DNA from: a virus
Lineage: Duplodnaviria > Heunggongvirae > Uroviricota > Caudoviricetes
Strand: one strand, 5' to 3'
DNA: 18,232 nucleotides
IMG/VR virus record: IMGVR_UViG_2778261667_000006
Location: 1 to 18,232 of that record
In this document: piece by piece, positions 1 to 18,232 of the stretch
How positions within the stretch are numbered: position 1 is the first letter of the stretch
Layout: the number at the start of each line of letters is the position of its first letter
Position numbers and translations under genes: made by a program
The notes under the pieces: generated by a model
Databases searched by the model: none
Seen by the model: only the letters and a program-made list of their open reading frames with translations
Told to the model about the DNA's origin: nothing

Positions 1-1688
1 TCAATAAGCAGGCCATCACGTTCAAATCGTGGCTCGTCAATGGCAGCCTCTGTCAGCACACCAGATTTGTTAATATAGGTTGCCGTTGACGCCCTGGTAA
101 ATGAAACAACCTTTTCAGATGGCAATGTAATAACATCGTCACCAACTGTGATGCTCTTATATCCCGGTGCGAACCCGGTAATCATATCCAGCGAATCGTT
201 AAACGGTATCCACACATCAGGCAGCGGTTGAATAATCTTCCGGGCATCCTCCAGTGGCAATGCTTCGACATCCGAGGCTGTTAAAGTAATATCTGACGAA
301 CCGTCAAATGAAACGTTGTTAATCTTCCGTGCTGTTTTTAATTTCGTTGCGGTGTCGGCATTCCCCGTTAGTGAACCGGTGATCCCGCCGTTGAAAGTCT
401 GGCGTTCACTCCATGTGTTAGCCGTGCTCAACAGGGGGATCTTTTCACCGCTTGTGCCGAGTTCTCTTAAACCAAGGTATTGGATGACAGCAAGGACACT
501 TGTTTTAGCCAGAATATCGCGACCGACTGACGTCAAATCAGTCTGGGCAACAGTATCTTTACCGGTAAAGTACGGCAATTTGTTTGCACCGGTCGCAAGG
601 CCAGCAAGCGCGGTTAAAGTTGCATCCAGAGGCTGTTTGCCTGCCAGCGCATTTGTCATTGTTGTCGCAAAGTTCGGATCATTGCCCAGTGCTGCTGCAA
701 GCTCATTCAGGGTATCAAGAGCTTCTGGTGATGAGCCGACCAATGCGGATATGGCCGCTCTTACATAAGCGGTCGTGGCAATCTGCGTATTGTTCGTACC
801 CTGTTCCGCAGTCGGCGCAGTAGGGATCCCAGTGAGGGCAGGACTTGCCAAAGGTGCTTTAAGAGCCAGTGCTTTATTAATAGTTTCACTGAACTTCGGA
901 TCGTTGTTGATGGCGGACGCAATTTCTTTCAGTGTATCCAGAGCCCCTGGTGCGCCATTGATCAGCGCATTTATAGCCGCATAGACAAAGGCCGCATTTG
1001 CGATCTGTGTGTTGTTTGTACCAGGTTCTGGTGTAGGCGAAGTTGGCGTCCCTGTCAGATTCGGGCTGTCGATCGGGGCTTTTGTATCAACCAAATCATG
1101 GAGGGTTTTGACAGCCAGGGGAGTAGCCGCTTTTCTCTCTTCTGTACTGCTTATTTCATTAGAGAACTCAACGCCAACAGCACGATTGACGCGGTATTTA
1201 AGCACAATCATTTCTTTAGTCACGGCTGTAGCACCGCTAGGCACGACAATTCGACATAATTCAATTTGATTCTGCCCGATAGTGTTGTCCGTGCGAACGT
1301 ATATTCTGGCAGCACTGACAGAAGATGTGATATCTACCTGGGTCGTTTTTACACCATGTTCAAAATTAGCTTCCAGCACAATAATGTTCGTAGCCCCGGC
1401 CTTTACCGGAACAATCACATCTTCTATTTGTTGAACGGATATCTGAACATTATTTACATCTACTGAAGCAGCCCCCTTACCATCTGAATTTTCAGAAGTA
1501 ATACGGACACTCAATCCTGTGCCGGGAACTGGTTCAAATCCGCAGTAAAAACCTGGCAAAACAATATTTTTTAACTTCCTGTTAATAGCCGAACTACTAT
1601 ACAGTTCGAAATATTGAACATCAGCAAGCAGTGGCTGTGTGACGCCTGAAGATAGTGTCATTATGTTTTTCGTTTTATCAGCCCCCAT
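1..1688 (-). CDS. Side tail fibre protein, N-terminal 562 codons; the C-terminal (receptor-binding) part lies beyond the window start
   Basis: Minus-strand frame opens at ATG 1688-1686 (GAGGGG 5 nt upstream; in-frame TGA 4 codons upstream) and runs without a stop to position 3. It is absent from the ORF track because it has no stop inside the window. The translation carries two tandem copies of a KAPxxSPxLTGxPTxPT...GTNNTQIA...NDPxF motif, then LAGKQP...NKLPYFTG and GNADTATKLKTARKINNVSFDGSSDITLT. I recognise these as the conserved shaft segment shared by lambda Stf, P2 H, P1 S and Mu S type fibres. Confidence 0.85.
   Translation of the reverse strand, partial: MGADKTKNIMTLSSGVTQPLLADVQYFELYSSSAINRKLKNIVLPGFYCGFEPVPGTGLSVRITSENSDGKGAASVDVNNVQISVQQIEDVIVPVKAGATNIIVLEANFEHGVKTTQVDITSSVSAARIYVRTDNTIGQNQIELCRIVVPSGATAVTKEMIVLKYRVNRAVGVEFSNEISSTEERKAATPLAVKTLHDLVDTKAPIDSPNLTGTPTSPTPEPGTNNTQIANAAFVYAAINALINGAPGALDTLKEIASAINNDPKFSETINKALALKAPLASPALTGIPTAPTAEQGTNNTQIATTAYVRAAISALVGSSPEALDTLNELAAALGNDPNFATTMTNALAGKQPLDATLTALAGLATGANKLPYFTGKDTVAQTDLTSVGRDILAKTSVLAVIQYLGLRELGTSGEKIPLLSTANTWSERQTFNGGITGSLTGNADTATKLKTARKINNVSFDGSSDITLTASDVEALPLEDARKIIQPLPDVWIPFNDSLDMITGFAPGYKSITVGDDVITLPSEKVVSFTRASTATYINKSGVLTEAAIDEPRFERDGLLI
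639..1082 (-). repeat. Intragenic tandem duplication in the tail fibre gene (two diverged units of about 222 bp, codons 203-276 and 277-350)
   Basis: The two units encode KAPIDSPNLTGTPTSPTPEPGTNNTQIANAAFVYAAINALINGAPGALDTLKEIASAINNDPKFSETINKALAL and KAPLASPALTGIPTAPTAEQGTNNTQIATTAYVRAAISALVGSSPEALDTLNELAAALGNDPNFATTMTNALAG. The duplication is also visible as similar spurious plus-strand ORFs at 775-984 and 1009-1269. Confidence 0.6.
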
Positions 1689-1690
1689 AA

Positions 1691-2137
1691 TCACCCCTCA
1701 ACTTGCTCGATTGTCATGAGAATGCTGTAACGCTTACCTTTGTAGAGAGTATCCTGTTGGGTACAAAGCACGCCAAAAGCCTGATCTTCAGCATCAACAA
1801 GCACAAGCGTGTTAAAGTCATAGGGCGTGTTATCCGGCATTCTTTCTTGAGGGAAGGCAGCATTGATAGTGATAATTCCATCCACACTGGACAATATCAG
1901 ATCGGAAGCAGCAAACTGTTGAGCGTCACTCAATTTAAAATCGAGTGGAATATCAGCAATATTCCAGCCACCCGCACCATTTGCAGTTACCAGGCCAGAT
2001 TTGCACCAATACGCCTTAGAGATAACGAAACGCGCACCTTTACCGATCGCTGATTCGGCACGGCGTGAATAGTAGTAGGAAAGCAATTGTGCCTTATACA
2101 GGCTATTGCCATCTCTTGCCTTTAAATTTTCTGCCAT
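1691..2137 (-). CDS. Hypothetical 148-aa protein immediately upstream of the tail fibre gene; tail-fibre or baseplate associated by position only
   Basis: ORF-track frame; ATG preceded by GAAGGGG; its TGA stop lies 2 nt before the fibre ATG, suggesting translational coupling. No motif recognised. Confidence 0.5.
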   Translation of the reverse strand: MAENLKARDGNSLYKAQLLSYYYSRRAESAIGKGARFVISKAYWCKSGLVTANGAGGWNIADIPLDFKLSDAQQFAASDLILSSVDGIITINAAFPQERMPDNTPYDFNTLVLVDAEDQAFGVLCTQQDTLYKGKRYSILMTIEQVEG

Positions 2138-2206
2138 ACGAACATAGCCCCTTCATAAGCAATGAACCAAAGGAGAGTATGCTCAGTTTGTGATTTCCGT
2201 TGTTCT

Positions 2207-2225
2207 TCCCCCTGGTGCAGGGGGA
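2207..2225 (-). other. Intercistronic GC-rich stem-loop (7-bp stem CCCCCTG/CAGGGGG, 3-nt loop), no U-tract
   Basis: Perfect inverted repeat read directly from the sequence, between the 281-aa gene stop (2234) and the 148-aa gene start (2137). Confidence 0.4.
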
Positions 2226-2233
2226 GAGTGTGA

Positions 2234-3079
2234 TCAAACAGGCGGAAGGTGGTAATCTAAAGGCCAGGCATCTAGTGGGATCACATCAAGATGTAATTGC
2301 TTTTCTGCCGTTCTGTTCGGTATGGCGTTAAGAGAAATATTATCTACCTGGCAGGAAGCATCACTACTGTATAGCATATCAGCCATACTCTCAGTAACAT
2401 AAACACCTTCAATTACCGAAACATCCGTAGACAAGCAATTTAGTATTTCTGCCACTTCAGGGAATACAGCACTAAGCCGAAACGAGACGCCATCAAAAAC
2501 AATATGCAATGGCAACAAAGGGGCTATTACTGTTTCGAAGTCAGATAACAATTTCTGCACAGCGGATTCTTTATCCTGCTCTCCATATGATCGATATAGC
2601 TTGTTCTGATCAACAACGACAAGCCCCCTTGATGTCAGGAAGAACTCACCGAATTGAGCCTGTGCCGTAGGTATTTCTATTTCGGTCGCAAAATATGAAC
2701 CATAGGGGTGTTTTTCTATATTTACAGGAGCATACAGCGGTTCCCAACTAACAGGAATACAACCGAATTCACGCCAGAATGTCTGCTCAATAGGCAAGAT
2801 AGTGCCTTTAAAGTGCACTTCATCTAAACGTTGCGCCAGAAGCATTGGTCTGCGGGTCTTATCTTTTTCGGTGATAACGAAAAAACGCCCGTATTCGGCA
2901 ATGCGTGCATCCATATCCTCACTGTCCATCGTGAAGAAAGATTTCCTGTTACTTATCCGTGTTAAGATTGGTTCTACAGCTTCATTCCAGACATCCTGTA
3001 AAGCGTCTATAAAGGCACCCCAGAGACGAGAATCCTGTTTTACCTTAGTTAACCGTTCCTTAAGCCAATTATCTTTCAT
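2234..3079 (-). CDS. Baseplate protein, 281 aa; position equivalent to P2 gpI / Mu gp48-type baseplate component
   Basis: ORF-track frame; ATG with GAGG 6 nt upstream; sits between a J-like gene and the fibre gene. Function inferred from gene order, not from a recognised motif. Confidence 0.5.
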   Translation of the reverse strand: MKDNWLKERLTKVKQDSRLWGAFIDALQDVWNEAVEPILTRISNRKSFFTMDSEDMDARIAEYGRFFVITEKDKTRRPMLLAQRLDEVHFKGTILPIEQTFWREFGCIPVSWEPLYAPVNIEKHPYGSYFATEIEIPTAQAQFGEFFLTSRGLVVVDQNKLYRSYGEQDKESAVQKLLSDFETVIAPLLPLHIVFDGVSFRLSAVFPEVAEILNCLSTDVSVIEGVYVTESMADMLYSSDASCQVDNISLNAIPNRTAEKQLHLDVIPLDAWPLDYHLPPV

Positions 3080-3089
3080 GTCAACCTCA

Positions 3090-4520
3090 TTACGGATAAG
3101 AAATGCTGAACGTAGAAGATTTTACGTCAAGATAAATAAAGTCATTAAAGTAAACAGCATCCTTCATATTTTGTATTTTTATGTCATAAGAGAGAAACAT
3201 ATCCAGTGATTCTATTACTCGCCAAATATCTTTAACTTTTACCTGTGCATAACATTGCTGGGAATCATCATCACTCTGTAGTAATAAACTGAATGATGAC
3301 GAATCACGACCAAAATTATCTTCCAACGCTGCTTTAATAGCATTTTGAGCGTCGTCGATCAGAACATTTTTACGTGCAATACCTGTAAAATTTATAGTAA
3401 ATGGCTGTTCATTTGTATCTACATACTCGAACCGCTTGTTCAACTCATTTGGAACATTCTCTAGAGCTTTCAGTATTTCTGATTTTAGCTGAGCTTGGCT
3501 TACACCCGGCTTATGTCCGCAAAAGAAAATCTTGTTGATGTTTCGAACGTCAAACCCAGTTATTTTTTCTTGTAACGCTTCGCCCCAAACGTTCAACCAT
3601 GAAGTTCCATGTACAACATTCTGAATGAATTGGCGATAATCACCGCCCCATACCACTTGTTCATCGTATGCAACATAATACTGAGCACGATTTCGAGTTT
3701 CTTCTGTAGTTTCCATGCCACTACCACCGGTAATGATCGAATCAGTTTTAAACTCTAGTGACTCCACATATTGAGCGATATTTCCAACCGGTTCTAACTT
3801 TTGTCCTTCAGCCAAAGTATAGTCGCCAAGACTAGCCATAACATCAATTCGAACCTGACAACCTGCTGGCGGCATCATACCCATAGAGCCATCACCAAAT
3901 TTAACTCCAAGTTGTTCTGTAGGTTTATATGCCAATGAATAGTGCTTACTCTTGTCTCTGGACATTCTAAATAATGGGTTATATGTCCATTTTTCTTCTA
4001 CGCCATCTGTAATAACATAAACGTCTAGGCTAGAGACTTCTTTTGTTAACTCTCTGGAAAGCAACAACGTCAGAAATAAAGTTTCCTTCTCAATATCAAA
4101 TGTAACGCTAACAGCTTCGTGCTGTTTGATTTCTACGCCAGAAACAGTTCCTCCAGCAGGAACCACAACACTATTAATAATTGCCAAAGGTGTTTGGTCA
4201 TTAGCAAGCAATTCAGCCCCGGCTGGTAACGTAATATCCCGATCAGTTTTATTGGTTATAGACGTTGTTCCGTATGAAGCACTAACAAATCGCCCTACGT
4301 AGCTACGGTCTTCAGCAACAGCTAAAATACTTGAGCGGCGCGTAGCCGTTGAAATAAGTCCCTCAGTGAGTCCACGGCTTGCAAATGTACGGGCAATATA
4401 AATAACCTGTGATCCGAATATAGCGTGCATCTGCACAAACTGACTATTTACAAATCGTGACCACCATGTGTTTTCATTTAACTTGGCGTTAAATTTGTCC
4501 AGTAATTCTGTAATAGTCAC
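3090..4520 (-). CDS. Baseplate J-like protein, 476 aa
   Basis: ORF-track frame with a GTG start at 4520-4518 overlapping the upstream gene's TGA stop (GTGA, coupled). Size and position directly after a gpW/gp25-like gene match the conserved W-J-I-fibre order of contractile-tail baseplate modules. Confidence 0.5.
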   Translation of the reverse strand: MTITELLDKFNAKLNENTWWSRFVNSQFVQMHAIFGSQVIYIARTFASRGLTEGLISTATRRSSILAVAEDRSYVGRFVSASYGTTSITNKTDRDITLPAGAELLANDQTPLAIINSVVVPAGGTVSGVEIKQHEAVSVTFDIEKETLFLTLLLSRELTKEVSSLDVYVITDGVEEKWTYNPLFRMSRDKSKHYSLAYKPTEQLGVKFGDGSMGMMPPAGCQVRIDVMASLGDYTLAEGQKLEPVGNIAQYVESLEFKTDSIITGGSGMETTEETRNRAQYYVAYDEQVVWGGDYRQFIQNVVHGTSWLNVWGEALQEKITGFDVRNINKIFFCGHKPGVSQAQLKSEILKALENVPNELNKRFEYVDTNEQPFTINFTGIARKNVLIDDAQNAIKAALEDNFGRDSSSFSLLLQSDDDSQQCYAQVKVKDIWRVIESLDMFLSYDIKIQNMKDAVYFNDFIYLDVKSSTFSISYP

Positions 4521-4891
4521 GCGCCCACCCCACTTGATTTCTGCATAACAATATCCATGCTCCCACCTTTCGCATAAAAACTAATTAATAAAGAATCTTC
4601 AGAAATTGATGTGCAACGAATCCCCTGCACATCCAAACCTGGCAAGTCTTGTCGTAGTTTTTTCATCATTCTCCCTTCAATAGCCACTTCAACTATGTGT
4701 GAAGTTTCAGAGCCGAATGGTTCATGCTTAAATTCTTCCATTGGATTCCCCCAAGAAGGTAAGCCATAAACACTCCCTTCAGGGGTTCGTAGCCACTCGT
4801 CAAGGCGGGCCATCCACGCTGCGGTACTTCCTTCTGCAATAATGACACCGCTCTCATTCGTTTGAAGTCTTGCGTCTATTTCGTAAAGCAT
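4517..4891 (-). CDS. Baseplate wedge protein, gpW/gp25-like, 124 aa
   Basis: ORF-track frame; ATG with GAGGA upstream. The segment LDEWLRTPEGSVYGLPSWG resembles the ILRTPxGSR core motif I recall from P2 gpW / T4 gp25 family proteins; size and position fit. Confidence 0.55.
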   Translation of the reverse strand: MLYEIDARLQTNESGVIIAEGSTAAWMARLDEWLRTPEGSVYGLPSWGNPMEEFKHEPFGSETSHIVEVAIEGRMMKKLRQDLPGLDVQGIRCTSISEDSLLISFYAKGGSMDIVMQKSSGVGA

Positions 4892-4896
4892 CGGTA

Positions 4897-7800
4897 TTAA
4901 TCCTCAAGTAGAGCATCCAGCGACGGGTCATTAATAGTTGTGCTCGCACGTGGCCGCGGCTGCGGCTGCGATGTTTTGACAACCTTATCTGGATCTCCTT
5001 TTGTATCATTTTTGTTCACATTAAGAAGGTCTTTCAGAATAGAACAGATGTTATCCAGCGCCTTCAACATAGCAGGATCGTTATTTGCGGTGTCAGTAGT
5101 TAATGGTTGTCTTATTCCGCTTCGAGCAAGATCGGTTACTGTGGGAAGCTGTGGCGGCATAGCAAGAAAAGGTTCCTGCACGGCTGACGCAGAGCCAAAT
5201 ATGGTATTATTTGCCTCAGTTGATATTCCCCTGATGCTATCAGCGGTTTGCTGAATACCATTATTTAGCCAACCACCAGCACTTCTTGTAAGTGGGCTAA
5301 TCGCCCTGGCGATTGTTGAATTCTGCCCTGTAGCCTGATAGACAAAATCATTCAATATGCCAGTGCCATCGATGCCACCAACAAGTTGTGAAATGTTGTC
5401 ACCAATTGCAGGTAATACAGCCGAACCAATGCGCTTCATACCTGTTAATGACGAATCAAACAAAGAGCCAAGAAATCCCTTATCTTCGCCGTCTATTATC
5501 TTATTGCCATTGTTATAGACAGGAATTCCTTTTGAGTTTACTGGTGTTTTTTTATTATCTGTTGACTGTGAATCGCCAGAGAGAAGATCGACCGAAGATG
5601 TATCGCGTTCAGGTGCCGATCTTTTTTGTATAGCCTCTCTGATATCAGCCACCTGGGGAGCTTTTTTGAATCCAAAAGATTTACCGGTCAAGTTGGATAT
5701 CTTTTCGGTCAGAGCTTGATCCATTCCCTTCGCCTTTTCAGAGAGCGAAGATATAGAACCAAATGAAGTAGCTGACGCAAAATCCTTAACCAAGTCCAGA
5801 CTTGTACCAGCAAGACTGGTAGCCGCACCACCAAATAAATTACTTACTCCACTGATACCGCTTTCATTTATGGCGATTAACCGCTCAAGCAAACTCGATG
5901 GCGAGGCAGTATTAACATCAGAGTTCTCTGGATTAACCAGTTGTGGTTGGTTACCTGTTTTTTGTGTTTTTTTTGCTGCTTGGGCATGTTGAGCAACCTC
6001 AATTGGCTTAGGTGTTGCTGTTGGAACTGCATTCAATACAGGTTGTGCCGGAGATGTGCCATCAGCATATTTCACCTTGCGACCAACACTATATTGCGAA
6101 TCACGAGCAATTAGCTGACCGCCATTCTCTTTCTGAATTTTATTAAGCCGCGCCAATGTTTCATCGGAGAAACGCCCTTCCCAACGACCAGTATTTGCGT
6201 TGAATACCCCAAGGGCATTCTTTATGAACTCATTGTTAACCGCCGGGTTTCCGCCTTCTTTAGTCGCTATTGCGCGAACTAATTGCGTCATAACCTCTGG
6301 GTTGCCTACGTCTATTTTTTCATTAGGCGAGACACCAAGATATTTGCTGACGTTATCAATATATTGATTAGTATTGTTCTCCTTTGGGGGTGCCCATTTT
6401 GAAATAATACTGGATACCGTTTGTAACTTCTGATATCCGGCAGCGGCACTGGTGCCGTTATAATAGCTGGATACTTGGTTTGCCAGCGCCCTGATTCCTT
6501 CTTCAGGCGTGTTGAATCGGGCAAAACGCTGTTCACCTTTTGCATTTGGCGCTTCCAGCGTCGCCCCTTCCTGATTGGCAAAAACAAGATTGCCGAGATT
6601 ATTATTTCGGTAATTTCGGTTTTTAGCGTTGCTGCCGCCAATATTCAGATCAGCTGCAATGGTGTTGCTGGCAGGGGCATTAAATTCAGCCGGGGAAGTA
6701 TACCCGTGCTCACCAACACCATCTTCACCATCACGCCCGCCTTGTAGCTGCTCACCTAAAGAATGAATCGCATCAACGGTCTTCTTGGTGCCATCCTCAA
6801 CCGCTTTTTTTACTTGCTGCGTGTTTTCATCAGTGGATAAAAATTTATCCTTAAGGCTACCAAAAGCAGATTTAGTGATATCTACTGCGCCATTAACACC
6901 ACGCGCAATATCTCCGGTATCAAAATTCTGAAGTTTTTCACCTGCCCTTTCGAAGCCTAACGCAGAAATTCCTTTGCCTATTAGATTGGTTGCACCAGAA
7001 ACTAAGCCTCCCATATCAAGAACATTAGCGGTTGCGTAAGCGGTTTTTTGCTGTGTGGATACAACATCATCATCACTTAAGCCAAAGGCCGCTTTTTGCG
7101 CATCTGTATCTGTGTAACCATCTATAGCGTCATATCCAGCCATTGCCAACGACCCGATGATGGGGATCGCTCTTGCTGCTGTTGATGCTGCCGATTTCAC
7201 ACCTATTTTGGCAGCACTTTTGAGGGCTACAGATTCAGTTTTTTTCTTTGCAATGGTTTCACCGGTTTTAACTGCGGCATCTTCGGTAACGACACCGGCA
7301 GACTTAACGGCTTTTGCAGTATTTTTTGTTTCTTTAGCAGCCCCCTTAGAAGCGTCACTAGCCGTGCTTATATCTTTGGCTTTGCTAACATTAGTTTTAA
7401 CAGTCTTTGCAGTTCCTGCGCCAACGCCAGCCGCAGCGGTTCCGGCAGCGGCTTTTTCTCCAACGGAAAGGGCTTTTTTCCCCAGATTGCGTCCTTTCCT
7501 TTTCGGTTTGTGTCGTTTATTTCTGCTGGTCTGATCGCCAATATTGATTTTATTTCTTCTACCTGGCCGATTTCTCCAGAGATCACTTAAGCCGAACTTA
7601 TTCCCAGAAGACACCGACTTGCGAAGCTTAGCTACTTCGTCAGAGACATTTTCCAAACCATCAATTATTTTGTTGTCATTGGCCTGAAGAATTTTTGTTT
7701 GCTCTTCTACTGCTTGTGTAGATCTTGTCTCAACTGCATTATTAAATGCAGTTGCAGAGGTTGTTTTTTGTGCATTGGATGCAGCCGGATAAGTGATCGC

Positions 7801-8637
7801 TGGCGATTTCGCTTCGTGATCTGGTGGATTATCTACCCACTCCTTAAGAGATTTTGTTTTCCCTGTAATCTCTTTTGTTATGTCATACATGCCGCGAGCC
7901 GCCATCCATAACGGGCCACCAGCACCGACACCAGCAGCATTTGTTATGGCTTCTTCACCTGCAGACTGATGGCCATCCATCCCCATAATGGAACCTAGTT
8001 TTCGGAGGAAGCCTGCTTGTAATTTTGCGTCGGCTTTACGCGCGTTCTGCAATTCTTTTTTTCTGGCTATATCCTCATTGCTTTTCTGGGATACAAAGCG
8101 TCCATTACTATCCCGAATCGGGCCTTTTGGGCTTTGGGGGGGTTGAAGTTCCAGAGAGGCAGAATTAGCTGCTACCGGTATAGAATCTTTCGACCTTTTG
8201 ATGGACTGGCGTGATCGCACAGAATGAACGCTTTCTGGTGTGTTAGTTGCAACGATAGAGCGATCTATGCCCTGGTCTATTAGTGCCCTCTCCTTTTTCG
8301 CAGGAAGACGTTTTTTATATGGATTAGTTTGGGCATCTCTAACGACATCAGGAGCGTCTTGCTCGTAGTTTTTACGCCTACGGGATAGCCTGTTACTAAC
8401 TTTACCTTGCTGTCCTCCCTGTTGAGTTATAGCGACACCACCAGAAAGAATGGCGTCTTTTATCTCAGCAAGTGCCTTAAGTTCGTTTGCGCTCGCCCCC
8501 TGAATGGCGTCAATTATTGCGATTCGGTCTTTATTTTCTTTCAAAATAACCTCTCTTTTACCAGCGGCGCTCAACGTTTCCCGGCTTGAGCTTTGTATTT
8601 TTCTTCCAGGGCTTTTGACATATGGAGTGCTCGCCAT
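4897..8637 (-). CDS. Large tail protein, 1246 aa; tape-measure-like / P1 Sit-like candidate
   Basis: Single 3.7-kb frame. Basic N-terminus, Ala/Gly-rich hydrophobic glycine-zipper-like segments (AAAGVGAGGPLWMAARG, AAGTAAAGVGAGTAK, IPIIGSLAMAGYDAI), a central globular-looking block (NLGNLVFANQEG...FARFNTPEEGIRALANQVSSYY...ISKWAPP) and a low-complexity C-terminus. Lies directly upstream of the baseplate genes. Weak SD at the ATG. Confidence 0.6.
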   Translation of the reverse strand: MASTPYVKSPGRKIQSSSRETLSAAGKREVILKENKDRIAIIDAIQGASANELKALAEIKDAILSGGVAITQQGGQQGKVSNRLSRRRKNYEQDAPDVVRDAQTNPYKKRLPAKKERALIDQGIDRSIVATNTPESVHSVRSRQSIKRSKDSIPVAANSASLELQPPQSPKGPIRDSNGRFVSQKSNEDIARKKELQNARKADAKLQAGFLRKLGSIMGMDGHQSAGEEAITNAAGVGAGGPLWMAARGMYDITKEITGKTKSLKEWVDNPPDHEAKSPAITYPAASNAQKTTSATAFNNAVETRSTQAVEEQTKILQANDNKIIDGLENVSDEVAKLRKSVSSGNKFGLSDLWRNRPGRRNKINIGDQTSRNKRHKPKRKGRNLGKKALSVGEKAAAGTAAAGVGAGTAKTVKTNVSKAKDISTASDASKGAAKETKNTAKAVKSAGVVTEDAAVKTGETIAKKKTESVALKSAAKIGVKSAASTAARAIPIIGSLAMAGYDAIDGYTDTDAQKAAFGLSDDDVVSTQQKTAYATANVLDMGGLVSGATNLIGKGISALGFERAGEKLQNFDTGDIARGVNGAVDITKSAFGSLKDKFLSTDENTQQVKKAVEDGTKKTVDAIHSLGEQLQGGRDGEDGVGEHGYTSPAEFNAPASNTIAADLNIGGSNAKNRNYRNNNLGNLVFANQEGATLEAPNAKGEQRFARFNTPEEGIRALANQVSSYYNGTSAAAGYQKLQTVSSIISKWAPPKENNTNQYIDNVSKYLGVSPNEKIDVGNPEVMTQLVRAIATKEGGNPAVNNEFIKNALGVFNANTGRWEGRFSDETLARLNKIQKENGGQLIARDSQYSVGRKVKYADGTSPAQPVLNAVPTATPKPIEVAQHAQAAKKTQKTGNQPQLVNPENSDVNTASPSSLLERLIAINESGISGVSNLFGGAATSLAGTSLDLVKDFASATSFGSISSLSEKAKGMDQALTEKISNLTGKSFGFKKAPQVADIREAIQKRSAPERDTSSVDLLSGDSQSTDNKKTPVNSKGIPVYNNGNKIIDGEDKGFLGSLFDSSLTGMKRIGSAVLPAIGDNISQLVGGIDGTGILNDFVYQATGQNSTIARAISPLTRSAGGWLNNGIQQTADSIRGISTEANNTIFGSASAVQEPFLAMPPQLPTVTDLARSGIRQPLTTDTANNDPAMLKALDNICSILKDLLNVNKNDTKGDPDKVVKTSQPQPRPRASTTINDPSLDALLED

Positions 8638-8691
8638 TGCGGTAATTGTTCAACGTCACTAACGGGCTGATATCCATACAGAGTCAGGTTG

Positions 8692-9513
8692 TTAATAATG
8701 GTTAGCCATCCATTCAGATCTAATTGATGGGATAAACTCTCTATTGAGAAAGGGGACGTACAGCGTGGTAGTCACGTCTGCACCCTCCTTAACGTTTTTG
8801 CATCGTTGTGGAGGCAGGATCAGGCGGCTTGTGCCTCGTTCAATAGCCATTTTTAAGCCGTGGCGAAGGTCTTTCTGCATGAGCTGAATGCGAGCTACCA
8901 GAGGGGTAAACTCGGTTTCCAGTGCCATGTTTTCAATAATATCGAATCGTCTGTTTGCAGCTTGTGTGAAGTCCTCCGGATCATCTTCAAGCGCCGTGCA
9001 TAAAGCGAGTTCAGCAATCCGCATACGTGCCACGCCAGCACTGTATTCGGGGCTTTTCATATCAGGAAGTGATGCCCGCATACGCTCAAGGAGTTCAGCG
9101 CCTTTCCCGGTTAATGGTTTAAGTATCCAGTCAGTTGGTACACCGTTAACTGGTACGTTGGTTTTTACGTAAGGCGGTACAGTGAGTATCTCTACTGTTT
9201 GAGCCAGATCACTCAGGTTTATATCAGCGTGATGCGTATTACCGCAGTGACCGCACTCATAGGAGTAGGTCATTACTGCATCGGGGCGCGAATTAACAAA
9301 TATCCACCAAAGGGCAGTTCTGCGATCCTGGACTGTCCAGTAAGCACTGTCGTTAATTTCACCATCCTGCATGGAGTTAAGGTACTCTGTAGTAGTTGCC
9401 TCATCTTCTGCCGGGTTCAGGTCAGAATATTTCAGCGCATCCTTCACGGTGGGTGCGTGGAACTGAATTTCTGTCTCAGGACGGGAAGGCAATGGGAATT
9501 TTGGAATGTTCAA
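8692..9513 (-). CDS. Hypothetical 273-aa protein, first gene of the leftward operon diverging from oriR; possible tail assembly protein by position
   Basis: ORF-track frame; ATG with GGAGG 12 nt upstream; contains a CGHCGNTHH cluster. No family recognised. Confidence 0.55.
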   Translation of the reverse strand: MNIPKFPLPSRPETEIQFHAPTVKDALKYSDLNPAEDEATTTEYLNSMQDGEINDSAYWTVQDRRTALWWIFVNSRPDAVMTYSYECGHCGNTHHADINLSDLAQTVEILTVPPYVKTNVPVNGVPTDWILKPLTGKGAELLERMRASLPDMKSPEYSAGVARMRIAELALCTALEDDPEDFTQAANRRFDIIENMALETEFTPLVARIQLMQKDLRHGLKMAIERGTSRLILPPQRCKNVKEGADVTTTLYVPFLNREFIPSIRSEWMANHY

Positions 9514-9599
9514 GTATTCCTCCGATAAGCAGGTGTCTGTTTATTCGTTGGAGGATAGGTAGTGTGTGAAATTGGGAGGAGCTTTGTAATTCTTCTTTT

Positions 9600-9608
9600 T
9601 TATCCACA
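9600..9608 (+). promoter_or_regulatory. DnaA box, perfect consensus TTATCCACA, at the outer edge of the origin
   Basis: Exact 9-mer read from the sequence; position relative to the GATC cluster and iterons matches P1-type oriR architecture. Confidence 0.6.
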
Positions 9609-9612
9609 GGAT

Positions 9613-9662
9613 AGATCCAATATATAGATCCTGATTAGATCCATATAGTACCAAACAGATCC
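9613..9662. promoter_or_regulatory. Cluster of four GATC (Dam) sites in AGATCC(A) heptamer-like repeats within an AT-rich stretch; origin-opening / methylation-control region
   Basis: GATC at 9614-9617, 9627-9630, 9638-9641 and 9658-9661, each within AGATCC, lying between the DnaA box and the iterons. Confidence 0.6.
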
Positions 9663-9708
9663 CGTAGCTCTTCAGGCCGTGTCACATAAGGCTTTAACCA
9701 CATTTCAG

Positions 9709-9812
9709 ATGTGTGCTGGAGGGAAAACGATGTGTGCTGACGGGAAATATATGTGTGCTGGAGGGTTTTACATGTGTGCTGGCGGGATGTAGGATGTGTG
9801 CTGACGGGAAAA
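9709..9812 (+). repeat. incC-type iteron array: five direct 19-bp RepA-binding repeats (ATGTGTGCTGGAGGGAAAA and variants) at about 21-bp spacing
   Basis: Repeats start at 9709, 9730, 9751, 9772 and 9794. The sequence matches the P1 plasmid iteron consensus as I remember it; five repeats upstream of repA is the P1 incC arrangement. Confidence 0.85.
9766..9794 (+). promoter_or_regulatory. Putative sigma70 promoter of repA embedded in the iterons (-35 TTTACA, 17-bp spacer, -10 TAGGAT); expected to be autorepressed by RepA
   Basis: Hexamers read from the sequence; they overlap iterons 3-5. Autorepression through promoter-iteron overlap is established for P1 repA; its application here is inference. 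Confidence 0.35.
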
Positions 9813-9820
9813 AAAGTCGG

Positions 9821-9829
9821 ATATCCACT
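9821..9829 (+). promoter_or_regulatory. Possible second, imperfect DnaA box (ATATCCACT, 7 of 9) between the last iteron and repA
   Basis: Sequence match only. Confidence 0.25.
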
Positions 9830-9867
9830 GTCGTAAACTTTATTCACAACATGACGGTAACTTATTG

Positions 9868-10728
9868 ATGGATAAGTCATTTATCTCTGATATTCTTTAT
9901 GCTGACATTGAAAGCAAGGCAAAAGAATTAACAGTTAATTCGAACAATACTGTTCAACCTGTCGCGCTTATGCGGCTTGGTGTTTTCGTCCCTAAACCAA
10001 CTAAAAAACAGGGTGAAAACAACGAGATAGATGCATCATCTGTTTTTTCTAAACTGGAAATCGCTCAAGCAGAAGGCTACGACAATATCAAGATTACTGG
10101 TCCTCGTTTGGACATGGATACTGATTTCAAAGTCTGGATTGGGGTAATCTACTCATTTAGCAAATATGGCTTATCATCGAACACTATTCGTCTTTCTTTT
10201 CAAGAGTTTGCAAAGGCGTGCGGATTTCCATCTAAGCGACTTGATGGGAAATTAAGAAACACGATCCACGATTCTTTAGGTCGGTTACGTAACAAAGGCA
10301 TCTCATTCAAAAGAGGTAAAAGTGCTCGTGGAAGCTATAATACTGGCTTGCTTAAAACGGGATATTTTGACTTTGAAACAGATGTCGTTGAACTGGAGGC
10401 TGATTCCAAGTTATGGGAAATCTTCCAGCTAGACTATCGGGTGCTTCTACAGCAACACGCACTTCGTGCTTTACCTAAAAAAGAGGCAGCCCAGGCCATA
10501 TATACCTTTATAGAAAGTCTCCCGGCACGGCCAATACCTATTTCATTTGCCAGAATACGTGAAAGATTAGCCTTGATGTCATCGGTAAGTGAGCAAAACA
10601 GAACGATAAAAAAAGCTATAGACCAGTTAAAAACAATAGGTTATCTCGATTGCACTATTGAAAAGCAAGGACGAGAAAACTTTATTATCGTTCACTCTCG
10701 GAATCCGAAACTTAAACCAACAGATTAA
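9868..10728 (+). CDS. repA: Plasmid replication initiator RepA (P1/IncY iteron-binding type), 286 aa
   Basis: Frame flanked upstream by five and downstream by seven copies of the same 19-bp iteron. The ORF track starts at TTG 9865; I prefer the adjacent ATG at 9868. The only plus-strand gene in the window. Confidence 0.88.
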   Translation: MDKSFISDILYADIESKAKELTVNSNNTVQPVALMRLGVFVPKPTKKQGENNEIDASSVFSKLEIAQAEGYDNIKITGPRLDMDTDFKVWIGVIYSFSKYGLSSNTIRLSFQEFAKACGFPSKRLDGKLRNTIHDSLGRLRNKGISFKRGKSARGSYNTGLLKTGYFDFETDVVELEADSKLWEIFQLDYRVLLQQHALRALPKKEAAQAIYTFIESLPARPIPISFARIRERLALMSSVSEQNRTIKKAIDQLKTIGYLDCTIEKQGRENFIIVHSRNPKLKPTD

Positions 10729-10950
10729 ATGTGTGCTGAAGGGATAGATTCATACCTGGATGTGTGGTGGAGGGAATTTCGGGGGATTGCTTACTTCAGA
10801 TGTGTGCTGGTGGGATAAATGACGCTCTTTACATGCAAAATTCCCCTCCAGCACACATGTTTCCATTATCATTCCCTCTACAACACATCTTGAGCAATGG
10901 GGTTGCCCGGCAGCACACATTTAACGTAACCCCTTCCCTCCAGCACACAT
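10729..10950. repeat. incA-type iteron array downstream of repA: three direct and four inverted copies of the 19-bp iteron (copy-number control locus)
   Basis: Direct copies at 10729-10747, 10760-10778 and 10800-10818; inverted copies (TTCCCTCCAGCACACAT type) at 10841-10858, 10871-10888, 10903-10920 and 10933-10950, spaced about 30 bp apart. Confidence 0.8.
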
Positions 10951-10962
10951 AATTAAAGCGTT

Positions 10963-11670
10963 TCAGAATTTGATCACTCCACTAACCGCTCCCTTTAACG
11001 CACTTGTAGCCATGCCAGCGGCACCGTTGACCAAAGCAGAAACACCTGAGCCAGCGGATGTGTATTTCTGGAAAGTGATTGGGTATGACAAGAACTCTGA
11101 CACCTGATCACGTGAGCGGGTTATTTCCCCAAGTTGCGTAGGAAATACGCGCATTTCTTCTTCCAGTTCTTTTCCGCCGTCCTGAGTTACCCGATAGAGA
11201 CGGATTTTCATCAGATATTCAGGAGGTAGGTTTATTGTACCGTCCGGATTTGTTACGCGAGAACGACGCTCTTTGAACCAGTTCATGATCTTGCCGTCTT
11301 CGGTATCTCTTACGGTCATAGTGACAGGTCCGGCGCTAACGTAGGTTGGTTTACTGAACTCCACGCTGCCTATCACCTTGCTTTCTGTCTCAATGTTCCC
11401 ACTGCTGTAGGTGATATCCTTCACGAACATATCGAAGCCGTTCAGACCATCCACTTCCACGGTCCACTGCCACCCCTGGGCGTAACGGATACGCATAGCG
11501 GCAGCAACAATATTTTTCCCGTAGGCAATATCGCTACTGTAATTCCCGCTTACCCCGCCGCCTGATATGGCTTTATCAAGAATGTCGCTAATGAGGTTGC
11601 TGGTGAATGATTTCGTGTTAAATGACAATGCGGTGGTCAACGTTCTACCAACGCTGCTGAAAATACTCAC
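10963..11670 (-). CDS. Hypothetical structural protein, 235 aa
   Basis: ORF-track frame; GTG start with GGAGG 7 nt upstream; its stop is 12 bp from the last incA iteron. No motif recognised. Confidence 0.55.
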   Translation of the reverse strand: MSIFSSVGRTLTTALSFNTKSFTSNLISDILDKAISGGGVSGNYSSDIAYGKNIVAAAMRIRYAQGWQWTVEVDGLNGFDMFVKDITYSSGNIETESKVIGSVEFSKPTYVSAGPVTMTVRDTEDGKIMNWFKERRSRVTNPDGTINLPPEYLMKIRLYRVTQDGGKELEEEMRVFPTQLGEITRSRDQVSEFLSYPITFQKYTSAGSGVSALVNGAAGMATSALKGAVSGVIKF

Positions 11671-11685
11671 TCTGCGCCTCCAGCG

Positions 11686-12237
11686 TTAAAAAATGGTAGC
11701 CCCCGGAATAATTGCCCGATTTGAAGACATTTTTTCCTCAATCTCCTGCACGCGGGCATATAGCGTTGCTTCATCGGGTAGATCGGAGTAGTCAAATTTC
11801 CCGTCGATGGACGCTCGGCGCTGCCGTGCGACATTTCTGACATTGATAAGCGCCTCCAGATATTCCTCCAGCATTCCAATGATTGCAGGAGGCACTTGCC
11901 ATTGATCCAGCTTTCTGTCGCGTAGATTAACCAGATACAGCATCCGAAAAGGCCAGCTTTCCGAACCTGTTAGCTCTAATTCAATAAAGCCGGATAATTC
12001 ATCCGAATATACCAACAGGCCATTGTTGTCGGTAACATGAACCAGAGAGAGATAATCTTCTGGCAATGGGATTGCCGTGCCACTAGCTTTTTCAAGTTTT
12101 AATGTTTTCACTACCCCTGCCCTGTCCTGATACGTTGTTAGTGCTTTGATCAGGAAGGCTTTCAGCGTTTCTTCTTCACGCACAAGCAGTGGGTTAAATC
12201 GTGCTTTAACGCTTTCTAATAATTCGGTTGGTGTCAT
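11686..12237 (-). CDS. Hypothetical structural protein, 183 aa
   Basis: ORF-track frame; ends 15 nt before the 235-aa gene start; weak SD. The overlapping 70-aa ORF at 11667-11879 is treated as spurious. Confidence 0.55.
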   Translation of the reverse strand: MTPTELLESVKARFNPLLVREEETLKAFLIKALTTYQDRAGVVKTLKLEKASGTAIPLPEDYLSLVHVTDNNGLLVYSDELSGFIELELTGSESWPFRMLYLVNLRDRKLDQWQVPPAIIGMLEEYLEALINVRNVARQRRASIDGKFDYSDLPDEATLYARVQEIEEKMSSNRAIIPGATIF

Positions 12238-12249
12238 CGTGTCTACAAC

Positions 12250-12284
12250 TCAAAAACAAAGATGTTCCCGCCACAAGGGCGGGA
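12250..12284 (-). terminator. Intrinsic-terminator-like hairpin (7-bp stem TCCCGCC/GGCGGGA, 5-nt loop) followed on the minus strand by a T-rich tract (ACATCTTTGTTTTTG)
   Basis: Inverted repeat at 12266-12284 and downstream T-run read from the sequence; sits just after the stop of the 163-aa tube-like gene. The T-tract is interrupted, so it may be a partial terminator. Confidence 0.4.
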
Positions 12285-12291
12285 GCGGGGA

Positions 12292-12783
12292 TTATTCTGC
12301 CCAGTTGTAAACAATACGCAGGGAAGGCTTAACGACTGCCGTTACGTCTTCTGAGGAGAAGTCGACGGCGTCGGAATATACTTTGCAGTGAGAATATGTG
12401 CGGATCAGACCTTTATGGTTGCCGCTATTGGATTCAGCCGCTGCCTGTAAGGTAATTTCCTGATATTCTTTGCCGTATACCATTTGTTTTACAGCGGCGA
12501 GAACTGCGCCCTCGATGGTTTCTGCACATGTGACCTGAAATTCACCAGAGTTACGTAGTGGTCCGTGCTGGTTGAATTTCATGCCGCCAGGAGCGTAATC
12601 TTCCACATCTTCGCGTGTCATTTCTGGTAACTGAGCAGTACGAACCAGTACAGACAGATGCTCATAACCTTTAATGGTCATCCAATATTCAGAGCCAATA
12701 AGTTTTTCGCCCGCAGCCAGGTTTTTATTAAACCGGGATTTCAGAAAGGCCATATCGGCTTTTGTATTTGCAAAACCGGACAT
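12292..12783 (-). CDS. Tail tube-like protein, 163 aa (T4 gp19-like candidate)
   Basis: ATG with AGGAG 6 nt upstream. Same length as T4 gp19 and a similar C-terminal ending (...VYNWAE versus gp19 ...DYWE as I recall it); followed by a terminator-like hairpin, as is common after abundant tube genes. The resemblance is remembered, not computed. Confidence 0.45.
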   Translation of the reverse strand: MSGFANTKADMAFLKSRFNKNLAAGEKLIGSEYWMTIKGYEHLSVLVRTAQLPEMTREDVEDYAPGGMKFNQHGPLRNSGEFQVTCAETIEGAVLAAVKQMVYGKEYQEITLQAAAESNSGNHKGLIRTYSHCKVYSDAVDFSSEDVTAVVKPSLRIVYNWAE

Positions 12784-12791
12784 AAATACTC

Positions 12792-13382
12792 CTACACAAA
12801 AACAGATGAGATATTGCTACGGTTAATAGAGGTGTTTCCGCTGCATTGCAGGGTTACCGTGTTATGAGTGAAATAGCCTTCCGGTGTGCGCGGGGCGTCC
12901 AGTTGGTAACTCACGCTTTTGATAACAACGTCGGTAAGGGCTATGTTTCTACCTATGTTTAACGTTACCGTTTCCGGGCGGCGACCGAATGGCGCTACAT
13001 TGTTCAATTCCGGCGATTCCATCTTCAGCAATGCTGTAATGGCTGCGTTCACTTCGAGTTGTGCGTTCACTGTCGCCATGAAATCAATAACCAGATTAAA
13101 TTCAGGCGGTTGCTGACCTTCCCAAACAAGCATTGAGTTAAAGAGGGTCTTTGTTGTTACGCTGGTTGCGGTCTGAAGTGTATCCGCAAGAGAGCCAGCC
13201 GCTGCGCTAATACCGCCAAGCAACCCACCGACTGACTGGTTTTCAAATGGTGATTGCCACATTGATGACAGTTCTGCGGTAGAGCCTTCACCGATATAAC
13301 CGACGACCATATCCTCAGTGGAGAGGATATAAACCTTCATTAATGGACTTATTCCGTCAGGCATTATCGCGCCGCAAATCAA
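12792..13382 (-). CDS. Hypothetical tail protein, 196 aa (possible second tube-family or tube-associated protein)
   Basis: ORF-track frame; start is TTG at 13382 with a strong GGGAGG 8 nt upstream and an in-frame TAG immediately before; the internal ATGs lack an SD. Confidence 0.5.
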   Translation of the reverse strand: MICGAIMPDGISPLMKVYILSTEDMVVGYIGEGSTAELSSMWQSPFENQSVGGLLGGISAAAGSLADTLQTATSVTTKTLFNSMLVWEGQQPPEFNLVIDFMATVNAQLEVNAAITALLKMESPELNNVAPFGRRPETVTLNIGRNIALTDVVIKSVSYQLDAPRTPEGYFTHNTVTLQCSGNTSINRSNISSVFV

Positions 13383-13431
13383 ACGCTATTCCTCCCAGAT
13401 AGAGGCCACCTTTGCAGGCGGCCTGTGTCAC

Positions 13432-14166
13432 TTACAAGCCGCGTTTTTTGCGAATTCGCATTGATTTTTTGCGGTTGATATTCGCTACGGATGTATGCGC
13501 TTTACGGCGTGCTTTTTTCAGCGCCTGTTTTTGCAGTGACGTCATGCGGCGAGGGCGCGGGCGCTTGCGGATAATGGTAACCTTGCCATCACGAACAACT
13601 TTTTTACGTACCGCTTCCAGCATTGCGCTGTCACCACCAGCAACGGTGTAAATGGCAATAGCCGCTTCCAGCATGTCGCCGTCGCTTTCGGAAAGTGCGT
13701 CATATACACGTTCAGCAGCAGAGTCATCTTCATCGTCGATCATTTCTGTTACGTCGTCCTGATCCGCGCCAAGAGCAACAGCGGCATCAGCAAGGGCTGC
13801 GAGAGCATCGTTATAAGCATCGATTTGTTCATCGGTAAAATCGGTGTCTTCATCGATATCAGCCAGGCCAGCCATAGTGATTGCTAATGCATCAAATGAG
13901 TCAGCCTCCGGATCACCATCTTCAACCCAACCTGCAAGCATGGAAGCCGCCAGGCTGCGCATATCTCCTTGTGCGCGAGACTCAACCGCTTCCATCATCG
14001 CGGTTTCAATATCTTTTTTGGGCTTTGCTTGAGTGTTAGCTCCTTTCTGTTCGGCGCTTTCCAGCATGGCTTTATCATCATTTCCCGGCGTGGATTTATC
14101 ACCGCTTTCAAAGCAGCCAGAACCAAAAATCGCACGCATAAAAGGATCAGCAGTATAATTTTTCAT
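13432..14166 (-). CDS. Strongly acidic protein with a poly-basic C-terminal tail, about 244 aa; function unknown
   Basis: ORF-track frame 13432-14190, but the first ATG lies inside a hairpin; I prefer the ATG at 14166 with GGAGAGAGG upstream. Residues about 80-200 are Asp/Glu-rich; the last about 45 residues are Lys/Arg-rich (KRPRPRRMTSLQKQALKKARRKAHTSVANINRKKSMRIRKKRGL). Confidence 0.6.
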   Translation of the reverse strand: MKNYTADPFMRAIFGSGCFESGDKSTPGNDDKAMLESAEQKGANTQAKPKKDIETAMMEAVESRAQGDMRSLAASMLAGWVEDGDPEADSFDALAITMAGLADIDEDTDFTDEQIDAYNDALAALADAAVALGADQDDVTEMIDDEDDSAAERVYDALSESDGDMLEAAIAIYTVAGGDSAMLEAVRKKVVRDGKVTIIRKRPRPRRMTSLQKQALKKARRKAHTSVANINRKKSMRIRKKRGL

Positions 14167-14181
14167 TTTCAAACCTCTCTC

Positions 14182-14201
14182 CCCCCGCATTTCTGCGGGG
14201 G
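14182..14201 (-). other. Intercistronic stem-loop (8-bp stem CCCCCGCA/TGCGGGGG; GAAA tetraloop on the mRNA strand), no U-tract
   Basis: Perfect inverted repeat between the 552-aa gene stop (14209) and the SD of the acidic protein gene. Confidence 0.4.
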
Positions 14202-14208
14202 TAATAAA

Positions 14209-15867
14209 TCAGCGCATCAGAATTGGCTTACCGACGATGCGGCGAGCTGTACCGGTTGGGCATACAGACCAGGACACTTCCCACAGATCGATGTCTTTCT
14301 GGACAACCTGGACGACATACGGTTCTTCTCCCTGAGATTGGTCACGTGGAGTCACCAGCGCACCAGACGCAACGAAGCGGTCAAGCAATTCGGTCATTGC
14401 CTTCATTAGCGTTTCTTTAGTAATGCCATCTGGTTCATGCTTAATTGTCTGAGCAACCTCATAGAAATTGCGGGCAATAGCATTCATCAGAGACGAAACA
14501 TGCTGGAATCGCAGATAGTTGTTTTTACTGAAAGTTGTTAAAGAGTCGTCGATGTAGACAGAACCATCAGCAGCAACAGAAACTGGATTAATGCGCGCGG
14601 TAACGAACGCTTCACGATCAACTGCACCGATATTTGGAATTCGGGCAATATTCTGTCGGTCAATAGTCGCGCGAGATATGCCAGCCGGAGCGTAATGCCA
14701 ACCGCCAACATCAGAAACCAGCGCAACACCTTTCGCTTTTGCGACAAATGCATCGCAACTGATGCCGTAAACAACATTCATACCAGTGAAGGTATCCCGG
14801 CAGGAAAATGGGAAGTAGTAACGGCTTGGTTGATGTGAGCCGCCAAAACTATGGCTTTTGGCTTCTGAAATGGCATTTTCTGGTGTCTGGTTGCCCTTCA
14901 GGTCGTAGAACATGTCTACGCGAACGTCTTCAGCCAGATTTTTGAGCGCGGCTAAGGCGGATGCGTCATAGCAGCCCAGTGACAGCAATGCGGTGTAATT
15001 AACCTCTGAAGCTTCGAGGACTTTTAATGCTTCCAGATAGTCTTCAGTGTCAATGGTGGACAGATCGCCATCAGTGCCGCCTTCAAAAGCTACATCCTCA
15101 AACATGAGTTGAGCAGCAGATGCTTCCGCATTATCTGCCAGGACGGCACCAATGCGAGTGGACTGGCTTTCAAGCAGTGTCGGAATCCATGCTGGTTGGC
15201 CCATGTCGTTAGTGCCTTCTGGATTGAAGGACACCTGGTGGCTTTCCAGCACCTCAACGGACCCATCGGTTTGTTTTTCTTTCAGCGTCAGCGTAAAGAG
15301 TTCGCTTTCTTCATCATCGCGAGTTAGTGATAACATGCGATTTTGAGATGCATCACCATCTTTGATGAAGAATACGGCCATCCCATCATCGTTAATCTGG
15401 GGTGTCTCTTTTGGAGTGAAGGTGACTGATTTCGTTGTTGCAGTTGAAGCAATACCAACGCTCAATGTGTCACCTGGATTTACTGTGGTTTCAGTAGGCT
15501 CCACGGTAAGTGTTTTGTTTGCCTTAGCCGCTTTTGCTCTGCCCGCAACGGAAACAGAAATACCTGGCACCTTCATGTCTTTAGCGCAAACACGAACGAC
15601 ATAACCAGAGCCGCCTTTTACTGCACGCTCCACGTGGCGGTATGGTTCAAATGCTGATCCCAGGCGAGGGTGAATAGGTGAACCTAATACGCTTTGATAA
15701 GTCGTATCGTCAACTTTCAGCACTTTACCCGGTGCGCCACGACGCGATATTACAAGTCCAGCAAAGACGGATGCGCCACCGCTGGTATTGGTGAGGGTAG
15801 CGTCAGCATTTACCGACATAACAGCGACGCCAGCCGCCTGCCCTACCGAAAAACTAATCTTATTCAT
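14209..15867 (-). CDS. Tail sheath protein candidate, 552 aa
   Basis: ORF-track frame; ATG with GAGGA upstream. The N-terminal pattern (...SVFAGLVISRRGAPGKVLKVDDTTYQSVLGSP) resembles the sheath N-terminal pattern I recall from T4 gp18-type proteins; size and position upstream of tube-like genes fit. Confidence 0.5.
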   Translation of the reverse strand: MNKISFSVGQAAGVAVMSVNADATLTNTSGGASVFAGLVISRRGAPGKVLKVDDTTYQSVLGSPIHPRLGSAFEPYRHVERAVKGGSGYVVRVCAKDMKVPGISVSVAGRAKAAKANKTLTVEPTETTVNPGDTLSVGIASTATTKSVTFTPKETPQINDDGMAVFFIKDGDASQNRMLSLTRDDEESELFTLTLKEKQTDGSVEVLESHQVSFNPEGTNDMGQPAWIPTLLESQSTRIGAVLADNAEASAAQLMFEDVAFEGGTDGDLSTIDTEDYLEALKVLEASEVNYTALLSLGCYDASALAALKNLAEDVRVDMFYDLKGNQTPENAISEAKSHSFGGSHQPSRYYFPFSCRDTFTGMNVVYGISCDAFVAKAKGVALVSDVGGWHYAPAGISRATIDRQNIARIPNIGAVDREAFVTARINPVSVAADGSVYIDDSLTTFSKNNYLRFQHVSSLMNAIARNFYEVAQTIKHEPDGITKETLMKAMTELLDRFVASGALVTPRDQSQGEEPYVVQVVQKDIDLWEVSWSVCPTGTARRIVGKPILMR

Positions 15868-15905
15868 GCTGTGTTCTTATCCTCTAAAGCGAGAGAACTA
15901 GGCAA

Positions 15906-15930
15906 GGCTACCCACGGTTAATGGGCAGCC
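15906..15930 (-). other. Imperfect intercistronic hairpin (GGCTaCCCA / TGGGcAGCC, 7-nt loop)
   Basis: Inverted repeat with one mismatch, between the Ig-like gene stop and the sheath gene start. Confidence 0.25.
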
Positions 15931-15935
15931 TCTGA

Positions 15936-16214
15936 TCAGGATTCGCTTACCGTGAAATTGTCGCCTACGGTTACTTCTTTCGTAGTCGGTTCAACACTGA
16001 CGGCGCTTACGCTTTTAGGTGCCTCCCTAACAGTGACTGTGCACTGTGCGGTTTTATTGCCGTCATTGGTTTTGATTGTCAGCACTGCCTGCCCGGCCTT
16101 AAGAGCGGTACATGTAGTGCCATCAACCTGGACAATTTCAGGGTGATCGGACTCAACAGTGAAAGATTTGTCTGTTGCGTCAGATGGCGAGATAGTTACT
16201 TGAATGTTTGCCAT
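15936..16214 (-). CDS. Ig-like (Big_2-type) domain protein, 92 aa; probable capsid decoration or accessory protein
   Basis: ATG with AGGAG 7 nt upstream. The sequence VTISPSD...FTVESD...TALKAGQAVLTIKTNDGNKTAQCTVTV has the strand pattern of a bacterial Ig-like domain; the C-terminus (SVSAVSVEPTTKEVTVGDNFTV) looks like the first strand of a second, truncated copy. Confidence 0.6.
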   Translation of the reverse strand: MANIQVTISPSDATDKSFTVESDHPEIVQVDGTTCTALKAGQAVLTIKTNDGNKTAQCTVTVREAPKSVSAVSVEPTTKEVTVGDNFTVSES

Positions 16215-16227
16215 TCTTTTCTCCTGA

Positions 16228-16254
16228 ACGCCCCTTATTCAGGGGCGTGTTTTT
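16228..16254 (+). terminator. Plus-strand intrinsic terminator (8-bp stem ACGCCCCT/AGGGGCGT, 5-nt loop, then GTTTTT) inside a minus-strand operon
   Basis: Perfect inverted repeat followed by T5 on the plus strand only. On the minus strand the same hairpin sits directly upstream of the SD of the Ig-like gene, with no U-tract. Confidence 0.45.
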
Positions 16255-16361
16255 GCCTTACTTCTGCTTTGTTTTTTTCTGTGCCTTTGAAGTGTTCGCG
16301 GCGATAGTTTCACCTTCATCTACGTCAAGTGACGTTGGTGATACCGACACGTTCGCCACCA

Positions 16362-18059
16362 TCACTTTTTTTCGTTAACCTTGCCTGACAGAATGTCGAT
16401 AGCACCTTCTTTGGCACGAGTCAGACGCAGGCGGGTGAAGTAGTTTTCACCGTTGCGAGGATGTACTTCGTTGATGGCACTGCCCCAGAGAGTGGTACGG
16501 TTAACGAGAGACGGATTGGTTTCATGCACGTAAGGGATTGCAGGGACTGCATCACCAGCAATCAGACCGGCTTTACCAATACCTTCGCCACGCCCATAGA
16601 AGAAGATGTCATCCAGCCCGAAGTCATATCCCTGTGCCTGGAATTGCTCACATACAGGTTGCGGCACTTCGTAAATACGAATCGTGCCAAACAAGGTGCC
16701 GATGTACTGCACATACGGCGACTGAACATAACCCGGTGCGATCTGGAAGTGCTGTGGGGGCAGAGAGCGCAGGAAGTTCGCGGCGTCACCACCAGCAAAG
16801 CCGCCTCGAATACCCGTTGTCAGCGTGCGATTTGCCATTTCCTGAGACAGAGCGTTTACTACGTGACGCAGGAGGCCGACCCAGGACTCATAGTTTTGAG
16901 CTTCCGGCAGAGCCACATCAAATTCACGGCCATAAACGGTATGGAATACTAGGGTGCGCAGCCGCATGATGTCGGTTTCATGGGAGATCCAGTTACGCAT
17001 TGCGGAGAACTGAAGTGCTGCCAATTCAAGGCCGTGTTCGCGGCTTAAATCGGAAGCGGACATTACTGTGTGTTCGGAAGCAATTACGTACTGAGACGGG
17101 CGCACTTCATACTTGCGCATAGCCTGGTTGATTACCGGAATCAGGCTTGGATTGCGCTCGATGTTAATTTCGACCTGAACCGCAATTTCAGTCCCTTCTG
17201 CTGGCGCTTGAGTGAAGGTAATGTCGATGACACCAGTGTCATAAGCGACTTTTGCGGTAGCGGAGAAAGCATTGCCTTTGCTGTCTTTATCATTGAAATA
17301 AAGGTTGCCATCGCCGTCGTCAACCTTGGACGGTTTGCGGTTGATCAGCAGTTTGTTATAACCAGCGCGCAGCGGGCAGGATTGGCCCTCAAAATTTTGG
17401 ATGTCGAACTGGAAAGTTTTGGTGCTGCCATCCCCTTTAGTGGACAGGGTATACAGACGCTTCATTTGAGAATAAACGCCTGCGGACTGCATATTCAGCT
17501 CGTCACCTTGCTTGAAGGTGCCGAATTTTGTGCCTGCTACGTTGACCAGTTCATAGATATTTGACTCGTCACGATCACAAGGAACAAAAGTACAGGCATC
17601 ACTGGTAGCAGCGCCCAGAGAGGCAGGCAGAATTAGTGCAGCATATTGAGCAACTTTCATTACGCCGTCAGAGTTACGCATTGATTGCGCGACAGACTCA
17701 AACATTGCCTTACCAGTGCCTTCGTGTGTATCACTGGCACATTCAGTCATCAGGCGTTCAAGTGCCATGTGTGCGTTTGCCAGGATGTCGCTTGCTGGGT
17801 AGTGCCCATGCTGACGCTTGTACTCATGCAGAGACATAGCCCACCCACCAGCGATCTGGCGTGCAACCTCTGGATTTACGCCTTCGAACATAGGCACTTT
17901 CTGGATTGCTTTATCCAGGTTCTCCATCATTGCTGCCTGATCAGCAATCATATTGCCCGCAGCATCGGTGGTCGGATCGACGGTCATAGCCATGACGCTT
18001 GCCGCCCGATTCATAATCTCGCGCTCGCGATCACGAGCTGGCTGAATGTTTTTATTCAC
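16362..18059 (-). CDS. Major capsid protein candidate, 565 aa
   Basis: ORF-track frame; GTG start at 18059 with AGGG upstream and an in-frame TAG 4 codons upstream; preceded by an AT-rich non-coding region (18060-18232). Assignment is by size (about 62 kDa, comparable to what I recall for the P1 gene 23 precursor) and by position before decoration and sheath genes; no motif verified. Confidence 0.5.
   Translation of the reverse strand: MNKNIQPARDREREIMNRAASVMAMTVDPTTDAAGNMIADQAAMMENLDKAIQKVPMFEGVNPEVARQIAGGWAMSLHEYKRQHGHYPASDILANAHMALERLMTECASDTHEGTGKAMFESVAQSMRNSDGVMKVAQYAALILPASLGAATSDACTFVPCDRDESNIYELVNVAGTKFGTFKQGDELNMQSAGVYSQMKRLYTLSTKGDGSTKTFQFDIQNFEGQSCPLRAGYNKLLINRKPSKVDDGDGNLYFNDKDSKGNAFSATAKVAYDTGVIDITFTQAPAEGTEIAVQVEINIERNPSLIPVINQAMRKYEVRPSQYVIASEHTVMSASDLSREHGLELAALQFSAMRNWISHETDIMRLRTLVFHTVYGREFDVALPEAQNYESWVGLLRHVVNALSQEMANRTLTTGIRGGFAGGDAANFLRSLPPQHFQIAPGYVQSPYVQYIGTLFGTIRIYEVPQPVCEQFQAQGYDFGLDDIFFYGRGEGIGKAGLIAGDAVPAIPYVHETNPSLVNRTTLWGSAINEVHPRNGENYFTRLRLTRAKEGAIDILSGKVNEKK
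16365..16372 (-). other. A-AAA-AAG slippery heptamer within an A7 run, ending at the capsid stop codon (candidate -1 frameshift or transcriptional slippage site)
   Basis: Minus strand reads GTT AAC GAA AAA AAG TGA. The -1 frame continues for 35 codons (VMVANVSVSPTSLDVDEGETIAANTSKAQKKTKQK) to a TAA at 16260-16258. Confidence 0.3.
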
Positions 18060-18232
18060 GGTTAAGCCCTAAATTCGGGCGCGGCGTGAAGGTTCTTTTG
18101 ACGAGCTAACAATACCAACTTTGTGATTTAGTCAATAGCATTAGCAAAATAAAATCTGTTAACAGTTCCGTTGTTATGTGATTTAATTTTAGTTTTCTAA
18201 TACAAATTATTGGACGTATGGCGTATAAGATC
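18060..18232 (-). promoter_or_regulatory. AT-rich non-coding region upstream of the capsid gene; probable late-operon promoter region, element not identified
   Basis: No plausible ORF and low GC; no confident -35/-10 pair found, consistent with an activator-dependent late promoter. Confidence 0.25.

What the first reader, a model, noticed from the sequence alone, without database searches (positions are those of the whole stretch)
1..1688. Tail fibre gene with an internal tandem duplication, cut by the window at the conserved junction where fibre C-termini are usually exchanged
The fibre has two diverged copies of a 74-residue collar-like unit, then the conserved LAGKQP...NKLPYFTG and GNADTATKLKTARKINNVSFDGSSDITLT segments. 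These conserved segments are where lambda, P2, P1 and Mu type fibres recombine, and in P1 and Mu they precede the invertible host-range segment. The receptor-binding end, and any invertase or alternative C-terminal cassettes, would lie just beyond position 1.
Basis: partly seen in the sequence, partly recalled or inferred. Interest (0 to 1): 0.45.

Follow-up and report, generated by a model that had tools for sequence, protein, structure and literature searches.

The report
P1/D6-type tail fibre gene S
This is the well-known tail-fibre gene S of a P1/D6-like plasmid prophage, with its already described 74-residue tandem repeat and its DNA-inversion crossover site lying inside the window, so the finding is real but ordinary.

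Summary
An open reading frame on the minus strand runs from the ATG at 1688 off the window at position 1 (562 codons). It has two in-register 74-residue units (61% aa and 62% nt identity) followed by the quoted conserved segments.

The window is an entire 18,232-bp draft contig of a phage D6-like, P1-family plasmid prophage. The gene is S, downstream of homologues of genes 16 and R.

- **The duplication is old and known.** It corresponds to "repeated elements b1/b2" (222 bp each) annotated in P1 gene S. Relatives carry two or three copies.
- **The window is not cut at the exchange junction.** A 26-bp site with 25/26 bases matching P1 cixR lies at 462-487, with the crossover at 474/475. So 475-1688 is the constant part (Sc) and 1-474 is already inside the invertible segment. 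The GNADTATKL… motif is therefore inside the segment, not before it.
- **The visible variable part is mosaic.** P1/D6 similarity ends at 319-331, and 1-233 belongs to a module shared with siphophage lateral tail fibres.
- **The flank cannot be seen.** The closest relatives carry cin and a roughly 6.8-kb invertible segment, but two D6-like relatives have lost most of cin.

This is a new member of a known kind and of low interest.

The parts
1..1688 (-). Tail-fibre gene S, 5' 1688 nt (562 codons). ATG at 1688, 2 nt after the stop codon of R. It runs off the contig end.
   Evidence: Open frame. 90% nt identity to D6 orf35 'long tail fiber protein, similar to P1 gene S' over window 331-2400. phrog_454 and phrog_2631 tail fiber protein, E 1e-267 and 4e-194.
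475..1688 (-). Sc, the constant part of S (aa 1-404).
   Evidence: Lies on the R-proximal side of the crossover point 474/475, placed by homology with the P1 annotation 'crossover site within cixR'.
462..487 (.). cixR-type 26-bp crossover site, TTCTCTTAAACC AA GGTATTGGATGA. It is read in S as VIQYLGLRE, and the predicted crossover is between 474 and 475.
   Evidence: 25/26 bases match P1 and D6 cixR, and the annotated 20-bp core at 465-484 matches 20/20. It is the only match in the window within 3 mismatches, with 0 in 200 shuffles. The region is invariant across eight P1/D6-like loci.
1..474 (-). First 158 codons of Sv, the variable part of S, which would lie inside the invertible C segment.
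   Evidence: Lies beyond the crossover. In relatives L003 and L004 this stretch is present in both inverted arms.
861..1082 (-). 74-residue repeat unit 1 (aa 203-276), equivalent to P1 'repeated element b1'.
   Evidence: P1 b1 at L002 7540-7762 maps to about window 858-1080.
639..860 (-). 74-residue repeat unit 2 (aa 277-350), equivalent to P1 'repeated element b2'.
   Evidence: P1 b2 at L002 7318-7539 maps to about window 636-857.
1074..1169 (-). Phage tail fibre repeat (Pfam PF03406), immediately before the 74-residue units.
   Evidence: E 2.9e-7, 30.4 bits against a cut-off of 22, at aa 174-205.
561..647 (-). Conserved LAGKQP...NKLPYFTG segment at the end of Sc.
   Evidence: Shared with lambda Stf and P2-type fibres.
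279..365 (-). GNADTATKLKTARKINNVSFDGSSDITLT motif, inside Sv. The similarity to P1, D6 and other relatives ends within or at the edge of it.
   Evidence: P1 similarity ends at 319, D6 at 331, L005 and L009 at 298, CP042620 at 288. 80% aa identity to T-even gp37 over this motif.
1..233 (-). Start of a non-P1 distal module. In relatives this module ends in a concanavalin-A-like/LamG domain.
   Evidence: 82-83% nt identity to lateral tail-fibre genes of siphophages VogelGryff, HannyBb, Tritos and 2G7b. aa 478-562 match phrog_1419 positions 351-435 of 793. L003 S ends in Laminin_G_3, a sub-threshold hit at 26.0 bits against a cut-off of 27.6.
1691..2137 (-). Gene R homologue (tail fibre protein R), upstream of S in the same operon.
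   Evidence: PF26881 Phage_P1_tail_fiber_R is precomputed for this exact protein. D6 orf36 is annotated 'similar to P1 gene R'.
2234..3079 (-). Gene 16 homologue (baseplate or tail tube protein).
   Evidence: PF26903 Phage_P1_Gp16. D6 orf37.

Best explanation
Window 1-1688 is the 5' 1.69 kb of gene S, the long tail-fibre gene of a phage D6-like, P1-family plasmid prophage. It is transcribed on the minus strand after genes 16 and R.

Residues 1-404 form the constant shaft, Sc. This includes two copies of an ancient 74-residue shaft repeat, the b1/b2 elements of P1. Relatives carry two or three copies of this unit.

The codons for IQYLGLRE double as a cixR crossover site (462-487, crossover at 474/475). 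In P1 and D6 a Cin serine invertase, encoded beyond the segment, recombines cixR with an inverted cixL. That inversion flips the C segment and joins Sc to one of two alternative C-terminal parts, Sv or Sv', each with its own assembly chaperone, which switches host range.

The last 474 nt of the window are therefore already inside that segment. They are mosaic:
- P1/D6-like down to about 320-330.
- Then a module shared with siphophage side fibres. In the closest relatives this module continues for roughly 360 more residues to a LamG-like end, followed by a 92-residue gene, a separate distal fibre gene and a chaperone.

Shown here: gene identity, the repeats, the cix site and the mosaic structure. 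Inferred: that this genome still has cixL, cin and a second cassette, which I put at about 0.7. Also inferred: that the contig ends where it does because the last ~80 nt are repeated elsewhere in the genome.
For: - **Source and family.** The window equals contig PTSF01000032.1 of GCA_002965845.1 (100% identity). It is 92% identical to phage D6 over 91% of its length, with the P1 gene order 23-22-21...tub-pmgB-sit-pmgA-bplA-16-R-S.
- **The gene.** S is 90% identical to D6 S and 85% identical to P1 S over window 319-1097.
- **The repeats.** P1's annotated b1 and b2 elements are 222 bp each and map onto the two units.
- **The cix site.** It matches P1 cixR at 25/26 bases, is unique in the window (0 of 200 shuffles), and is invariant in eight relatives.
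- **Flanks in relatives.** D6, P1, the E. marmotae plasmid L003, the E. coli plasmid L004 and the Salmonella plasmid L031 all have cin plus inverted Sv'/U' cassettes on that side.
- **Assembly forks at the inverted repeat.** Draft contigs of other R-identical relatives stop 17-25 nt past the crossover (window-equivalent 449-457), as expected for a fork at an inverted repeat.
- **The contig end.** Window 1-70 is 69/70 identical to the Sv' arm of L003 but 51/70 to its Sv arm, and the pattern is reversed for 71-210. An independent assembly of the same strain stops at window 54.
- **Literature.** The D6-like 'tail fiber gene inversion region' is described, and is the most divergent region between D6 and a D6-like Salmonella plasmid (PMC6799933).
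Against: - Nothing beyond position 1 is available, so cixL, cin, Sv' and the chaperones are unseen in this genome.
- Both assemblies of this strain read straight through the cix site without forking. A perfect cix-proximal inverted repeat, as in P1 (636 nt, 98%), is therefore absent. This fits diverged arms as in D6 (198 nt at 93% and 366 nt at 86%), but it also fits no second arm at all.
- Two D6-like relatives have lost most of cin and keep a single S-U pair. L009 has an identical R protein, 94.5% identical DNA over window 298-2400 and an intact cixR sequence, so the site alone does not prove a working switch. L023 is the second.
- The window's site has one substitution, a synonymous T-to-C in S sense, at the second position from its outer end.
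Confidence: 0.85

Rival explanations
1. The fibre is fixed. The element has lost cin and the second cassette, so the cixR sequence is only a relic kept because it encodes conserved residues (IQYLGLRE), and S has a single C-terminus.
For: - L009 has an identical R protein, 94.5% identical DNA over window 298-2400 and an intact cixR sequence, yet only a 108-bp cin remnant between U and lydA.
- L023 has a 100-residue resolvase remnant next to the chaperone.
- Truncated cin genes and altered C segments are reported in P1-like plasmids (PMC6906374).
- Neither assembly of this strain forks at the cix site.
Against: - Most complete D6-like and P1-like relatives examined keep cin and both arms. Eight of the ten D6-like contigs have an intact 186-residue resolvase gene next to lydA.
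- Both assemblies of this strain end inside Sv, at window 1 and 54. There the sequence switches to near-identity with the other (Sv') arm of L003, which suggests a second copy in the genome.
- D6 itself has diverged arms that would not fork an assembly at cix.
Confidence: 0.25
2. The contig ends inside Sv not because of a second inverted cassette but because window 1-84 is repeated in a side-tail-fibre gene of a chromosomal prophage in the same genome.
For: Window 1-230 matches many E. coli chromosomal prophage fibre genes at 80-86% identity. There were 2289 chromosomal places for the 1-480 query. It also matches siphophage lateral fibre genes.
Against: The chromosomal matches listed are only about 85% identical, too low to fork a k-mer graph. 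The near-perfect match (69/70) is to the Sv' arm of a related plasmid. This rival does not conflict with the main identification, only with the use of the contig end as evidence for a second arm.
Confidence: 0.2
3. The 74-residue duplication is a recent, locus-specific tandem duplication that marks an unstable or newly evolving fibre.
For: Copy number differs between relatives: two in the window, D6, P1 and L009, and three in L003 and L031.
Against: The two copies are only 62% identical in DNA, with third codon positions near random (24/74). Each copy is orthologous to the b1 or b2 element of P1.
Confidence: 0.03

Closest known systems
Phage D6 gene S (orf35, long tail fiber protein) with cixR, cin and the S'/U'/U cassettes (GenBank MF356679)
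   Same: 90% nt identity over window 331-2400. It has the same 16-R-S operon, two 74-residue units at the same residue positions (208 and 282), and the same cixR sequence at the same codons. The whole window is 92% identical to D6.
   Different: Similarity stops at window 331, 144 nt inside the invertible segment, and the rest of Sv is a different module. The plasmid replication gene elsewhere in the window is P1 repA-like rather than the D6 type.
Phage P1 gene S, Cin/cix C-segment inversion system, and 'repeated elements b1/b2' (NC_005856, M81956)
   Same: 85% nt identity over window 319-1097. The b1/b2 elements (222 bp each) match the two units. cixR matches at 25/26 bases at the Sc/Sv boundary, and the gene order is the same.
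   Different: The N-terminal ~200 residues of S are D6-type, with no megablast similarity to P1 beyond window 1097. P1's a0/a1 repeats were not found by similarity. P1's inverted arms are 636 nt at 98%, whereas this strain cannot have perfect arms because its assemblies read through the cix site.
Plasmid prophages pRHBSTW-00605_3 (Escherichia marmotae, NZ_CP056699) and p24AR0070B (E. coli, NZ_CP195366)
   Same: These are the closest matches to window 1-480 (93.8% and 92.9%). They have the same Sv module on a P1/D6-like backbone, with cin adjacent.
   Different: - The N-terminal part of S is much more diverged in the E. marmotae plasmid (68% nt).
- The E. marmotae plasmid has three 74-residue units, not two.
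- Their segment is about 6.8 kb with four genes per arm.
- Their cixL sites carry a substitution next to the crossover dinucleotide.
- The window is a mosaic of their two arms.
Din family of fibre-switching invertases (Gin of Mu, Pin of e14, Min of p15B, Hin of Salmonella)
   Same: The crossover-site design is the same: 12-bp inverted half-sites around a 2-bp core, placed within a fibre gene at the constant/variable boundary. This comparison rests on established knowledge. The P1 record notes Mu similarity within the segment.
   Different: No invertase gene is in the window, so its subfamily cannot be assigned. The site is of the cix type by sequence.

Membership tests
P1/D6-type tail-fibre gene S | Sequence homology to S of P1 or D6 across the constant part. 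| tested here: met
   90% nt identity to D6 S over window 331-1688. 85% to P1 S over 319-1097. phrog_454 E 1e-267.
P1/D6-type tail-fibre gene S | Position in the tail-fibre operon directly downstream of R and gene 16, next to the baseplate genes bplA-pmgA-sit. | tested here: met
   R at 1691-2137, gene 16 at 2234-3079, bplA at 3090-4520, pmgA at 4517-4891, sit at 4897-8637. All are on the minus strand and colinear with D6.
P1/D6-type tail-fibre gene S | Tandem 222-bp (74-residue) repeated elements b1 and b2 in Sc. | tested here: met
   Units at 1082-861 and 860-639. 45/74 aa identical against a shuffle maximum of 18. They map onto P1 b1 and b2.
Cin/cix invertible C-segment system (Din-family serine invertase switch) | cixR crossover site inside S at the Sc/Sv boundary. 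| tested here: met
   Window 462-487 matches P1 and D6 cixR at 25/26. It is unique in the window, with 0 of 200 shuffles. It is invariant in relatives.
Cin/cix invertible C-segment system (Din-family serine invertase switch) | Second site (cixL) in inverted orientation. | not testable with these tools
   It would lie beyond position 1. The window is the whole contig, and no second cix-like site is in the window. cixL is present in D6, P1 and L031 and is altered in L003 and L004.
Cin/cix invertible C-segment system (Din-family serine invertase switch) | Serine invertase gene (cin: Resolvase plus HTH_7 domains) adjacent to cixL. | not testable with these tools
   Not in the window. It is present in D6, P1, L003, L004, L031 and L021-L029. 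It is largely deleted in L009 and L023.
Cin/cix invertible C-segment system (Din-family serine invertase switch) | Two alternative Sv/U cassettes in opposite orientation. | not testable with these tools
   Only the first 158 codons of one Sv are in the window. There is indirect support from the contig end and from the mosaic match to the Sv' arm of L003.
Cin/cix invertible C-segment system (Din-family serine invertase switch) | Actual inversion, with both orientations present in a population. | not testable with these tools
   This needs reads or an experiment. Neither assembly of this strain forks at cix, which is uninformative if the arms are diverged as in D6.
   Pfam reports only Phage_fiber_2 at aa 174-205. 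The one PDB sequence match is to a 'tail collar fibers gp4' chain, over the ALDTLNELAAALG-type stretch.

The most novel reading that the evidence does not exclude
Beyond position 1 this element may carry the enlarged, roughly 6.8-kb form of the invertible segment seen in its two closest Sv relatives. In that form each arm holds four things: a LamG-ended S terminus, a 92-residue gene, a separately encoded distal fibre (Gp34_trimer/gp37-like) and a chaperone. One Cin inversion would then exchange two receptor-binding modules at once. An inner 98%-identical 0.85-kb inverted repeat could additionally let the distal pair flip by homologous recombination, giving up to four fibre states. I found no description of this arrangement in the papers I could search, but it is visible in public complete plasmids, and it is unproven for this genome.
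Probability: 0.4. Interest if true: 0.3.

Novelty: new member of a known kind. Interest (0 to 1): 0.1.

Why it matters
It matters little beyond annotation. The region should be labelled as gene S (Sc, cixR and the start of Sv) of a D6-like plasmid prophage. The contig end should be read as an assembly break inside the fibre-switch region, not as a biological boundary.

The modest value is comparative:
- The Sv part is a new mosaic, at most 94% identical to anything in the collections searched.
- Fibre exchange points fall inside the invertible segment, at the GNADTATKL motif.
- The shaft repeat varies between two and three copies.
- cin-deleted 'locked' derivatives recur among D6-like elements.

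All of this is relevant to predicting the host range of phage-plasmids that carry resistance genes.

Tried and rejected
- **Tandem Repeats Finder on 1-1700** found nothing because the units are only 62% identical in DNA. The repeat was shown by an in-register comparison instead.
- **Recovering the true flank of this strain, via R.** A look-up of contigs encoding the identical R protein showed that the window is the whole contig and that the Logan assembly of the same strain stops at window 54.
- **Via species-representative genomes.** A scan with the S fragment did not contain this assembly. It returned only distant Escherichia and Buttiauxella fibre genes.
- **Via LydB.** A protein search with LydB of relative L009, followed by a contig look-up of the cluster representative, returned D6-like contigs from other samples only.
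- **The D6 genome paper** (Gilcrease and Casjens 2018) is not held by DOI or PMC id, so the D6 GenBank annotation was used instead.
- **A recent local duplication** was considered and rejected.
- **A true Pfam 'Collar' domain** was considered and rejected.
- **The absence of an assembly fork at cix as proof that no second arm exists** was considered and rejected, because D6's own arms are only 86-93% identical.
- **The late promoter upstream of R.** I compared the 16-R intergenic region with P1's LPs promoter. The window resembles D6 there, not P1, and I did not pursue it.
Full report
**What is there**

On the minus strand an open reading frame starts at the ATG at 1688, two bases after the stop codon of the preceding gene. 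It runs without a stop to position 1, giving 562 codons.

The window is not a fragment of a longer record. A look-up of the identical upstream protein shows that the window equals the complete 18,232-bp contig PTSF01000032.1 of assembly GCA_002965845.1 (100% identity). The 'cut' is therefore an assembly break. An independent Logan assembly of run SRR3988014, presumably the same strain, is 100% identical and stops at window 54.

**What element it belongs to**

The whole window is 92% identical to phage D6 over 91% of its length. Its gene order is that of P1 and D6: major capsid, sheath, gene 21, pmgG, bplB, pmgC, tube, a replication gene, pmgB, sit, pmgA, bplA, 16, R, S.

The reading frame is gene S, the long tail fibre:
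- 90% nt identity to D6 orf35 over window 331-2400.
- 85% nt identity to P1 S over window 319-1097.
- phrog_454 tail fiber protein at E 1e-267.

More than 400 plasmid records, mostly E. coli with some Salmonella and Shigella, carry similar sequence.

**The duplication**

Residues 203-276 and 277-350 (window 1082-861 and 860-639) are two in-register 74-residue units.
- They share 45/74 residues. Shuffles gave a mean of 7.3 and a maximum of 18 in 20,000.
- They share 137/222 nucleotides.
- First and second codon positions are conserved (55/74 and 58/74). Third positions are near random (24/74).

This is an old duplication held by selection on the protein. The P1 GenBank record annotates exactly these as 'repeated element b1' and 'repeated element b2', 222 bp each, and they map onto the window units to within 3 nt.

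Copy number varies among relatives. The window, D6, P1 and L009 have two copies. The E. marmotae plasmid L003 and the Salmonella plasmid L031 have three, always spaced by exactly 74 residues.

Pfam sees only a Phage_fiber_2 repeat just upstream, at aa 174-205, and no Collar domain. The sole solved-structure match is a 'tail collar fibers gp4' chain over the ALDTLNELAAALG stretch.

**The junction**

It is about 474 nt inside the window.

- Window 462-487 reads TTCTCTTAAACCAAGGTATTGGATGA. P1 and D6 cixR read TTCTCTTAAACCAAGGTATTGGATAA.
- The annotated 20-bp core, at 465-484, is identical.
- The site is the only match in the window within three mismatches, and none occurred in 200 shuffles.
- An alignment of eight P1/D6-like loci shows this stretch as invariant, while flanking third positions vary.
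- The single difference in the window is a synonymous change at the second position from the outer end of the site. P1's functional cixL also deviates from cixR there: its outer half-site begins CA rather than TT.

By homology with the P1 annotation the crossover falls between 474 and 475, in codon 405, within IQYLGLRE. This gives three consequences:
- 475-1688 is Sc.
- 1-474 is already Sv, inside the invertible C segment.
- LAGKQP…NKLPYFTG (aa 348-376) precedes the site, but GNADTATKLKTARKINNVSFDGSSDITLT (aa 442-470) lies inside the segment.

**Mosaic structure of the visible Sv**

Similarity to different relatives ends at slightly different points: P1 at 319, D6 at 331, L005 and L009 at 298, and plasmid CP042620 at 288. 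All of these fall within or at the edge of the GNADTATKL motif. That motif is 80% identical to T-even gp37, and the preceding segment matches lambda Stf and P2-type H.

Here, though, the exchange point lies distal to the cix site.

Window 1-233 resembles lateral tail-fibre genes of 45-58-kb coliphages at 82-83%. It matches positions 351-435 of the 793-position phrog_1419 profile. S should therefore continue for roughly 360 more residues.

**What lies beyond position 1 in relatives**

The best matches to window 1-480 are an Escherichia marmotae plasmid (93.8%) and an E. coli plasmid (92.9%). Both have cin and an invertible region of about 6.8 kb. Each arm of that region contains:
- the end of S, with a sub-threshold Laminin_G_3 match;
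- a 92-residue gene (phrog_1361);
- a 330-339-residue distal fibre (Gp34_trimer, gp37_trimer, Gp53-like_C);
- a Caudo_TAP chaperone.

An inner inverted repeat of 845-879 bp at 98% spans the S 3' end, the 92-residue gene and the 5' part of the distal fibre gene.

D6, P1 and the Salmonella plasmid L031 have the classical arrangement of cin, cixL, Sv', U', U, Sv.

Not all relatives keep the switch:
- L009 is a metagenome scaffold with an identical R protein and an intact cixR sequence. It has a single S-U pair, and only 108 bp of cin remain before lydA.
- L023 has a 100-residue resolvase remnant next to its chaperone.

Published surveys report the D6-like 'tail fiber gene inversion region' as the most divergent part of D6-like plasmids (PMC6799933). 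They also report frequent cin truncation in P1-like plasmids (PMC6906374).

**Why the contig ends here**

Contigs of four other R-identical relatives end at window-equivalent 449-457. That is 17-25 nt past the crossover, the signature of a k-mer graph forking at a perfect inverted repeat.

This strain's two assemblies read through the site and stop at 1 and 54. Its arms therefore cannot be identical next to cix. D6's own arms are only 93% and 86% identical, against 98% in P1, so this does not exclude a second arm.

Compared with L003, window 71-210 follows the Sv arm (131/140, against 101/140 for Sv'). Window 1-70 follows the Sv' arm (69/70, against 51/70 for Sv). A repeat boundary near window 84 would explain both contig ends. 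I infer, but cannot show, that the final ~80 nt are present in a second copy, most simply the other arm.

**Mechanism**

The mechanism rests on established P1 biology and on the annotation. Cin binds cixL and cixR. With an enhancer located in cin, it inverts the segment, so that Sc is fused either to Sv, with U co-expressed, or to Sv', with U'. This changes receptor specificity.

For this window the following are shown: the gene, the Sc/Sv boundary, the site and the repeats. The existence and activity of the partner site and the invertase are inferred from relatives, with a probability of about 0.7. The alternative, a locked derivative like L009, is about 0.25.

**Verdict**

The fibre type, the switch context and the conserved exchange motifs are right. 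The position of the junction and the nature of the duplication are wrong, and the flank is untestable.

This is a new member of a known kind, a D6-like plasmid prophage with a new mosaic Sv, and of low interest.

Noticed in passing
window 9600-10950: A P1-type plasmid replicon sits between pmgB and the tail-tube gene. repA is at 9865-10728 (+), 72.7% nt identical to P1 repA. There are five GATGTGTGCTGGAGGGA iterons upstream (9704-9812), then three direct (10724-10818) and four inverted (10844-10950) iterons downstream. D6 has a different Rep3-family gene at the same position. Among R-identical relatives, L008 has the D6 type and L005-L007 and L010 have the window type. This looks like a replicon swap at a fixed site.
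   Followed up: partly
window 1 and 18232 (contig ends); L012: The window is a complete draft contig (PTSF01000032.1). A Logan assembly of run SRR3988014, presumably the same strain, is 100% identical and ends at window 54. So the 'cut' in S is an assembly break, with a likely repeat boundary near window 84.
   Followed up: partly
L009:3990-4484 and L023:2663-2965: Two D6-like relatives have lost most of cin and the second fibre cassette. L009 keeps a 108-bp cin remnant, and L023 a 100-residue resolvase remnant abutting the chaperone gene. Both are left with a single S-U pair, although L009 keeps an intact cixR sequence.
   Followed up: partly
L003:2695-2720 and L004:2628-2653: In the two plasmids closest to the window's Sv, cixL carries a substitution in the conserved ACC/GGT bases flanking the crossover dinucleotide: AAACGTTGGTTT in L003 and AAAGCTTGGTTT in L004, against AAACCTTGGTTT in P1 and D6. 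This might slow or block inversion there.
   Followed up: no
L003:2700-9485 and L004:2633-9484: These plasmids carry an enlarged invertible region of about 6.8 kb. Each arm holds a LamG-ended S terminus, a 92-residue gene, a separate distal fibre gene and a chaperone. An inner 845-879-bp inverted repeat at 98% identity could allow a second, homology-driven inversion of the distal pair.
   Followed up: partly
window 639-1082; L003 and L031 S genes: The copy number of the 74-residue shaft unit varies among relatives: two in the window, D6, P1 and L009, and three in L003 and L031. About half of the listed plasmid hits are roughly 220 nt longer across this region, consistent with a third unit.
   Followed up: yes
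window 4897-8637 (sit homologue): The sit homologue (annotated in D6 as a putative tail injection transglycosylase) varies in length among otherwise near-identical relatives: 1215, 1228, 1229 and 1246 residues.
   Followed up: no
window 316-768 (+): A 150-codon antisense ORF lies inside S, and an equivalent ORF is at the same place in L003 (9316-9768). It is probably a by-product of the Ala/Gly/Thr-rich repeat coding sequence rather than a gene.
   Followed up: no

What the first reader, a model, noticed from the sequence alone, without database searches (positions are those of the whole stretch)
2207..16254. Family of C-rich/G-rich intercistronic hairpins punctuating the late operon
Five intergenic gaps between structural genes carry a short perfect or near-perfect stem-loop: 2208-2224, 12266-12284, 14182-14201, 15906-15930 and 16228-16248. 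In the mRNA (minus) sense each has a C-rich 5' arm and a G-rich 3' arm of 7-8 bp. Only one (12266-12284) has a U-rich tail on the coding strand. The others sit immediately 5' of a ribosome-binding site. This looks like a system for setting structural-protein stoichiometry through partial termination, RNase protection or control of translation initiation.
Basis: seen in the sequence. Interest (0 to 1): 0.45.

Follow-up and report, generated by a model that had tools for sequence, protein, structure and literature searches.

The report
Gene-end RNA hairpins in phage late operons
The short GC-rich stem-loops between the structural genes of this P1/D6-like phage-plasmid are real and are kept at the same gene junctions across distant relatives, but they belong to an already familiar class: terminator-type RNA hairpins without a U-tail that most likely protect or trim messenger-RNA ends.

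Summary
The window is a D6-like member of the phage P1 family (92% identical to Escherichia phage D6). All five reported hairpins exist at the stated coordinates (dG -12 to -20 kcal/mol). Every perfect GC-rich hairpin in the 18 kb lies in a short gap between late genes, 3-9 nt after a stop codon. In about 160 related loci, hairpins occupy the same junctions, above all after genes 23 and 21, down to about 40% protein identity. Their stem sequences are entirely different, with compensatory changes. G.U pairs and GNRA/UUCG tetraloops occur in the mRNA sense, so the selected object is RNA. The hairpins share no sequence consensus, so they are not REP-like. They are too short for RNase III, and five of six lack the U-tract of an intrinsic terminator. 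Similar hairpins punctuate the whole D6 genome, including early and toxin-antitoxin operons. Hairpin A marks the end of one late operon, just upstream of a late promoter, as in P1. The others lie inside the operon that starts at gene 23. Best reading (confidence 0.45): barriers to 3'-exonucleases and perhaps weak terminators that shape mRNA segment abundance, as with U-less stem-loops at E. coli Rho-dependent 3' ends and the leaky terminators of phiX174. This is a new member of a known kind, of modest interest. A likely -1 frameshift at the end of the capsid gene was noticed in passing.

The parts
2207..2225 (-). Hairpin A: 8-bp stem, 3-nt loop, 8 nt after the stop of gene 16. It marks the end of the pmgB-sit-pmgA-bplA-16 unit and lies about 10 nt upstream of the late-promoter box for R-S.
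   Evidence: conserved with changed stem and loop in the D6 and MIN14 clades; P1 has the same arrangement
12266..12284 (-). Hairpin B: 7-bp stem, 5-nt loop, 7 nt after the bplB stop and 28 nt before the pmgC start. A U-rich stretch begins 5 nt after the stem.
   Evidence: relatives
13403..13424 (-). It lies 7 nt after the stop of gene 21 and 7 nt before the SD GGAGGA of pmgG.
   Evidence: present in 42 of 43 distinct relatives' junctions; covariation
14182..14201 (-). Hairpin C: 8-bp stem with a GAAA tetraloop, 7 nt after the stop of sheath gene 22. The SD of gene 21 follows directly.
   Evidence: relatives
15904..15932 (-). Hairpin D: 12-bp stem with one G.U (a C-A mismatch on the other strand), 3 nt after the stop of the Ig-like gene and 36 nt before the gene 22 start.
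   Evidence: covariation
16228..16248 (-). Hairpin E: 8-bp stem, 9 nt after the stop of the small -1-frame ORF that follows capsid gene 23. The SD AGGAG of the Ig-like gene lies 2 nt downstream. On the plus strand it is followed by T5.
   Evidence: relatives
18109..18127 (-). Candidate late promoter for gene 23 (ATCACAAAG-N4-TATTGT). It defines the start of the unit that contains hairpins E, D, C, F and B.
   Evidence: P1 LP23 lies at the equivalent place
9552..9570 (-). Candidate late promoter for pmgB (TTCACACAC-N4-TATCCT). It starts the unit that ends at hairpin A.
2176..2194 (-). Candidate late promoter for R-S (ATCACAAAC-N4-CATACT), immediately 3' of hairpin A.
   Evidence: P1 LPs with a mapped transcription start lies in the same gap

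Best explanation
The six elements are RNA stem-loops in the late mRNA. They have the same build as the hairpin of an intrinsic terminator but lack its U-tract.

Most likely they act after transcription as roadblocks to 3'-to-5' exonucleases (PNPase, RNase II). Any transcript that ends downstream, whether by endonuclease cleavage, Rho action or weak termination, would be trimmed back to the hairpin. The message segment upstream of the hairpin (capsid gene 23, the Ig-like gene, sheath gene 22, gene 21, bplB, gene 16) would then be kept.

Hairpin A does this at a true operon end, just before the next late promoter. Hairpins E, D, C, F and B do it inside the nine-gene unit that starts at gene 23, producing nested, differentially stable segments. 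Some weak pausing or termination at these sites is possible.

Shown here: the existence of the hairpins, their placement at gene ends, their conservation with covariation, their RNA-sense signatures, and the absence of a U-tract. Inferred: the exonuclease-barrier function and any effect on protein ratios.
For: 1. Placement. Each hairpin lies 3-9 nt after a stop codon, while the distance to the next start varies from 13 to 69 nt. Six of the seven late-gene gaps of 40 nt or more hold a hairpin, and all other junctions are 15 nt or less.
2. Gap size tracks the hairpin. In relatives that lack the hairpin the gap collapses: 22-21 has a median gap of 20 nt (range -19 to 93) without a hairpin and 39-156 nt with one; bplB-pmgC has a median of 4 nt (range 1-150) without and 51-150 nt with.
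3. Conservation. Hairpins after gene 21 are found in 42 of 43 distinct junctions. They are also found after gene 23 and, wherever the Ig-like gene is present, after that gene. This holds down to about 37-45% protein identity with unrelated stem sequences, P1 included. Compensatory changes occur in 5 of 11 pairs and 6 of 7 pairs.
4. RNA, in the mRNA sense. With strand-symmetric detection, internal mismatches are G.T 12 versus A.C 3. GNRA/UNCG tetraloops number 15 of 34 in the sense strand and 3 of 34 in the antisense, against 1.6 expected. The sense fold is the more stable in 99 junctions and the antisense in 42.
5. Hairpin A and its P1 counterpart lie upstream of the late promoter and of P1's mapped transcription start. 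They can therefore only be 3' elements of the upstream unit.
6. A hairpin follows bplB both in D6-type genomes (next gene pmgC) and in P1 (next gene pmgF), so it goes with the upstream gene.
7. Host precedent. [quoted passage not shown]
Against: There are no transcript data, so function is inferred from anatomy and conservation only.

The G.U and tetraloop counts come from related sequences and are not phylogenetically independent.

A pure gradient model does not fit tub. It is a high-copy tail-tube gene, yet it lies last in the unit, after five hairpins.

Three hairpins (C, E, F) abut strong Shine-Dalgarno sequences, which would also suit a role in translation.

In some relatives the orthologous hairpin carries a proper U-tract, for example L003 after gene 21 and P1 after bplB. 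Termination therefore cannot be excluded.
Confidence: 0.45

Rival explanations
1. The hairpins are leaky intrinsic terminators or pause sites. RNA polymerase stops at each one with low efficiency, giving a stepwise fall in transcription along the operon, as in phiX174.
For: They have the same hairpin build and C-first polarity as the canonical U-tailed terminators elsewhere in D6. B has a U-rich stretch. Orthologous hairpins in some relatives have true U-tracts. phiX174 uses four terminators of varying strength between its capsid genes (PMC9135205). Internal terminators with low U content set subunit ratios in Clostridia (PMC9045158).
Against: Five of the six have no U-tract. The T-weight is 0-0.9, against 4.7 for the trp attenuator. 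Across 103 distinct relatives' hairpins the first 8 nt after the stem hold about 2 T, which is background. B's tail is separated from the stem by 5 nt and is not conserved. E. coli RNA polymerase is not known to terminate efficiently at U-less hairpins (own knowledge). Essential genes, including tub, lie downstream with no late-promoter box in between.
Confidence: 0.2
2. The hairpins are translational insulators. A stable hairpin between the stop codon and the next ribosome-binding site uncouples the downstream cistron from the heavily translated upstream one, by blocking ribosome sliding or re-initiation or by keeping the SD free of long-range pairing.
For: C, E and F end 2-8 nt before strong SD sequences. 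Hairpins occur only where neighbouring genes are not overlapped or tightly abutted. The stop codon lies 3-9 nt before the stem, so a terminating ribosome must melt it.
Against: Hairpin A and its P1 counterpart lie upstream of the promoter that makes the R mRNA. D and B are 36 and 28 nt from the next start. The same hairpins, at the same 2-10 nt distance from the stop codon, occur at convergent gene ends where there is no downstream cistron.
Confidence: 0.15
3. The palindromes act at the DNA level, as protein-binding sites, recombination or replication signals, or they are functionless by-products of palindrome-prone mutation.
For: The loop of hairpin A is inverted between close relatives (GCATTT versus AAATGC), a DNA-level palindrome event. 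In several clades the arms of the hairpin after gene 21 carry the Chi octamer on both strands.
Against: The six share no sequence consensus, and stems turn over completely between clades while pairing is kept. G.U pairs and GNRA/UUCG loops are biased to the mRNA sense. The hairpins are distinct from the late-promoter boxes.
Confidence: 0.05
4. The hairpins are RNase III processing sites like those between phage T7 genes.
For: They are intercistronic and lie in phage late mRNA.
Against: The stems are 7-12 bp. RNase III substrates need roughly two helical turns, about 20 bp (own knowledge).
Confidence: 0.02

Closest known systems
U-less protective stem-loops at the steady-state 3' ends of E. coli Rho-dependent transcripts (Dar and Sorek 2018, PMC6061677)
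   Same: They are energetically stable GC-rich stem-loops just after a gene, not followed by a U-rich stretch, in the same host. Their documented role is protection against PNPase and RNase II.
   Different: Five of the six here lie inside a polycistronic unit, 13-36 nt before the next translated gene. That leaves no room for a downstream rut site, and no 3'-end data exist for this phage.
phiX174 intercistronic terminators (TJ, TF, TG, TH) between capsid genes
   Same: Hairpins placed after successive structural genes of a phage late transcript. Read-through gives stepwise decreasing transcript levels thought to match virion stoichiometry. phiX174 also has an overlapping terminator-promoter element, like hairpin A followed by its late promoter (PMC9135205).
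   Different: The phiX174 elements are described as terminators of varying strength. The hairpins here lack U-tracts, and the gene order (tub last) does not follow a simple abundance gradient.
Canonical intrinsic (Rho-independent) terminators
   Same: The stem length, GC content, loop size, C-first/G-last polarity and placement 2-10 nt after stop codons match those of the U-tailed terminators elsewhere in D6.
   Different: There is no U-tract immediately 3' of the stem in A, C, D, E and F. In B it is displaced by 5 nt and not conserved.
Internal low-U terminators that set subunit ratios in ABC-importer operons (PMC9045158)
   Same: Stem-loops in intergenic regions inside operons, with low U content and GC-rich stems. 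They are proposed to fix the ratio of flanking transcripts through both termination and folding energy.
   Different: They come from a different organism and RNA polymerase context (Clostridia), and those were tested experimentally.
REP/BIME extragenic palindromes of enterobacteria
   Same: Intercistronic palindromes that can stabilise upstream mRNA.
   Different: REPs are a repeated sequence family with a consensus. The six hairpins here share no more similarity than shuffled sequence.
Phage T4 intercistronic tetraloop hairpins (C(UUCG)G and GNRA; own knowledge, Tuerk et al. 1988)
   Same: There is an excess of unusually stable tetraloops in the mRNA sense: GAAA in C, GCAA in F, and UUCG, GNRA and UNCG loops in relatives.
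   Different: The function of the T4 hairpins is itself only partly defined, and there is no sequence relationship.

Membership tests
Canonical intrinsic terminator | GC-rich stem of about 5-14 bp with a 3-8 nt loop | tested here: met
   All six have 7-12 bp stems, 3-5 nt loops and dG of -12.7 to -19.7.
Canonical intrinsic terminator | U-tract immediately 3' of the stem on the transcribed strand | tested here: not met
   The T-weight is 0.0-0.9 in the mRNA sense, against 4.7 for the trp attenuator control. B is the only one flagged by the pattern scan, and its U-run starts 5 nt after the stem. Tails of 103 relatives' hairpins hold T at background level.
Canonical intrinsic terminator | Releases RNA polymerase and creates a 3' end in vitro or in vivo | not testable with these tools
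   This needs in vitro transcription or Term-seq.
U-less protective stem-loops of Rho-dependent or processed 3' ends (PMC6061677) | A stable stem-loop just after a gene, not followed by a U-rich sequence | tested here: met
   definition taken
U-less protective stem-loops of Rho-dependent or processed 3' ends (PMC6061677) | A steady-state RNA 3' end at the base of the stem, dependent on PNPase or RNase II trimming | not testable with these tools
   No transcript data are available for D6-like phages. The P1 RNA-seq paper found gives no 3'-end resolution.
phiX174-type leaky intercistronic terminators | Hairpins placed after successive structural genes within one late transcription unit | tested here: met
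   E, D, C, F and B lie between the gene-23 late promoter and tub, and no further late-promoter box was found between them.
phiX174-type leaky intercistronic terminators | Stepwise fall in transcript abundance across each element | not testable with these tools
   This requires RNA-seq or Northern blots.
REP/BIME repeated palindromes | Copies share a sequence consensus | tested here: not met
   The mean pairwise local score is 6.9, against 5.8 +/- 1.3 for shuffles. There is no match to a REP consensus recalled from memory and no Rfam family.
RNase III processing site (T7 type) | About 20 bp or more of duplex RNA | tested here: not met
   The stems are 7-12 bp.
P1-type late promoter element (-22 box bound through Lpa) | A conserved 9-bp box, a 4-nt spacer and a -10 hexamer upstream of late genes | tested here: not met
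   The hairpins are not the boxes. The P1 consensus AAGTTACTT-N4-TAnnAT is absent from the window. The D6-type box ATCACAnnC-N4-YAYNNT lies beside hairpin A, not within it, and is absent from the other five gaps.

The most novel reading that the evidence does not exclude
The hairpins form a deeply conserved punctuation code of the P1 supergroup that works without a U-tract through a mechanism other than decay protection. One version is translation-dependent attenuation: a ribosome stopping 3-9 nt upstream decides whether the hairpin forms and whether polymerase or downstream ribosomes continue. Another is a response specific to the Lpa/SspA-modified RNA polymerase. Either would couple virion protein ratios to translation status.
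Probability: 0.1. Interest if true: 0.55.

Novelty: new member of a known kind. Interest (0 to 1): 0.3.

Why it matters
If the hairpins do control segment stability or read-through, they would explain how one Lpa-dependent promoter can feed nine morphogenetic genes whose products are needed in very different amounts. They would also be useful landmarks for annotating P1-like phage-plasmids, which are common carriers of resistance genes in Enterobacteriaceae.

The comparative result is solid and gives precise sites for mutagenesis: position is conserved while sequence turns over completely, and the RNA-sense signatures are present. The concept itself, gene-end protective or leaky-terminator hairpins, is already established, so the gain is incremental.

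Tried and rejected
- I searched the window for the P1 late-promoter consensus, to test whether the hairpins are Lpa boxes. There were no meaningful matches. The D6-type box was then derived from the whole D6 genome.
- An Rfam scan at E<=1 gave nothing.
- The Lobocka 2004 P1 genome paper and the Gilcrease & Casjens 2018 D6 paper are not held. Whether they list these hairpins as terminators could not be checked. The P1 GenBank record annotates promoters but no terminators in these regions.
- A d'Aubenton-Carafa-style discriminant recalled from memory scored even lambda tR2 and a clear D6 terminator as negative, so only its T-weight term was used.
- My first sense-versus-antisense energy comparison was biased, because the hairpins had been chosen on the sense fold. 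I repeated it with independent scans and with strand-symmetric detection.
- The P1 RNA-seq paper and the T4 post-transcription review contained nothing at the needed resolution.
- The coding-region control for hairpin energy is only roughly matched and is cited only for gap sizes.
- The REP, RNase III and DNA-binding-site readings were rejected for the reasons given under rival explanations.
Full report
**What the window is.** The 18.2-kb window is 92% identical over 91% of its length to Escherichia phage D6, a P1-family plasmid prophage.

Using the D6 annotation and the ORF list, the genes on the minus strand are:
- 23 (major capsid protein), 16362-18059
- a small ORF, 'orf50', 16258-16362
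- an Ig-like (Big_2) gene, 15936-16214
- 22 (tail sheath), 14209-15867
- 21, 13432-14166
- pmgG, bplB, pmgC
- tub (tail tube), 10963-11670
- then pmgB, sit, pmgA, bplA, 16, R and S.

A plasmid replicon (repA with its iterons) sits on the plus strand between tub and pmgB.

All five reported stem-loops are at the stated coordinates, with folding energies of -12.7 to -19.7 kcal/mol.

A search for perfect hairpins (at least 7 bp, at least 5 GC pairs, loop 3-8) finds four sites in the whole window. All four lie in the short gaps between late genes. Dinucleotide shuffles give 1.2 +/- 1.1 such sites anywhere in the window. Those gaps total about 350 nt of the 18,232.

A 30-nt sliding fold of the minus strand puts five intergenic hairpins in the top five places.

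Each of the six begins 3-9 nt after a stop codon. The distance to the next start codon varies from 13 to 69 nt. Six of the seven late-gene gaps of 40 nt or more contain a hairpin. Every other junction is 15 nt or less, or overlaps.

**Transcription units.** P1 late promoters consist of a 9-bp '-22 box', a 4-nt spacer and a -10 hexamer (annotation; sequences). That consensus is absent from the window.

A different box appears instead. ATCACAnnC-N4-YAYNNT occurs at eight intergenic sites in D6. All eight lie 50-157 nt upstream of late or morphogenetic genes: 23, pmgB, R, prt, ddrB, 7, mat and orf16. The window has it upstream of 23, of pmgB and of R.

- 23 through tub, which contains hairpins E, D, C, F and B
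- pmgB through 16, which ends at hairpin A
- R-S.

Hairpin A ends about 10 nt before the box of the R-S promoter. P1 has the same layout: the stop of gene 16, then a CCCCGUCC/GGCGGGG hairpin, then the -22 box of LPs, with an experimentally annotated transcription start further downstream. Hairpin A can therefore only belong to the 3' end of the upstream unit.

**Conservation.** I compared the junctions in:
- D6
- a 76%-identical E. coli plasmid (pMUB-MIN14-1)
- a 68%-identical Citrobacter plasmid
- P1
- 159 IMG/VR loci found with sheath and gp16 profiles.

The results by junction:
- After gene 21, a hairpin is present in 42 of 43 distinct junction sequences, down to 37% protein identity. It usually starts 6-8 nt after the stop. 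The stems are unrelated between clades, for example GCCGCCGG, GAGCCACCAGC, CGCCCCCGC, and GGAGGCCGG in P1.
- After gene 23, or after orf50 in the D6 clade, hairpins are likewise general and include P1.
- After the Ig-like gene, all ten distinct sequences have one.
- After 22 and after bplB, the hairpin is clade-specific. Where it is absent, the gap shrinks to a median of 20 nt (22-21) and 4 nt (bplB-pmgC). Where it is present, the gap is 39-156 nt.
- Hairpin A is kept in the D6 and MIN14 clades and in P1, but is variable elsewhere.

RNAalifold finds compensatory double changes in 5 of 11 pairs for the hairpin after the Ig-like gene and in 6 of 7 pairs for the hairpin after gene 21.

**RNA or DNA, and which strand.** The C-rich-then-G-rich polarity cannot identify the strand, because a palindrome has the same polarity on both strands. 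It is nevertheless a real bias, with 78 hairpins C-first and 16 G-first. The canonical terminators of D6 share it.

Strand-specific evidence comes from three tests:
- With hairpins detected in a strand-symmetric way, internal mismatches are G.T in 12 cases (a wobble pair in the mRNA) and A.C in 3 cases.
- Of 34 tetraloops, 15 are GNRA or UNCG in the mRNA sense and 3 in the antisense, with 1.6 expected. In the window, C has GAAA and F has GCAA.
- When each strand is scanned independently, the sense fold is the more stable in 99 junctions and the antisense in 42.

These counts come from related sequences and so overstate independence. All three tests point the same way.

**What the hairpins are not.**
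- Not a repeated sequence family. Pairwise similarity equals that of shuffles and there is no Rfam match.
- Not RNase III sites. The stems are only 7-12 bp.
- Not the late-promoter boxes.
- Not canonical intrinsic terminators. The T-weight of the 3' tail is 0-0.9, against 4.7 for the trp attenuator. Across relatives, the 8 nt after the stem hold about 2 T, which is background.
- B was the only one flagged by the pattern scan. Its U-run starts 5 nt from the stem and is lost in D6 and MIN14.

**Not special to the late genes.** In the complete D6 genome, 20 of 26 perfect GC-rich hairpins lie in the roughly 9 kb that is not annotated as coding. They occur:
- at convergent gene ends, often with U-runs on both sides
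- between co-directional late genes
- inside early and toxin-antitoxin operons without U-runs.

All are 2-10 nt from stop codons.

**Mechanism.** The best-supported reading is that these are protective 3' stem-loops. [quoted passage not shown]

On this reading, hairpin A stabilises the end of the pmgB-16 message. The internal hairpins would stabilise the segments upstream of any cleavage or premature end. That enriches the messages for capsid, Ig-like and sheath proteins relative to later genes. I give this reading 0.45.

The rivals are:
- Leaky termination (0.2). It is the phiX174 solution (PMC9135205) and that of low-U internal terminators (PMC9045158). It gains support from relatives whose orthologous hairpin has a real U-tract. 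The lack of U-tracts here weakens it, and so does tub lying downstream of five hairpins.
- Translational insulation (0.15). It fits C, E and F, which abut strong SD sequences. It does not fit A, the convergent-end hairpins or D.
- DNA-level or no function (0.05).
- RNase III processing (0.02).

**Novelty.** This is a new member of a known kind. Conservation of position with complete sequence turnover across the P1 supergroup is a clean comparative result, and I could not find it described. P1 maps are said to mark Rho-independent terminators, so some of these hairpins may already be listed.

**Seen in passing.** Capsid gene 23 ends ...GAA AAA AAG TGA. The heptamer A_AAA_AAG is the dnaX-type -1 slippery site, and it lies directly before the stop codon.

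The -1 frame continues for 36 codons and corresponds to D6 'orf50'. In three relatives this frame is conserved at the amino-acid level but has no start codon of its own. A stem-loop of about 67 nt (-25 kcal/mol) begins 5-6 nt after the heptamer.

The extension matches positions 2-22 of the Big_2 profile. The next gene matches only positions 23-79. Joined, they match positions 2-79 with a higher score, 39.8 bits against 31.3. Hairpin E lies between the two halves.

Frameshift-derived Ig-like extensions of phage coat proteins are known (PMC5009743). A Big_2 domain split between a frameshift extension and a separate gene would be unusual.

Noticed in passing
window 16293-16371 (minus strand); relatives L002, L016, L017, L049: There is a probable -1 programmed ribosomal frameshift at the end of capsid gene 23. 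The heptamer A_AAA_AAG (16365-16371) lies directly before the stop codon. The -1 frame adds about 36 residues and corresponds to D6 'orf50'. That frame is conserved at the amino-acid level in relatives where it has no start codon. A stem-loop of about 67 nt (-25 kcal/mol) starts 5-6 nt downstream of the heptamer.
   Followed up: partly
window 16258-16361 and 15936-16214 (minus strand): A Big_2 Ig-like domain appears to be split. The frameshift extension matches Big_2 profile positions 2-22. The separate 92-aa Ig-like protein matches only positions 23-79 and ends with another first-strand-like segment. Joined in silico they give a full-length match (39.8 versus 31.3 bits). This could be an ancient fusion interrupted by a stop codon, hairpin E and an RBS. 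It could also be strand complementation that anchors the Ig protein to the capsid. No structure was predicted.
   Followed up: partly
window 18109-18127, 9552-9570, 2176-2194 (minus strand); D6 genome, eight sites: D6-type late promoters seem to keep the P1 architecture (9-bp box, 4-nt spacer, -10 hexamer) but with a different box: ATCACAnnC instead of P1's AAGTTACTT. All eight intergenic matches in D6 lie 50-157 nt upstream of late genes.
   Followed up: partly
window 9514-10962: A plasmid replicon (repA on the plus strand, flanked by ATGTGTGCTGG-type iterons) is inserted between tub and pmgB inside the late-gene array. No hairpin or terminator follows tub. Late transcription from the gene-23 promoter would therefore run into the iterons and antisense through repA.
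   Followed up: no
window 5273, 7916, 10806, 13634, 16789, 17845; relatives' hairpins after gene 21 (e.g. L003, L028, L044): The Chi octamer GCTGGTGG occurs six times, against 0.55 expected, and five of the six are on the minus strand. In several related clades the hairpin after gene 21 is GCCACCAGC...GCTGGTGGC, which places Chi on both strands.
   Followed up: partly
L091 versus L094 (orthologues of window 2207-2225): The loop of hairpin A is inverted between close relatives: TTCTTCCCCC-GCATTT-GGGGGAAGAA versus the same stem with the loop AAATGC. This is a signature of template switching at palindromes.
   Followed up: no
window 2138-2186 (minus strand): A second predicted stem pairs the -10 and early-transcript region of the R-S promoter with the Shine-Dalgarno region of R (GAGCAUAC...GAAGGGGCUAUGUUC). 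It would form only in read-through transcripts from the upstream unit and could mask the R start in them. A similar structure is predicted in MIN14.
   Followed up: no
window 13382 (minus strand): pmgG probably starts at the TTG at 13382, 6 nt after GGAGGA, and not at the ATG used in the D6 annotation. Relatives have an ATG at the equivalent position.
   Followed up: partly
window 16228-16258 (plus strand): Read on the plus strand, hairpin E is followed by GTTTTTG and scores as a terminator for transcription antisense to the late genes. The A-run responsible is kept in the D6 clade but not in MIN14.
   Followed up: no

What the first reader, a model, noticed from the sequence alone, without database searches (positions are those of the whole stretch)
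4897..8637. Composite 1246-aa tail protein: glycine-zipper hydrophobic segments plus an unidentified central globular block
It occupies the position of a tape measure, directly upstream of the baseplate genes, but no hub or spike genes lie between it and the gpW-like gene. It contains Ala/Gly-rich membrane-like segments and a compositionally distinct central region (around NLGNLVFANQEG...EEGIRALANQVSSYY...ISKWAPPKENNTNQYIDNV) that could be an enzymatic or cell-wall-interacting domain. I could not match that region to a lytic transglycosylase signature by eye.
Basis: inference. Interest (0 to 1): 0.45.

Follow-up and report, generated by a model that had tools for sequence, protein, structure and literature searches.

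The report
Tape-measure protein with embedded cell-wall enzyme
This long gene is the tail tape-measure protein of a D6/P1-like phage-plasmid, and its unidentified middle block is a known type of cell-wall-cutting enzyme domain (Enc34 endolysin type) that general domain databases lack, so it is ordinary but mislabelled.

Summary
The ORF at 4897..8637 (-) is real. It is the orthologue (86% nt, about 87% aa) of phage D6 orf40, the counterpart of P1 Sit, the tape-measure protein of P1-group myophages. It sits in the P1-type order pmgB–sit–pmgA–bplA–16–R.

The central block (residues about 671–810, extending to about 850) is a peptidoglycan glycosidase domain of the Enc34 ORF39 / PHA02564 type:
- Sequence match to PDB 7Q47, E 1e-16.
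- The proposed catalytic residues are present (E794, Y759, W748). The first two are invariant and the third always aromatic in 105 homologues.

It is not an SLT domain. P7 Sit scores 6.6e-27 on Pfam SLT; this protein gives no hit. P1-type and D6-type Sit therefore share the N-terminal 600 residues and the extreme C-terminus but carry different lytic modules. The inherited label "transglycosylase" is unproven.

The "glycine-zipper/membrane-like" claim fails: maximum 19-residue hydropathy is 1.19, and small-xxx-small motifs are not enriched. Hub and spike genes lie elsewhere, as in D6. The likely start is TTG 8544 (1215 aa). Known kind, low interest.

The parts
4897..8637 (-). Maximal ORF (1246 codons plus stop) of the Sit-like tape-measure protein
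   Evidence: 86.4% nt identity over its full length to phage D6 orf40 'putative tail injection transglycosylase'; phrog_7182 E=0 over residues 32-1246
4897..8544 (-). Probable true CDS starting at TTG 8544 (residue 32 of the maximal ORF; 1215 aa)
   Evidence: Homologues P0129-P0134 and P0141 and the PHROG profile start here. Residues 1-31 are only 35% identical to D6, against 80-99% downstream
8550..8557 (-). Shine-Dalgarno-like AAGAGAGG, five bases before TTG 8544
   Evidence: Read directly; no comparable motif precedes ATG 8637
6799..8517 (-). N-terminal region (residues 41-613) homologous to P1/P7 Sit residues 11-523
   Evidence: BLASTP 28% identity, E 5e-32
6799..7200 (-). Conserved predicted-helical segment (residues 480-613) holding the two most hydrophobic Ala/Gly-rich stretches (483-501, 544-562)
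   Evidence: 42% identity to P7 Sit by tblastn (H4); 95% identity to D6 against about 80% for flanking regions; 16 invariant columns in 12 diverse family members, including D, Q and K; helices at pLDDT about 60-80 in AF2; phrog_2533/24683/21630 hits
6208..6627 (-). Enc34 ORF39-type (PHA02564) peptidoglycan glycosidase domain core, residues 671-810
6088..6207 (-). C-terminal extension of the lytic domain (residues 811-850: beta-hairpin plus helix), conserved in Sit-like proteins
   Evidence: AF2 pLDDT above 85 with the Sit-family alignment; the top 27 representative hits cover the whole 655-850 query
6256..6258 (-). Codon of E794, equivalent to the proposed catalytic Glu131 of Enc34 ORF39
   Evidence: Alignment; residue roles from PMC8943055; Glu in 105 of 105 homologues
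6361..6363 (-). Codon of Y759, equivalent to Tyr95 of Enc34 ORF39
   Evidence: Tyr in 105 of 105 homologues
6394..6396 (-). Codon of W748, equivalent to Trp79 of Enc34 ORF39
   Evidence: W 89, Y 15, F 1 among 105 homologues
4900..5193 (-). Conserved C-terminal end (residues 1149-1246), the only post-domain stretch with similarity to P7 Sit; inferred hub-proximal end
   Evidence: BLASTP to P7 Sit 1029-1124, E 0.004; 97% identical to D6; matched in most Sit-like representatives. The role is inference
8692..9513 (-). pmgB-like gene immediately upstream (essential tail-morphogenesis gene in P1, not found in virions)
   Evidence: phrog_1854 E 2e-133; P1 data in PMC9024508
4517..4891 (-). pmgA-like gene (T4 gp25-like inner wedge protein in P1) immediately downstream
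   Evidence: D6 annotation; phrog_1896; role from PMC9024508 and PMC12810830
3090..4520 (-). bplA-like baseplate wedge gene
   Evidence: phrog_1369 E 8e-196; D6 annotation

Best explanation
The gene encodes the tail tape-measure protein (Sit orthologue) of a D6-like, P1-group myophage that is maintained as a roughly 90-kb plasmid.

By analogy with P1, the protein fills the tail-tube lumen with its conserved C-terminal end at the hub and sets tail length. After sheath contraction it is expelled into the periplasm.

Residues about 671-850 form a folded glycosidase domain of the Enc34 ORF39 / PHA02564 type. This is a helical, circularly permuted relative of the GH73/GH23 lysozyme-like enzymes. 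E794 would act as the general acid, and Y759 and W748 would position the glycan. Once expelled, the domain would cut the peptidoglycan locally so that the tube and the rest of the protein can reach the inner membrane.

Shown here: orthology, synteny, domain identity, fold, conservation of the proposed catalytic residues, and the absence of an SLT domain.

Inferred from P1, T5 and TM4 precedents: location in the virion, ejection, the timing of the enzymatic step, and any membrane role of the Ala/Gly-rich helices. Which bond is cut (N-acetylglucosaminidase or lytic transglycosylase) is unknown.
For: Orthology and context:
- 86% nt identity over the full length to D6 orf40, with the same gene order.
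- phrog_7182 E=0.
- N-terminal 570 residues homologous to P7 Sit, E 5e-32.
- P1 Sit is detected in virions and assigned as TMP. gp6 is the hub (PMC9024508; PMC12810830).

Domain identity:
- 7Q47 hit at E 1e-16 for the single sequence and 3.8e-22 for the family profile.
- Glu, Tyr and aromatic equivalents present; E794 and Y759 invariant in 105 homologues.
- Enc34 ORF39deltaC is muralytic on E. coli, P. aeruginosa and H. alvei (PMC8943055).

Selection and distribution:
- The domain is 99% identical to D6 while flanking regions are about 80%.
- The same domain sits in many long virion proteins: 127 of the 150 best representative clusters are longer than 300 aa, and about 27 are Sit-like proteins of 1100-1455 aa with the domain at a relative position of 0.55-0.7.
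- phrog_2276 'tail length tape measure protein' E 4.5e-27.
Against: - No experiment has been done on this protein or on D6 Sit.
- The TMP role is transferred from P1, where Sit itself was not resolved by cryo-EM.
- Only about 28% identity to P1/P7 Sit, and the region after residue 613 is mostly unrelated.
- No catalytic mutant is cited for Enc34 in the passages read; residue roles come from structural superposition.
- It is unexplained how three copies of a folded domain of about 20 kDa fit in a tube lumen.
- AF2 confidence for the non-enzymatic parts is low.
Confidence: 0.85

Rival explanations
1. The protein is, as annotated in D6 and about 100 plasmids, a lytic transglycosylase like P1 Sit. 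In this reading the central domain makes 1,6-anhydro-MurNAc products by the GH23 mechanism.
For: - The name 'transglycosylase' appears on D6, plasmid and RefSeq records.
- The Enc34 fold superposes distantly on GH23 enzymes gp144 and MltC, with a shared Glu (PMC8943055).
- The single-Glu active site is compatible with lytic transglycosylase chemistry (inference).
Against: - No Pfam SLT hit even at E<=10 on the isolated domain, while P7 Sit scores 6.6e-27.
- The catalytic helix is at the C-terminal end of the core, a permuted order.
- The closest structural relative named by the Enc34 authors is a GH73 N-acetylglucosaminidase. HPLC on the homologue M4Lys indicated glucosaminidase activity.
- The label is best explained as a name transferred from P1.
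Confidence: 0.3
2. The central domain is a catalytically dead peptidoglycan-binding or purely structural plug, kept only for tail assembly.
For: No activity data exist for any TMP-embedded copy. The domain has to travel through or sit in a narrow tube, which might favour a non-enzymatic role (inference).
Against: All residues proposed to be catalytic or substrate-positioning are retained, and E794, Y759, E753, N754 and T756 are invariant in 105 homologues that include active endolysins. The domain is 99% identical to D6 against about 80% for the flanks.
Confidence: 0.07
3. The Ala/Gly-rich segments are glycine-zipper transmembrane helices that form the inner-membrane DNA channel.
For: - Ala+Gly reaches 34% in residues 401-500, and the mildly hydrophobic stretches 483-501 and 544-562 are conserved.
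- T5 Pb2 is cited in PMC9024508 (ref 55) as a tape measure with fusogenic and muralytic activities.
Against: - Maximum hydropathy is 1.19 over 19 residues, against 1.57 for the real transmembrane helix of Enc34 ORF39.
- Small-xxx-small motifs number 12, against 11.5 +/- 3.5 expected; GxxxG 3 against 2.9.
- The segment carries invariant D, Q and K residues.
Confidence: 0.15
4. The protein is not the tape measure but only an ejected 'injection' enzyme, and the gene-6 homologue measures the tail (the older P1 view, still written in the D6 record).
For: The D6 orf67 annotation reads 'putative tail tape measure protein, similar to P1 gene 6'. P1 gene 6 mutants give variable tail length (cited in PMC9024508).
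Against: P1 gp6 is the trimeric hub in the cryo-EM structure, and at 338 aa it is too short. Sit-like length (1100-1455 aa) and architecture are conserved across the family.
Confidence: 0.03

Closest known systems
Escherichia phage D6 orf40 ('putative tail injection transglycosylase', ASR76343.1) and its copies on about 100 E. coli/Salmonella phage-plasmids
   Same: Orthologue: 86% nt and about 87% aa identity over the full length, with the same neighbours. Same central domain (99% identical).
   Different: The flanking helical and low-complexity regions are only about 80% identical. The best database match is 90.7% nt (NZ_AP027688.1). The D6 annotated start extends upstream in a stretch that is not conserved as protein.
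P1 / P7 Sit (structural injection transglycosylase; tape-measure protein of P1)
   Same: Same position in the operon, similar length (1130-1140 aa), homologous N-terminal ~570 residues (28% identity; 42% in the conserved segment 470-613), weakly similar C-terminal end, and a muralytic domain embedded after the helical part (PMC9024508).
   Different: P7 Sit carries a Pfam SLT (GH23) domain at 748-857 (E 6.6e-27). This protein carries an Enc34-type domain at 671-850 and has no SLT hit. The spacing between the conserved segment and the lytic domain is about 225 aa in P7 and about 58 aa here.
Hafnia phage Enc34 ORF39 endolysin catalytic domain (PDB 7Q47; PHA02564) and Salmonella phage BSPM4 M4Lys
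   Different: Those are lysis-cassette proteins of about 240 aa with a C-terminal two-helix membrane domain that act from within. Here the domain is internal to a ~1200-aa virion protein and would act from without. It has an extra beta-hairpin/helix extension (811-850) and no transmembrane helices.
N-terminal domain of gp16-type internal virion proteins of some T7-like phages (e.g. Kayfunavirus Dev2 gp16; PDB 9VVP chain L 'Gp29', 1295 aa)
   Same: Same Enc34-type domain (E 6.4e-13 to 9VVP_L; tblastn hits to many 'internal virion protein D' genes) in a protein ejected into the cell envelope at infection.
   Different: The domain is at the extreme N-terminus of a capsid-core ejection protein of a podophage, not in the middle of a myophage tape measure. 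There is no other similarity.
Tape-measure proteins with other muralytic modules (T5 Pb2, mycobacteriophage TM4 Tmp)
   Same: The general principle is the same: a cell-wall-degrading module carried inside the tape measure and delivered on ejection (cited in PMC9024508 as refs 55 and 56).
   Different: The enzyme families differ (own knowledge: metallopeptidase motif in Pb2, Rpf-like motif in TM4). Those are siphophages. No sequence relationship was tested here.
Corticovirus PM2 protein P5 and the small 'structural protein P5' family
   Same: Stand-alone proteins of 135-150 aa from the same domain family, with the W/Y/E signature. They were annotated as Enc34-like lysins by Yutin et al. (bioRxiv 10.1101/2022.07.18.500477).
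   Different: Single-domain proteins of tailless or Mu-like phages, not part of a tape measure.

Membership tests
P1-group Sit-type tape-measure protein (phrog_7182) | Full-length profile match | tested here: met
   phrog_7182 E=0, 2264 bits, residues 32-1246 against profile 1-1228 of 1228
P1-group Sit-type tape-measure protein (phrog_7182) | Synteny pmgB - sit - pmgA - bplA - 16 - R | tested here: met
   ORF map and PHROG hits of neighbours. Same order in D6; in P7 the order from sit downstream matches under other gene names
P1-group Sit-type tape-measure protein (phrog_7182) | Sequence homology to P1/P7 Sit | tested here: met
   BLASTP E 5e-32 over residues 41-613; weak (E 0.004) at the C-terminal end; none in between
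P1-group Sit-type tape-measure protein (phrog_7182) | SLT (PF01464) lytic transglycosylase domain, which gave Sit its name | tested here: not met
   No Pfam family at E<=1 on the whole protein, and no SLT hit at E<=10 on residues 620-860. P7 Sit as positive control scores SLT 6.6e-27
P1-group Sit-type tape-measure protein (phrog_7182) | Virion component that sets tail length | not testable with these tools
   Known only for P1: LC-MS/MS detection and TMP assignment (PMC9024508, PMC12810830)
Enc34 ORF39-type peptidoglycan hydrolase domain (PHA02564) | Significant sequence similarity to the solved catalytic domain | tested here: met
   7Q47_A E 1.1e-16 over residues 671-800; family profile E 3.8e-22; phrog_873 'endolysin' E 4e-38
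Enc34 ORF39-type peptidoglycan hydrolase domain (PHA02564) | All-helical permuted lysozyme-like fold | tested here: met
Enc34 ORF39-type peptidoglycan hydrolase domain (PHA02564) | Glu131 / Tyr95 / Trp79 signature | tested here: met
   E794, Y759 and W748 align to them. E and Y are present in 105 of 105 homologues, and the third position is always aromatic
Enc34 ORF39-type peptidoglycan hydrolase domain (PHA02564) | Muralytic activity | not testable with these tools
   Shown for Enc34 ORF39deltaC only (PMC8943055)
Enc34-type endolysin (whole-protein architecture) | [quoted passage not shown] | tested here: not met
   No segment with hydropathy >=1.6. The gene lies in the tail operon. It shares the domain but is not an endolysin
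GH73 N-acetylglucosaminidase (PF01832) | Profile match | tested here: inconclusive
Glycine-zipper / transmembrane segments | Hydrophobic stretch of transmembrane strength and enrichment of small-xxx-small motifs | tested here: not met
   Maximum 19-residue KD is 1.19. Triple motifs number 12 against 11.5 +/- 3.5 in shuffles; GxxxG 3 against 2.9

The most novel reading that the evidence does not exclude
D6-type and P1-type Sit proteins may be a case of lytic-module replacement inside an otherwise homologous myophage tape measure. One carries a GH23 lytic transglycosylase. The other carries an Enc34-type, probably GH73-like N-acetylglucosaminidase that cuts the other glycosidic bond.

The Enc34-type domain, known in the searched literature as an endolysin or small stand-alone lysin, would then be predominantly a virion-delivered 'from-without' enzyme. 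127 of the 150 closest representative clusters are long virion-type proteins. The family has about 6,600 clusters at 50% identity and no Pfam or NCBIfam model.
Probability: 0.45. Interest if true: 0.3.

Novelty: new member of a known kind. Interest (0 to 1): 0.2.

Why it matters
The practical value is in annotation.

- About 100 sequenced E. coli/Salmonella phage-plasmids carry this gene labelled 'transglycosylase' or 'hypothetical protein'. The label comes from P1 Sit by name transfer, yet the enzymatic module belongs to a different family whose bond specificity is unresolved.
- Pfam and NCBIfam have no model for a domain family with thousands of members. Tape-measure and ejection proteins that carry it therefore look domain-less.
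- Biologically, it adds an example of modular exchange of cell-wall-degrading domains within tape-measure proteins. It also offers a well-conserved, probably soluble ~180-residue fragment to test as a Gram-negative-active muralytic enzyme.

It does not open a new question.

Tried and rejected
- **Pfam and NCBIfam on the whole protein:** no hits. Pfam on residues 620-860 at E<=10 gave only a chance DHQ_synthase hit.
- **First homologue search, single domain sequence:** only 12 hits, mostly fragments. It had to be repeated with a mixed alignment.
- **Third homologue search, conserved helical segment (A4):** only 14 fragments. The AF2 run for 440-860 therefore used 25 representative full-length proteins. 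The enzyme domain improved, but residues 440-500 and the linkers stayed below pLDDT 50. No fold could be assigned to the Ala/Gly-rich region.
- **Family-profile search of PDB sequences:** nothing for the N- or C-terminal parts.
- **Glycine-zipper and transmembrane tests:** negative.
- **Literature:** the D6 genome paper (Gilcrease & Casjens 2018) is not held in the library. No paper was found for PDB 9VVP. Searches for PHA02564 or Enc34 together with 'tape measure' found no paper whose title or abstract links the domain to tape measures; their full texts were not read.
- **Rejected readings:** an SLT domain diverged beyond Pfam's reach was rejected because of the strong specific match to 7Q47 and the permuted position of the catalytic Glu. 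The gene-6 homologue as tape measure was rejected on the P1 cryo-EM evidence.
Full report
**The ORF and its start**

The window has one long ORF at 4897..8637 on the minus strand, 1246 codons. The start is probably not ATG 8637:
- That ATG lacks a ribosome-binding site.
- Residues 1-31 are only 35% identical to the D6 protein, against 80-99% for the rest. The D6 upstream extension differs in sequence.
- Every full-length homologue, and the PHROG profile, begins at residue 32.
- Residue 32 is TTG 8544, preceded by AAGAGAGG five bases upstream.

The likely product is therefore 1215 aa.

**Genomic identity and context**

- The gene is 86.4% identical in DNA over its whole length to orf40 of Escherichia phage D6, annotated 'putative tail injection transglycosylase, similar to P1 gene sit'.
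- Related copies lie on 103 plasmid records of about 90 kb from E. coli, Salmonella and Shigella, and in 80 of 5426 complete E. coli genomes, always on plasmids. The best match is 90.7%.
- The neighbours are the P1-type tail module. Upstream are the major capsid, sheath, gp21, pmgG, bplB, pmgC and tub genes, then a Rep gene on the other strand, then pmgB. Downstream of sit are pmgA, bplA, gp16 and R.
- In P1, Sit is a virion protein now assigned as the tape measure, and gp6 is the hub (PMC9024508; PMC12810830).
- The missing hub and spike genes are explained by the P1-group layout. In D6 the homologues of genes 5, 6, 26, upfB and upfC lie in other operons.

**The central block**

Pfam and NCBIfam report nothing for this protein. 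A sequence search of the PDB does find matches:
- Residues 671-800 match 7Q47 at E 1.1e-16. This is the catalytic domain of the Hafnia phage Enc34 ORF39 endolysin.
- The same residues match the N-terminus of 9VVP chain L 'Gp29' (1295 aa) at E 6.4e-13.

PMC8943055 describes the Enc34 domain as follows:
- It belongs to family PHA02564 and is muralytic on Gram-negative cells.
- It is all-helical and a circularly permuted distant relative of GH73 and GH23 enzymes.
- Its proposed catalytic and substrate-positioning residues are Glu131, Tyr95 and Trp79.
- Its authors infer that it is an N-acetylglucosaminidase.

In the alignment those residues correspond to E794, Y759 and W748. In an alignment of 105 homologues, E794 and Y759 are invariant and position 748 is always aromatic.

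Structure prediction agrees:
- An AlphaFold2 model of residues 655-850 had mean pLDDT 74, rising to 85-95 across the domain when the Sit-family alignment was used.
- Foldseek gives E 4.9e-9.
- The domain continues to about residue 850 with a β-hairpin and a helix that are conserved in Sit-like proteins.

**Relationship to P1 Sit**

- P7 Sit (1130 aa) has a Pfam SLT domain at 748-857, E 6.6e-27. This protein has none.
- The two proteins align over residues 41-613 at 28% identity (E 5e-32). The best-conserved part is 470-613, at 42% by tblastn.
- They also align weakly at the extreme C-terminus.

D6-type and P1-type Sit therefore share a scaffold but carry different lytic modules. The label 'transglycosylase' on D6-type proteins is a name transfer. 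Bond specificity is open:
- Five of 26 family members give weak PF01832 Glucosaminidase hits.

Both point the same way as the Enc34 authors' inference.

**Conservation pattern**

| Region (residues) | Identity to D6 |
|---|---|
| Helical segment 480-613 | 95% |
| Linker 614-670 | 98% |
| Enzyme core 671-810 | 99% |
| Domain extension 811-850 | 90% |
| C-terminal end 1149-1246 | 97% |
| All other regions from residue 32 | 79-85% |

The pattern fits three constrained modules joined by freer spacer sequence.

**Distribution of the domain**

- A full HMMER scan of 1.84 billion representative proteins found 6643 clusters at E<=1e-3 and 1134 at E<=1e-10.
- Of the best 150, 127 are longer than 300 aa. 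About 27 are Sit-like proteins of 1100-1455 aa with the domain at a relative position of 0.55-0.7.
- Others are proteins of 500-900 aa with the domain in the central or C-terminal part. Examples are Pantoea phage PdC23 'tail length tape measure protein' and phrog_2276.
- Others are small stand-alone 'structural protein P5' proteins (PM2 P5).
- The domain also forms the N-terminus of gp16-like internal virion proteins.
- A T6SS effector domain has also been compared with Enc34.

**The 'glycine-zipper, membrane-like' segments**

- Ala+Gly is high, at 34% in residues 401-500.
- The highest 19-residue hydropathy is 1.19, below transmembrane strength. The genuine transmembrane helix of Enc34 ORF39 scores 1.57 by the same measure.
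- Small-xxx-small and GxxxG motifs occur at the frequency expected from composition.
- The mildly hydrophobic stretches 483-501 and 544-562 lie in a conserved segment with invariant Pro, Gly, Asp, Gln and Lys. It is predicted helical at moderate confidence.
- No solved structure or Pfam family matches this segment. Its role is unknown: it could pack in the tube, bind the hub or tube, or associate with membrane after ejection.

**Mechanism**

The part shown here is that this is a Sit-type tape measure with a conserved, apparently catalytically competent Enc34-type glycosidase domain.

The rest is inferred from P1 and from the T5 and TM4 precedents cited there:
1. The protein fills the tube and is anchored at the hub by its conserved C-terminal end.
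2. It is expelled after contraction.
3. The domain opens the peptidoglycan locally.

**Verdict**

This is a known kind of protein and a close relative of annotated database entries. The useful results are the correct identification of the domain, the P1/D6 module difference, the corrected start codon, and the rejection of the glycine-zipper reading.

Noticed in passing
window 9600-10728: A plasmid replication module sits inside the tail gene cluster, between tub and pmgB. Five iterons (GATGTGTGCTGRNGGGA-like, 21-22 bp spacing) start at about 9708, 9729, 9751, 9771 and 9793. Next to them is a GATC-rich, AT-rich stretch at about 9600-9665 with a DnaA-box-like TTATCCACA at 9600-9608. The + strand ORF 9865..10728 has a Pfam Rep3_N hit (E 2e-6) and matches phrog_775. 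D6 has the same arrangement (orf42, 'repA?').
   Followed up: partly
window 8692-9513 (-): The PmgB-like protein gives a sub-threshold Pfam hit to PF12322 'T4 bacteriophage base plate protein' (E 1.3e-4; 22.2 bits against a cut-off of 24.5; residues 12-104). The P1 proteome paper found no relatives for PmgB and guessed a tape-measure chaperone role. A link to a T4 baseplate-assembly protein would be an alternative lead.
   Followed up: no
window 8544-8637 (-): The first 31 codons of the maximal sit ORF are probably not translated. There is no RBS at ATG 8637. TTG 8544 has a strong AAGAGAGG five bases upstream, and homologues start there. The D6 record annotates an even longer N-terminal extension whose sequence is not conserved, so it is probably mis-started too.
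   Followed up: yes
L007 (D6 record 64812-65792, orf67): The D6 homologue of P1 gene 6 is annotated 'putative tail tape measure protein'. P1 work (HHpred and cryo-EM) shows gp6 is the baseplate hub, so this annotation is outdated.
   Followed up: partly
window 4897-8544 (-) against L001 8961-12743: Divergence from D6 within sit is mosaic: about 80% aa identity in residues 32-479 and 851-1148, but 95-99% in 480-810 and 97% in 1149-1246. A population study of D6-like prophages also lists sit as a divergent region (PMC6799933). Recombination or relaxed constraint in the spacer regions was not tested.
   Followed up: partly
window 7480-7630 (-), residues about 340-395: A very basic low-complexity stretch, RNRPGRRNKINIGDQTSRNKRHKPKRKGRNLGKK. 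Lys+Arg is 23% in residues 301-400. It precedes the Ala/Gly-rich region. In the BLASTP alignment this part of P7 Sit is largely gapped or unmatched. Function unknown.
   Followed up: no

What the first reader, a model, noticed from the sequence alone, without database searches (positions are those of the whole stretch)
9596..10962. Complete P1/IncY-type iteron replicon sitting between tail and head/tail gene blocks, with no partition genes beside it
Seen directly: a consensus DnaA box, four GATC sites, five direct 19-bp iterons at 21-bp spacing, repA, then seven more iterons in both orientations. Established knowledge: this is the oriR-incC-repA-incA layout of the P1 prophage plasmid. Here the module is only about 1.4 kb and is flanked on both sides by minus-strand structural genes; the last iteron is 12 bp from the stop of a structural gene. 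In P1 as I recall it, repA is followed by parA-parB; no ParA-like Walker-box protein is present here. This suggests a phage-plasmid whose replicon has been placed within the late region, or a P1 relative with a rearranged backbone.
Basis: partly seen in the sequence, partly recalled or inferred. Interest (0 to 1): 0.75.

Follow-up and report, generated by a model that had tools for sequence, protein, structure and literature searches.

The report
P1-type replicon in D6-like phage-plasmid
This is an intact plasmid replication module of the phage P1 type, sitting where the whole D6 group of P1-related phage-plasmids keeps its replicon (between two tail genes, with partition genes about 10 kb away), so the layout is real but is the known norm for that group.

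Summary
RepA is full length and 84% identical to P1 RepA. Its iteron consensus is identical to P1's.

The window is a whole 18,232-bp draft-assembly contig from a D6-like (P1-g2) phage-plasmid. The replicon lies between tail genes pmgB and tub, which are 14 bp apart in one late operon in P1. Phage D6 and about 100 plasmids carry a different, RepE-like iteron replicon in this same slot. A third, p0111-like replicon also occurs there. One relative carries repA-parA-parB.

Partition in this group is by StbA/StbB (ParM/ParR type) about 10 kb away. That separation is already published (Pfeifer et al. 2021).

Two points look new to me:
- The slot behaves as an exchangeable cassette with fixed breakpoints (9570-9579 and 10935).
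- Displaced replicons leave iterons behind next to tub. D6 keeps exactly one P1-type iteron core, 12 nt from the tub stop.

Verdict: observation confirmed, interpretation supported, a new member of a known kind, modest interest.

The parts
9570..10935 (+). Exchangeable replicon cassette, defined by where homology to D6-type elements is lost and regained
   Evidence: blastn against D6 shows homology up to window 9569 and again from 10936. The near-identical backbone L144 breaks at 9579 and 10935. GC is 40-42% inside against 48-50% in the flanks.
9600..9608 (+). Consensus DnaA box TTATCCACA at the left end of oriR
   Evidence: Only perfect match in the window. It aligns with the second of P1's two tandem boxes.
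9612..9662 (+). Cluster of four GATC-containing heptamers (TAGATCC x3, CAGATCC); the Dam-methylation and opening region of oriR
   Evidence: GATC at 9614, 9627, 9638 and 9658, the densest cluster in the window. It aligns with P1's five annotated Dam sites.
9708..9811 (+). incC-equivalent: five direct 19-bp iterons spaced 21, 21, 21 and 22 nt
   Evidence: The first iteron, GATGTGTGCTGGAGGGAAA, is identical to P1 iteron copy 14.
9767..9795 (+). repA promoter-like site (TTTACA, 17 nt, TAGGAT) embedded in iterons 4 and 5
   Evidence: Only sigma-70-like site found in 9300-11300. It lies at the aligned position of the annotated P1 PrepA.
9840..9848 (+). Second DnaA-box-like site (TTATTCACA, one mismatch) in the repA leader
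   Evidence: It aligns with TTATCCACA in the relatives L045 and L046 and with CTATCCACA in P1.
9868..10728 (+). repA: 286-aa iteron-binding replication initiator
   Evidence: 84% identical to P1 RepA over 283 aa with no gaps. Pfam Rep3_N scores 28.6 bits against a cut-off of 22.4. It differs from the CP067430 copy by 25 synonymous and 0 non-synonymous changes.
10728..10951 (.). incA-equivalent copy-control array: 3 forward and 4 reverse iterons, the first overlapping the last base of the repA stop codon as in P1
   Evidence: P1 has 3 forward and 6 reverse. The distance from the last incC iteron to the first incA iteron is 935 nt in both.
8692..9513 (-). pmgB homologue (tail/baseplate morphogenesis), left border of the slot
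   Evidence: 97% aa identity to D6 orf41 and about 40% to P1 PmgB. Weak Pfam T4_baseplate hit.
9514..9569 (-). Backbone leader upstream of pmgB (GGAGG ribosome-binding site, TTG start), conserved whichever replicon is in the slot
   Evidence: Alignment with D6 and CP067430. No sigma-70-like or P1-type late promoter was recognised here.
10963..11670 (-). tub homologue (major tail tube protein), right border of the slot
   Evidence: Corresponds to D6 orf43, annotated 'similar to P1 gene tub'. 99% aa identity in D6-type loci from IMG/VR.

Best explanation
Region 9570-10962 is a functional low-copy plasmid replicon of the P1 RepA/iteron family. It occupies the standard replicon slot of D6-like (P1-g2) phage-plasmids, between the tail genes pmgB and tub.

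Mechanism (inferred from P1 biology, not tested here):
- RepA monomers bind the five origin iterons.
- Host DnaA binds the box at 9600. The adjacent methylated GATC region is opened.
- RepA bound to iterons 4 and 5 represses its own promoter.
- The seven downstream iterons titrate RepA and pair with the origin ('handcuffing'), holding copy number near one.

Partition is not linked to the replicon. In this group it is supplied by a StbA/StbB (ParM/ParR-type) operon about 10 kb away, beyond the end of this contig.

The slot behaves as an exchangeable cassette. Elements with near-identical backbones carry either this P1-type replicon, a RepE-like replicon (phage D6 itself), or a p0111-like one. 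The breakpoints are the same each time, consistent with homologous recombination in the flanks.

P1-type iteron remnants sit beside tub in D6-type elements. They indicate that the RepE-like cassette originally displaced a P1-type replicon arranged as in this window.
For: Anatomy and conservation:
- All oriR, incC, PrepA, repA and incA parts align column by column with P1.
- RepA is 84% identical to P1 RepA at full length, and the iteron consensus is identical.
- Selection: 25 synonymous against 0 non-synonymous differences from the CP067430 copy.

Backbone identity:
- 92% nucleotide identity to D6 and to circular plasmids of about 93 kb.
- The window equals contig PTSF01000032.1. Contigs of 90 and 94 kb that are 98.7-98.9% identical carry the same replicon.

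The slot:
- In P1, pmgB and tub are 14 bp apart within the LPsit late operon.
- More distant relatives (tub 54-65% identical) have tub and pmgB 100-400 bp apart with no replicon between them.
- D6 has orf42 in the slot, which is RepE-like (280 bits to NF010305).
- About 111 PLSDB plasmids carry the D6 type and about 9-13 carry this type.
- L028 and L030 carry a third type, 41% identical to RepA and 85% identical to the alternative replicase found on P1 backbones.
- L046 has pmgB-repA(93%)-parA-parB-tub.

Cassette exchange:
- L144 is 99.0% and 97.8% identical in the two flanks but carries the D6-type Rep, with breaks at 9579 and 10935.

Iteron remnants:
- D6 has exactly one P1 iteron core in 91 kb (0.008 expected), 12 nt from the tub stop.
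- The remnant is present in all 17 D6-type IMG/VR loci with 99% tub.
- L028 keeps about five D6-type iterons between its own replicon and tub.

Partition elsewhere:
- parM/StbA plus StbB lie about 10 kb away in CP067430, CP044179 and D6.
- They are also on the IMG/VR contig that carries a 100%-identical RepA.
- Pfeifer et al. 2021 report the same separation.
Against: - No function was tested. Replication, copy control and incompatibility are inferred from P1.
- The window has one left-hand DnaA box where P1 has two, four GATC sites where P1 has five, and seven incA iterons where P1 has nine.
- PLSDB/MOB-suite types the close relatives as rep_cluster_2221, not IncY.
- The direction of replacement (P1-type first, RepE-like later) rests on the iteron remnants and on parsimony. 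Demonstrated cassette exchange between close backbones weakens the parsimony part.
- How pmgB, sit and the other downstream tail genes are transcribed across or after a convergently oriented 1.4-kb replicon is unexplained. No promoter was recognised upstream of pmgB, and no terminator was recognised downstream of tub.
Confidence: 0.85

Rival explanations
1. The RepE-like (D6-type) replicon is the original occupant of the slot. The P1-type cassette in this window is a later import from a P1-like phage-plasmid or an IncY plasmid.
For: - The cassette has lower GC than its flanks.
- RepA is 84% identical to P1 RepA, whereas structural proteins are only about 40% identical.
- P1-type replicons are portable and also occur on a conjugative F-type plasmid.
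- The D6 type is roughly ten times more common.
- Both alleles occur on 98-99% identical backbones.
Against: - D6-type elements carry a P1-type iteron core and a degenerate second iteron beside tub, in the exact register of this window's last iteron. That is hard to explain unless a P1-type replicon was there first.
- The window's backbone is an outgroup to the pair CP067430 and D6, yet the window and CP067430 share the P1-type allele. The repA dS of 0.144 lies within the backbone range of 0.08-0.52.
- The deeper relative L046 has repA-parAB in the slot.
- The nearest RepA alleles outside the D6 group are only 73-77% identical in nucleotides, so there is no recent donor.
Confidence: 0.2
2. The module is a decaying or silent remnant. 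The element would then be integrated in the chromosome or maintained by another replicon, and this region would no longer drive replication.
For: - The window is a short draft contig whose topology is unknown.
- incA has two fewer iterons than in P1, and one DnaA box is missing.
Against: - repA is intact, with 0 non-synonymous against 25 synonymous differences from a relative.
- All twelve iterons and the promoter are conserved.
- Relatives are circular plasmids of 90-97 kb.
- The D6 annotation shows only one plasmid-type initiator, in this slot, plus the lytic repL.
- In the E. coli complete-genome search, 404 of 412 matching places were on plasmids, and every listed full-length match of this type was on a plasmid.
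Confidence: 0.03
3. The replicon was placed between pmgB and tub by a transposon or other mobile element, not by recombination between related phage-plasmids.
For: The insertion is compact (1.4 kb), differs in GC, and sits in what is a 14-bp junction in P1.
Against: - No transposase, terminal inverted repeats or target-site duplication is seen at 9570 or 10962.
- All three cassette types share the same borders and orientation.
- The only open frames inside the cassette are repA and two short overlapping ORFs.
Confidence: 0.03

Closest known systems
Phage P1 plasmid replicon (oriR-incC-repA-incA; IncY)
   Same: - Same order, orientation and spacing of parts.
- RepA is 286 aa in both and 84% identical.
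- The 19-bp iteron consensus is identical.
- Five origin iterons, with the promoter embedded in them.
- The first incA iteron overlaps the repA stop codon.
- DnaA box plus GATC heptamers to the left.
   Different: - 72.7% nucleotide identity only.
- One left-hand DnaA box instead of two, four GATC sites instead of five, and seven incA iterons instead of nine.
- No parA-parB-parS downstream.
- Flanked by pmgB and tub rather than by upfA and parA/gene 23.
- Relatives are typed rep_cluster_2221, not IncY.
Phage D6 (MF356679) and D6-like / P1-g2 phage-plasmids
   Same: - Backbone 92% identical with identical gene order.
- An iteron replicon in the same slot and the same orientation.
- StbA/StbB partition about 10 kb away in relatives.
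   Different: - D6's initiator (orf42, 251 aa) is RepE-like and has no pairwise similarity to this RepA. Its iterons are unrelated (GGTGTAAGATTTGCCCTCAA).
- D6 retains only a remnant of the P1-type iterons.
E. coli/Salmonella plasmids with the same allele in the same slot (e.g. NZ_CP067430, NZ_CP066033, NZ_AP018804, NZ_CP035876, NZ_CP044179)
   Same: Identical RepA protein, the same twelve iterons, and the same borders.
   Different: - The replicon differs by 3-4% in nucleotides and the backbone by about 8%.
- The window's lineage is closer to contigs from GCA_031194775.1 and ERZ28508964 (98.7-98.9%).
IMG/VR contig IMGVR_UViG_3300009011_000012 (L031/L046)
   Same: A D6-clade relative (tub 80% identical) with a P1-type replicon (RepA 93% aa) in the pmgB|tub slot, in the same orientation.
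   Different: It carries parA (57% to P1 ParA) and parB between incA and tub. It also has a StbA homologue (76%) elsewhere on the contig.

Membership tests
P1-type (IncY-family) iteron replicon | Initiator orthologous to P1 RepA at full length | tested here: met
   84% identity over 283 of 286 aa, no gaps.
P1-type (IncY-family) iteron replicon | Five direct 19-bp iterons of the P1 consensus at about 21-bp spacing in the origin | tested here: met
   9708-9811, spaced 21, 21, 21 and 22 nt. The first iteron is identical to P1 copy 14.
P1-type (IncY-family) iteron replicon | DnaA box(es) and a cluster of GATC heptamers to the left of the iterons | tested here: met
   TTATCCACA at 9600 and four GATC at 9614-9661, aligned with the P1 features. 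One box and one GATC fewer than P1.
P1-type (IncY-family) iteron replicon | repA promoter embedded in the origin iterons (autorepression) | tested here: met
   Consensus match only: TTTACA-17-TAGGAT at 9767-9795, at the aligned position of P1 PrepA. Repression itself was not tested.
P1-type (IncY-family) iteron replicon | Downstream incA iteron array in two orientations, starting at the repA stop codon | tested here: met
   Seven iterons (3 forward, 4 reverse) at 10728-10951. P1 has nine (3 forward, 6 reverse).
P1-type (IncY-family) iteron replicon | Replication incompatibility with P1, the operational definition of IncY | not testable with these tools
   Predicted positive. The iteron consensus is identical, and PMC10999674 reports plasmids with proven P1 incompatibility whose RepA is only 72-73% identical to P1 RepA.
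P1-type (IncY-family) iteron replicon | Typed as IncY by sequence-based replicon typing | tested here: not met
   PLSDB/MOB-suite labels the close relatives rep_cluster_2221. P1-like plasmids are labelled IncY and D6-type ones rep_cluster_1704. Nucleotide identity to P1 is 72.7%.
P1 plasmid-maintenance region (rep plus par as one block) | parA-parB-parS immediately downstream of incA | tested here: not met
   tub follows 11 nt after the last iteron. No ParA/ParB/StbA similarity anywhere in the window.
D6-like (P1-g2) phage-plasmids | Backbone collinear with D6 and highly similar to it | tested here: met
   92% identity over 91% of the window, with the same gene order.
D6-like (P1-g2) phage-plasmids | Plasmid replicon located between pmgB and tub, separated from the partition genes | tested here: met
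   Published separation 'by 14 persistent genes' in PMC7969092.
D6-like (P1-g2) phage-plasmids | D6's own RepE-like initiator (orf42) | tested here: not met
   No similarity between this RepA and D6 orf42. This is an alternative allele at the same slot.
D6-like (P1-g2) phage-plasmids | StbA/StbB (ParM/ParR-type) partition operon on the same element | not testable with these tools
   The contig ends before that region. It is present in CP067430, CP044179, D6 and the IMG/VR contig with identical RepA.
Rep_3 winged-helix iteron initiators (Pfam PF01051/PF21205) | Score above the Pfam gathering threshold | tested here: inconclusive
   Rep3_N scores 28.6 against 22.4 and passes. Rep3_C scores 19.2 against 21.1 and falls just below. 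No NCBIfam or PDB sequence match.

The most novel reading that the evidence does not exclude
The pmgB|tub slot is a recombination hotspot for replicons, and each replacement leaves iterons of the displaced replicon beside tub. These remnants could be retained because they are useful. They might titrate or handcuff the initiator of competing P1-type (or RepE-type) phage-plasmids and so act as an incompatibility weapon. Alternatively, they might act as RepA-dependent roadblocks that couple plasmid state to transcription of the tail operon running through the replicon.
Probability: 0.1. Interest if true: 0.6.

Novelty: new member of a known kind. Interest (0 to 1): 0.3.

Why it matters
The replicon type decides which phage-plasmids can coexist in one cell. 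A D6-like element carrying this P1-type replicon is predicted to be incompatible with P1 and IncY plasmids, whereas D6 proper should be compatible with them.

Common typing and screening schemes use the IncY repA, the p0111 rep and the D6 repB as markers. They would mislabel or miss this minority allele.

Three unrelated iteron replicons alternate at one fixed slot inside a tail operon, with remnants of earlier occupants left behind. This is a clear, datable example of replicon swapping in phage-plasmids, which has been proposed as a way to escape incompatibility. None of it changes what is known about how such replicons work.

Tried and rejected
- D6 genome paper: Gilcrease & Casjens 2018 (PMC5800970) is not held. 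I cannot say whether the alternative alleles or the iteron remnants were already described there.
- Late promoters: I searched for P1-type late promoters using the -22 box and -10 of LP23 and LPsit read from P1. No site lies upstream of pmgB or within the replicon. A relaxed scan across the D6 genome was uninformative. How the genes downstream of the replicon are transcribed remains open.
- Sigma-70 and terminator scan of 9300-11300: only PrepA and two weak plus-strand hairpins were found, and nothing on the minus strand.
- Exact-pattern scans for the source: two of genome contigs and one of metagenome contigs found nothing. The source was found instead by an exact protein look-up.
- Rfam: no RNA family in the window.
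- PDB and NCBIfam: no match for RepA.
- Considered and rejected: a transposon-borne insertion (no ends or duplications), an integrated or decayed remnant (intact gene under purifying selection, circular relatives), and a recent transfer from P1 itself (only 72.7% nucleotide identity).
Full report
**1. The observation**

- The only perfect DnaA box in the window is at 9600-9608.
- Four GATC sites lie at 9614, 9627, 9638 and 9658. This is the densest GATC cluster in the window, whose average is one per 260 nt.
- Five direct 19-bp iterons start at 9708, 9729, 9750, 9771 and 9793.
- repA runs from the ATG at 9868 to the stop at 10728 and encodes 286 aa.
- Seven further iterons follow. Three are forward (10728, 10759, 10799) and four are reverse (10841, 10871, 10903, 10933).
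- The iteron core with up to three mismatches occurs 11 times, all inside this region, against 0.01 expected.
- The last iteron ends 11 nt before the stop codon of the minus-strand gene at 10963-11670.
- No partition gene is present. P1 ParA/ParB, D6 StbA/StbB and small ParA proteins give no tblastn hit better than E=0.25, and no Walker A motif lies in a real ORF.

**2. What the replicon is**

The region is 72.7% identical in nucleotides to the oriR-repA-incA region of P1 and P7. RepA is 84% identical to P1 RepA across its whole length without gaps.

A five-way alignment of the origin and the P1 annotation show that every annotated P1 feature has a counterpart at the aligned position:
- the DnaA box;
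- the GATC heptamers;
- five incC iterons;
- the repA promoter embedded in iterons 4 and 5 (found independently as the only sigma-70-like site in the region);
- a DnaA-like box in the leader;
- an incA array whose first iteron overlaps the repA stop codon.

The distance from the last incC iteron to the first incA iteron is 935 nt in both. The window's first iteron, GATGTGTGCTGGAGGGAAA, is identical to a P1 iteron.

The differences are quantitative. The window has one left-hand DnaA box where P1 has two, four GATC sites where P1 has five, and seven incA iterons where P1 has nine.

The gene is under purifying selection. It differs from the copy on plasmid CP067430 by 25 synonymous and no non-synonymous changes.

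The mechanism I give comes from established knowledge of P1 and was not tested here. It comprises iteron-bound RepA monomers plus DnaA opening the methylated AT-rich region, autorepression of repA, and copy control by titration and handcuffing through incA.

**3. What the surrounding element is**

The window is 92% identical to phage D6 over 91% of its length, and similarly close to many circular E. coli and Salmonella plasmids of about 90 kb. The missing 9% is mainly the replicon.

By correspondence with the D6 annotation, the minus-strand genes on the left of the replicon are:
- S;
- R (1691-2137);
- 16 (2234-3079);
- bplA (3090-4520);
- pmgA (4517-4891);
- sit (4897-8637);
- pmgB (8692-9513).

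After the replicon come:
- tub (10963-11670);
- pmgC (11686-12237);
- bplB (12292-12783);
- pmgG (12792-13382);
- 21 (13432-14190);
- 22, the tail sheath (14209-15867);
- an Ig-like protein (15936-16214);
- 23, the major capsid protein (16362-18059).

The window is the reverse complement of the entire contig PTSF01000032.1 of NCBI assembly GCA_002965845.1. There is therefore no 'rest of the contig' to inspect. Contigs of 90,048 bp and 94,233 bp from other samples are 98.7-98.9% identical and carry the same replicon.

**4. Comparison with the P1 layout**

In P1 the order is upfA, oriR-repA-incA, parA-parB-parS, then gene 23. P1 pmgB and tub are 14 bp apart inside one late operon driven by LPsit upstream of pmgC.

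It is, however, the normal one for the D6 group. D6 itself has a plasmid initiator (orf42) in the same slot and orientation.

D6's partition genes, stbA/stbB plus a small parA-like gene, lie about 10.5 kb away, beyond gene 23. The same is true of plasmids carrying this window's replicon allele, and of the IMG/VR contig whose RepA is 100% identical.

Pfeifer et al. [quoted passage not shown]

**5. The slot holds alternative replicons**

D6's orf42 shows no similarity to this RepA. It is RepE-like, with unrelated iterons.

Homology between the window and D6 stops at 9569 and resumes at 10936.

- In PLSDB about 111 plasmids carry the D6-type cassette, and 9 to 13 carry this one at 80% identity or more.
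- Among 5,426 complete E. coli genomes, seven carry it.

A survey of IMG/VR loci anchored on tub and on RepA gave the following.
- On backbones with 99% tub identity, 17 loci have the D6 type and 2 have the P1 type.
- On a sister lineage (tub 84-85%), two have the D6 type and two have a third replicase. That replicase is 41% identical to RepA and 85% identical to the alternative replicase of P1-backbone elements, presumably the p0111 type.
- In a deeper relative (tub 80%), the slot holds repA (93% aa), parA and parB.
- In more distant relatives (tub 54-65%), tub and pmgB are 100-400 bp apart with no replicon.

The slot is therefore a derived feature of the D6 clade.

**6. Exchange and remnants**

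Contig L144 is 99.0% and 97.8% identical to the window in the two flanks but carries the D6-type cassette, with breaks at 9579 and 10935. The alleles are therefore exchanged between close backbones at fixed borders. Homologous recombination in the flanks is the simplest explanation.

The right border falls inside the window's last iteron. Correspondingly, D6 has exactly one P1-type iteron core in its 91-kb genome, 12 nt from the tub stop, where 0.008 would be expected by chance. A degenerate second iteron sits beside it.

This remnant is present in all 17 D6-type loci with 99% tub and in L144.

Likewise, the third-type cassette in L028 has its own iterons (ATCGCATACAGTCAATGTT), yet retains about five D6-type iterons between them and tub.

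I infer that replacements entered on the pmgB side and left the tub-proximal iterons of the previous occupant. I also infer that the RepE-like cassette first replaced a P1-type replicon arranged as in this window.

Supporting that order:
- The window's backbone is an outgroup to the pair CP067430 and D6. Backbone dS is 0.08-0.52 for the window against either, and 0.01-0.10 between those two.
- The window and CP067430 nevertheless share the P1-type allele, at a repA dS of 0.144.

The demonstrated exchange makes the parsimony argument weaker than the remnant argument.

**7. Origin of the allele**

Structural proteins are about 40% identical to P1's, whereas RepA is 84% identical. The replicon family has therefore moved between lineages since P1 and D6 diverged.

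The transfer is not recent. The nearest RepA alleles outside the D6 group (93-95% aa, found in repA-parA-parB-23 arrangements in L045 and L102) are only 73-77% identical in nucleotides. A related replicon also sits on a conjugative F-type Salmonella plasmid. The cassette has lower GC (40-42%) than its flanks (48-50%).

**8. Is it IncY?**

By sequence typing it is not. Relatives are labelled rep_cluster_2221, whereas P1-type plasmids are labelled IncY.

By function it probably is. The iteron consensus is identical. A paper from the Lobocka laboratory notes that plasmids with experimentally proven P1 incompatibility have RepA only 72-73% identical to P1 RepA (PMC10999674).

This is a prediction, not a result.

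**9. Open point**

The replicon is convergent with tub and divergent from pmgB, inside what is a single late operon in P1. I found no terminator downstream of tub and no recognisable sigma-70 or P1-type late promoter upstream of pmgB.

The 56 nt upstream of pmgB (9514-9569) are conserved whichever cassette is present.

Two possibilities remain and could not be decided. Late transcription may read through the replicon, antisense to repA. Alternatively, an unrecognised promoter may serve pmgB.

**10. Verdict**

The object is a new sequence variant of a known replicon type, in the known position for a known phage-plasmid group.

Records with the same allele in the same slot are already public, and one (NZ_CP066033) has been used as a P1-g2 representative (PMC10879196).

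Two findings may be new: the multi-allelic slot with fixed breakpoints, and the iteron remnants. I did not find either in the papers I could read. I could not read the D6 genome paper.

Noticed in passing
window 1-18232 (whole): The window is the complete contig PTSF01000032.1 of NCBI assembly GCA_002965845.1, reverse-complemented. The contig ends inside the tail-fibre S gene on one side and just upstream of the capsid gene on the other.
   Followed up: yes
L003 11656-11697 (D6 genome 46925-46966): Phage D6 carries a vestigial pair of P1-type iterons between its own RepE-like replicon and tub. It is the only P1 iteron core in the 91-kb genome and is conserved in all D6-type loci examined.
   Followed up: yes
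L028 4749-4945: A D6-clade element with a p0111-like replicon in the slot still carries about five D6-type (RepE-like) iterons next to tub. This is a second example of a displaced replicon leaving its control iterons behind.
   Followed up: partly
L046 4001-7503 (IMGVR_UViG_3300009011_000012): A deeper D6-clade relative has repA-parA-parB in the pmgB|tub slot and also a StbA homologue elsewhere on the contig. It therefore has two partition systems on one element.
   Followed up: partly
window 12250-12290, minus strand: There is a G+C-rich hairpin followed by a T-run (CCCGCCCTTGTGGCGGG...TTTGTTTTTG) between bplB and pmgC, only about 15 nt before the pmgC start. It looks like an intrinsic terminator inside the tail gene block. 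In P1 the late promoter LPsit sits at the corresponding junction.
   Followed up: no
window 3129-3146, minus strand (D6: L003 3797-3814): This is the only site in the window that fits the strict regex I derived from two P1 late promoters (-22 box plus -10): AATGACTT-TATT-TATCTT. It lies about 50 nt upstream of gene 16, inside the end of bplA, and is conserved in D6.
   Followed up: no
window 9562-9569: The last conserved backbone bases before the left breakpoint read AGTGTGTG. This matches the first 8 nt of some P1 iterons (for example P1 copy 9, AGTGTGTGCTGG...). It could be an iteron half-site at the recombination border, or chance.
   Followed up: no
window 4897-8637: The sit (tape-measure/transglycosylase) gene varies in length between close relatives: 1246 aa here, 1260 aa in D6 and CP067430, and 1215 aa in the 98.7-98.9% identical contigs L140-L144.
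   Followed up: no
window 1-1000: The left end differs from relatives (84-95% identity, or no match before about 330). It corresponds to the invertible tail-fibre segment with the cix site annotated in D6. This probably explains why the assembly broke there.
   Followed up: no

What the first reader, a model, noticed from the sequence alone, without database searches (positions are those of the whole stretch)
13432..14190. Highly acidic protein with a Lys/Arg-rich C-terminal tail, encoded between sheath-like and tube-like genes
Residues about 80-200 are dominated by Asp/Glu and Ala (for example DGDPEADSFDALAITMAGLADIDEDTDFTDEQIDAYNDALAALADAAVALGADQDDVTEMIDDEDDSAAE), followed by about 45 residues rich in Lys/Arg. 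A gene between sheath and tube is not part of the standard contractile-tail order, and it has its own hairpin and strong SD. This composition fits a DNA-mimic or anti-restriction type protein that could be packaged into virions, or alternatively a scaffolding or assembly chaperone. I cannot tell which from sequence alone.
Basis: inference. Interest (0 to 1): 0.6.

Follow-up and report, generated by a model that had tools for sequence, protein, structure and literature searches.

The report
Protease-cut head-assembly protein, mislabelled as tail
This acidic protein with a basic tail is the phage P1 "gene 21" protein, long labelled baseplate or tail tube, but its sequence marks it as a target of the head-maturation protease, so it is probably the internal head scaffold or core protein that P1-like phages were thought to lack.

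Summary
The window is a P1-like phage-plasmid, 93.7% identical to phage D6. The ORF, which most likely starts at 14166 (244 aa), is the orthologue of P1 gene 21, annotated "baseplate or tail tube".

The protein has four parts:
- a disordered leader;
- an acidic helical body (net charge about -30);
- a flexible linker;
- a 60-residue basic module (+24).

The main new result is a motif. M-[LFM]-E|[SA] is the maturation cleavage site mapped experimentally in the P1 capsid protein (AMLE|S). In the whole D6 proteome it occurs in only four proteins: capsid protein, prohead protease Pro, DarA and gp21.

In gp21 the motif sits in the two low-confidence, probably disordered regions. One copy lies exactly at the acid/basic junction. 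Across about 70 related genomes the cleavage residue switches between Glu and Asp at least twice, always together in capsid protein and gp21.

gp21 is therefore very probably a Pro substrate inside the prohead. It resembles a T4 gp22-type scaffold or core protein, not a tail part and not an Ocr/ArdA DNA mimic.

No known fold or family matches beyond PHROG 1053, which has no assigned function. The old tail-defect genetics remains unreconciled; polarity on pmgG/bplB is a plausible cause.

The parts
13432..14166 (-). Coding sequence of the P1 gene 21 orthologue (244 aa; D6 orf47). It belongs to PHROG 1053, which has no assigned function.
   Evidence: (E 4e-83, full length)
14182..14201 (-). GC-rich 8-bp hairpin between the sheath stop codon and gene 21. 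It has no U-tract. The spurious upstream ATG at 14190 lies inside it.
   Evidence: centroid -18.3 kcal/mol, z -2.8
14174..14182 (-). Shine-Dalgarno sequence GGAGAGAGG, seven bases upstream of the ATG at 14166
   Evidence: read from the sequence
14059..14166 (-). Leader, residues 1-36. It varies in sequence and length between homologues. Most of it (residues 1-7 and 15-36) has pLDDT below 50, with a short predicted helix at residues 8-14. It ends at predicted cleavage site 1.
14056..14070 (-). Predicted prohead-protease site 1, AMLE|S (E36|S37). E36 is invariant and S37 nearly invariant in the family. The five residues are identical to the mapped P1 gp23 site AMLE|S.
13987..14001 (-). Possible site 2, AMME|A (E59|A60), at the start of the first long helix
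13642..14016 (-). Acidic alpha-helical body, residues 51-175: six predicted helices, pLDDT mostly 62-90 (10-residue block means), net charge about -30
13663..13677 (-). Possible site 3, DMLE|A (E167|A168). It is present in the window and in some close homologues (for example P0001, P0007, P0013, P0019), but D6 has no match here.
13612..13626 (-). Predicted junction site AMLE|A (E184|A185) in the low-confidence linker 175-184. E184 is invariant. The basic tail begins one residue after this Glu in 79 of the 110 homologues that carry the strict motif.
13435..13614 (-). Basic C-terminal module, residues 185-244 (7.1 kDa, net +24): beta-hairpin 187-200 plus a long helix 210-241 (10-residue block mean pLDDT 86-94). 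It is the most conserved part of the family and is duplicated in some distant members.
13403..13424 (-). Weak hairpin just downstream of the gene 21 stop codon, ahead of pmgG
   Evidence: z -1.55, not significant
17694..17711 (-). Capsid protein (gene 23) maturation site KAMFE|S (E121|S122). It aligns with the experimentally mapped P1 site E120|S121 and is the reference for the motif found in gene 21.
   Evidence: PMC9024508

Best explanation
The gene encodes a protein that works inside the prohead and is cut by the phage's prohead protease (Pro). It is made late, from the capsid/sheath operon, and is incorporated into the assembling prohead.

Pro is predicted to cut after Glu36 and after Glu184, and possibly after Glu59 and Glu167. 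The products would be:
- a short leader;
- an acidic helical body of about 15 kDa;
- a 7-kDa, strongly basic C-terminal module.

The most likely role is a scaffold or core protein. In function it would be like T4 gp22/gp67/gp68, and in logic like the herpesvirus scaffold, whose shell-binding C-terminus is cut off by the maturation protease. In this model the basic module anchors the protein to the shell interior or to incoming DNA, and cleavage at the junction releases the acidic body so that it can leave and make room for DNA.

Shown here: the architecture; that the motif is exclusive to known Pro substrates; its position in the low-confidence, probably disordered regions; and its covariation with the capsid protein's cleavage site.

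Inferred: actual cleavage, location in the prohead, scaffold function and the fate of the fragments.
For: 1. The P1 gp23 maturation site mapped by Edman sequencing is E120|S121 (PMC9024508), and the sequence there is NKAMLE|SVAA. The window's gp21 has KAMLE|SA at residues 32-38 and SAMLE|AV at 180-186.

2. In the complete D6 proteome (108 proteins, 26,676 aa) M[LFM]E[SA] occurs 9 times against 1.1 expected. All nine lie in Pro (4), DarA (1), gp23 (1) and gp21 (3). In the window it occurs only in gp21 (4) and gp23 (1) among 16 genes.

3. In P1 the looser motif points to DarA E68|A69. The cryo-EM model lacks DarA residues 1-69, and DarA is known to be cut by Pro (PMC12810830).

4. E36 and E184 are 2 of only 19 invariant columns in 34 diverse homologues. 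The motif is tandemly duplicated in several of them.

5. The acid/basic boundary falls one residue after the motif's Glu in 79 of the 110 homologues that carry the strict motif. Both main sites lie in AF2 segments with pLDDT below 50.

6. Covariation. In a distant clade the residue aligned with P1 E120 is Asp in 57 of 57 capsid proteins (x[LF]D, followed by Ser in nearly all). In the listed junction alignments, every gp21 homologue of that clade has [LFMY]D|[AS] at the junction. Sister genomes L100 and L101 (gp21 59% and capsid protein 57% identical) differ by E to D at two capsid sites and at the motif sites that align between their gp21 proteins, including the junction. The capsid tree needs at least two independent switches, and no discordant genome was seen.

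7. In the Asp clade the motif density per 100 aa is 1.02 in gp21, 0.89 in Pro, 0.44 in capsid protein and 0.42 in DarA. It is 0.09-0.18 in sheath, tube and other tail proteins, and 0.15 in the background.

8. P1 gp21 was not detected in virions by LC-MS/MS (PMC9024508). It is not among the proteins built into a near-complete P1 cryo-EM model (PMC12810830). Both papers state that no separate scaffold is known for P1.

9. T4 gp22 scaffold is similar in size (269 aa) and acidity (pI 4.6) and carries IFE|S, VFE|A and LFE|S sites.
Against: 1. Classical amber mutants assigned to P1 gene 21 were classed as tail or baseplate defective. That is the origin of the label "baseplate or tail tube", which I saw in the database records and in PMC10695390. 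The details are from my own recollection of Walker & Walker 1983 and Lobocka 2004, because neither paper could be read here.

2. The gene lies between sheath and tube-like genes, and its adjacency to pmgG is conserved.

3. The 120-residue N-terminal domain of gp23, together with DarA, has been proposed to supply the scaffolding function, so a separate scaffold may not be needed (PMC12810830).

4. There is no sequence or fold similarity to any known scaffold.

5. Cleavage of gp21 has never been shown. The Pro specificity used here rests on one mapped site plus inference.

6. In P1 itself the motif is looser (LME|S, ILE|A, LTE|A), and the looser pattern also hits some non-head proteins: 18 observed against 9.5 expected.
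Confidence: 0.65

Rival explanations
1. The protein is mainly the precursor of a packaged DNA-binding peptide. Pro releases the 60-residue basic module inside the head, where it stays bound to the genome (charge neutralisation or condensation) and perhaps enters the cell with the DNA. The acidic body only masks the basic module until assembly. This overlaps with the best explanation, and both could be true.
For: - The basic module is the most conserved part of the family.
- It occurs twice in P0203, P0261 and a jumbo-phage ORF. In P0261 the first copy directly follows MILE|S, and in P0203 the first copy is followed by a GME|S motif.
- The junction cut falls exactly at its N-terminus.
- Trypsin would leave only two peptides of 6 or more residues from it, so the LC-MS/MS negative result does not exclude its presence in virions.
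Against: - No extra internal density was assigned to it in P1 cryo-EM (PMC12810830).
- A basic C-terminus is also how P22-type and herpesvirus scaffolds bind the shell (my own knowledge).
- At plausible copy numbers it would neutralise only a small share of the DNA charge (inference).
Confidence: 0.2
2. It is what the classical annotation says: a factor for baseplate or tail-tube assembly. For example, it could be an acidic chaperone for the basic tape-measure protein Sit or for tube initiation, absent from the finished virion. The shared motif would then be a coincidence or serve another purpose.
For: - The gene sits between sheath (22) and tube-like genes (pmgG, bplB) in nearly all relatives.
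- The classical label is "baseplate or tail tube" (PMC10695390).
- Absence from virions would also fit a chaperone (PMC9024508, PMC12810830).
- Sit is basic, pI 9.5.
Against: - It does not explain why a motif otherwise confined to Pro, capsid protein and DarA occurs 3-4 times in gp21, nor why it switches E to D together with the capsid site.
- The tail proteins lack the motif.
- AF2 shows a helical bundle, not a tube fold.
- There is no match to known tail chaperones.
- PmgB, directly upstream of sit, is the proposed tape-measure chaperone (PMC9024508).
- pmgG and bplB lie downstream with no late promoter of their own annotated in P1. A nonsense mutation in 21 could therefore give a tail-less phenotype through polarity. 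CRISPRi lethality is confounded in the same way (PMC10695390).
Confidence: 0.12
3. It is an Ocr/ArdA-type DNA mimic: an acidic decoy that blocks type I restriction enzymes and is delivered from the virion.
For: A strongly acidic surface (net about -30 over about 130 residues). P1-like phages do package anti-restriction proteins, the Dar system (PMC9024508).
Against: - No profile hit to Ocr or ArdA families and no fold match.
- The gene is in a late structural operon and is conserved in every relative, together with the capsid and sheath genes.
- The classical essential-gene status is unlike the accessory anti-restriction genes.
- If the acidic body is cut free by Pro, a scaffold-like body would be expected to leave the head.
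Confidence: 0.03

Closest known systems
Phage T4 prohead core proteins: gp22 major scaffold, gp67, gp68 and the internal proteins, all processed by the T4 gp21 protease
   Same: - Made late and acidic. The body is predicted helical here; T4 gp22 being helical is my own knowledge.
- Similar size: T4 gp22 is 269 aa, P1 gp21 271 aa and the window protein 244 aa.
- Several protease sites of the same type, hydrophobic-hydrophobic-Glu followed by a small residue: T4 gp22 has IFE|S, VFE|A and LFE|S.
- The intact protein is absent from the virion.
- In T4 the sheath and tube genes also lie next to the head genes.
   Different: - No detectable homology (hhalign probability 0.5%).
- T4 gp22 has no strongly basic C-terminal module.
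- The T4 peptides that stay in the head are acidic.
- In P1-like phages the capsid protein also has a 120-residue N-terminal propeptide that may contribute scaffolding.
Herpesvirus scaffold (pre-VP22a/UL26.5) and phage P22 gp8 scaffold
   Same: A scaffold body joined to a C-terminal shell-binding element. In herpesviruses the maturation protease cuts just upstream of that element and so releases the scaffold. In P22 the C-terminal helix-turn-helix is basic and binds coat protein electrostatically (both from my own knowledge). The junction site at E184|A185 sits in the equivalent position.
   Different: No sequence or fold similarity. The basic module here is far more charged (24 K/R in 60 residues). 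P22 scaffold is recycled rather than cleaved.
Adenovirus core protein precursors pVII and pre-Mu
   Same: Basic DNA-condensing polypeptides made as precursors and trimmed inside the capsid by the viral maturation protease (my own knowledge). This parallels the rival or novel reading for the basic module.
   Different: A different virus lineage and protease. The propeptides there are short, not a 150-residue acidic domain. DNA binding by this module is untested.
P1 gp21 family (PHROG 1053), annotated in databases as 'baseplate or tail tube', 'tail tube protein' or 'putative baseplate protein'
   Same: True orthologue: a full-length match at E 4e-83, 95% identity to D6 orf47 and about 44% to P1 gp21, and the same position in the operon.
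   Different: The functional label is not supported. The predicted fold is a helical bundle, not a tube fold. The protein is missing from the P1 virion proteome and cryo-EM models (PMC9024508, PMC12810830).
Ocr / ArdA DNA-mimic anti-restriction proteins
   Same: High density of Asp and Glu.
   Different: No family or fold match. A late structural operon. A basic module and protease motifs that these mimics lack.

Membership tests
P1 gene 21 / PHROG 1053 family | Full-length sequence similarity to family members | tested here: met
   PHROG 1053 at E 4.1e-83 over residues 1-244. 168 homologues found. 501 representative clusters at E <= 1e-3.
P1 gene 21 / PHROG 1053 family | Position directly downstream of the sheath gene and upstream of pmgG in a P1-like late operon | tested here: met
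   Window and D6, P1, and most of the roughly 90 related loci.
Substrates of the P1-type prohead protease Pro (prohead-internal proteins) | Carries the protease recognition motif found at the mapped capsid-protein cleavage site | tested here: met
   AMLE|S is identical to the P1 gp23 site. The motif is confined to Pro, DarA, gp23 and gp21 in D6 and to gp21 and gp23 in the window.
Substrates of the P1-type prohead protease Pro (prohead-internal proteins) | The motif is conserved, accessible, and changes together with the protease's other substrates | tested here: met
   E36 and E184 are invariant. pLDDT is below 50 at both sites. The Glu/Asp state agrees with the capsid protein in every genome examined, with at least two independent switches.
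Substrates of the P1-type prohead protease Pro (prohead-internal proteins) | Demonstrated cleavage by the protease and presence in proheads | not testable with these tools
   Needs biochemistry. No published data were found.
Phage head scaffolding / core proteins (functional class, e.g. T4 gp22) | Acidic, largely alpha-helical, and absent as an intact protein from mature virions | tested here: inconclusive
   The acidic helical body is shown. Absence from virions comes from the literature on the P1 orthologue (PMC9024508, PMC12810830), and the tryptic-peptide analysis shows that this negative result is weak.
Phage head scaffolding / core proteins (functional class, e.g. T4 gp22) | Homology to a characterised scaffold protein | tested here: not met
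Phage head scaffolding / core proteins (functional class, e.g. T4 gp22) | Required for correct prohead assembly | not testable with these tools
   Needs a non-polar deletion and electron microscopy. The classical data point to a tail defect instead.
Tail tube / baseplate structural proteins (the current database label) | Tube-type beta-sandwich fold, or a place in the virion tail structure | tested here: not met
   AF2 gives a helical bundle plus one hairpin and a long helix. The tube-like proteins of this phage are bplB, pmgG and tub. gp21 is not in the P1 tail or baseplate models (PMC12810830; 10.1101/2025.07.21.665459).
Tail assembly chaperones (lambda G/GT type) | Gene between the tube and tape-measure genes, and family or fold similarity. 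The usual programmed frameshift was not examined here. | tested here: not met
   The gene lies between the sheath gene and the tube-linker gene pmgG. pmgB, not 21, precedes the tape-measure gene sit. No profile or fold hit.
Ocr / ArdA DNA mimics | Profile or fold similarity to Ocr or ArdA | tested here: not met
Ocr / ArdA DNA mimics | Inhibition of type I restriction | not testable with these tools
   Needs plating assays.

The most novel reading that the evidence does not exclude
The conserved 60-residue C-terminal module may be a protamine-like genome-binding peptide. It would be made as the tail of an acidic, DNA-like pro-domain that keeps it inert in the cytoplasm. The prohead protease would free it inside the capsid, and it would stay on the packaged DNA and possibly be delivered with it.

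The family has at least 501 sequence clusters, and the module also occurs as tandem copies and in a jumbo-phage contig. This would therefore define a widespread, unrecognised class of capsid-internal DNA-condensing peptides in tailed phages, comparable to adenovirus pVII and Mu.
Probability: 0.25. Interest if true: 0.75.

Novelty: new variant of a known kind. Interest (0 to 1): 0.6.

Why it matters
P1 is one of the founding model phages, and its relatives are common phage-plasmids in Enterobacterales that carry resistance genes. Two recent structural and proteomic studies state that P1 has no separate scaffolding protein, and gene 21 is still annotated as a tail part.

If the reading here is right:
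- A conserved gene with no place in the virion models gets a role.
- P1 head assembly would look more like that of T4, with a protease-processed internal core.
- The Pro cleavage rule ([ML]-[LFM]-E|[SA], or the Asp version in other clades) becomes a usable predictor of head-internal and packaged proteins in this group. For example, it predicts the DarA cut at E68|A69.
- Cargo could be designed for P1-based delivery particles using that rule.
- The annotations "tail tube protein" for this family, and "tail fiber protein" for Pro in the D6 RefSeq record and in PHROG 1801, would need correcting.

Tried and rejected
- **T4 gp22.** The profile comparison showed no homology.
- **Shared N-terminal capsid-targeting sequence.** I compared the N-termini of gp21, DarA, DarB and the other Dar proteins, and nothing convincing emerged.
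- **Terminator.** The upstream hairpin lacks a U-tract.
- **Papers I could not read.** Lobocka 2004 (PMC523184), Walker & Walker 1983 (PMC256520) and Piya 2017 (PMC6011833) are not held. The basis for assigning the classical amber mutants to this ORF therefore could not be checked.
- **Gonzales 2022 supplement.** It has no entry for gp21, and gene 21 does not seem to be among the 29 knock-outs, though I did not read the full list.
- **Essentiality screens.** The CRISPRi-ART paper and the phage transposon-mutagenesis preprint hold no P1 data.
- **Locus searches.** The search for related loci failed with the broad alignment A2, and found nothing for P0215 or P0261.
- **Jumbo-phage contig L104.** The context of its homologue was uninformative.
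Full report
**What the window is.**
Megablast places bases 11000-16500 at 93.7% identity, over their full length, to Escherichia phage D6, a P1-related plasmid prophage. The D6 annotation and PHROG scans give the minus-strand gene order:
- 23, major capsid protein, 16362-18059
- a 92-aa Ig-like ORF
- 22, sheath, 14209-15867
- the target gene
- pmgG, tube-linking protein
- bplB, tail tube
- pmgC
- tub

A plus-strand repA follows, and then pmgB, sit (tape measure), pmgA, bplA, 16 and R. The target is D6 orf47, noted as "similar to P1 gene 21, putative baseplate protein". It is about 44% identical to P1 gp21 over 74% of its length. P1 gp21 itself is annotated "baseplate or tail tube".

**Check of the observation.**
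- The ORF at 13432-14190 exists, but its first ATG lies inside an 8-bp GC hairpin at 14182-14201.
- The start at 14166 has a GGAGAGAGG ribosome-binding site. It matches the D6 annotation and the N-termini of the closest homologues. The protein is therefore 244 aa.
- Residues 61-190 have a net charge of -29, and residues 191-244 have +21.
- None of 20,000 shuffles reached the observed charge segregation.
- The same layout holds in 112 full-length homologues: a tail of +23 on average and -34 for the rest.
- The hairpin has no U-tract and is not a canonical terminator.

**Anatomy.**
An AlphaFold2 model built on a 34-sequence alignment has mean pLDDT 72. It shows:
- a leader that is mostly low-confidence (pLDDT below 50 at 1-7 and 15-49; short helix at 8-14);
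- a six-helix acidic body, residues 51-175;
- a low-confidence linker, residues 175-184;
- a beta-hairpin, residues 187-200;
- a long helix, residues 210-241, with 10-residue block mean pLDDT of 86-94.

The C-terminal module is the most conserved part of the family.

Nothing known matches the protein:
- Pfam, NCBIfam and PADLOC give no hit.
- PHROGs gives only family 1053, with no assigned function.
- A PDB profile search gives none.
- Foldseek against PDB and BFVD gives nothing significant.

So there is no support for membership of Ocr/ArdA, of tail chaperones, or of any characterised scaffold family.

**The key finding: a shared cleavage motif.**
Gonzales et al. mapped the maturation cut of the P1 capsid protein between E120 and S121 (PMC9024508). 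The sequence there is NKAMLE|SVAA. The window's capsid protein has KAMFE|S at the aligned place.

The window's gp21 carries four copies of the motif:

| Site | Sequence | Cut |
|---|---|---|
| 1 | KAMLE\|SA | E36\|S37 |
| 2 | AMME\|A | E59\|A60 |
| 3 | DMLE\|A | E167\|A168 |
| 4 (junction) | SAMLE\|AV | E184\|A185 |

I assembled the complete D6 proteome, 108 proteins and 26,676 residues. M[LFM]E[SA] occurs nine times there, against 1.1 expected from shuffles. All nine are in four proteins:
- the prohead protease Pro, four copies in its C-terminal half;
- DarA, one copy at E65|S66;
- gp23, one copy at the maturation site;
- gp21, three copies.

DarA is known to lose about 9 kDa to Pro. In P1 the looser motif predicts E68|A69, which agrees with the cryo-EM model lacking residues 1-69 (PMC12810830).

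In P1 itself the motif is more relaxed. Even so, 12 of the 18 matches fall in head proteins: Prt, Pro (4), DdrB, DarA, gp21 (3) and gp23 (2). The remaining six fit the chance expectation of 9.5.

**Position and conservation of the sites.**
- E36 and E184 are two of only 19 invariant columns among 34 diverse homologues. E36 is an island of conservation in an otherwise variable leader.
- In 79 of the 110 homologues that carry the strict motif, the maximally basic suffix begins exactly one residue after the motif's Glu.
- Both main sites lie in segments with pLDDT below 50.
- Several homologues carry tandem copies of the motif, for example ALMESAMFEA and AMLEAVAMFEA.
- Distant members contain two basic modules. 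In P0261 the first directly follows MILE|S, and in P0203 the first is followed by GME|S (P0203, P0261).

**Covariation.**
An exhaustive HMM search shows a large family: 501 clusters at E <= 1e-3. I retrieved about 90 genomic loci for distant members.

In a large distant clade the module order is pacB-pro-25-23-22-21-pmgG-pmgB-bplB-upfC-hdf-darA-darB. In that clade:
- the capsid residue aligned to P1 E120 is Asp in 57 of 57 genomes, in the form x[LF]D, followed by Ser in nearly all;
- every gp21 junction listed for the clade has [LFMY]D|[AS], and most have x[LF]D|[SAG] at the leader site.

Pro and DarA of that clade carry LLD|S-type motifs at the corresponding places. The motif density per 100 aa is 1.02 in gp21, 0.89 in Pro, 0.44 in capsid protein and 0.42 in DarA. 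It is 0.09-0.18 in the sheath, tube and other tail proteins, and 0.15 in the background.

Two sister genomes make the point most clearly. L100 and L101 are 59% identical in gp21 and 57% in the capsid protein.

| Protein | L100 | L101 |
|---|---|---|
| Capsid protein | PMFE\|A, KMLE\|S | PMFD\|S, KMLD\|S |
| gp21 | RMFEG, QFFES, VMLES | AMLDG, AFFDG, QMLDA, MMMDA |

A further lineage (L091-L094) is Asp-type in both proteins. Six enterobacterial lineages are Glu-type in both. A neighbour-joining tree of capsid proteins needs at least two independent Glu/Asp switches, and no discordant genome was seen.

The simplest reading is that one protease specificity reads the sites in capsid protein, Pro, DarA and gp21. 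By established knowledge, prohead proteases act on proteins enclosed in the prohead, so gp21 should be a prohead-internal protein.

**How it most likely works.**
The protein is made late with the capsid protein and is incorporated into the prohead. Pro then removes the leader and cuts at the acid/basic junction.

The acidic helical body behaves like a scaffold or core subunit that must leave before or during DNA packaging. The basic module is either the shell-binding anchor or a peptide that stays with the DNA. A shell-binding anchor would match the basic C-terminus of P22 scaffold and the C-terminal tail that the herpesvirus protease clips off.

T4 gp22 is a close functional analogue. It has 269 residues, pI 4.6, and IFE|S, VFE|A and LFE|S sites, but it is not detectably homologous.

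Cleavage, location in the prohead and the fate of the fragments are all inferred, not shown.

**Fit with published work on P1.**
- gp21 (ORF 56) is absent from the virion proteome, although its neighbours ORF 55 and ORF 57 were detected.
- It is not among the proteins built into near-complete cryo-EM models of head, connector, tail and baseplate. It is not mentioned in a separate tail-baseplate preprint.
- Both P1 papers state that no separate scaffold is known.
- The mass-spectrometry negative is weak. Trypsin would give only two usable peptides from the basic fragment, and peptides of 83 and 31 residues from the acidic body.

**The main conflict.**
The label "baseplate or tail tube" comes from classical amber mutants with tail defects. 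This is from my recollection, because the primary papers could not be read.

In P1, pmgG and the major tube gene bplB lie directly downstream in the same late operon, and no late promoter of their own is annotated. A nonsense mutation in 21 could therefore cause a tail-less phenotype through polarity.

The CRISPRi knock-down of 21 is lethal, but the authors themselves stress that such knock-downs are polar.

Until a non-polar deletion is examined, a tail-assembly role cannot be excluded. I give it about 0.12.

**Novelty.**
I found no paper linking P1 gp21 to the head, to Pro or to scaffolding. The kind of protein, a protease-processed prohead core or scaffold protein, is well known. The architecture is not described: an acidic body, a junction cleavage site and a highly conserved, strongly basic module. 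The family is unannotated or misannotated.

Noticed in passing
window 9704-9812, 10724-10818 and 10844-10950: The plasmid replication gene repA (9865-10728, plus strand) is flanked by iterons ATGTGTGCTGGnGGGA. There are five direct copies upstream, and three direct plus four inverted copies downstream. This is a P1-type oriR/incC-repA-incA layout, inserted between pmgB and tub in the tail gene block.
   Followed up: partly
window 15936-16214 (minus strand): A 92-aa ORF with a bacterial Ig-like (Big_2) domain (E 2e-7) lies between the capsid and sheath genes. It is present in D6 (orf49) but has no annotated counterpart in that interval of P1. It may be a capsid or tail decoration protein.
   Followed up: no
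L004 22494-23492 (D6 gene similar to P1 pro): The prohead protease homologue of D6 is labelled 'tail fiber protein' in RefSeq and in PHROG 1801. This looks like a propagated misannotation. Its C-terminal half carries four copies of the cleavage motif, which suggests self-processing.
   Followed up: partly
loci L008-L087 (IMG/VR), gene order pro > 25 > 23: In the distant clade, the homologue of P1 gene 25 ('tail stability', barely detected in virions) sits between the protease and capsid genes, the classical position of a scaffold gene. It is not enriched in the cleavage motif (0.10 per 100 aa).
   Followed up: partly
L006 (P1 OP279344) darA, residues 66-69: The motif predicts that P1 DarA is cut at LLE|A (E68|A69). 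This fits the cryo-EM model lacking residues 1-69. In the literature read here the exact DarA processing site is not given.
   Followed up: partly
L104 9533-10429 (205-kb IMG/VR contig), and proteins P0203 and P0261: The basic C-terminal module occurs in two copies per protein, separated by acidic stretches. One such protein is in a jumbo-phage-sized contig with no recognisable P1-like neighbours.
   Followed up: partly
L088 10001-12245: In one metagenomic contig the gene 21 homologue directly follows the terminase genes pacA and pacB, and is followed by an IS605-family TnpB gene. So linkage to the sheath gene can be broken.
   Followed up: no
loci with order hdf > darA > darB > ulx > 21 > pmgG (3 IMG/VR loci): In three loci gene 21 directly follows the operon for the capsid-internal Dar proteins instead of the capsid and sheath genes.
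   Followed up: no

What the first reader, a model, noticed from the sequence alone, without database searches (positions are those of the whole stretch)
16258..16372. Possible programmed -1 frameshift at the last codons of the capsid gene
The capsid frame ends GAA AAA AAG TGA. That is the dnaX-type A-AAA-AAG slippery heptamer placed exactly at the stop codon. A 5-bp stem (TGGTG/CACCA) begins 3 nt downstream. The -1 frame encodes 35 further residues beginning VSVSPTSLDVDEGET, which resembles the first strand of an Ig-like domain, and the next gene encodes an Ig-like domain. Frameshift-appended Ig-like extensions on phage structural proteins are a known phenomenon. The extension here is short and ends at a TAA just before a hairpin, so it may instead be a decayed relic.
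Basis: partly seen in the sequence, partly recalled or inferred. Interest (0 to 1): 0.6.

Follow-up and report, generated by a model that had tools for sequence, protein, structure and literature searches.

The report
Capsid frameshift adds Ig-domain strand
The capsid gene of this D6-like plasmid prophage ends in a conserved slippery site that very probably lets some ribosomes add a 35-residue tail, and that tail is the missing first part of the incomplete Ig-like protein encoded by the next gene, which may be how that protein attaches to the capsid.

Summary
On the minus strand the capsid gene (18059..16362) ends GAA AAA AAG TGA, and the -1 frame is open for 35 codons (VMVANVSVSPTSLDVDEGET...KQK*).

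The window is 98% identical to Escherichia phage D6, where this ORF is annotated as a separate hypothetical gene, orf50.

Comparative evidence strongly supports a programmed -1 frameshift and rejects the "decayed relic" reading:
- A_AAA_AAG is invariant in all 35 related loci of this type and in 16 further metagenome contigs. These span at least 8 lineages, down to 69% capsid identity, whose 0-frame tails and stop codons differ.
- The -1 peptide is always present. It has no usable start codon in three lineages.
- It is fused in frame, without a heptamer, in one nested sub-lineage.

The extension is not a whole Ig domain. It matches only positions 1-22 of Pfam Big_2 (strands A/A'). The next gene encodes positions 23-79 plus its own extra A/A' tail.

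I propose, as inference, that the frameshifted tail anchors this Ig-like protein by strand complementation. A related Rosenbergiella prophage carries G_GGA_AAG plus a 9-bp hairpin at the same position.

The parts
16362..18059 (-). Major capsid protein gene (P1 gp23 family), 0 frame, 565 aa, ending ...NEKK then TGA
   Evidence: Translation. 98% identical to the phage D6 major capsid protein CDS. Homologues listed.
16365..16371 (-). Slippery heptamer A_AAA_AAG in 0-frame register (gA AAA AAG)
   Evidence: It is the only in-frame copy in 14 genes of the window. Invariant in 35 related loci and 16 metagenome contigs.
16362..16364 (-). 0-frame stop codon TGA immediately 3' of the heptamer. It is TAA or TAG in sister lineages, and lies two codons further downstream in others.
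16258..16365 (-). -1 frame extension ORF: 35 codons plus TAA (VMVANVSVSPTSLDVDEGETIAANTSKAQKKTKQK*). It corresponds to Big_2 strands A/A' plus a Lys-rich tail. In phage D6 it is annotated as the separate gene orf50.
   Evidence: Joined to the next gene's product it extends the Pfam Big_2 match to profile positions 2-79 and adds 6.9 bits, whereas shuffled controls add nothing. It is homologous to the in-frame tails of P0012 and P0013.
16290..16367 (-). Predicted irregular long hairpin downstream of the heptamer (helix GUGGCGA / UCGCCGC). A possible stimulator, not established.
   Evidence: MFE -30.7 kcal/mol, z -4.7 against dinucleotide shuffles. Against synonymous recoding it is not significant (p about 0.1-0.18). 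It is not conserved outside the D6, L010 and L104 lineages.
16228..16248 (.). GC-rich 8-bp hairpin between the extension ORF and the Ig gene. The T-run lies on the + strand side only.
   Evidence: An equivalent hairpin follows the capsid gene, or its extension, in all related lineages.
15936..16214 (-). Ig-like gene (D6 orf49, 92 aa) with its own AGGAG ribosome-binding site. Residues 1-62 are Big_2 strands B-G (profile positions 23-79).
   Evidence: AlphaFold2 pLDDT 91. Foldseek superposes about 61 residues on solved Big_2 domains at rmsd 1.0 A.
15939..16028 (-). C-terminal tail of the Ig-like protein (residues 63-92, REAPKSVSAVSVEPTTKEVTVGDNFTVSES). It is a second copy of strands A/A', of the same length and motif as the capsid extension.
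   Evidence: It aligns in register with the linker plus strand A of the next domain in tandem Big_2 proteins. No strands are assigned to it in the AlphaFold2 model.

Best explanation
Proposed mechanism. Most ribosomes translating the capsid mRNA terminate at TGA after ...NEKK. This gives the 565-aa precursor of the major capsid protein.

On A_AAA_AAG the single E. coli tRNA-Lys can re-pair one base back. A fraction of ribosomes then continue in the -1 frame with Val (GTG) and add 35 residues. The result is a minority capsid protein, ...NEKK-VMVANVSVSPTSLDVDEGETIAANTSKAQKKTKQK.

Shown by comparison:
- The heptamer and the -1 ORF are conserved.
- The peptide is homologous to in-frame C-terminal tails of sister capsid proteins.
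- The peptide corresponds to strands A/A' (profile positions 1-22) of a Big_2 Ig-like domain.
- The next gene encodes the remainder of that domain (positions 23-79) plus a second A/A' tail.

Inferred, confidence about 0.4:
- The tail is disordered on its own.
- It serves as an anchor strand that completes the incomplete Ig fold of the downstream protein in trans, which ties that protein to the capsid surface.
- The downstream protein's own A/A' tail could recruit a further copy, giving short non-covalent chains of Ig domains.
- The frameshift frequency would set the number of anchor points per capsid.

The stated confidence of 0.85 refers to the frameshift-made fusion protein, not to the anchoring model.
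For: (1) The heptamer is in the correct register at the end of the gene. It is the only in-frame A_AAA_AAG in 14 genes.

(2) It is invariant in 35 of 35 loci of this type and 16 of 16 further metagenome contigs. The 0-frame context varies: NEKK*, GGDAKK*, DTGKKSQ*, GDTGKKSE*, EEEKKSE*, GDEKK*. The stops are TGA, TAA or TAG. The rare codon GGA (15% of Gly codons here) supplies the first A in two lineages.

(3) The -1 peptide is conserved as a protein in all lineages. pN/pS is 0.4-0.6 in the -1 frame, and the other two frames contain 2-3 stops.

(4) L049 and L106 have no start codon at all in the -1 ORF. L103 has only a GTG at codon 16, past strand A. No lineage has a start in the open -1 frame upstream of the heptamer.

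(5) P0012 and P0013 carry the homologous peptide fused in frame, without a heptamer. That lineage is nested inside the heptamer clade.

(6) The A-run is only 6 long in L103, L104 and L105, which is too short for efficient RNA polymerase slippage.

(7) A_AAA_AAG is the most shift-prone heptamer in E. coli and is absent from its 306 most highly expressed genes (PMC5009743).

(8) Frameshift-made Ig-like C-terminal extensions of coat proteins are known in T3, A2, A118 and A500 (PMC5009743).

Evidence for the anchoring model:
- The extension plus the downstream protein gives a full-length Big_2 match in 6 of 6 lineages, with gains of 0.3 to 7.7 bits. Nine shuffled controls gain nothing.
- All 39 loci with the extension have the incomplete Ig gene, and none of the 64 without it do.
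- The extension of P0012 is predicted to be disordered, with pLDDT below 50.
- L108 additionally encodes a 68-aa Ig core without a tail.
Against: There is no direct evidence of the trans-frame protein. No proteomic data were available, and the D6 genome paper is not in the held library.

No stimulatory element could be established:
- The larger predicted structure is no more stable than synonymous recodings of the same peptide.
- No upstream Shine-Dalgarno-like element is conserved.
The efficiency is therefore unknown and could be only a few percent.

pN/pS rests on few substitutions.

In the D6-type sequences themselves, an ATG overlapping the TGA allows coupled re-initiation as an additional route.

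Against the anchoring model:
- The extension and the incomplete Ig gene form one monophyletic clade. Their co-occurrence may therefore reflect a single origin rather than repeated co-selection.
Confidence: 0.85

Rival explanations
1. The -1 ORF is an independent small gene (D6 orf50, 34 aa). It would be translated by termination-reinitiation at the ATG that overlaps the capsid stop codon (TGATG). This would give a free peptide, not a capsid fusion.
For: The GenBank and RefSeq records of D6 annotate it this way. The window and the D6, L003 and L006 types have ATG and GTG at codons 1-3 of the -1 ORF.
Against: The ATG is absent in the L010, L043 and L104 lineages, which have GTA GCA GTG. L049 and L106 have no start codon at all, and L103 has none usable. 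No Shine-Dalgarno sequence precedes the ORF. The homologous peptide is covalently part of the capsid protein in P0012 and P0013. This model also gives no reason for the heptamer to be invariant.
Confidence: 0.05
2. The -1 ORF is a decaying remnant of an ancestral in-frame C-terminal Ig domain of the capsid protein. It is not expressed at a meaningful level, and the heptamer is a coincidental Lys-Lys codon pair.
For: More distant relatives (P0046, P0047, P0059, P0060, P0063; L018-L020) have a complete Big_2 domain fused in frame. The extension here is only a fragment of a domain. AAAAAAG strings are common in this A-rich DNA.
Against: The fragment has the same extent in all lineages, and the -1 ORF is never interrupted in 51 sequences down to 69% capsid identity. 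It is kept in frame in a nested lineage. The heptamer is kept even where the rare codon GGA is needed to supply it. Only 2 of the 18 Lys-Lys pairs in the window use AAA-AAG. pN/pS is below 1 in the -1 frame only.
Confidence: 0.05
3. The same fusion protein is made, but by RNA polymerase slippage on the A-run. One extra A in a fraction of transcripts would shift the frame, rather than ribosomal frameshifting.
For: The window has 7 consecutive A residues. Inserting one A gives exactly the same protein sequence (...EKKVM...), so protein data cannot distinguish the two routes.
Against: What is conserved is A6G in the X_XXY_YYZ register, not run length. L103, L104 and L105 have only 6 A residues. 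From established knowledge, efficient slippage by E. coli RNA polymerase generally needs runs of about 9 or more. The related Rosenbergiella site, G_GGA_AAG plus a hairpin 6 nt downstream, is a purely ribosomal signal.
Confidence: 0.05

Closest known systems
Phage T3 / T7 gene 10A-10B and Lactobacillus phage A2 major head protein: -1 frameshift near the end of the coat gene
   Same: A -1 ribosomal frameshift in the last codons of the major capsid gene gives a minority, C-terminally extended capsid protein that is built into the shell. In T3 and A2 the extension is Ig-like (PMC5009743).
   Different: Those extensions are whole domains or longer tails on different slippery sequences. Here only 35 residues are added, equal to strands A/A' of a Big_2 domain, and the rest of the domain is encoded by a separate downstream gene. 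The capsid protein family is also different (P1 gp23 / T4 gp23-like; PF07068 on distant homologues).
E. coli dnaX gamma/tau frameshift
   Same: The heptamer A_AAA_AAG is identical and is decoded by the same single tRNA-Lys (PMC5009743).
   Different: dnaX has an upstream Shine-Dalgarno-like stimulator and a strong downstream hairpin, and its shift leads to early termination. Here neither stimulator is demonstrable. The 0-frame stop is adjacent to the heptamer, or two codons after it, and the shift lengthens the protein.
Fraser et al. class of Ig-like domains on phage structural proteins, in frame or frameshifted (cited in PMC5009743)
   Same: A Big_2-type Ig-like module sits at the C-terminus of a structural protein. 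Related phages alternate between in-frame and frameshifted attachment, and this capsid family shows both.
   Different: In this case the module is split across two polypeptides.
Donor-strand complementation in chaperone-usher pili, and engineered split Ig-like domains (SpyTag/SpyCatcher). These are analogies from general knowledge.
   Same: An Ig-like fold that lacks an edge strand, with a separate polypeptide carrying a strand of matching sequence. A subunit with both a core and a donor strand could polymerise head to tail. L108 also has a core-only protein that could cap a chain.
   Different: The missing element here is N-terminal (A/A'), not the C-terminal G strand. There is no chaperone or usher, and no isopeptide chemistry is indicated. 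Complementation itself is not shown.
Phage lambda G/GT tail chaperone frameshift
   Same: The Rosenbergiella relatives (L014, L076) use lambda's heptamer G_GGA_AAG, followed by a hairpin, at the end of the homologous capsid gene.
   Different: The gene and the product are different: a 72-residue Ala/Gln/Asp/Lys-rich capsid tail. This is not the site in the window.

Membership tests
-1 programmed ribosomal frameshift site | Heptamer X_XXY_YYZ in the 0-frame register, allowing both tRNAs to re-pair in the -1 frame | tested here: met
   gA AAA AAG TGA at 16371..16362. Invariant in 51 related sequences.
-1 programmed ribosomal frameshift site | The -1 ORF is open from the shift site, conserved as a protein, and not independently initiated | tested here: met
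   The ORF is open for 24-45 codons in every lineage. pN/pS is 0.4-0.6. L049 and L106 have no start codons, and no lineage has one in the open frame upstream of the heptamer. In-frame homologues are P0012 and P0013.
-1 programmed ribosomal frameshift site | 3' stimulatory RNA structure 5-9 nt downstream of the heptamer | tested here: inconclusive
   The predicted structure starts about 5 nt downstream (z -4.7 against dinucleotide shuffles). It does not exceed synonymous recodings (p 0.1-0.18). It is not conserved in L049, L103 or L105.
-1 programmed ribosomal frameshift site | 5' Shine-Dalgarno-like stimulator (dnaX type) | tested here: not met
   The upstream sequence differs between lineages (ggcaaggttaacg, gggcaaatcaacg, gataccgg, gaagaag) and shares no SD-like element. 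This feature is optional for the class.
-1 programmed ribosomal frameshift site | Trans-frame protein detected experimentally | not testable with these tools
   No proteomic data were available, and the D6 genome paper is not held.
Pfam Big_2 (PF02368) Ig-like domain | A match to the whole 79-position profile within one polypeptide | tested here: not met
   The 92-aa protein matches positions 23-79 only, and the extension alone gives no hit. Only the concatenation matches positions 2-79, at 39.8 bits against 32.9 for the core alone, and shuffled controls score 32.1-32.5. The same holds in five other lineages.
Frameshift-appended Ig-like extension of a phage structural protein (Fraser class) | A C-terminal Ig-like module reached by frameshift from a structural gene, with in-frame versions in relatives | tested here: met
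   The -1 peptide equals the N-terminal part of Big_2. There are in-frame partial versions (P0012, P0013) and in-frame complete versions (P0046, P0047, P0059, P0060, P0063) in relatives. The difference from the class is that only a fragment of the module is appended.
Donor-strand complementation assemblies | An incomplete Ig-like fold in one polypeptide, completed by a strand from another polypeptide | tested here: inconclusive
   The incomplete fold and the matching strand are shown at sequence level. The tail is disordered alone. Only about 61 of 92 residues form the core. No complex model was possible and there are no binding data.

The most novel reading that the evidence does not exclude
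The capsid tail and the downstream gene form a natural split Ig domain. The frameshifted capsid protein would carry a 'tag' (strands A/A'). The 92-aa protein would be a 'catcher' (strands B-G) that also carries its own tag. Ig domains would then assemble on the capsid as non-covalent head-to-tail chains, started at frameshifted capsid subunits. In some relatives (L108) a tag-less 68-aa catcher would cap the chain. Ribosomal frameshift frequency would thereby set the density of surface fibres. I found no description of this mode of capsid decoration.
Probability: 0.35. Interest if true: 0.85.

Novelty: new variant of a known kind. Interest (0 to 1): 0.66.

Why it matters
D6-like plasmid prophages are common in E. 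coli and Salmonella. Matches were found in 107 plasmid records and 83 complete E. coli genomes. Public annotation treats the extension either as an unrelated hypothetical gene or not at all.

Recognising the frameshift corrects the annotation of a virion protein. It also adds the P1/D6 capsid family to the phages that make two coat proteins from one gene.

The unusual point is that evolution has kept only the first strands of an Ig-like domain on the capsid protein and moved the rest to a separate gene. If the two parts reassemble, three things follow:
- It would be a new way of attaching decoration proteins to a capsid.
- It would be a directly testable example of translational recoding setting the stoichiometry of a surface structure.
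- It would provide a natural peptide/domain pair of possible use for phage display.

Tried and rejected

2. The D6 genome paper (PMC5800970) is not held. The P1 virion proteome paper (PMC9024508) covers P1 only. P1 lacks both the extension and the Ig gene (P1-like loci L022, L023).

3. The RNA stimulator could not be established. A larger hairpin looks significant against dinucleotide shuffles but not against synonymous recoding.

4. Translational bypass from the extension over the hairpin into the Ig gene (T4 gene 60 style) was considered and rejected. The candidate landing codon AAG is out of frame with the Ig gene, and the ends of the extension differ between lineages.

5. Stop-codon readthrough from the extension into the Ig gene was rejected. 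The two are in different frames in the window and in D6. They share a frame only in variants with a 1-nt intergenic deletion.

6. Two plasmid records were set aside as error-ridden assemblies, with neighbouring genes broken by indels: L002 (MK356557) and L007 (CP031917). L007's annotated 599-aa 'capsid protein' comes from a 2-nt deletion in the A-run.

7. Literature searches for donor-strand or strand-complementation capsid decoration found nothing relevant.
Full report
**Context.**
- The window is a D6-like, P1-family plasmid prophage. Bases 15850-16700 are 98.2% identical to Escherichia phage D6.
- They match 107 plasmid records of E. coli, Salmonella and Shigella, and plasmids in 83 complete E. 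coli genomes.
- All relevant genes lie on the minus strand, in this order:
  - the major capsid gene, 18059..16362 (P1 gene 23 homologue);
  - a 35-codon ORF;
  - a hairpin;
  - a 92-aa 'structural protein with Ig domain', 16214..15936;
  - the tail sheath gene.
- D6 annotates the short ORF as a separate hypothetical gene, orf50, starting at the ATG that overlaps the capsid stop codon. NCBI's pipeline does not annotate it at all in the plasmid records.

**Observation.**
- The capsid frame ends GGC AAG GTT AAC GAA AAA AAG TGA. The heptamer A_AAA_AAG is at 16371..16365 and the stop codon at 16364..16362.
- The -1 frame continues as VMVANVSVSPTSLDVDEGETIAANTSKAQKKTKQK and stops at TAA 16260..16258. 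An 8-bp GC-rich hairpin lies just downstream at 16248..16228.
- The string AAAAAAG is not rare here: 13 copies against 7 expected. The copy at the capsid gene end is, however, the only one in X_XXY_YYZ register in the 14 minus-strand genes. Only 2 of the 18 Lys-Lys pairs use AAA-AAG.

**Comparative test of the frameshift.**
- I collected capsid homologues and their loci from four sources:
  - GTDB genomes;
  - IMG/VR;
  - plasmids;
  - individual metagenome contigs.
- Among 103 usable loci, 35 have an in-frame A_AAA_AAG in the last codons of the capsid gene, followed by a -1 ORF that begins V-x-V-[AT]-[NG]-[VLI]-S.
- These 35 fall into at least eight sequence lineages, with capsid identity to the window from 99% down to 69%.

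| Lineage | 0-frame end | -1 peptide |
|---|---|---|
| L003 | NEKK-TAA | VMVANVSVSPTSVDVNEGETIAASTSKAQKKTKQK |
| L043, L010 | NEKK-TAG | VAVANVS... |
| L104 | GGDAKK-TAG | VAVAGVSVSPTDVDVTVGDGITTGTKSARQKRK |
| L103 | DTGKKSQ-TAA | VPVTGVSVAPDKVEVTVGEPIETKTKSRKKP |
| L105 | GDTGKKSE-TAA | VRVTGLSVLPTSLAVAVGDTIAF... |
| L049, L106 | EEEKKSE-TAA | VGVTGVSVSSDGQELSEGDSFAIE |
| L108 | GDEKK-TAA | VSVTGISVSQATLECSPGDNVLFVD |

- The 0-frame tail, the stop codon and its distance from the heptamer all vary. The codon supplying the first A also varies (GAA, GCA or the rare GGA). The heptamer itself never varies.
- A search of metagenome contigs with a pattern taken from the downstream coding sequence found 16 more contigs. 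All have an intact heptamer and an open -1 ORF.

**Against independent initiation and against a relic.**
- In L049 and L106 the -1 ORF contains no ATG, GTG or TTG.
- In L103 the only candidate start is a GTG at codon 16, after strand A.
- In no lineage is there a start codon in the short open stretch upstream of the heptamer.
- The L010, L043 and L104 lineages lack the ATG that D6's orf50 annotation uses.
- Capsid proteins P0012 (599 aa, 74% identical) and P0013 (604 aa, 69%) carry the homologous peptide fused in frame, with no heptamer...GTVVEGVTLSPASITVSAGDEITAGNTKKDS and ...SEVEGVSLAPQKISVSVGDEITTSNTKKDS.
- In a neighbour-joining tree of capsid cores the whole group is monophyletic. The heptamer-bearing L108 branches first, and the in-frame lineage is nested inside the heptamer lineages. 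The frameshift arrangement is therefore most simply ancestral and has been long maintained.
- Within the D6-type sequences, pN/pS in the -1 frame is 0.4-0.6. For example, window against L010 gives 7.7 synonymous and 12.3 non-synonymous differences. The other two frames contain 2-3 stops and show pN at or above pS in most comparisons. The counts are small, so this result is only supportive.

**Ribosomal or transcriptional?**
- Adding one A to the mRNA would give the same protein.
- What is conserved, however, is A6G in register, not run length. L103, L104 and L105 have only six A residues.
- The Atkins et al. review states that A_AAA_AAG is the most shift-prone heptamer in E. coli, because its single tRNA-Lys pairs better with AAA than with AAG. 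[quoted passage not shown] Its fixed presence in a very highly expressed phage gene is therefore notable.

**Stimulators.**
- RNAfold predicts a longer irregular hairpin closed by GUGGCGA/UCGCCGC, starting about 5 nt after the heptamer (-30.7 kcal/mol, z -4.7 against dinucleotide shuffles).
- I recoded the same peptide with permuted or random synonymous codons. The native sequence was not exceptional: p was 0.10-0.18 for the window, and 0.016-0.07 at best for L010.
- The structure is absent from L049, L103 and L105.
- The adjacent stop codon may contribute in the D6 type, but it lies two codons away in other lineages.
- The efficiency is therefore unknown.

**What is appended.**
- The 92-aa downstream protein matches Pfam Big_2 only from profile position 23 to 79. 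It starts at strand B and lacks strands A/A'.
- Joining the extension to it extends the match to positions 2-79 and raises the score from 32.9 to 39.8 bits.
- The same is seen in five other lineages, with gains of 0.3, 7.1, 7.7, 4.4 and 3.7 bits. The profile start moves from position 22-23 to position 1-2 in each.
- Nine concatenations with shuffled extensions gave no gain and no full-length alignment.
- The capsid extension is thus the missing N-terminal quarter of the next gene's Ig-like domain.
- The 92-aa protein ends with a second A/A' module, VSAVSVEPTTKEVTVGDNFTVSES, of the same length and motif as the capsid extension. This module is conserved in all lineages.
- It aligns in register with the inter-domain linker plus strand A of the following domain in genuine tandem Big_2 proteins.
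- AlphaFold2 models the protein confidently (pLDDT 91), with strands only in residues 18-62. Foldseek superposes about 61 residues on solved Big_2 domains, at rmsd 1.0 A to 7quz, and also matches the lambda gpV C-terminal Ig-like domain.
- The in-frame extension of P0012 is predicted to be disordered: residues 568-599 have pLDDT below 50, on a confidently folded capsid body.
- The linker from strand G to the tail's strand A is only about 6 residues. My inference is that this is too short to reach the far end of the same domain, which favours complementation in trans.

**Association of the two parts.**
- All 39 loci with a strand-A extension (35 frameshifted, 4 in frame) have the incomplete Ig gene.
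- None of the other 64 loci have it. Those comprise:
  - 56 with other short or low-complexity tails;
  - 6 with a complete in-frame Big_2 domain;
  - 2 of the Rosenbergiella type.
- Because the 39 form one clade, this amounts to one origin followed by joint retention. It is not repeated co-evolution.
- L108 encodes an additional 68-aa Ig core that lacks both strand A and the C-terminal tail.

**Interpretation.**
- The core claim is that a conserved -1 ribosomal frameshift makes a minority capsid protein with a 35-residue tail. It rests on several independent comparative observations, and I rate it at about 0.85.
- The functional model is that the tail anchors the incomplete Ig protein by strand complementation, with possible chaining through that protein's own tail. 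It fits all the anatomy but is inferred, and I rate it at about 0.35-0.4.

**Relation to what is known.**
- Frameshift-made Ig-like extensions of coat proteins are established for T3, A2, A118 and A500, and in-frame and frameshifted versions alternate among relatives (PMC5009743). This case belongs to that kind.
- It differs in that only a fragment of the domain is appended, while the rest is a separate gene.
- I found no description of such a split. The D6 paper could not be read, so prior mention of the frameshift there cannot be excluded.

**A second frameshift signal in the same capsid family.**
- In two Rosenbergiella prophages (L014, L076) the homologous capsid gene ends GCG GGA AAG TGA. 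This contains the lambda G/GT heptamer G_GGA_AAG.
- A perfect 9-bp hairpin follows 6 nt downstream: CGGTAGACG-loop-CGTCTACCG.
- The -1 frame is open for 72 codons of Ala/Gln/Asp/Lys-rich sequence, resembling the in-frame tails of other family members.
- This shows that recoding at the capsid C-terminus has arisen more than once in this family.

Noticed in passing
L014:4694-4735 and L076 (Rosenbergiella prophages; the capsid gene homologous to window 16362-18059): The capsid gene ends gcG GGA AAG TGA, which contains lambda's G/GT heptamer. After a 6-nt spacer comes a perfect 9-bp hairpin, CGGTAGACG/CGTCTACCG. The -1 frame is open for 72 codons of Ala/Gln/Asp/Lys-rich sequence, resembling the in-frame tails of other family members. 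This is an independent candidate frameshift in the same capsid family.
   Followed up: partly
L108:3330-3868 (metagenome contig, capsid protein P0014): This lineage has two Ig genes after the frameshifted capsid extension. One is a 68-aa Big_2 core lacking both strand A and the C-terminal A/A' tail. The other is a 91-aa core-plus-tail protein. On the strand-complementation model the 68-aa protein would act as a chain cap.
   Followed up: partly
window 16228-16248: The hairpin between the extension ORF and the Ig gene scores as an intrinsic terminator on the + strand (the T-run GTTTTTGCC follows it). That is antisense to the structural genes. On the sense strand it has no T-run. Relatives such as L103 have the T-run on the sense side.
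   Followed up: no
L007 (NZ_CP031917.1) and L002 (NZ_MK356557.1): L007 carries a RefSeq 'capsid protein' of 599 aa (WP_250208243.1). It is the capsid-extension fusion, created by a 2-nt deletion in the A-run. Neighbouring genes in both records are broken by indels, so these look like homopolymer sequencing errors rather than natural fusions.
   Followed up: partly
window 16214-16290 (minus strand): A near-repeat brackets the Lys-rich tail, hairpin and ribosome-binding site. GCGAACACT lies within the extension (...AAN T) and GCAAACATT lies at the start of the Ig gene (M-AN I). The arrangement looks as if this segment had been inserted into a once-continuous Big_2 coding sequence.
   Followed up: no
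L005, L006, L025, L041 (intergenic region equivalent to window 16215-16222): A 1-nt deletion in GGAGAAAAGAATG shortens the spacing between the ribosome-binding site and the start codon. It also puts the extension ORF and the Ig gene in the same frame, separated by a single TAA.
   Followed up: no
L038 (IMG/VR contig; equivalent to window 16258-16285): This variant has a changed end of the extension (...AQKKQSRSKAKTRP). The cause is a length change in the second A-run (CAGAAAAAAACAAAG). Strands A/A' are unaffected.
   Followed up: no
window 5621-8061 (minus strand; sit / tape-measure-like gene 4897-8637): Five of the 13 AAAAAAG strings in the window lie in this one gene. None is in X_XXY_YYZ register.
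   Followed up: partly
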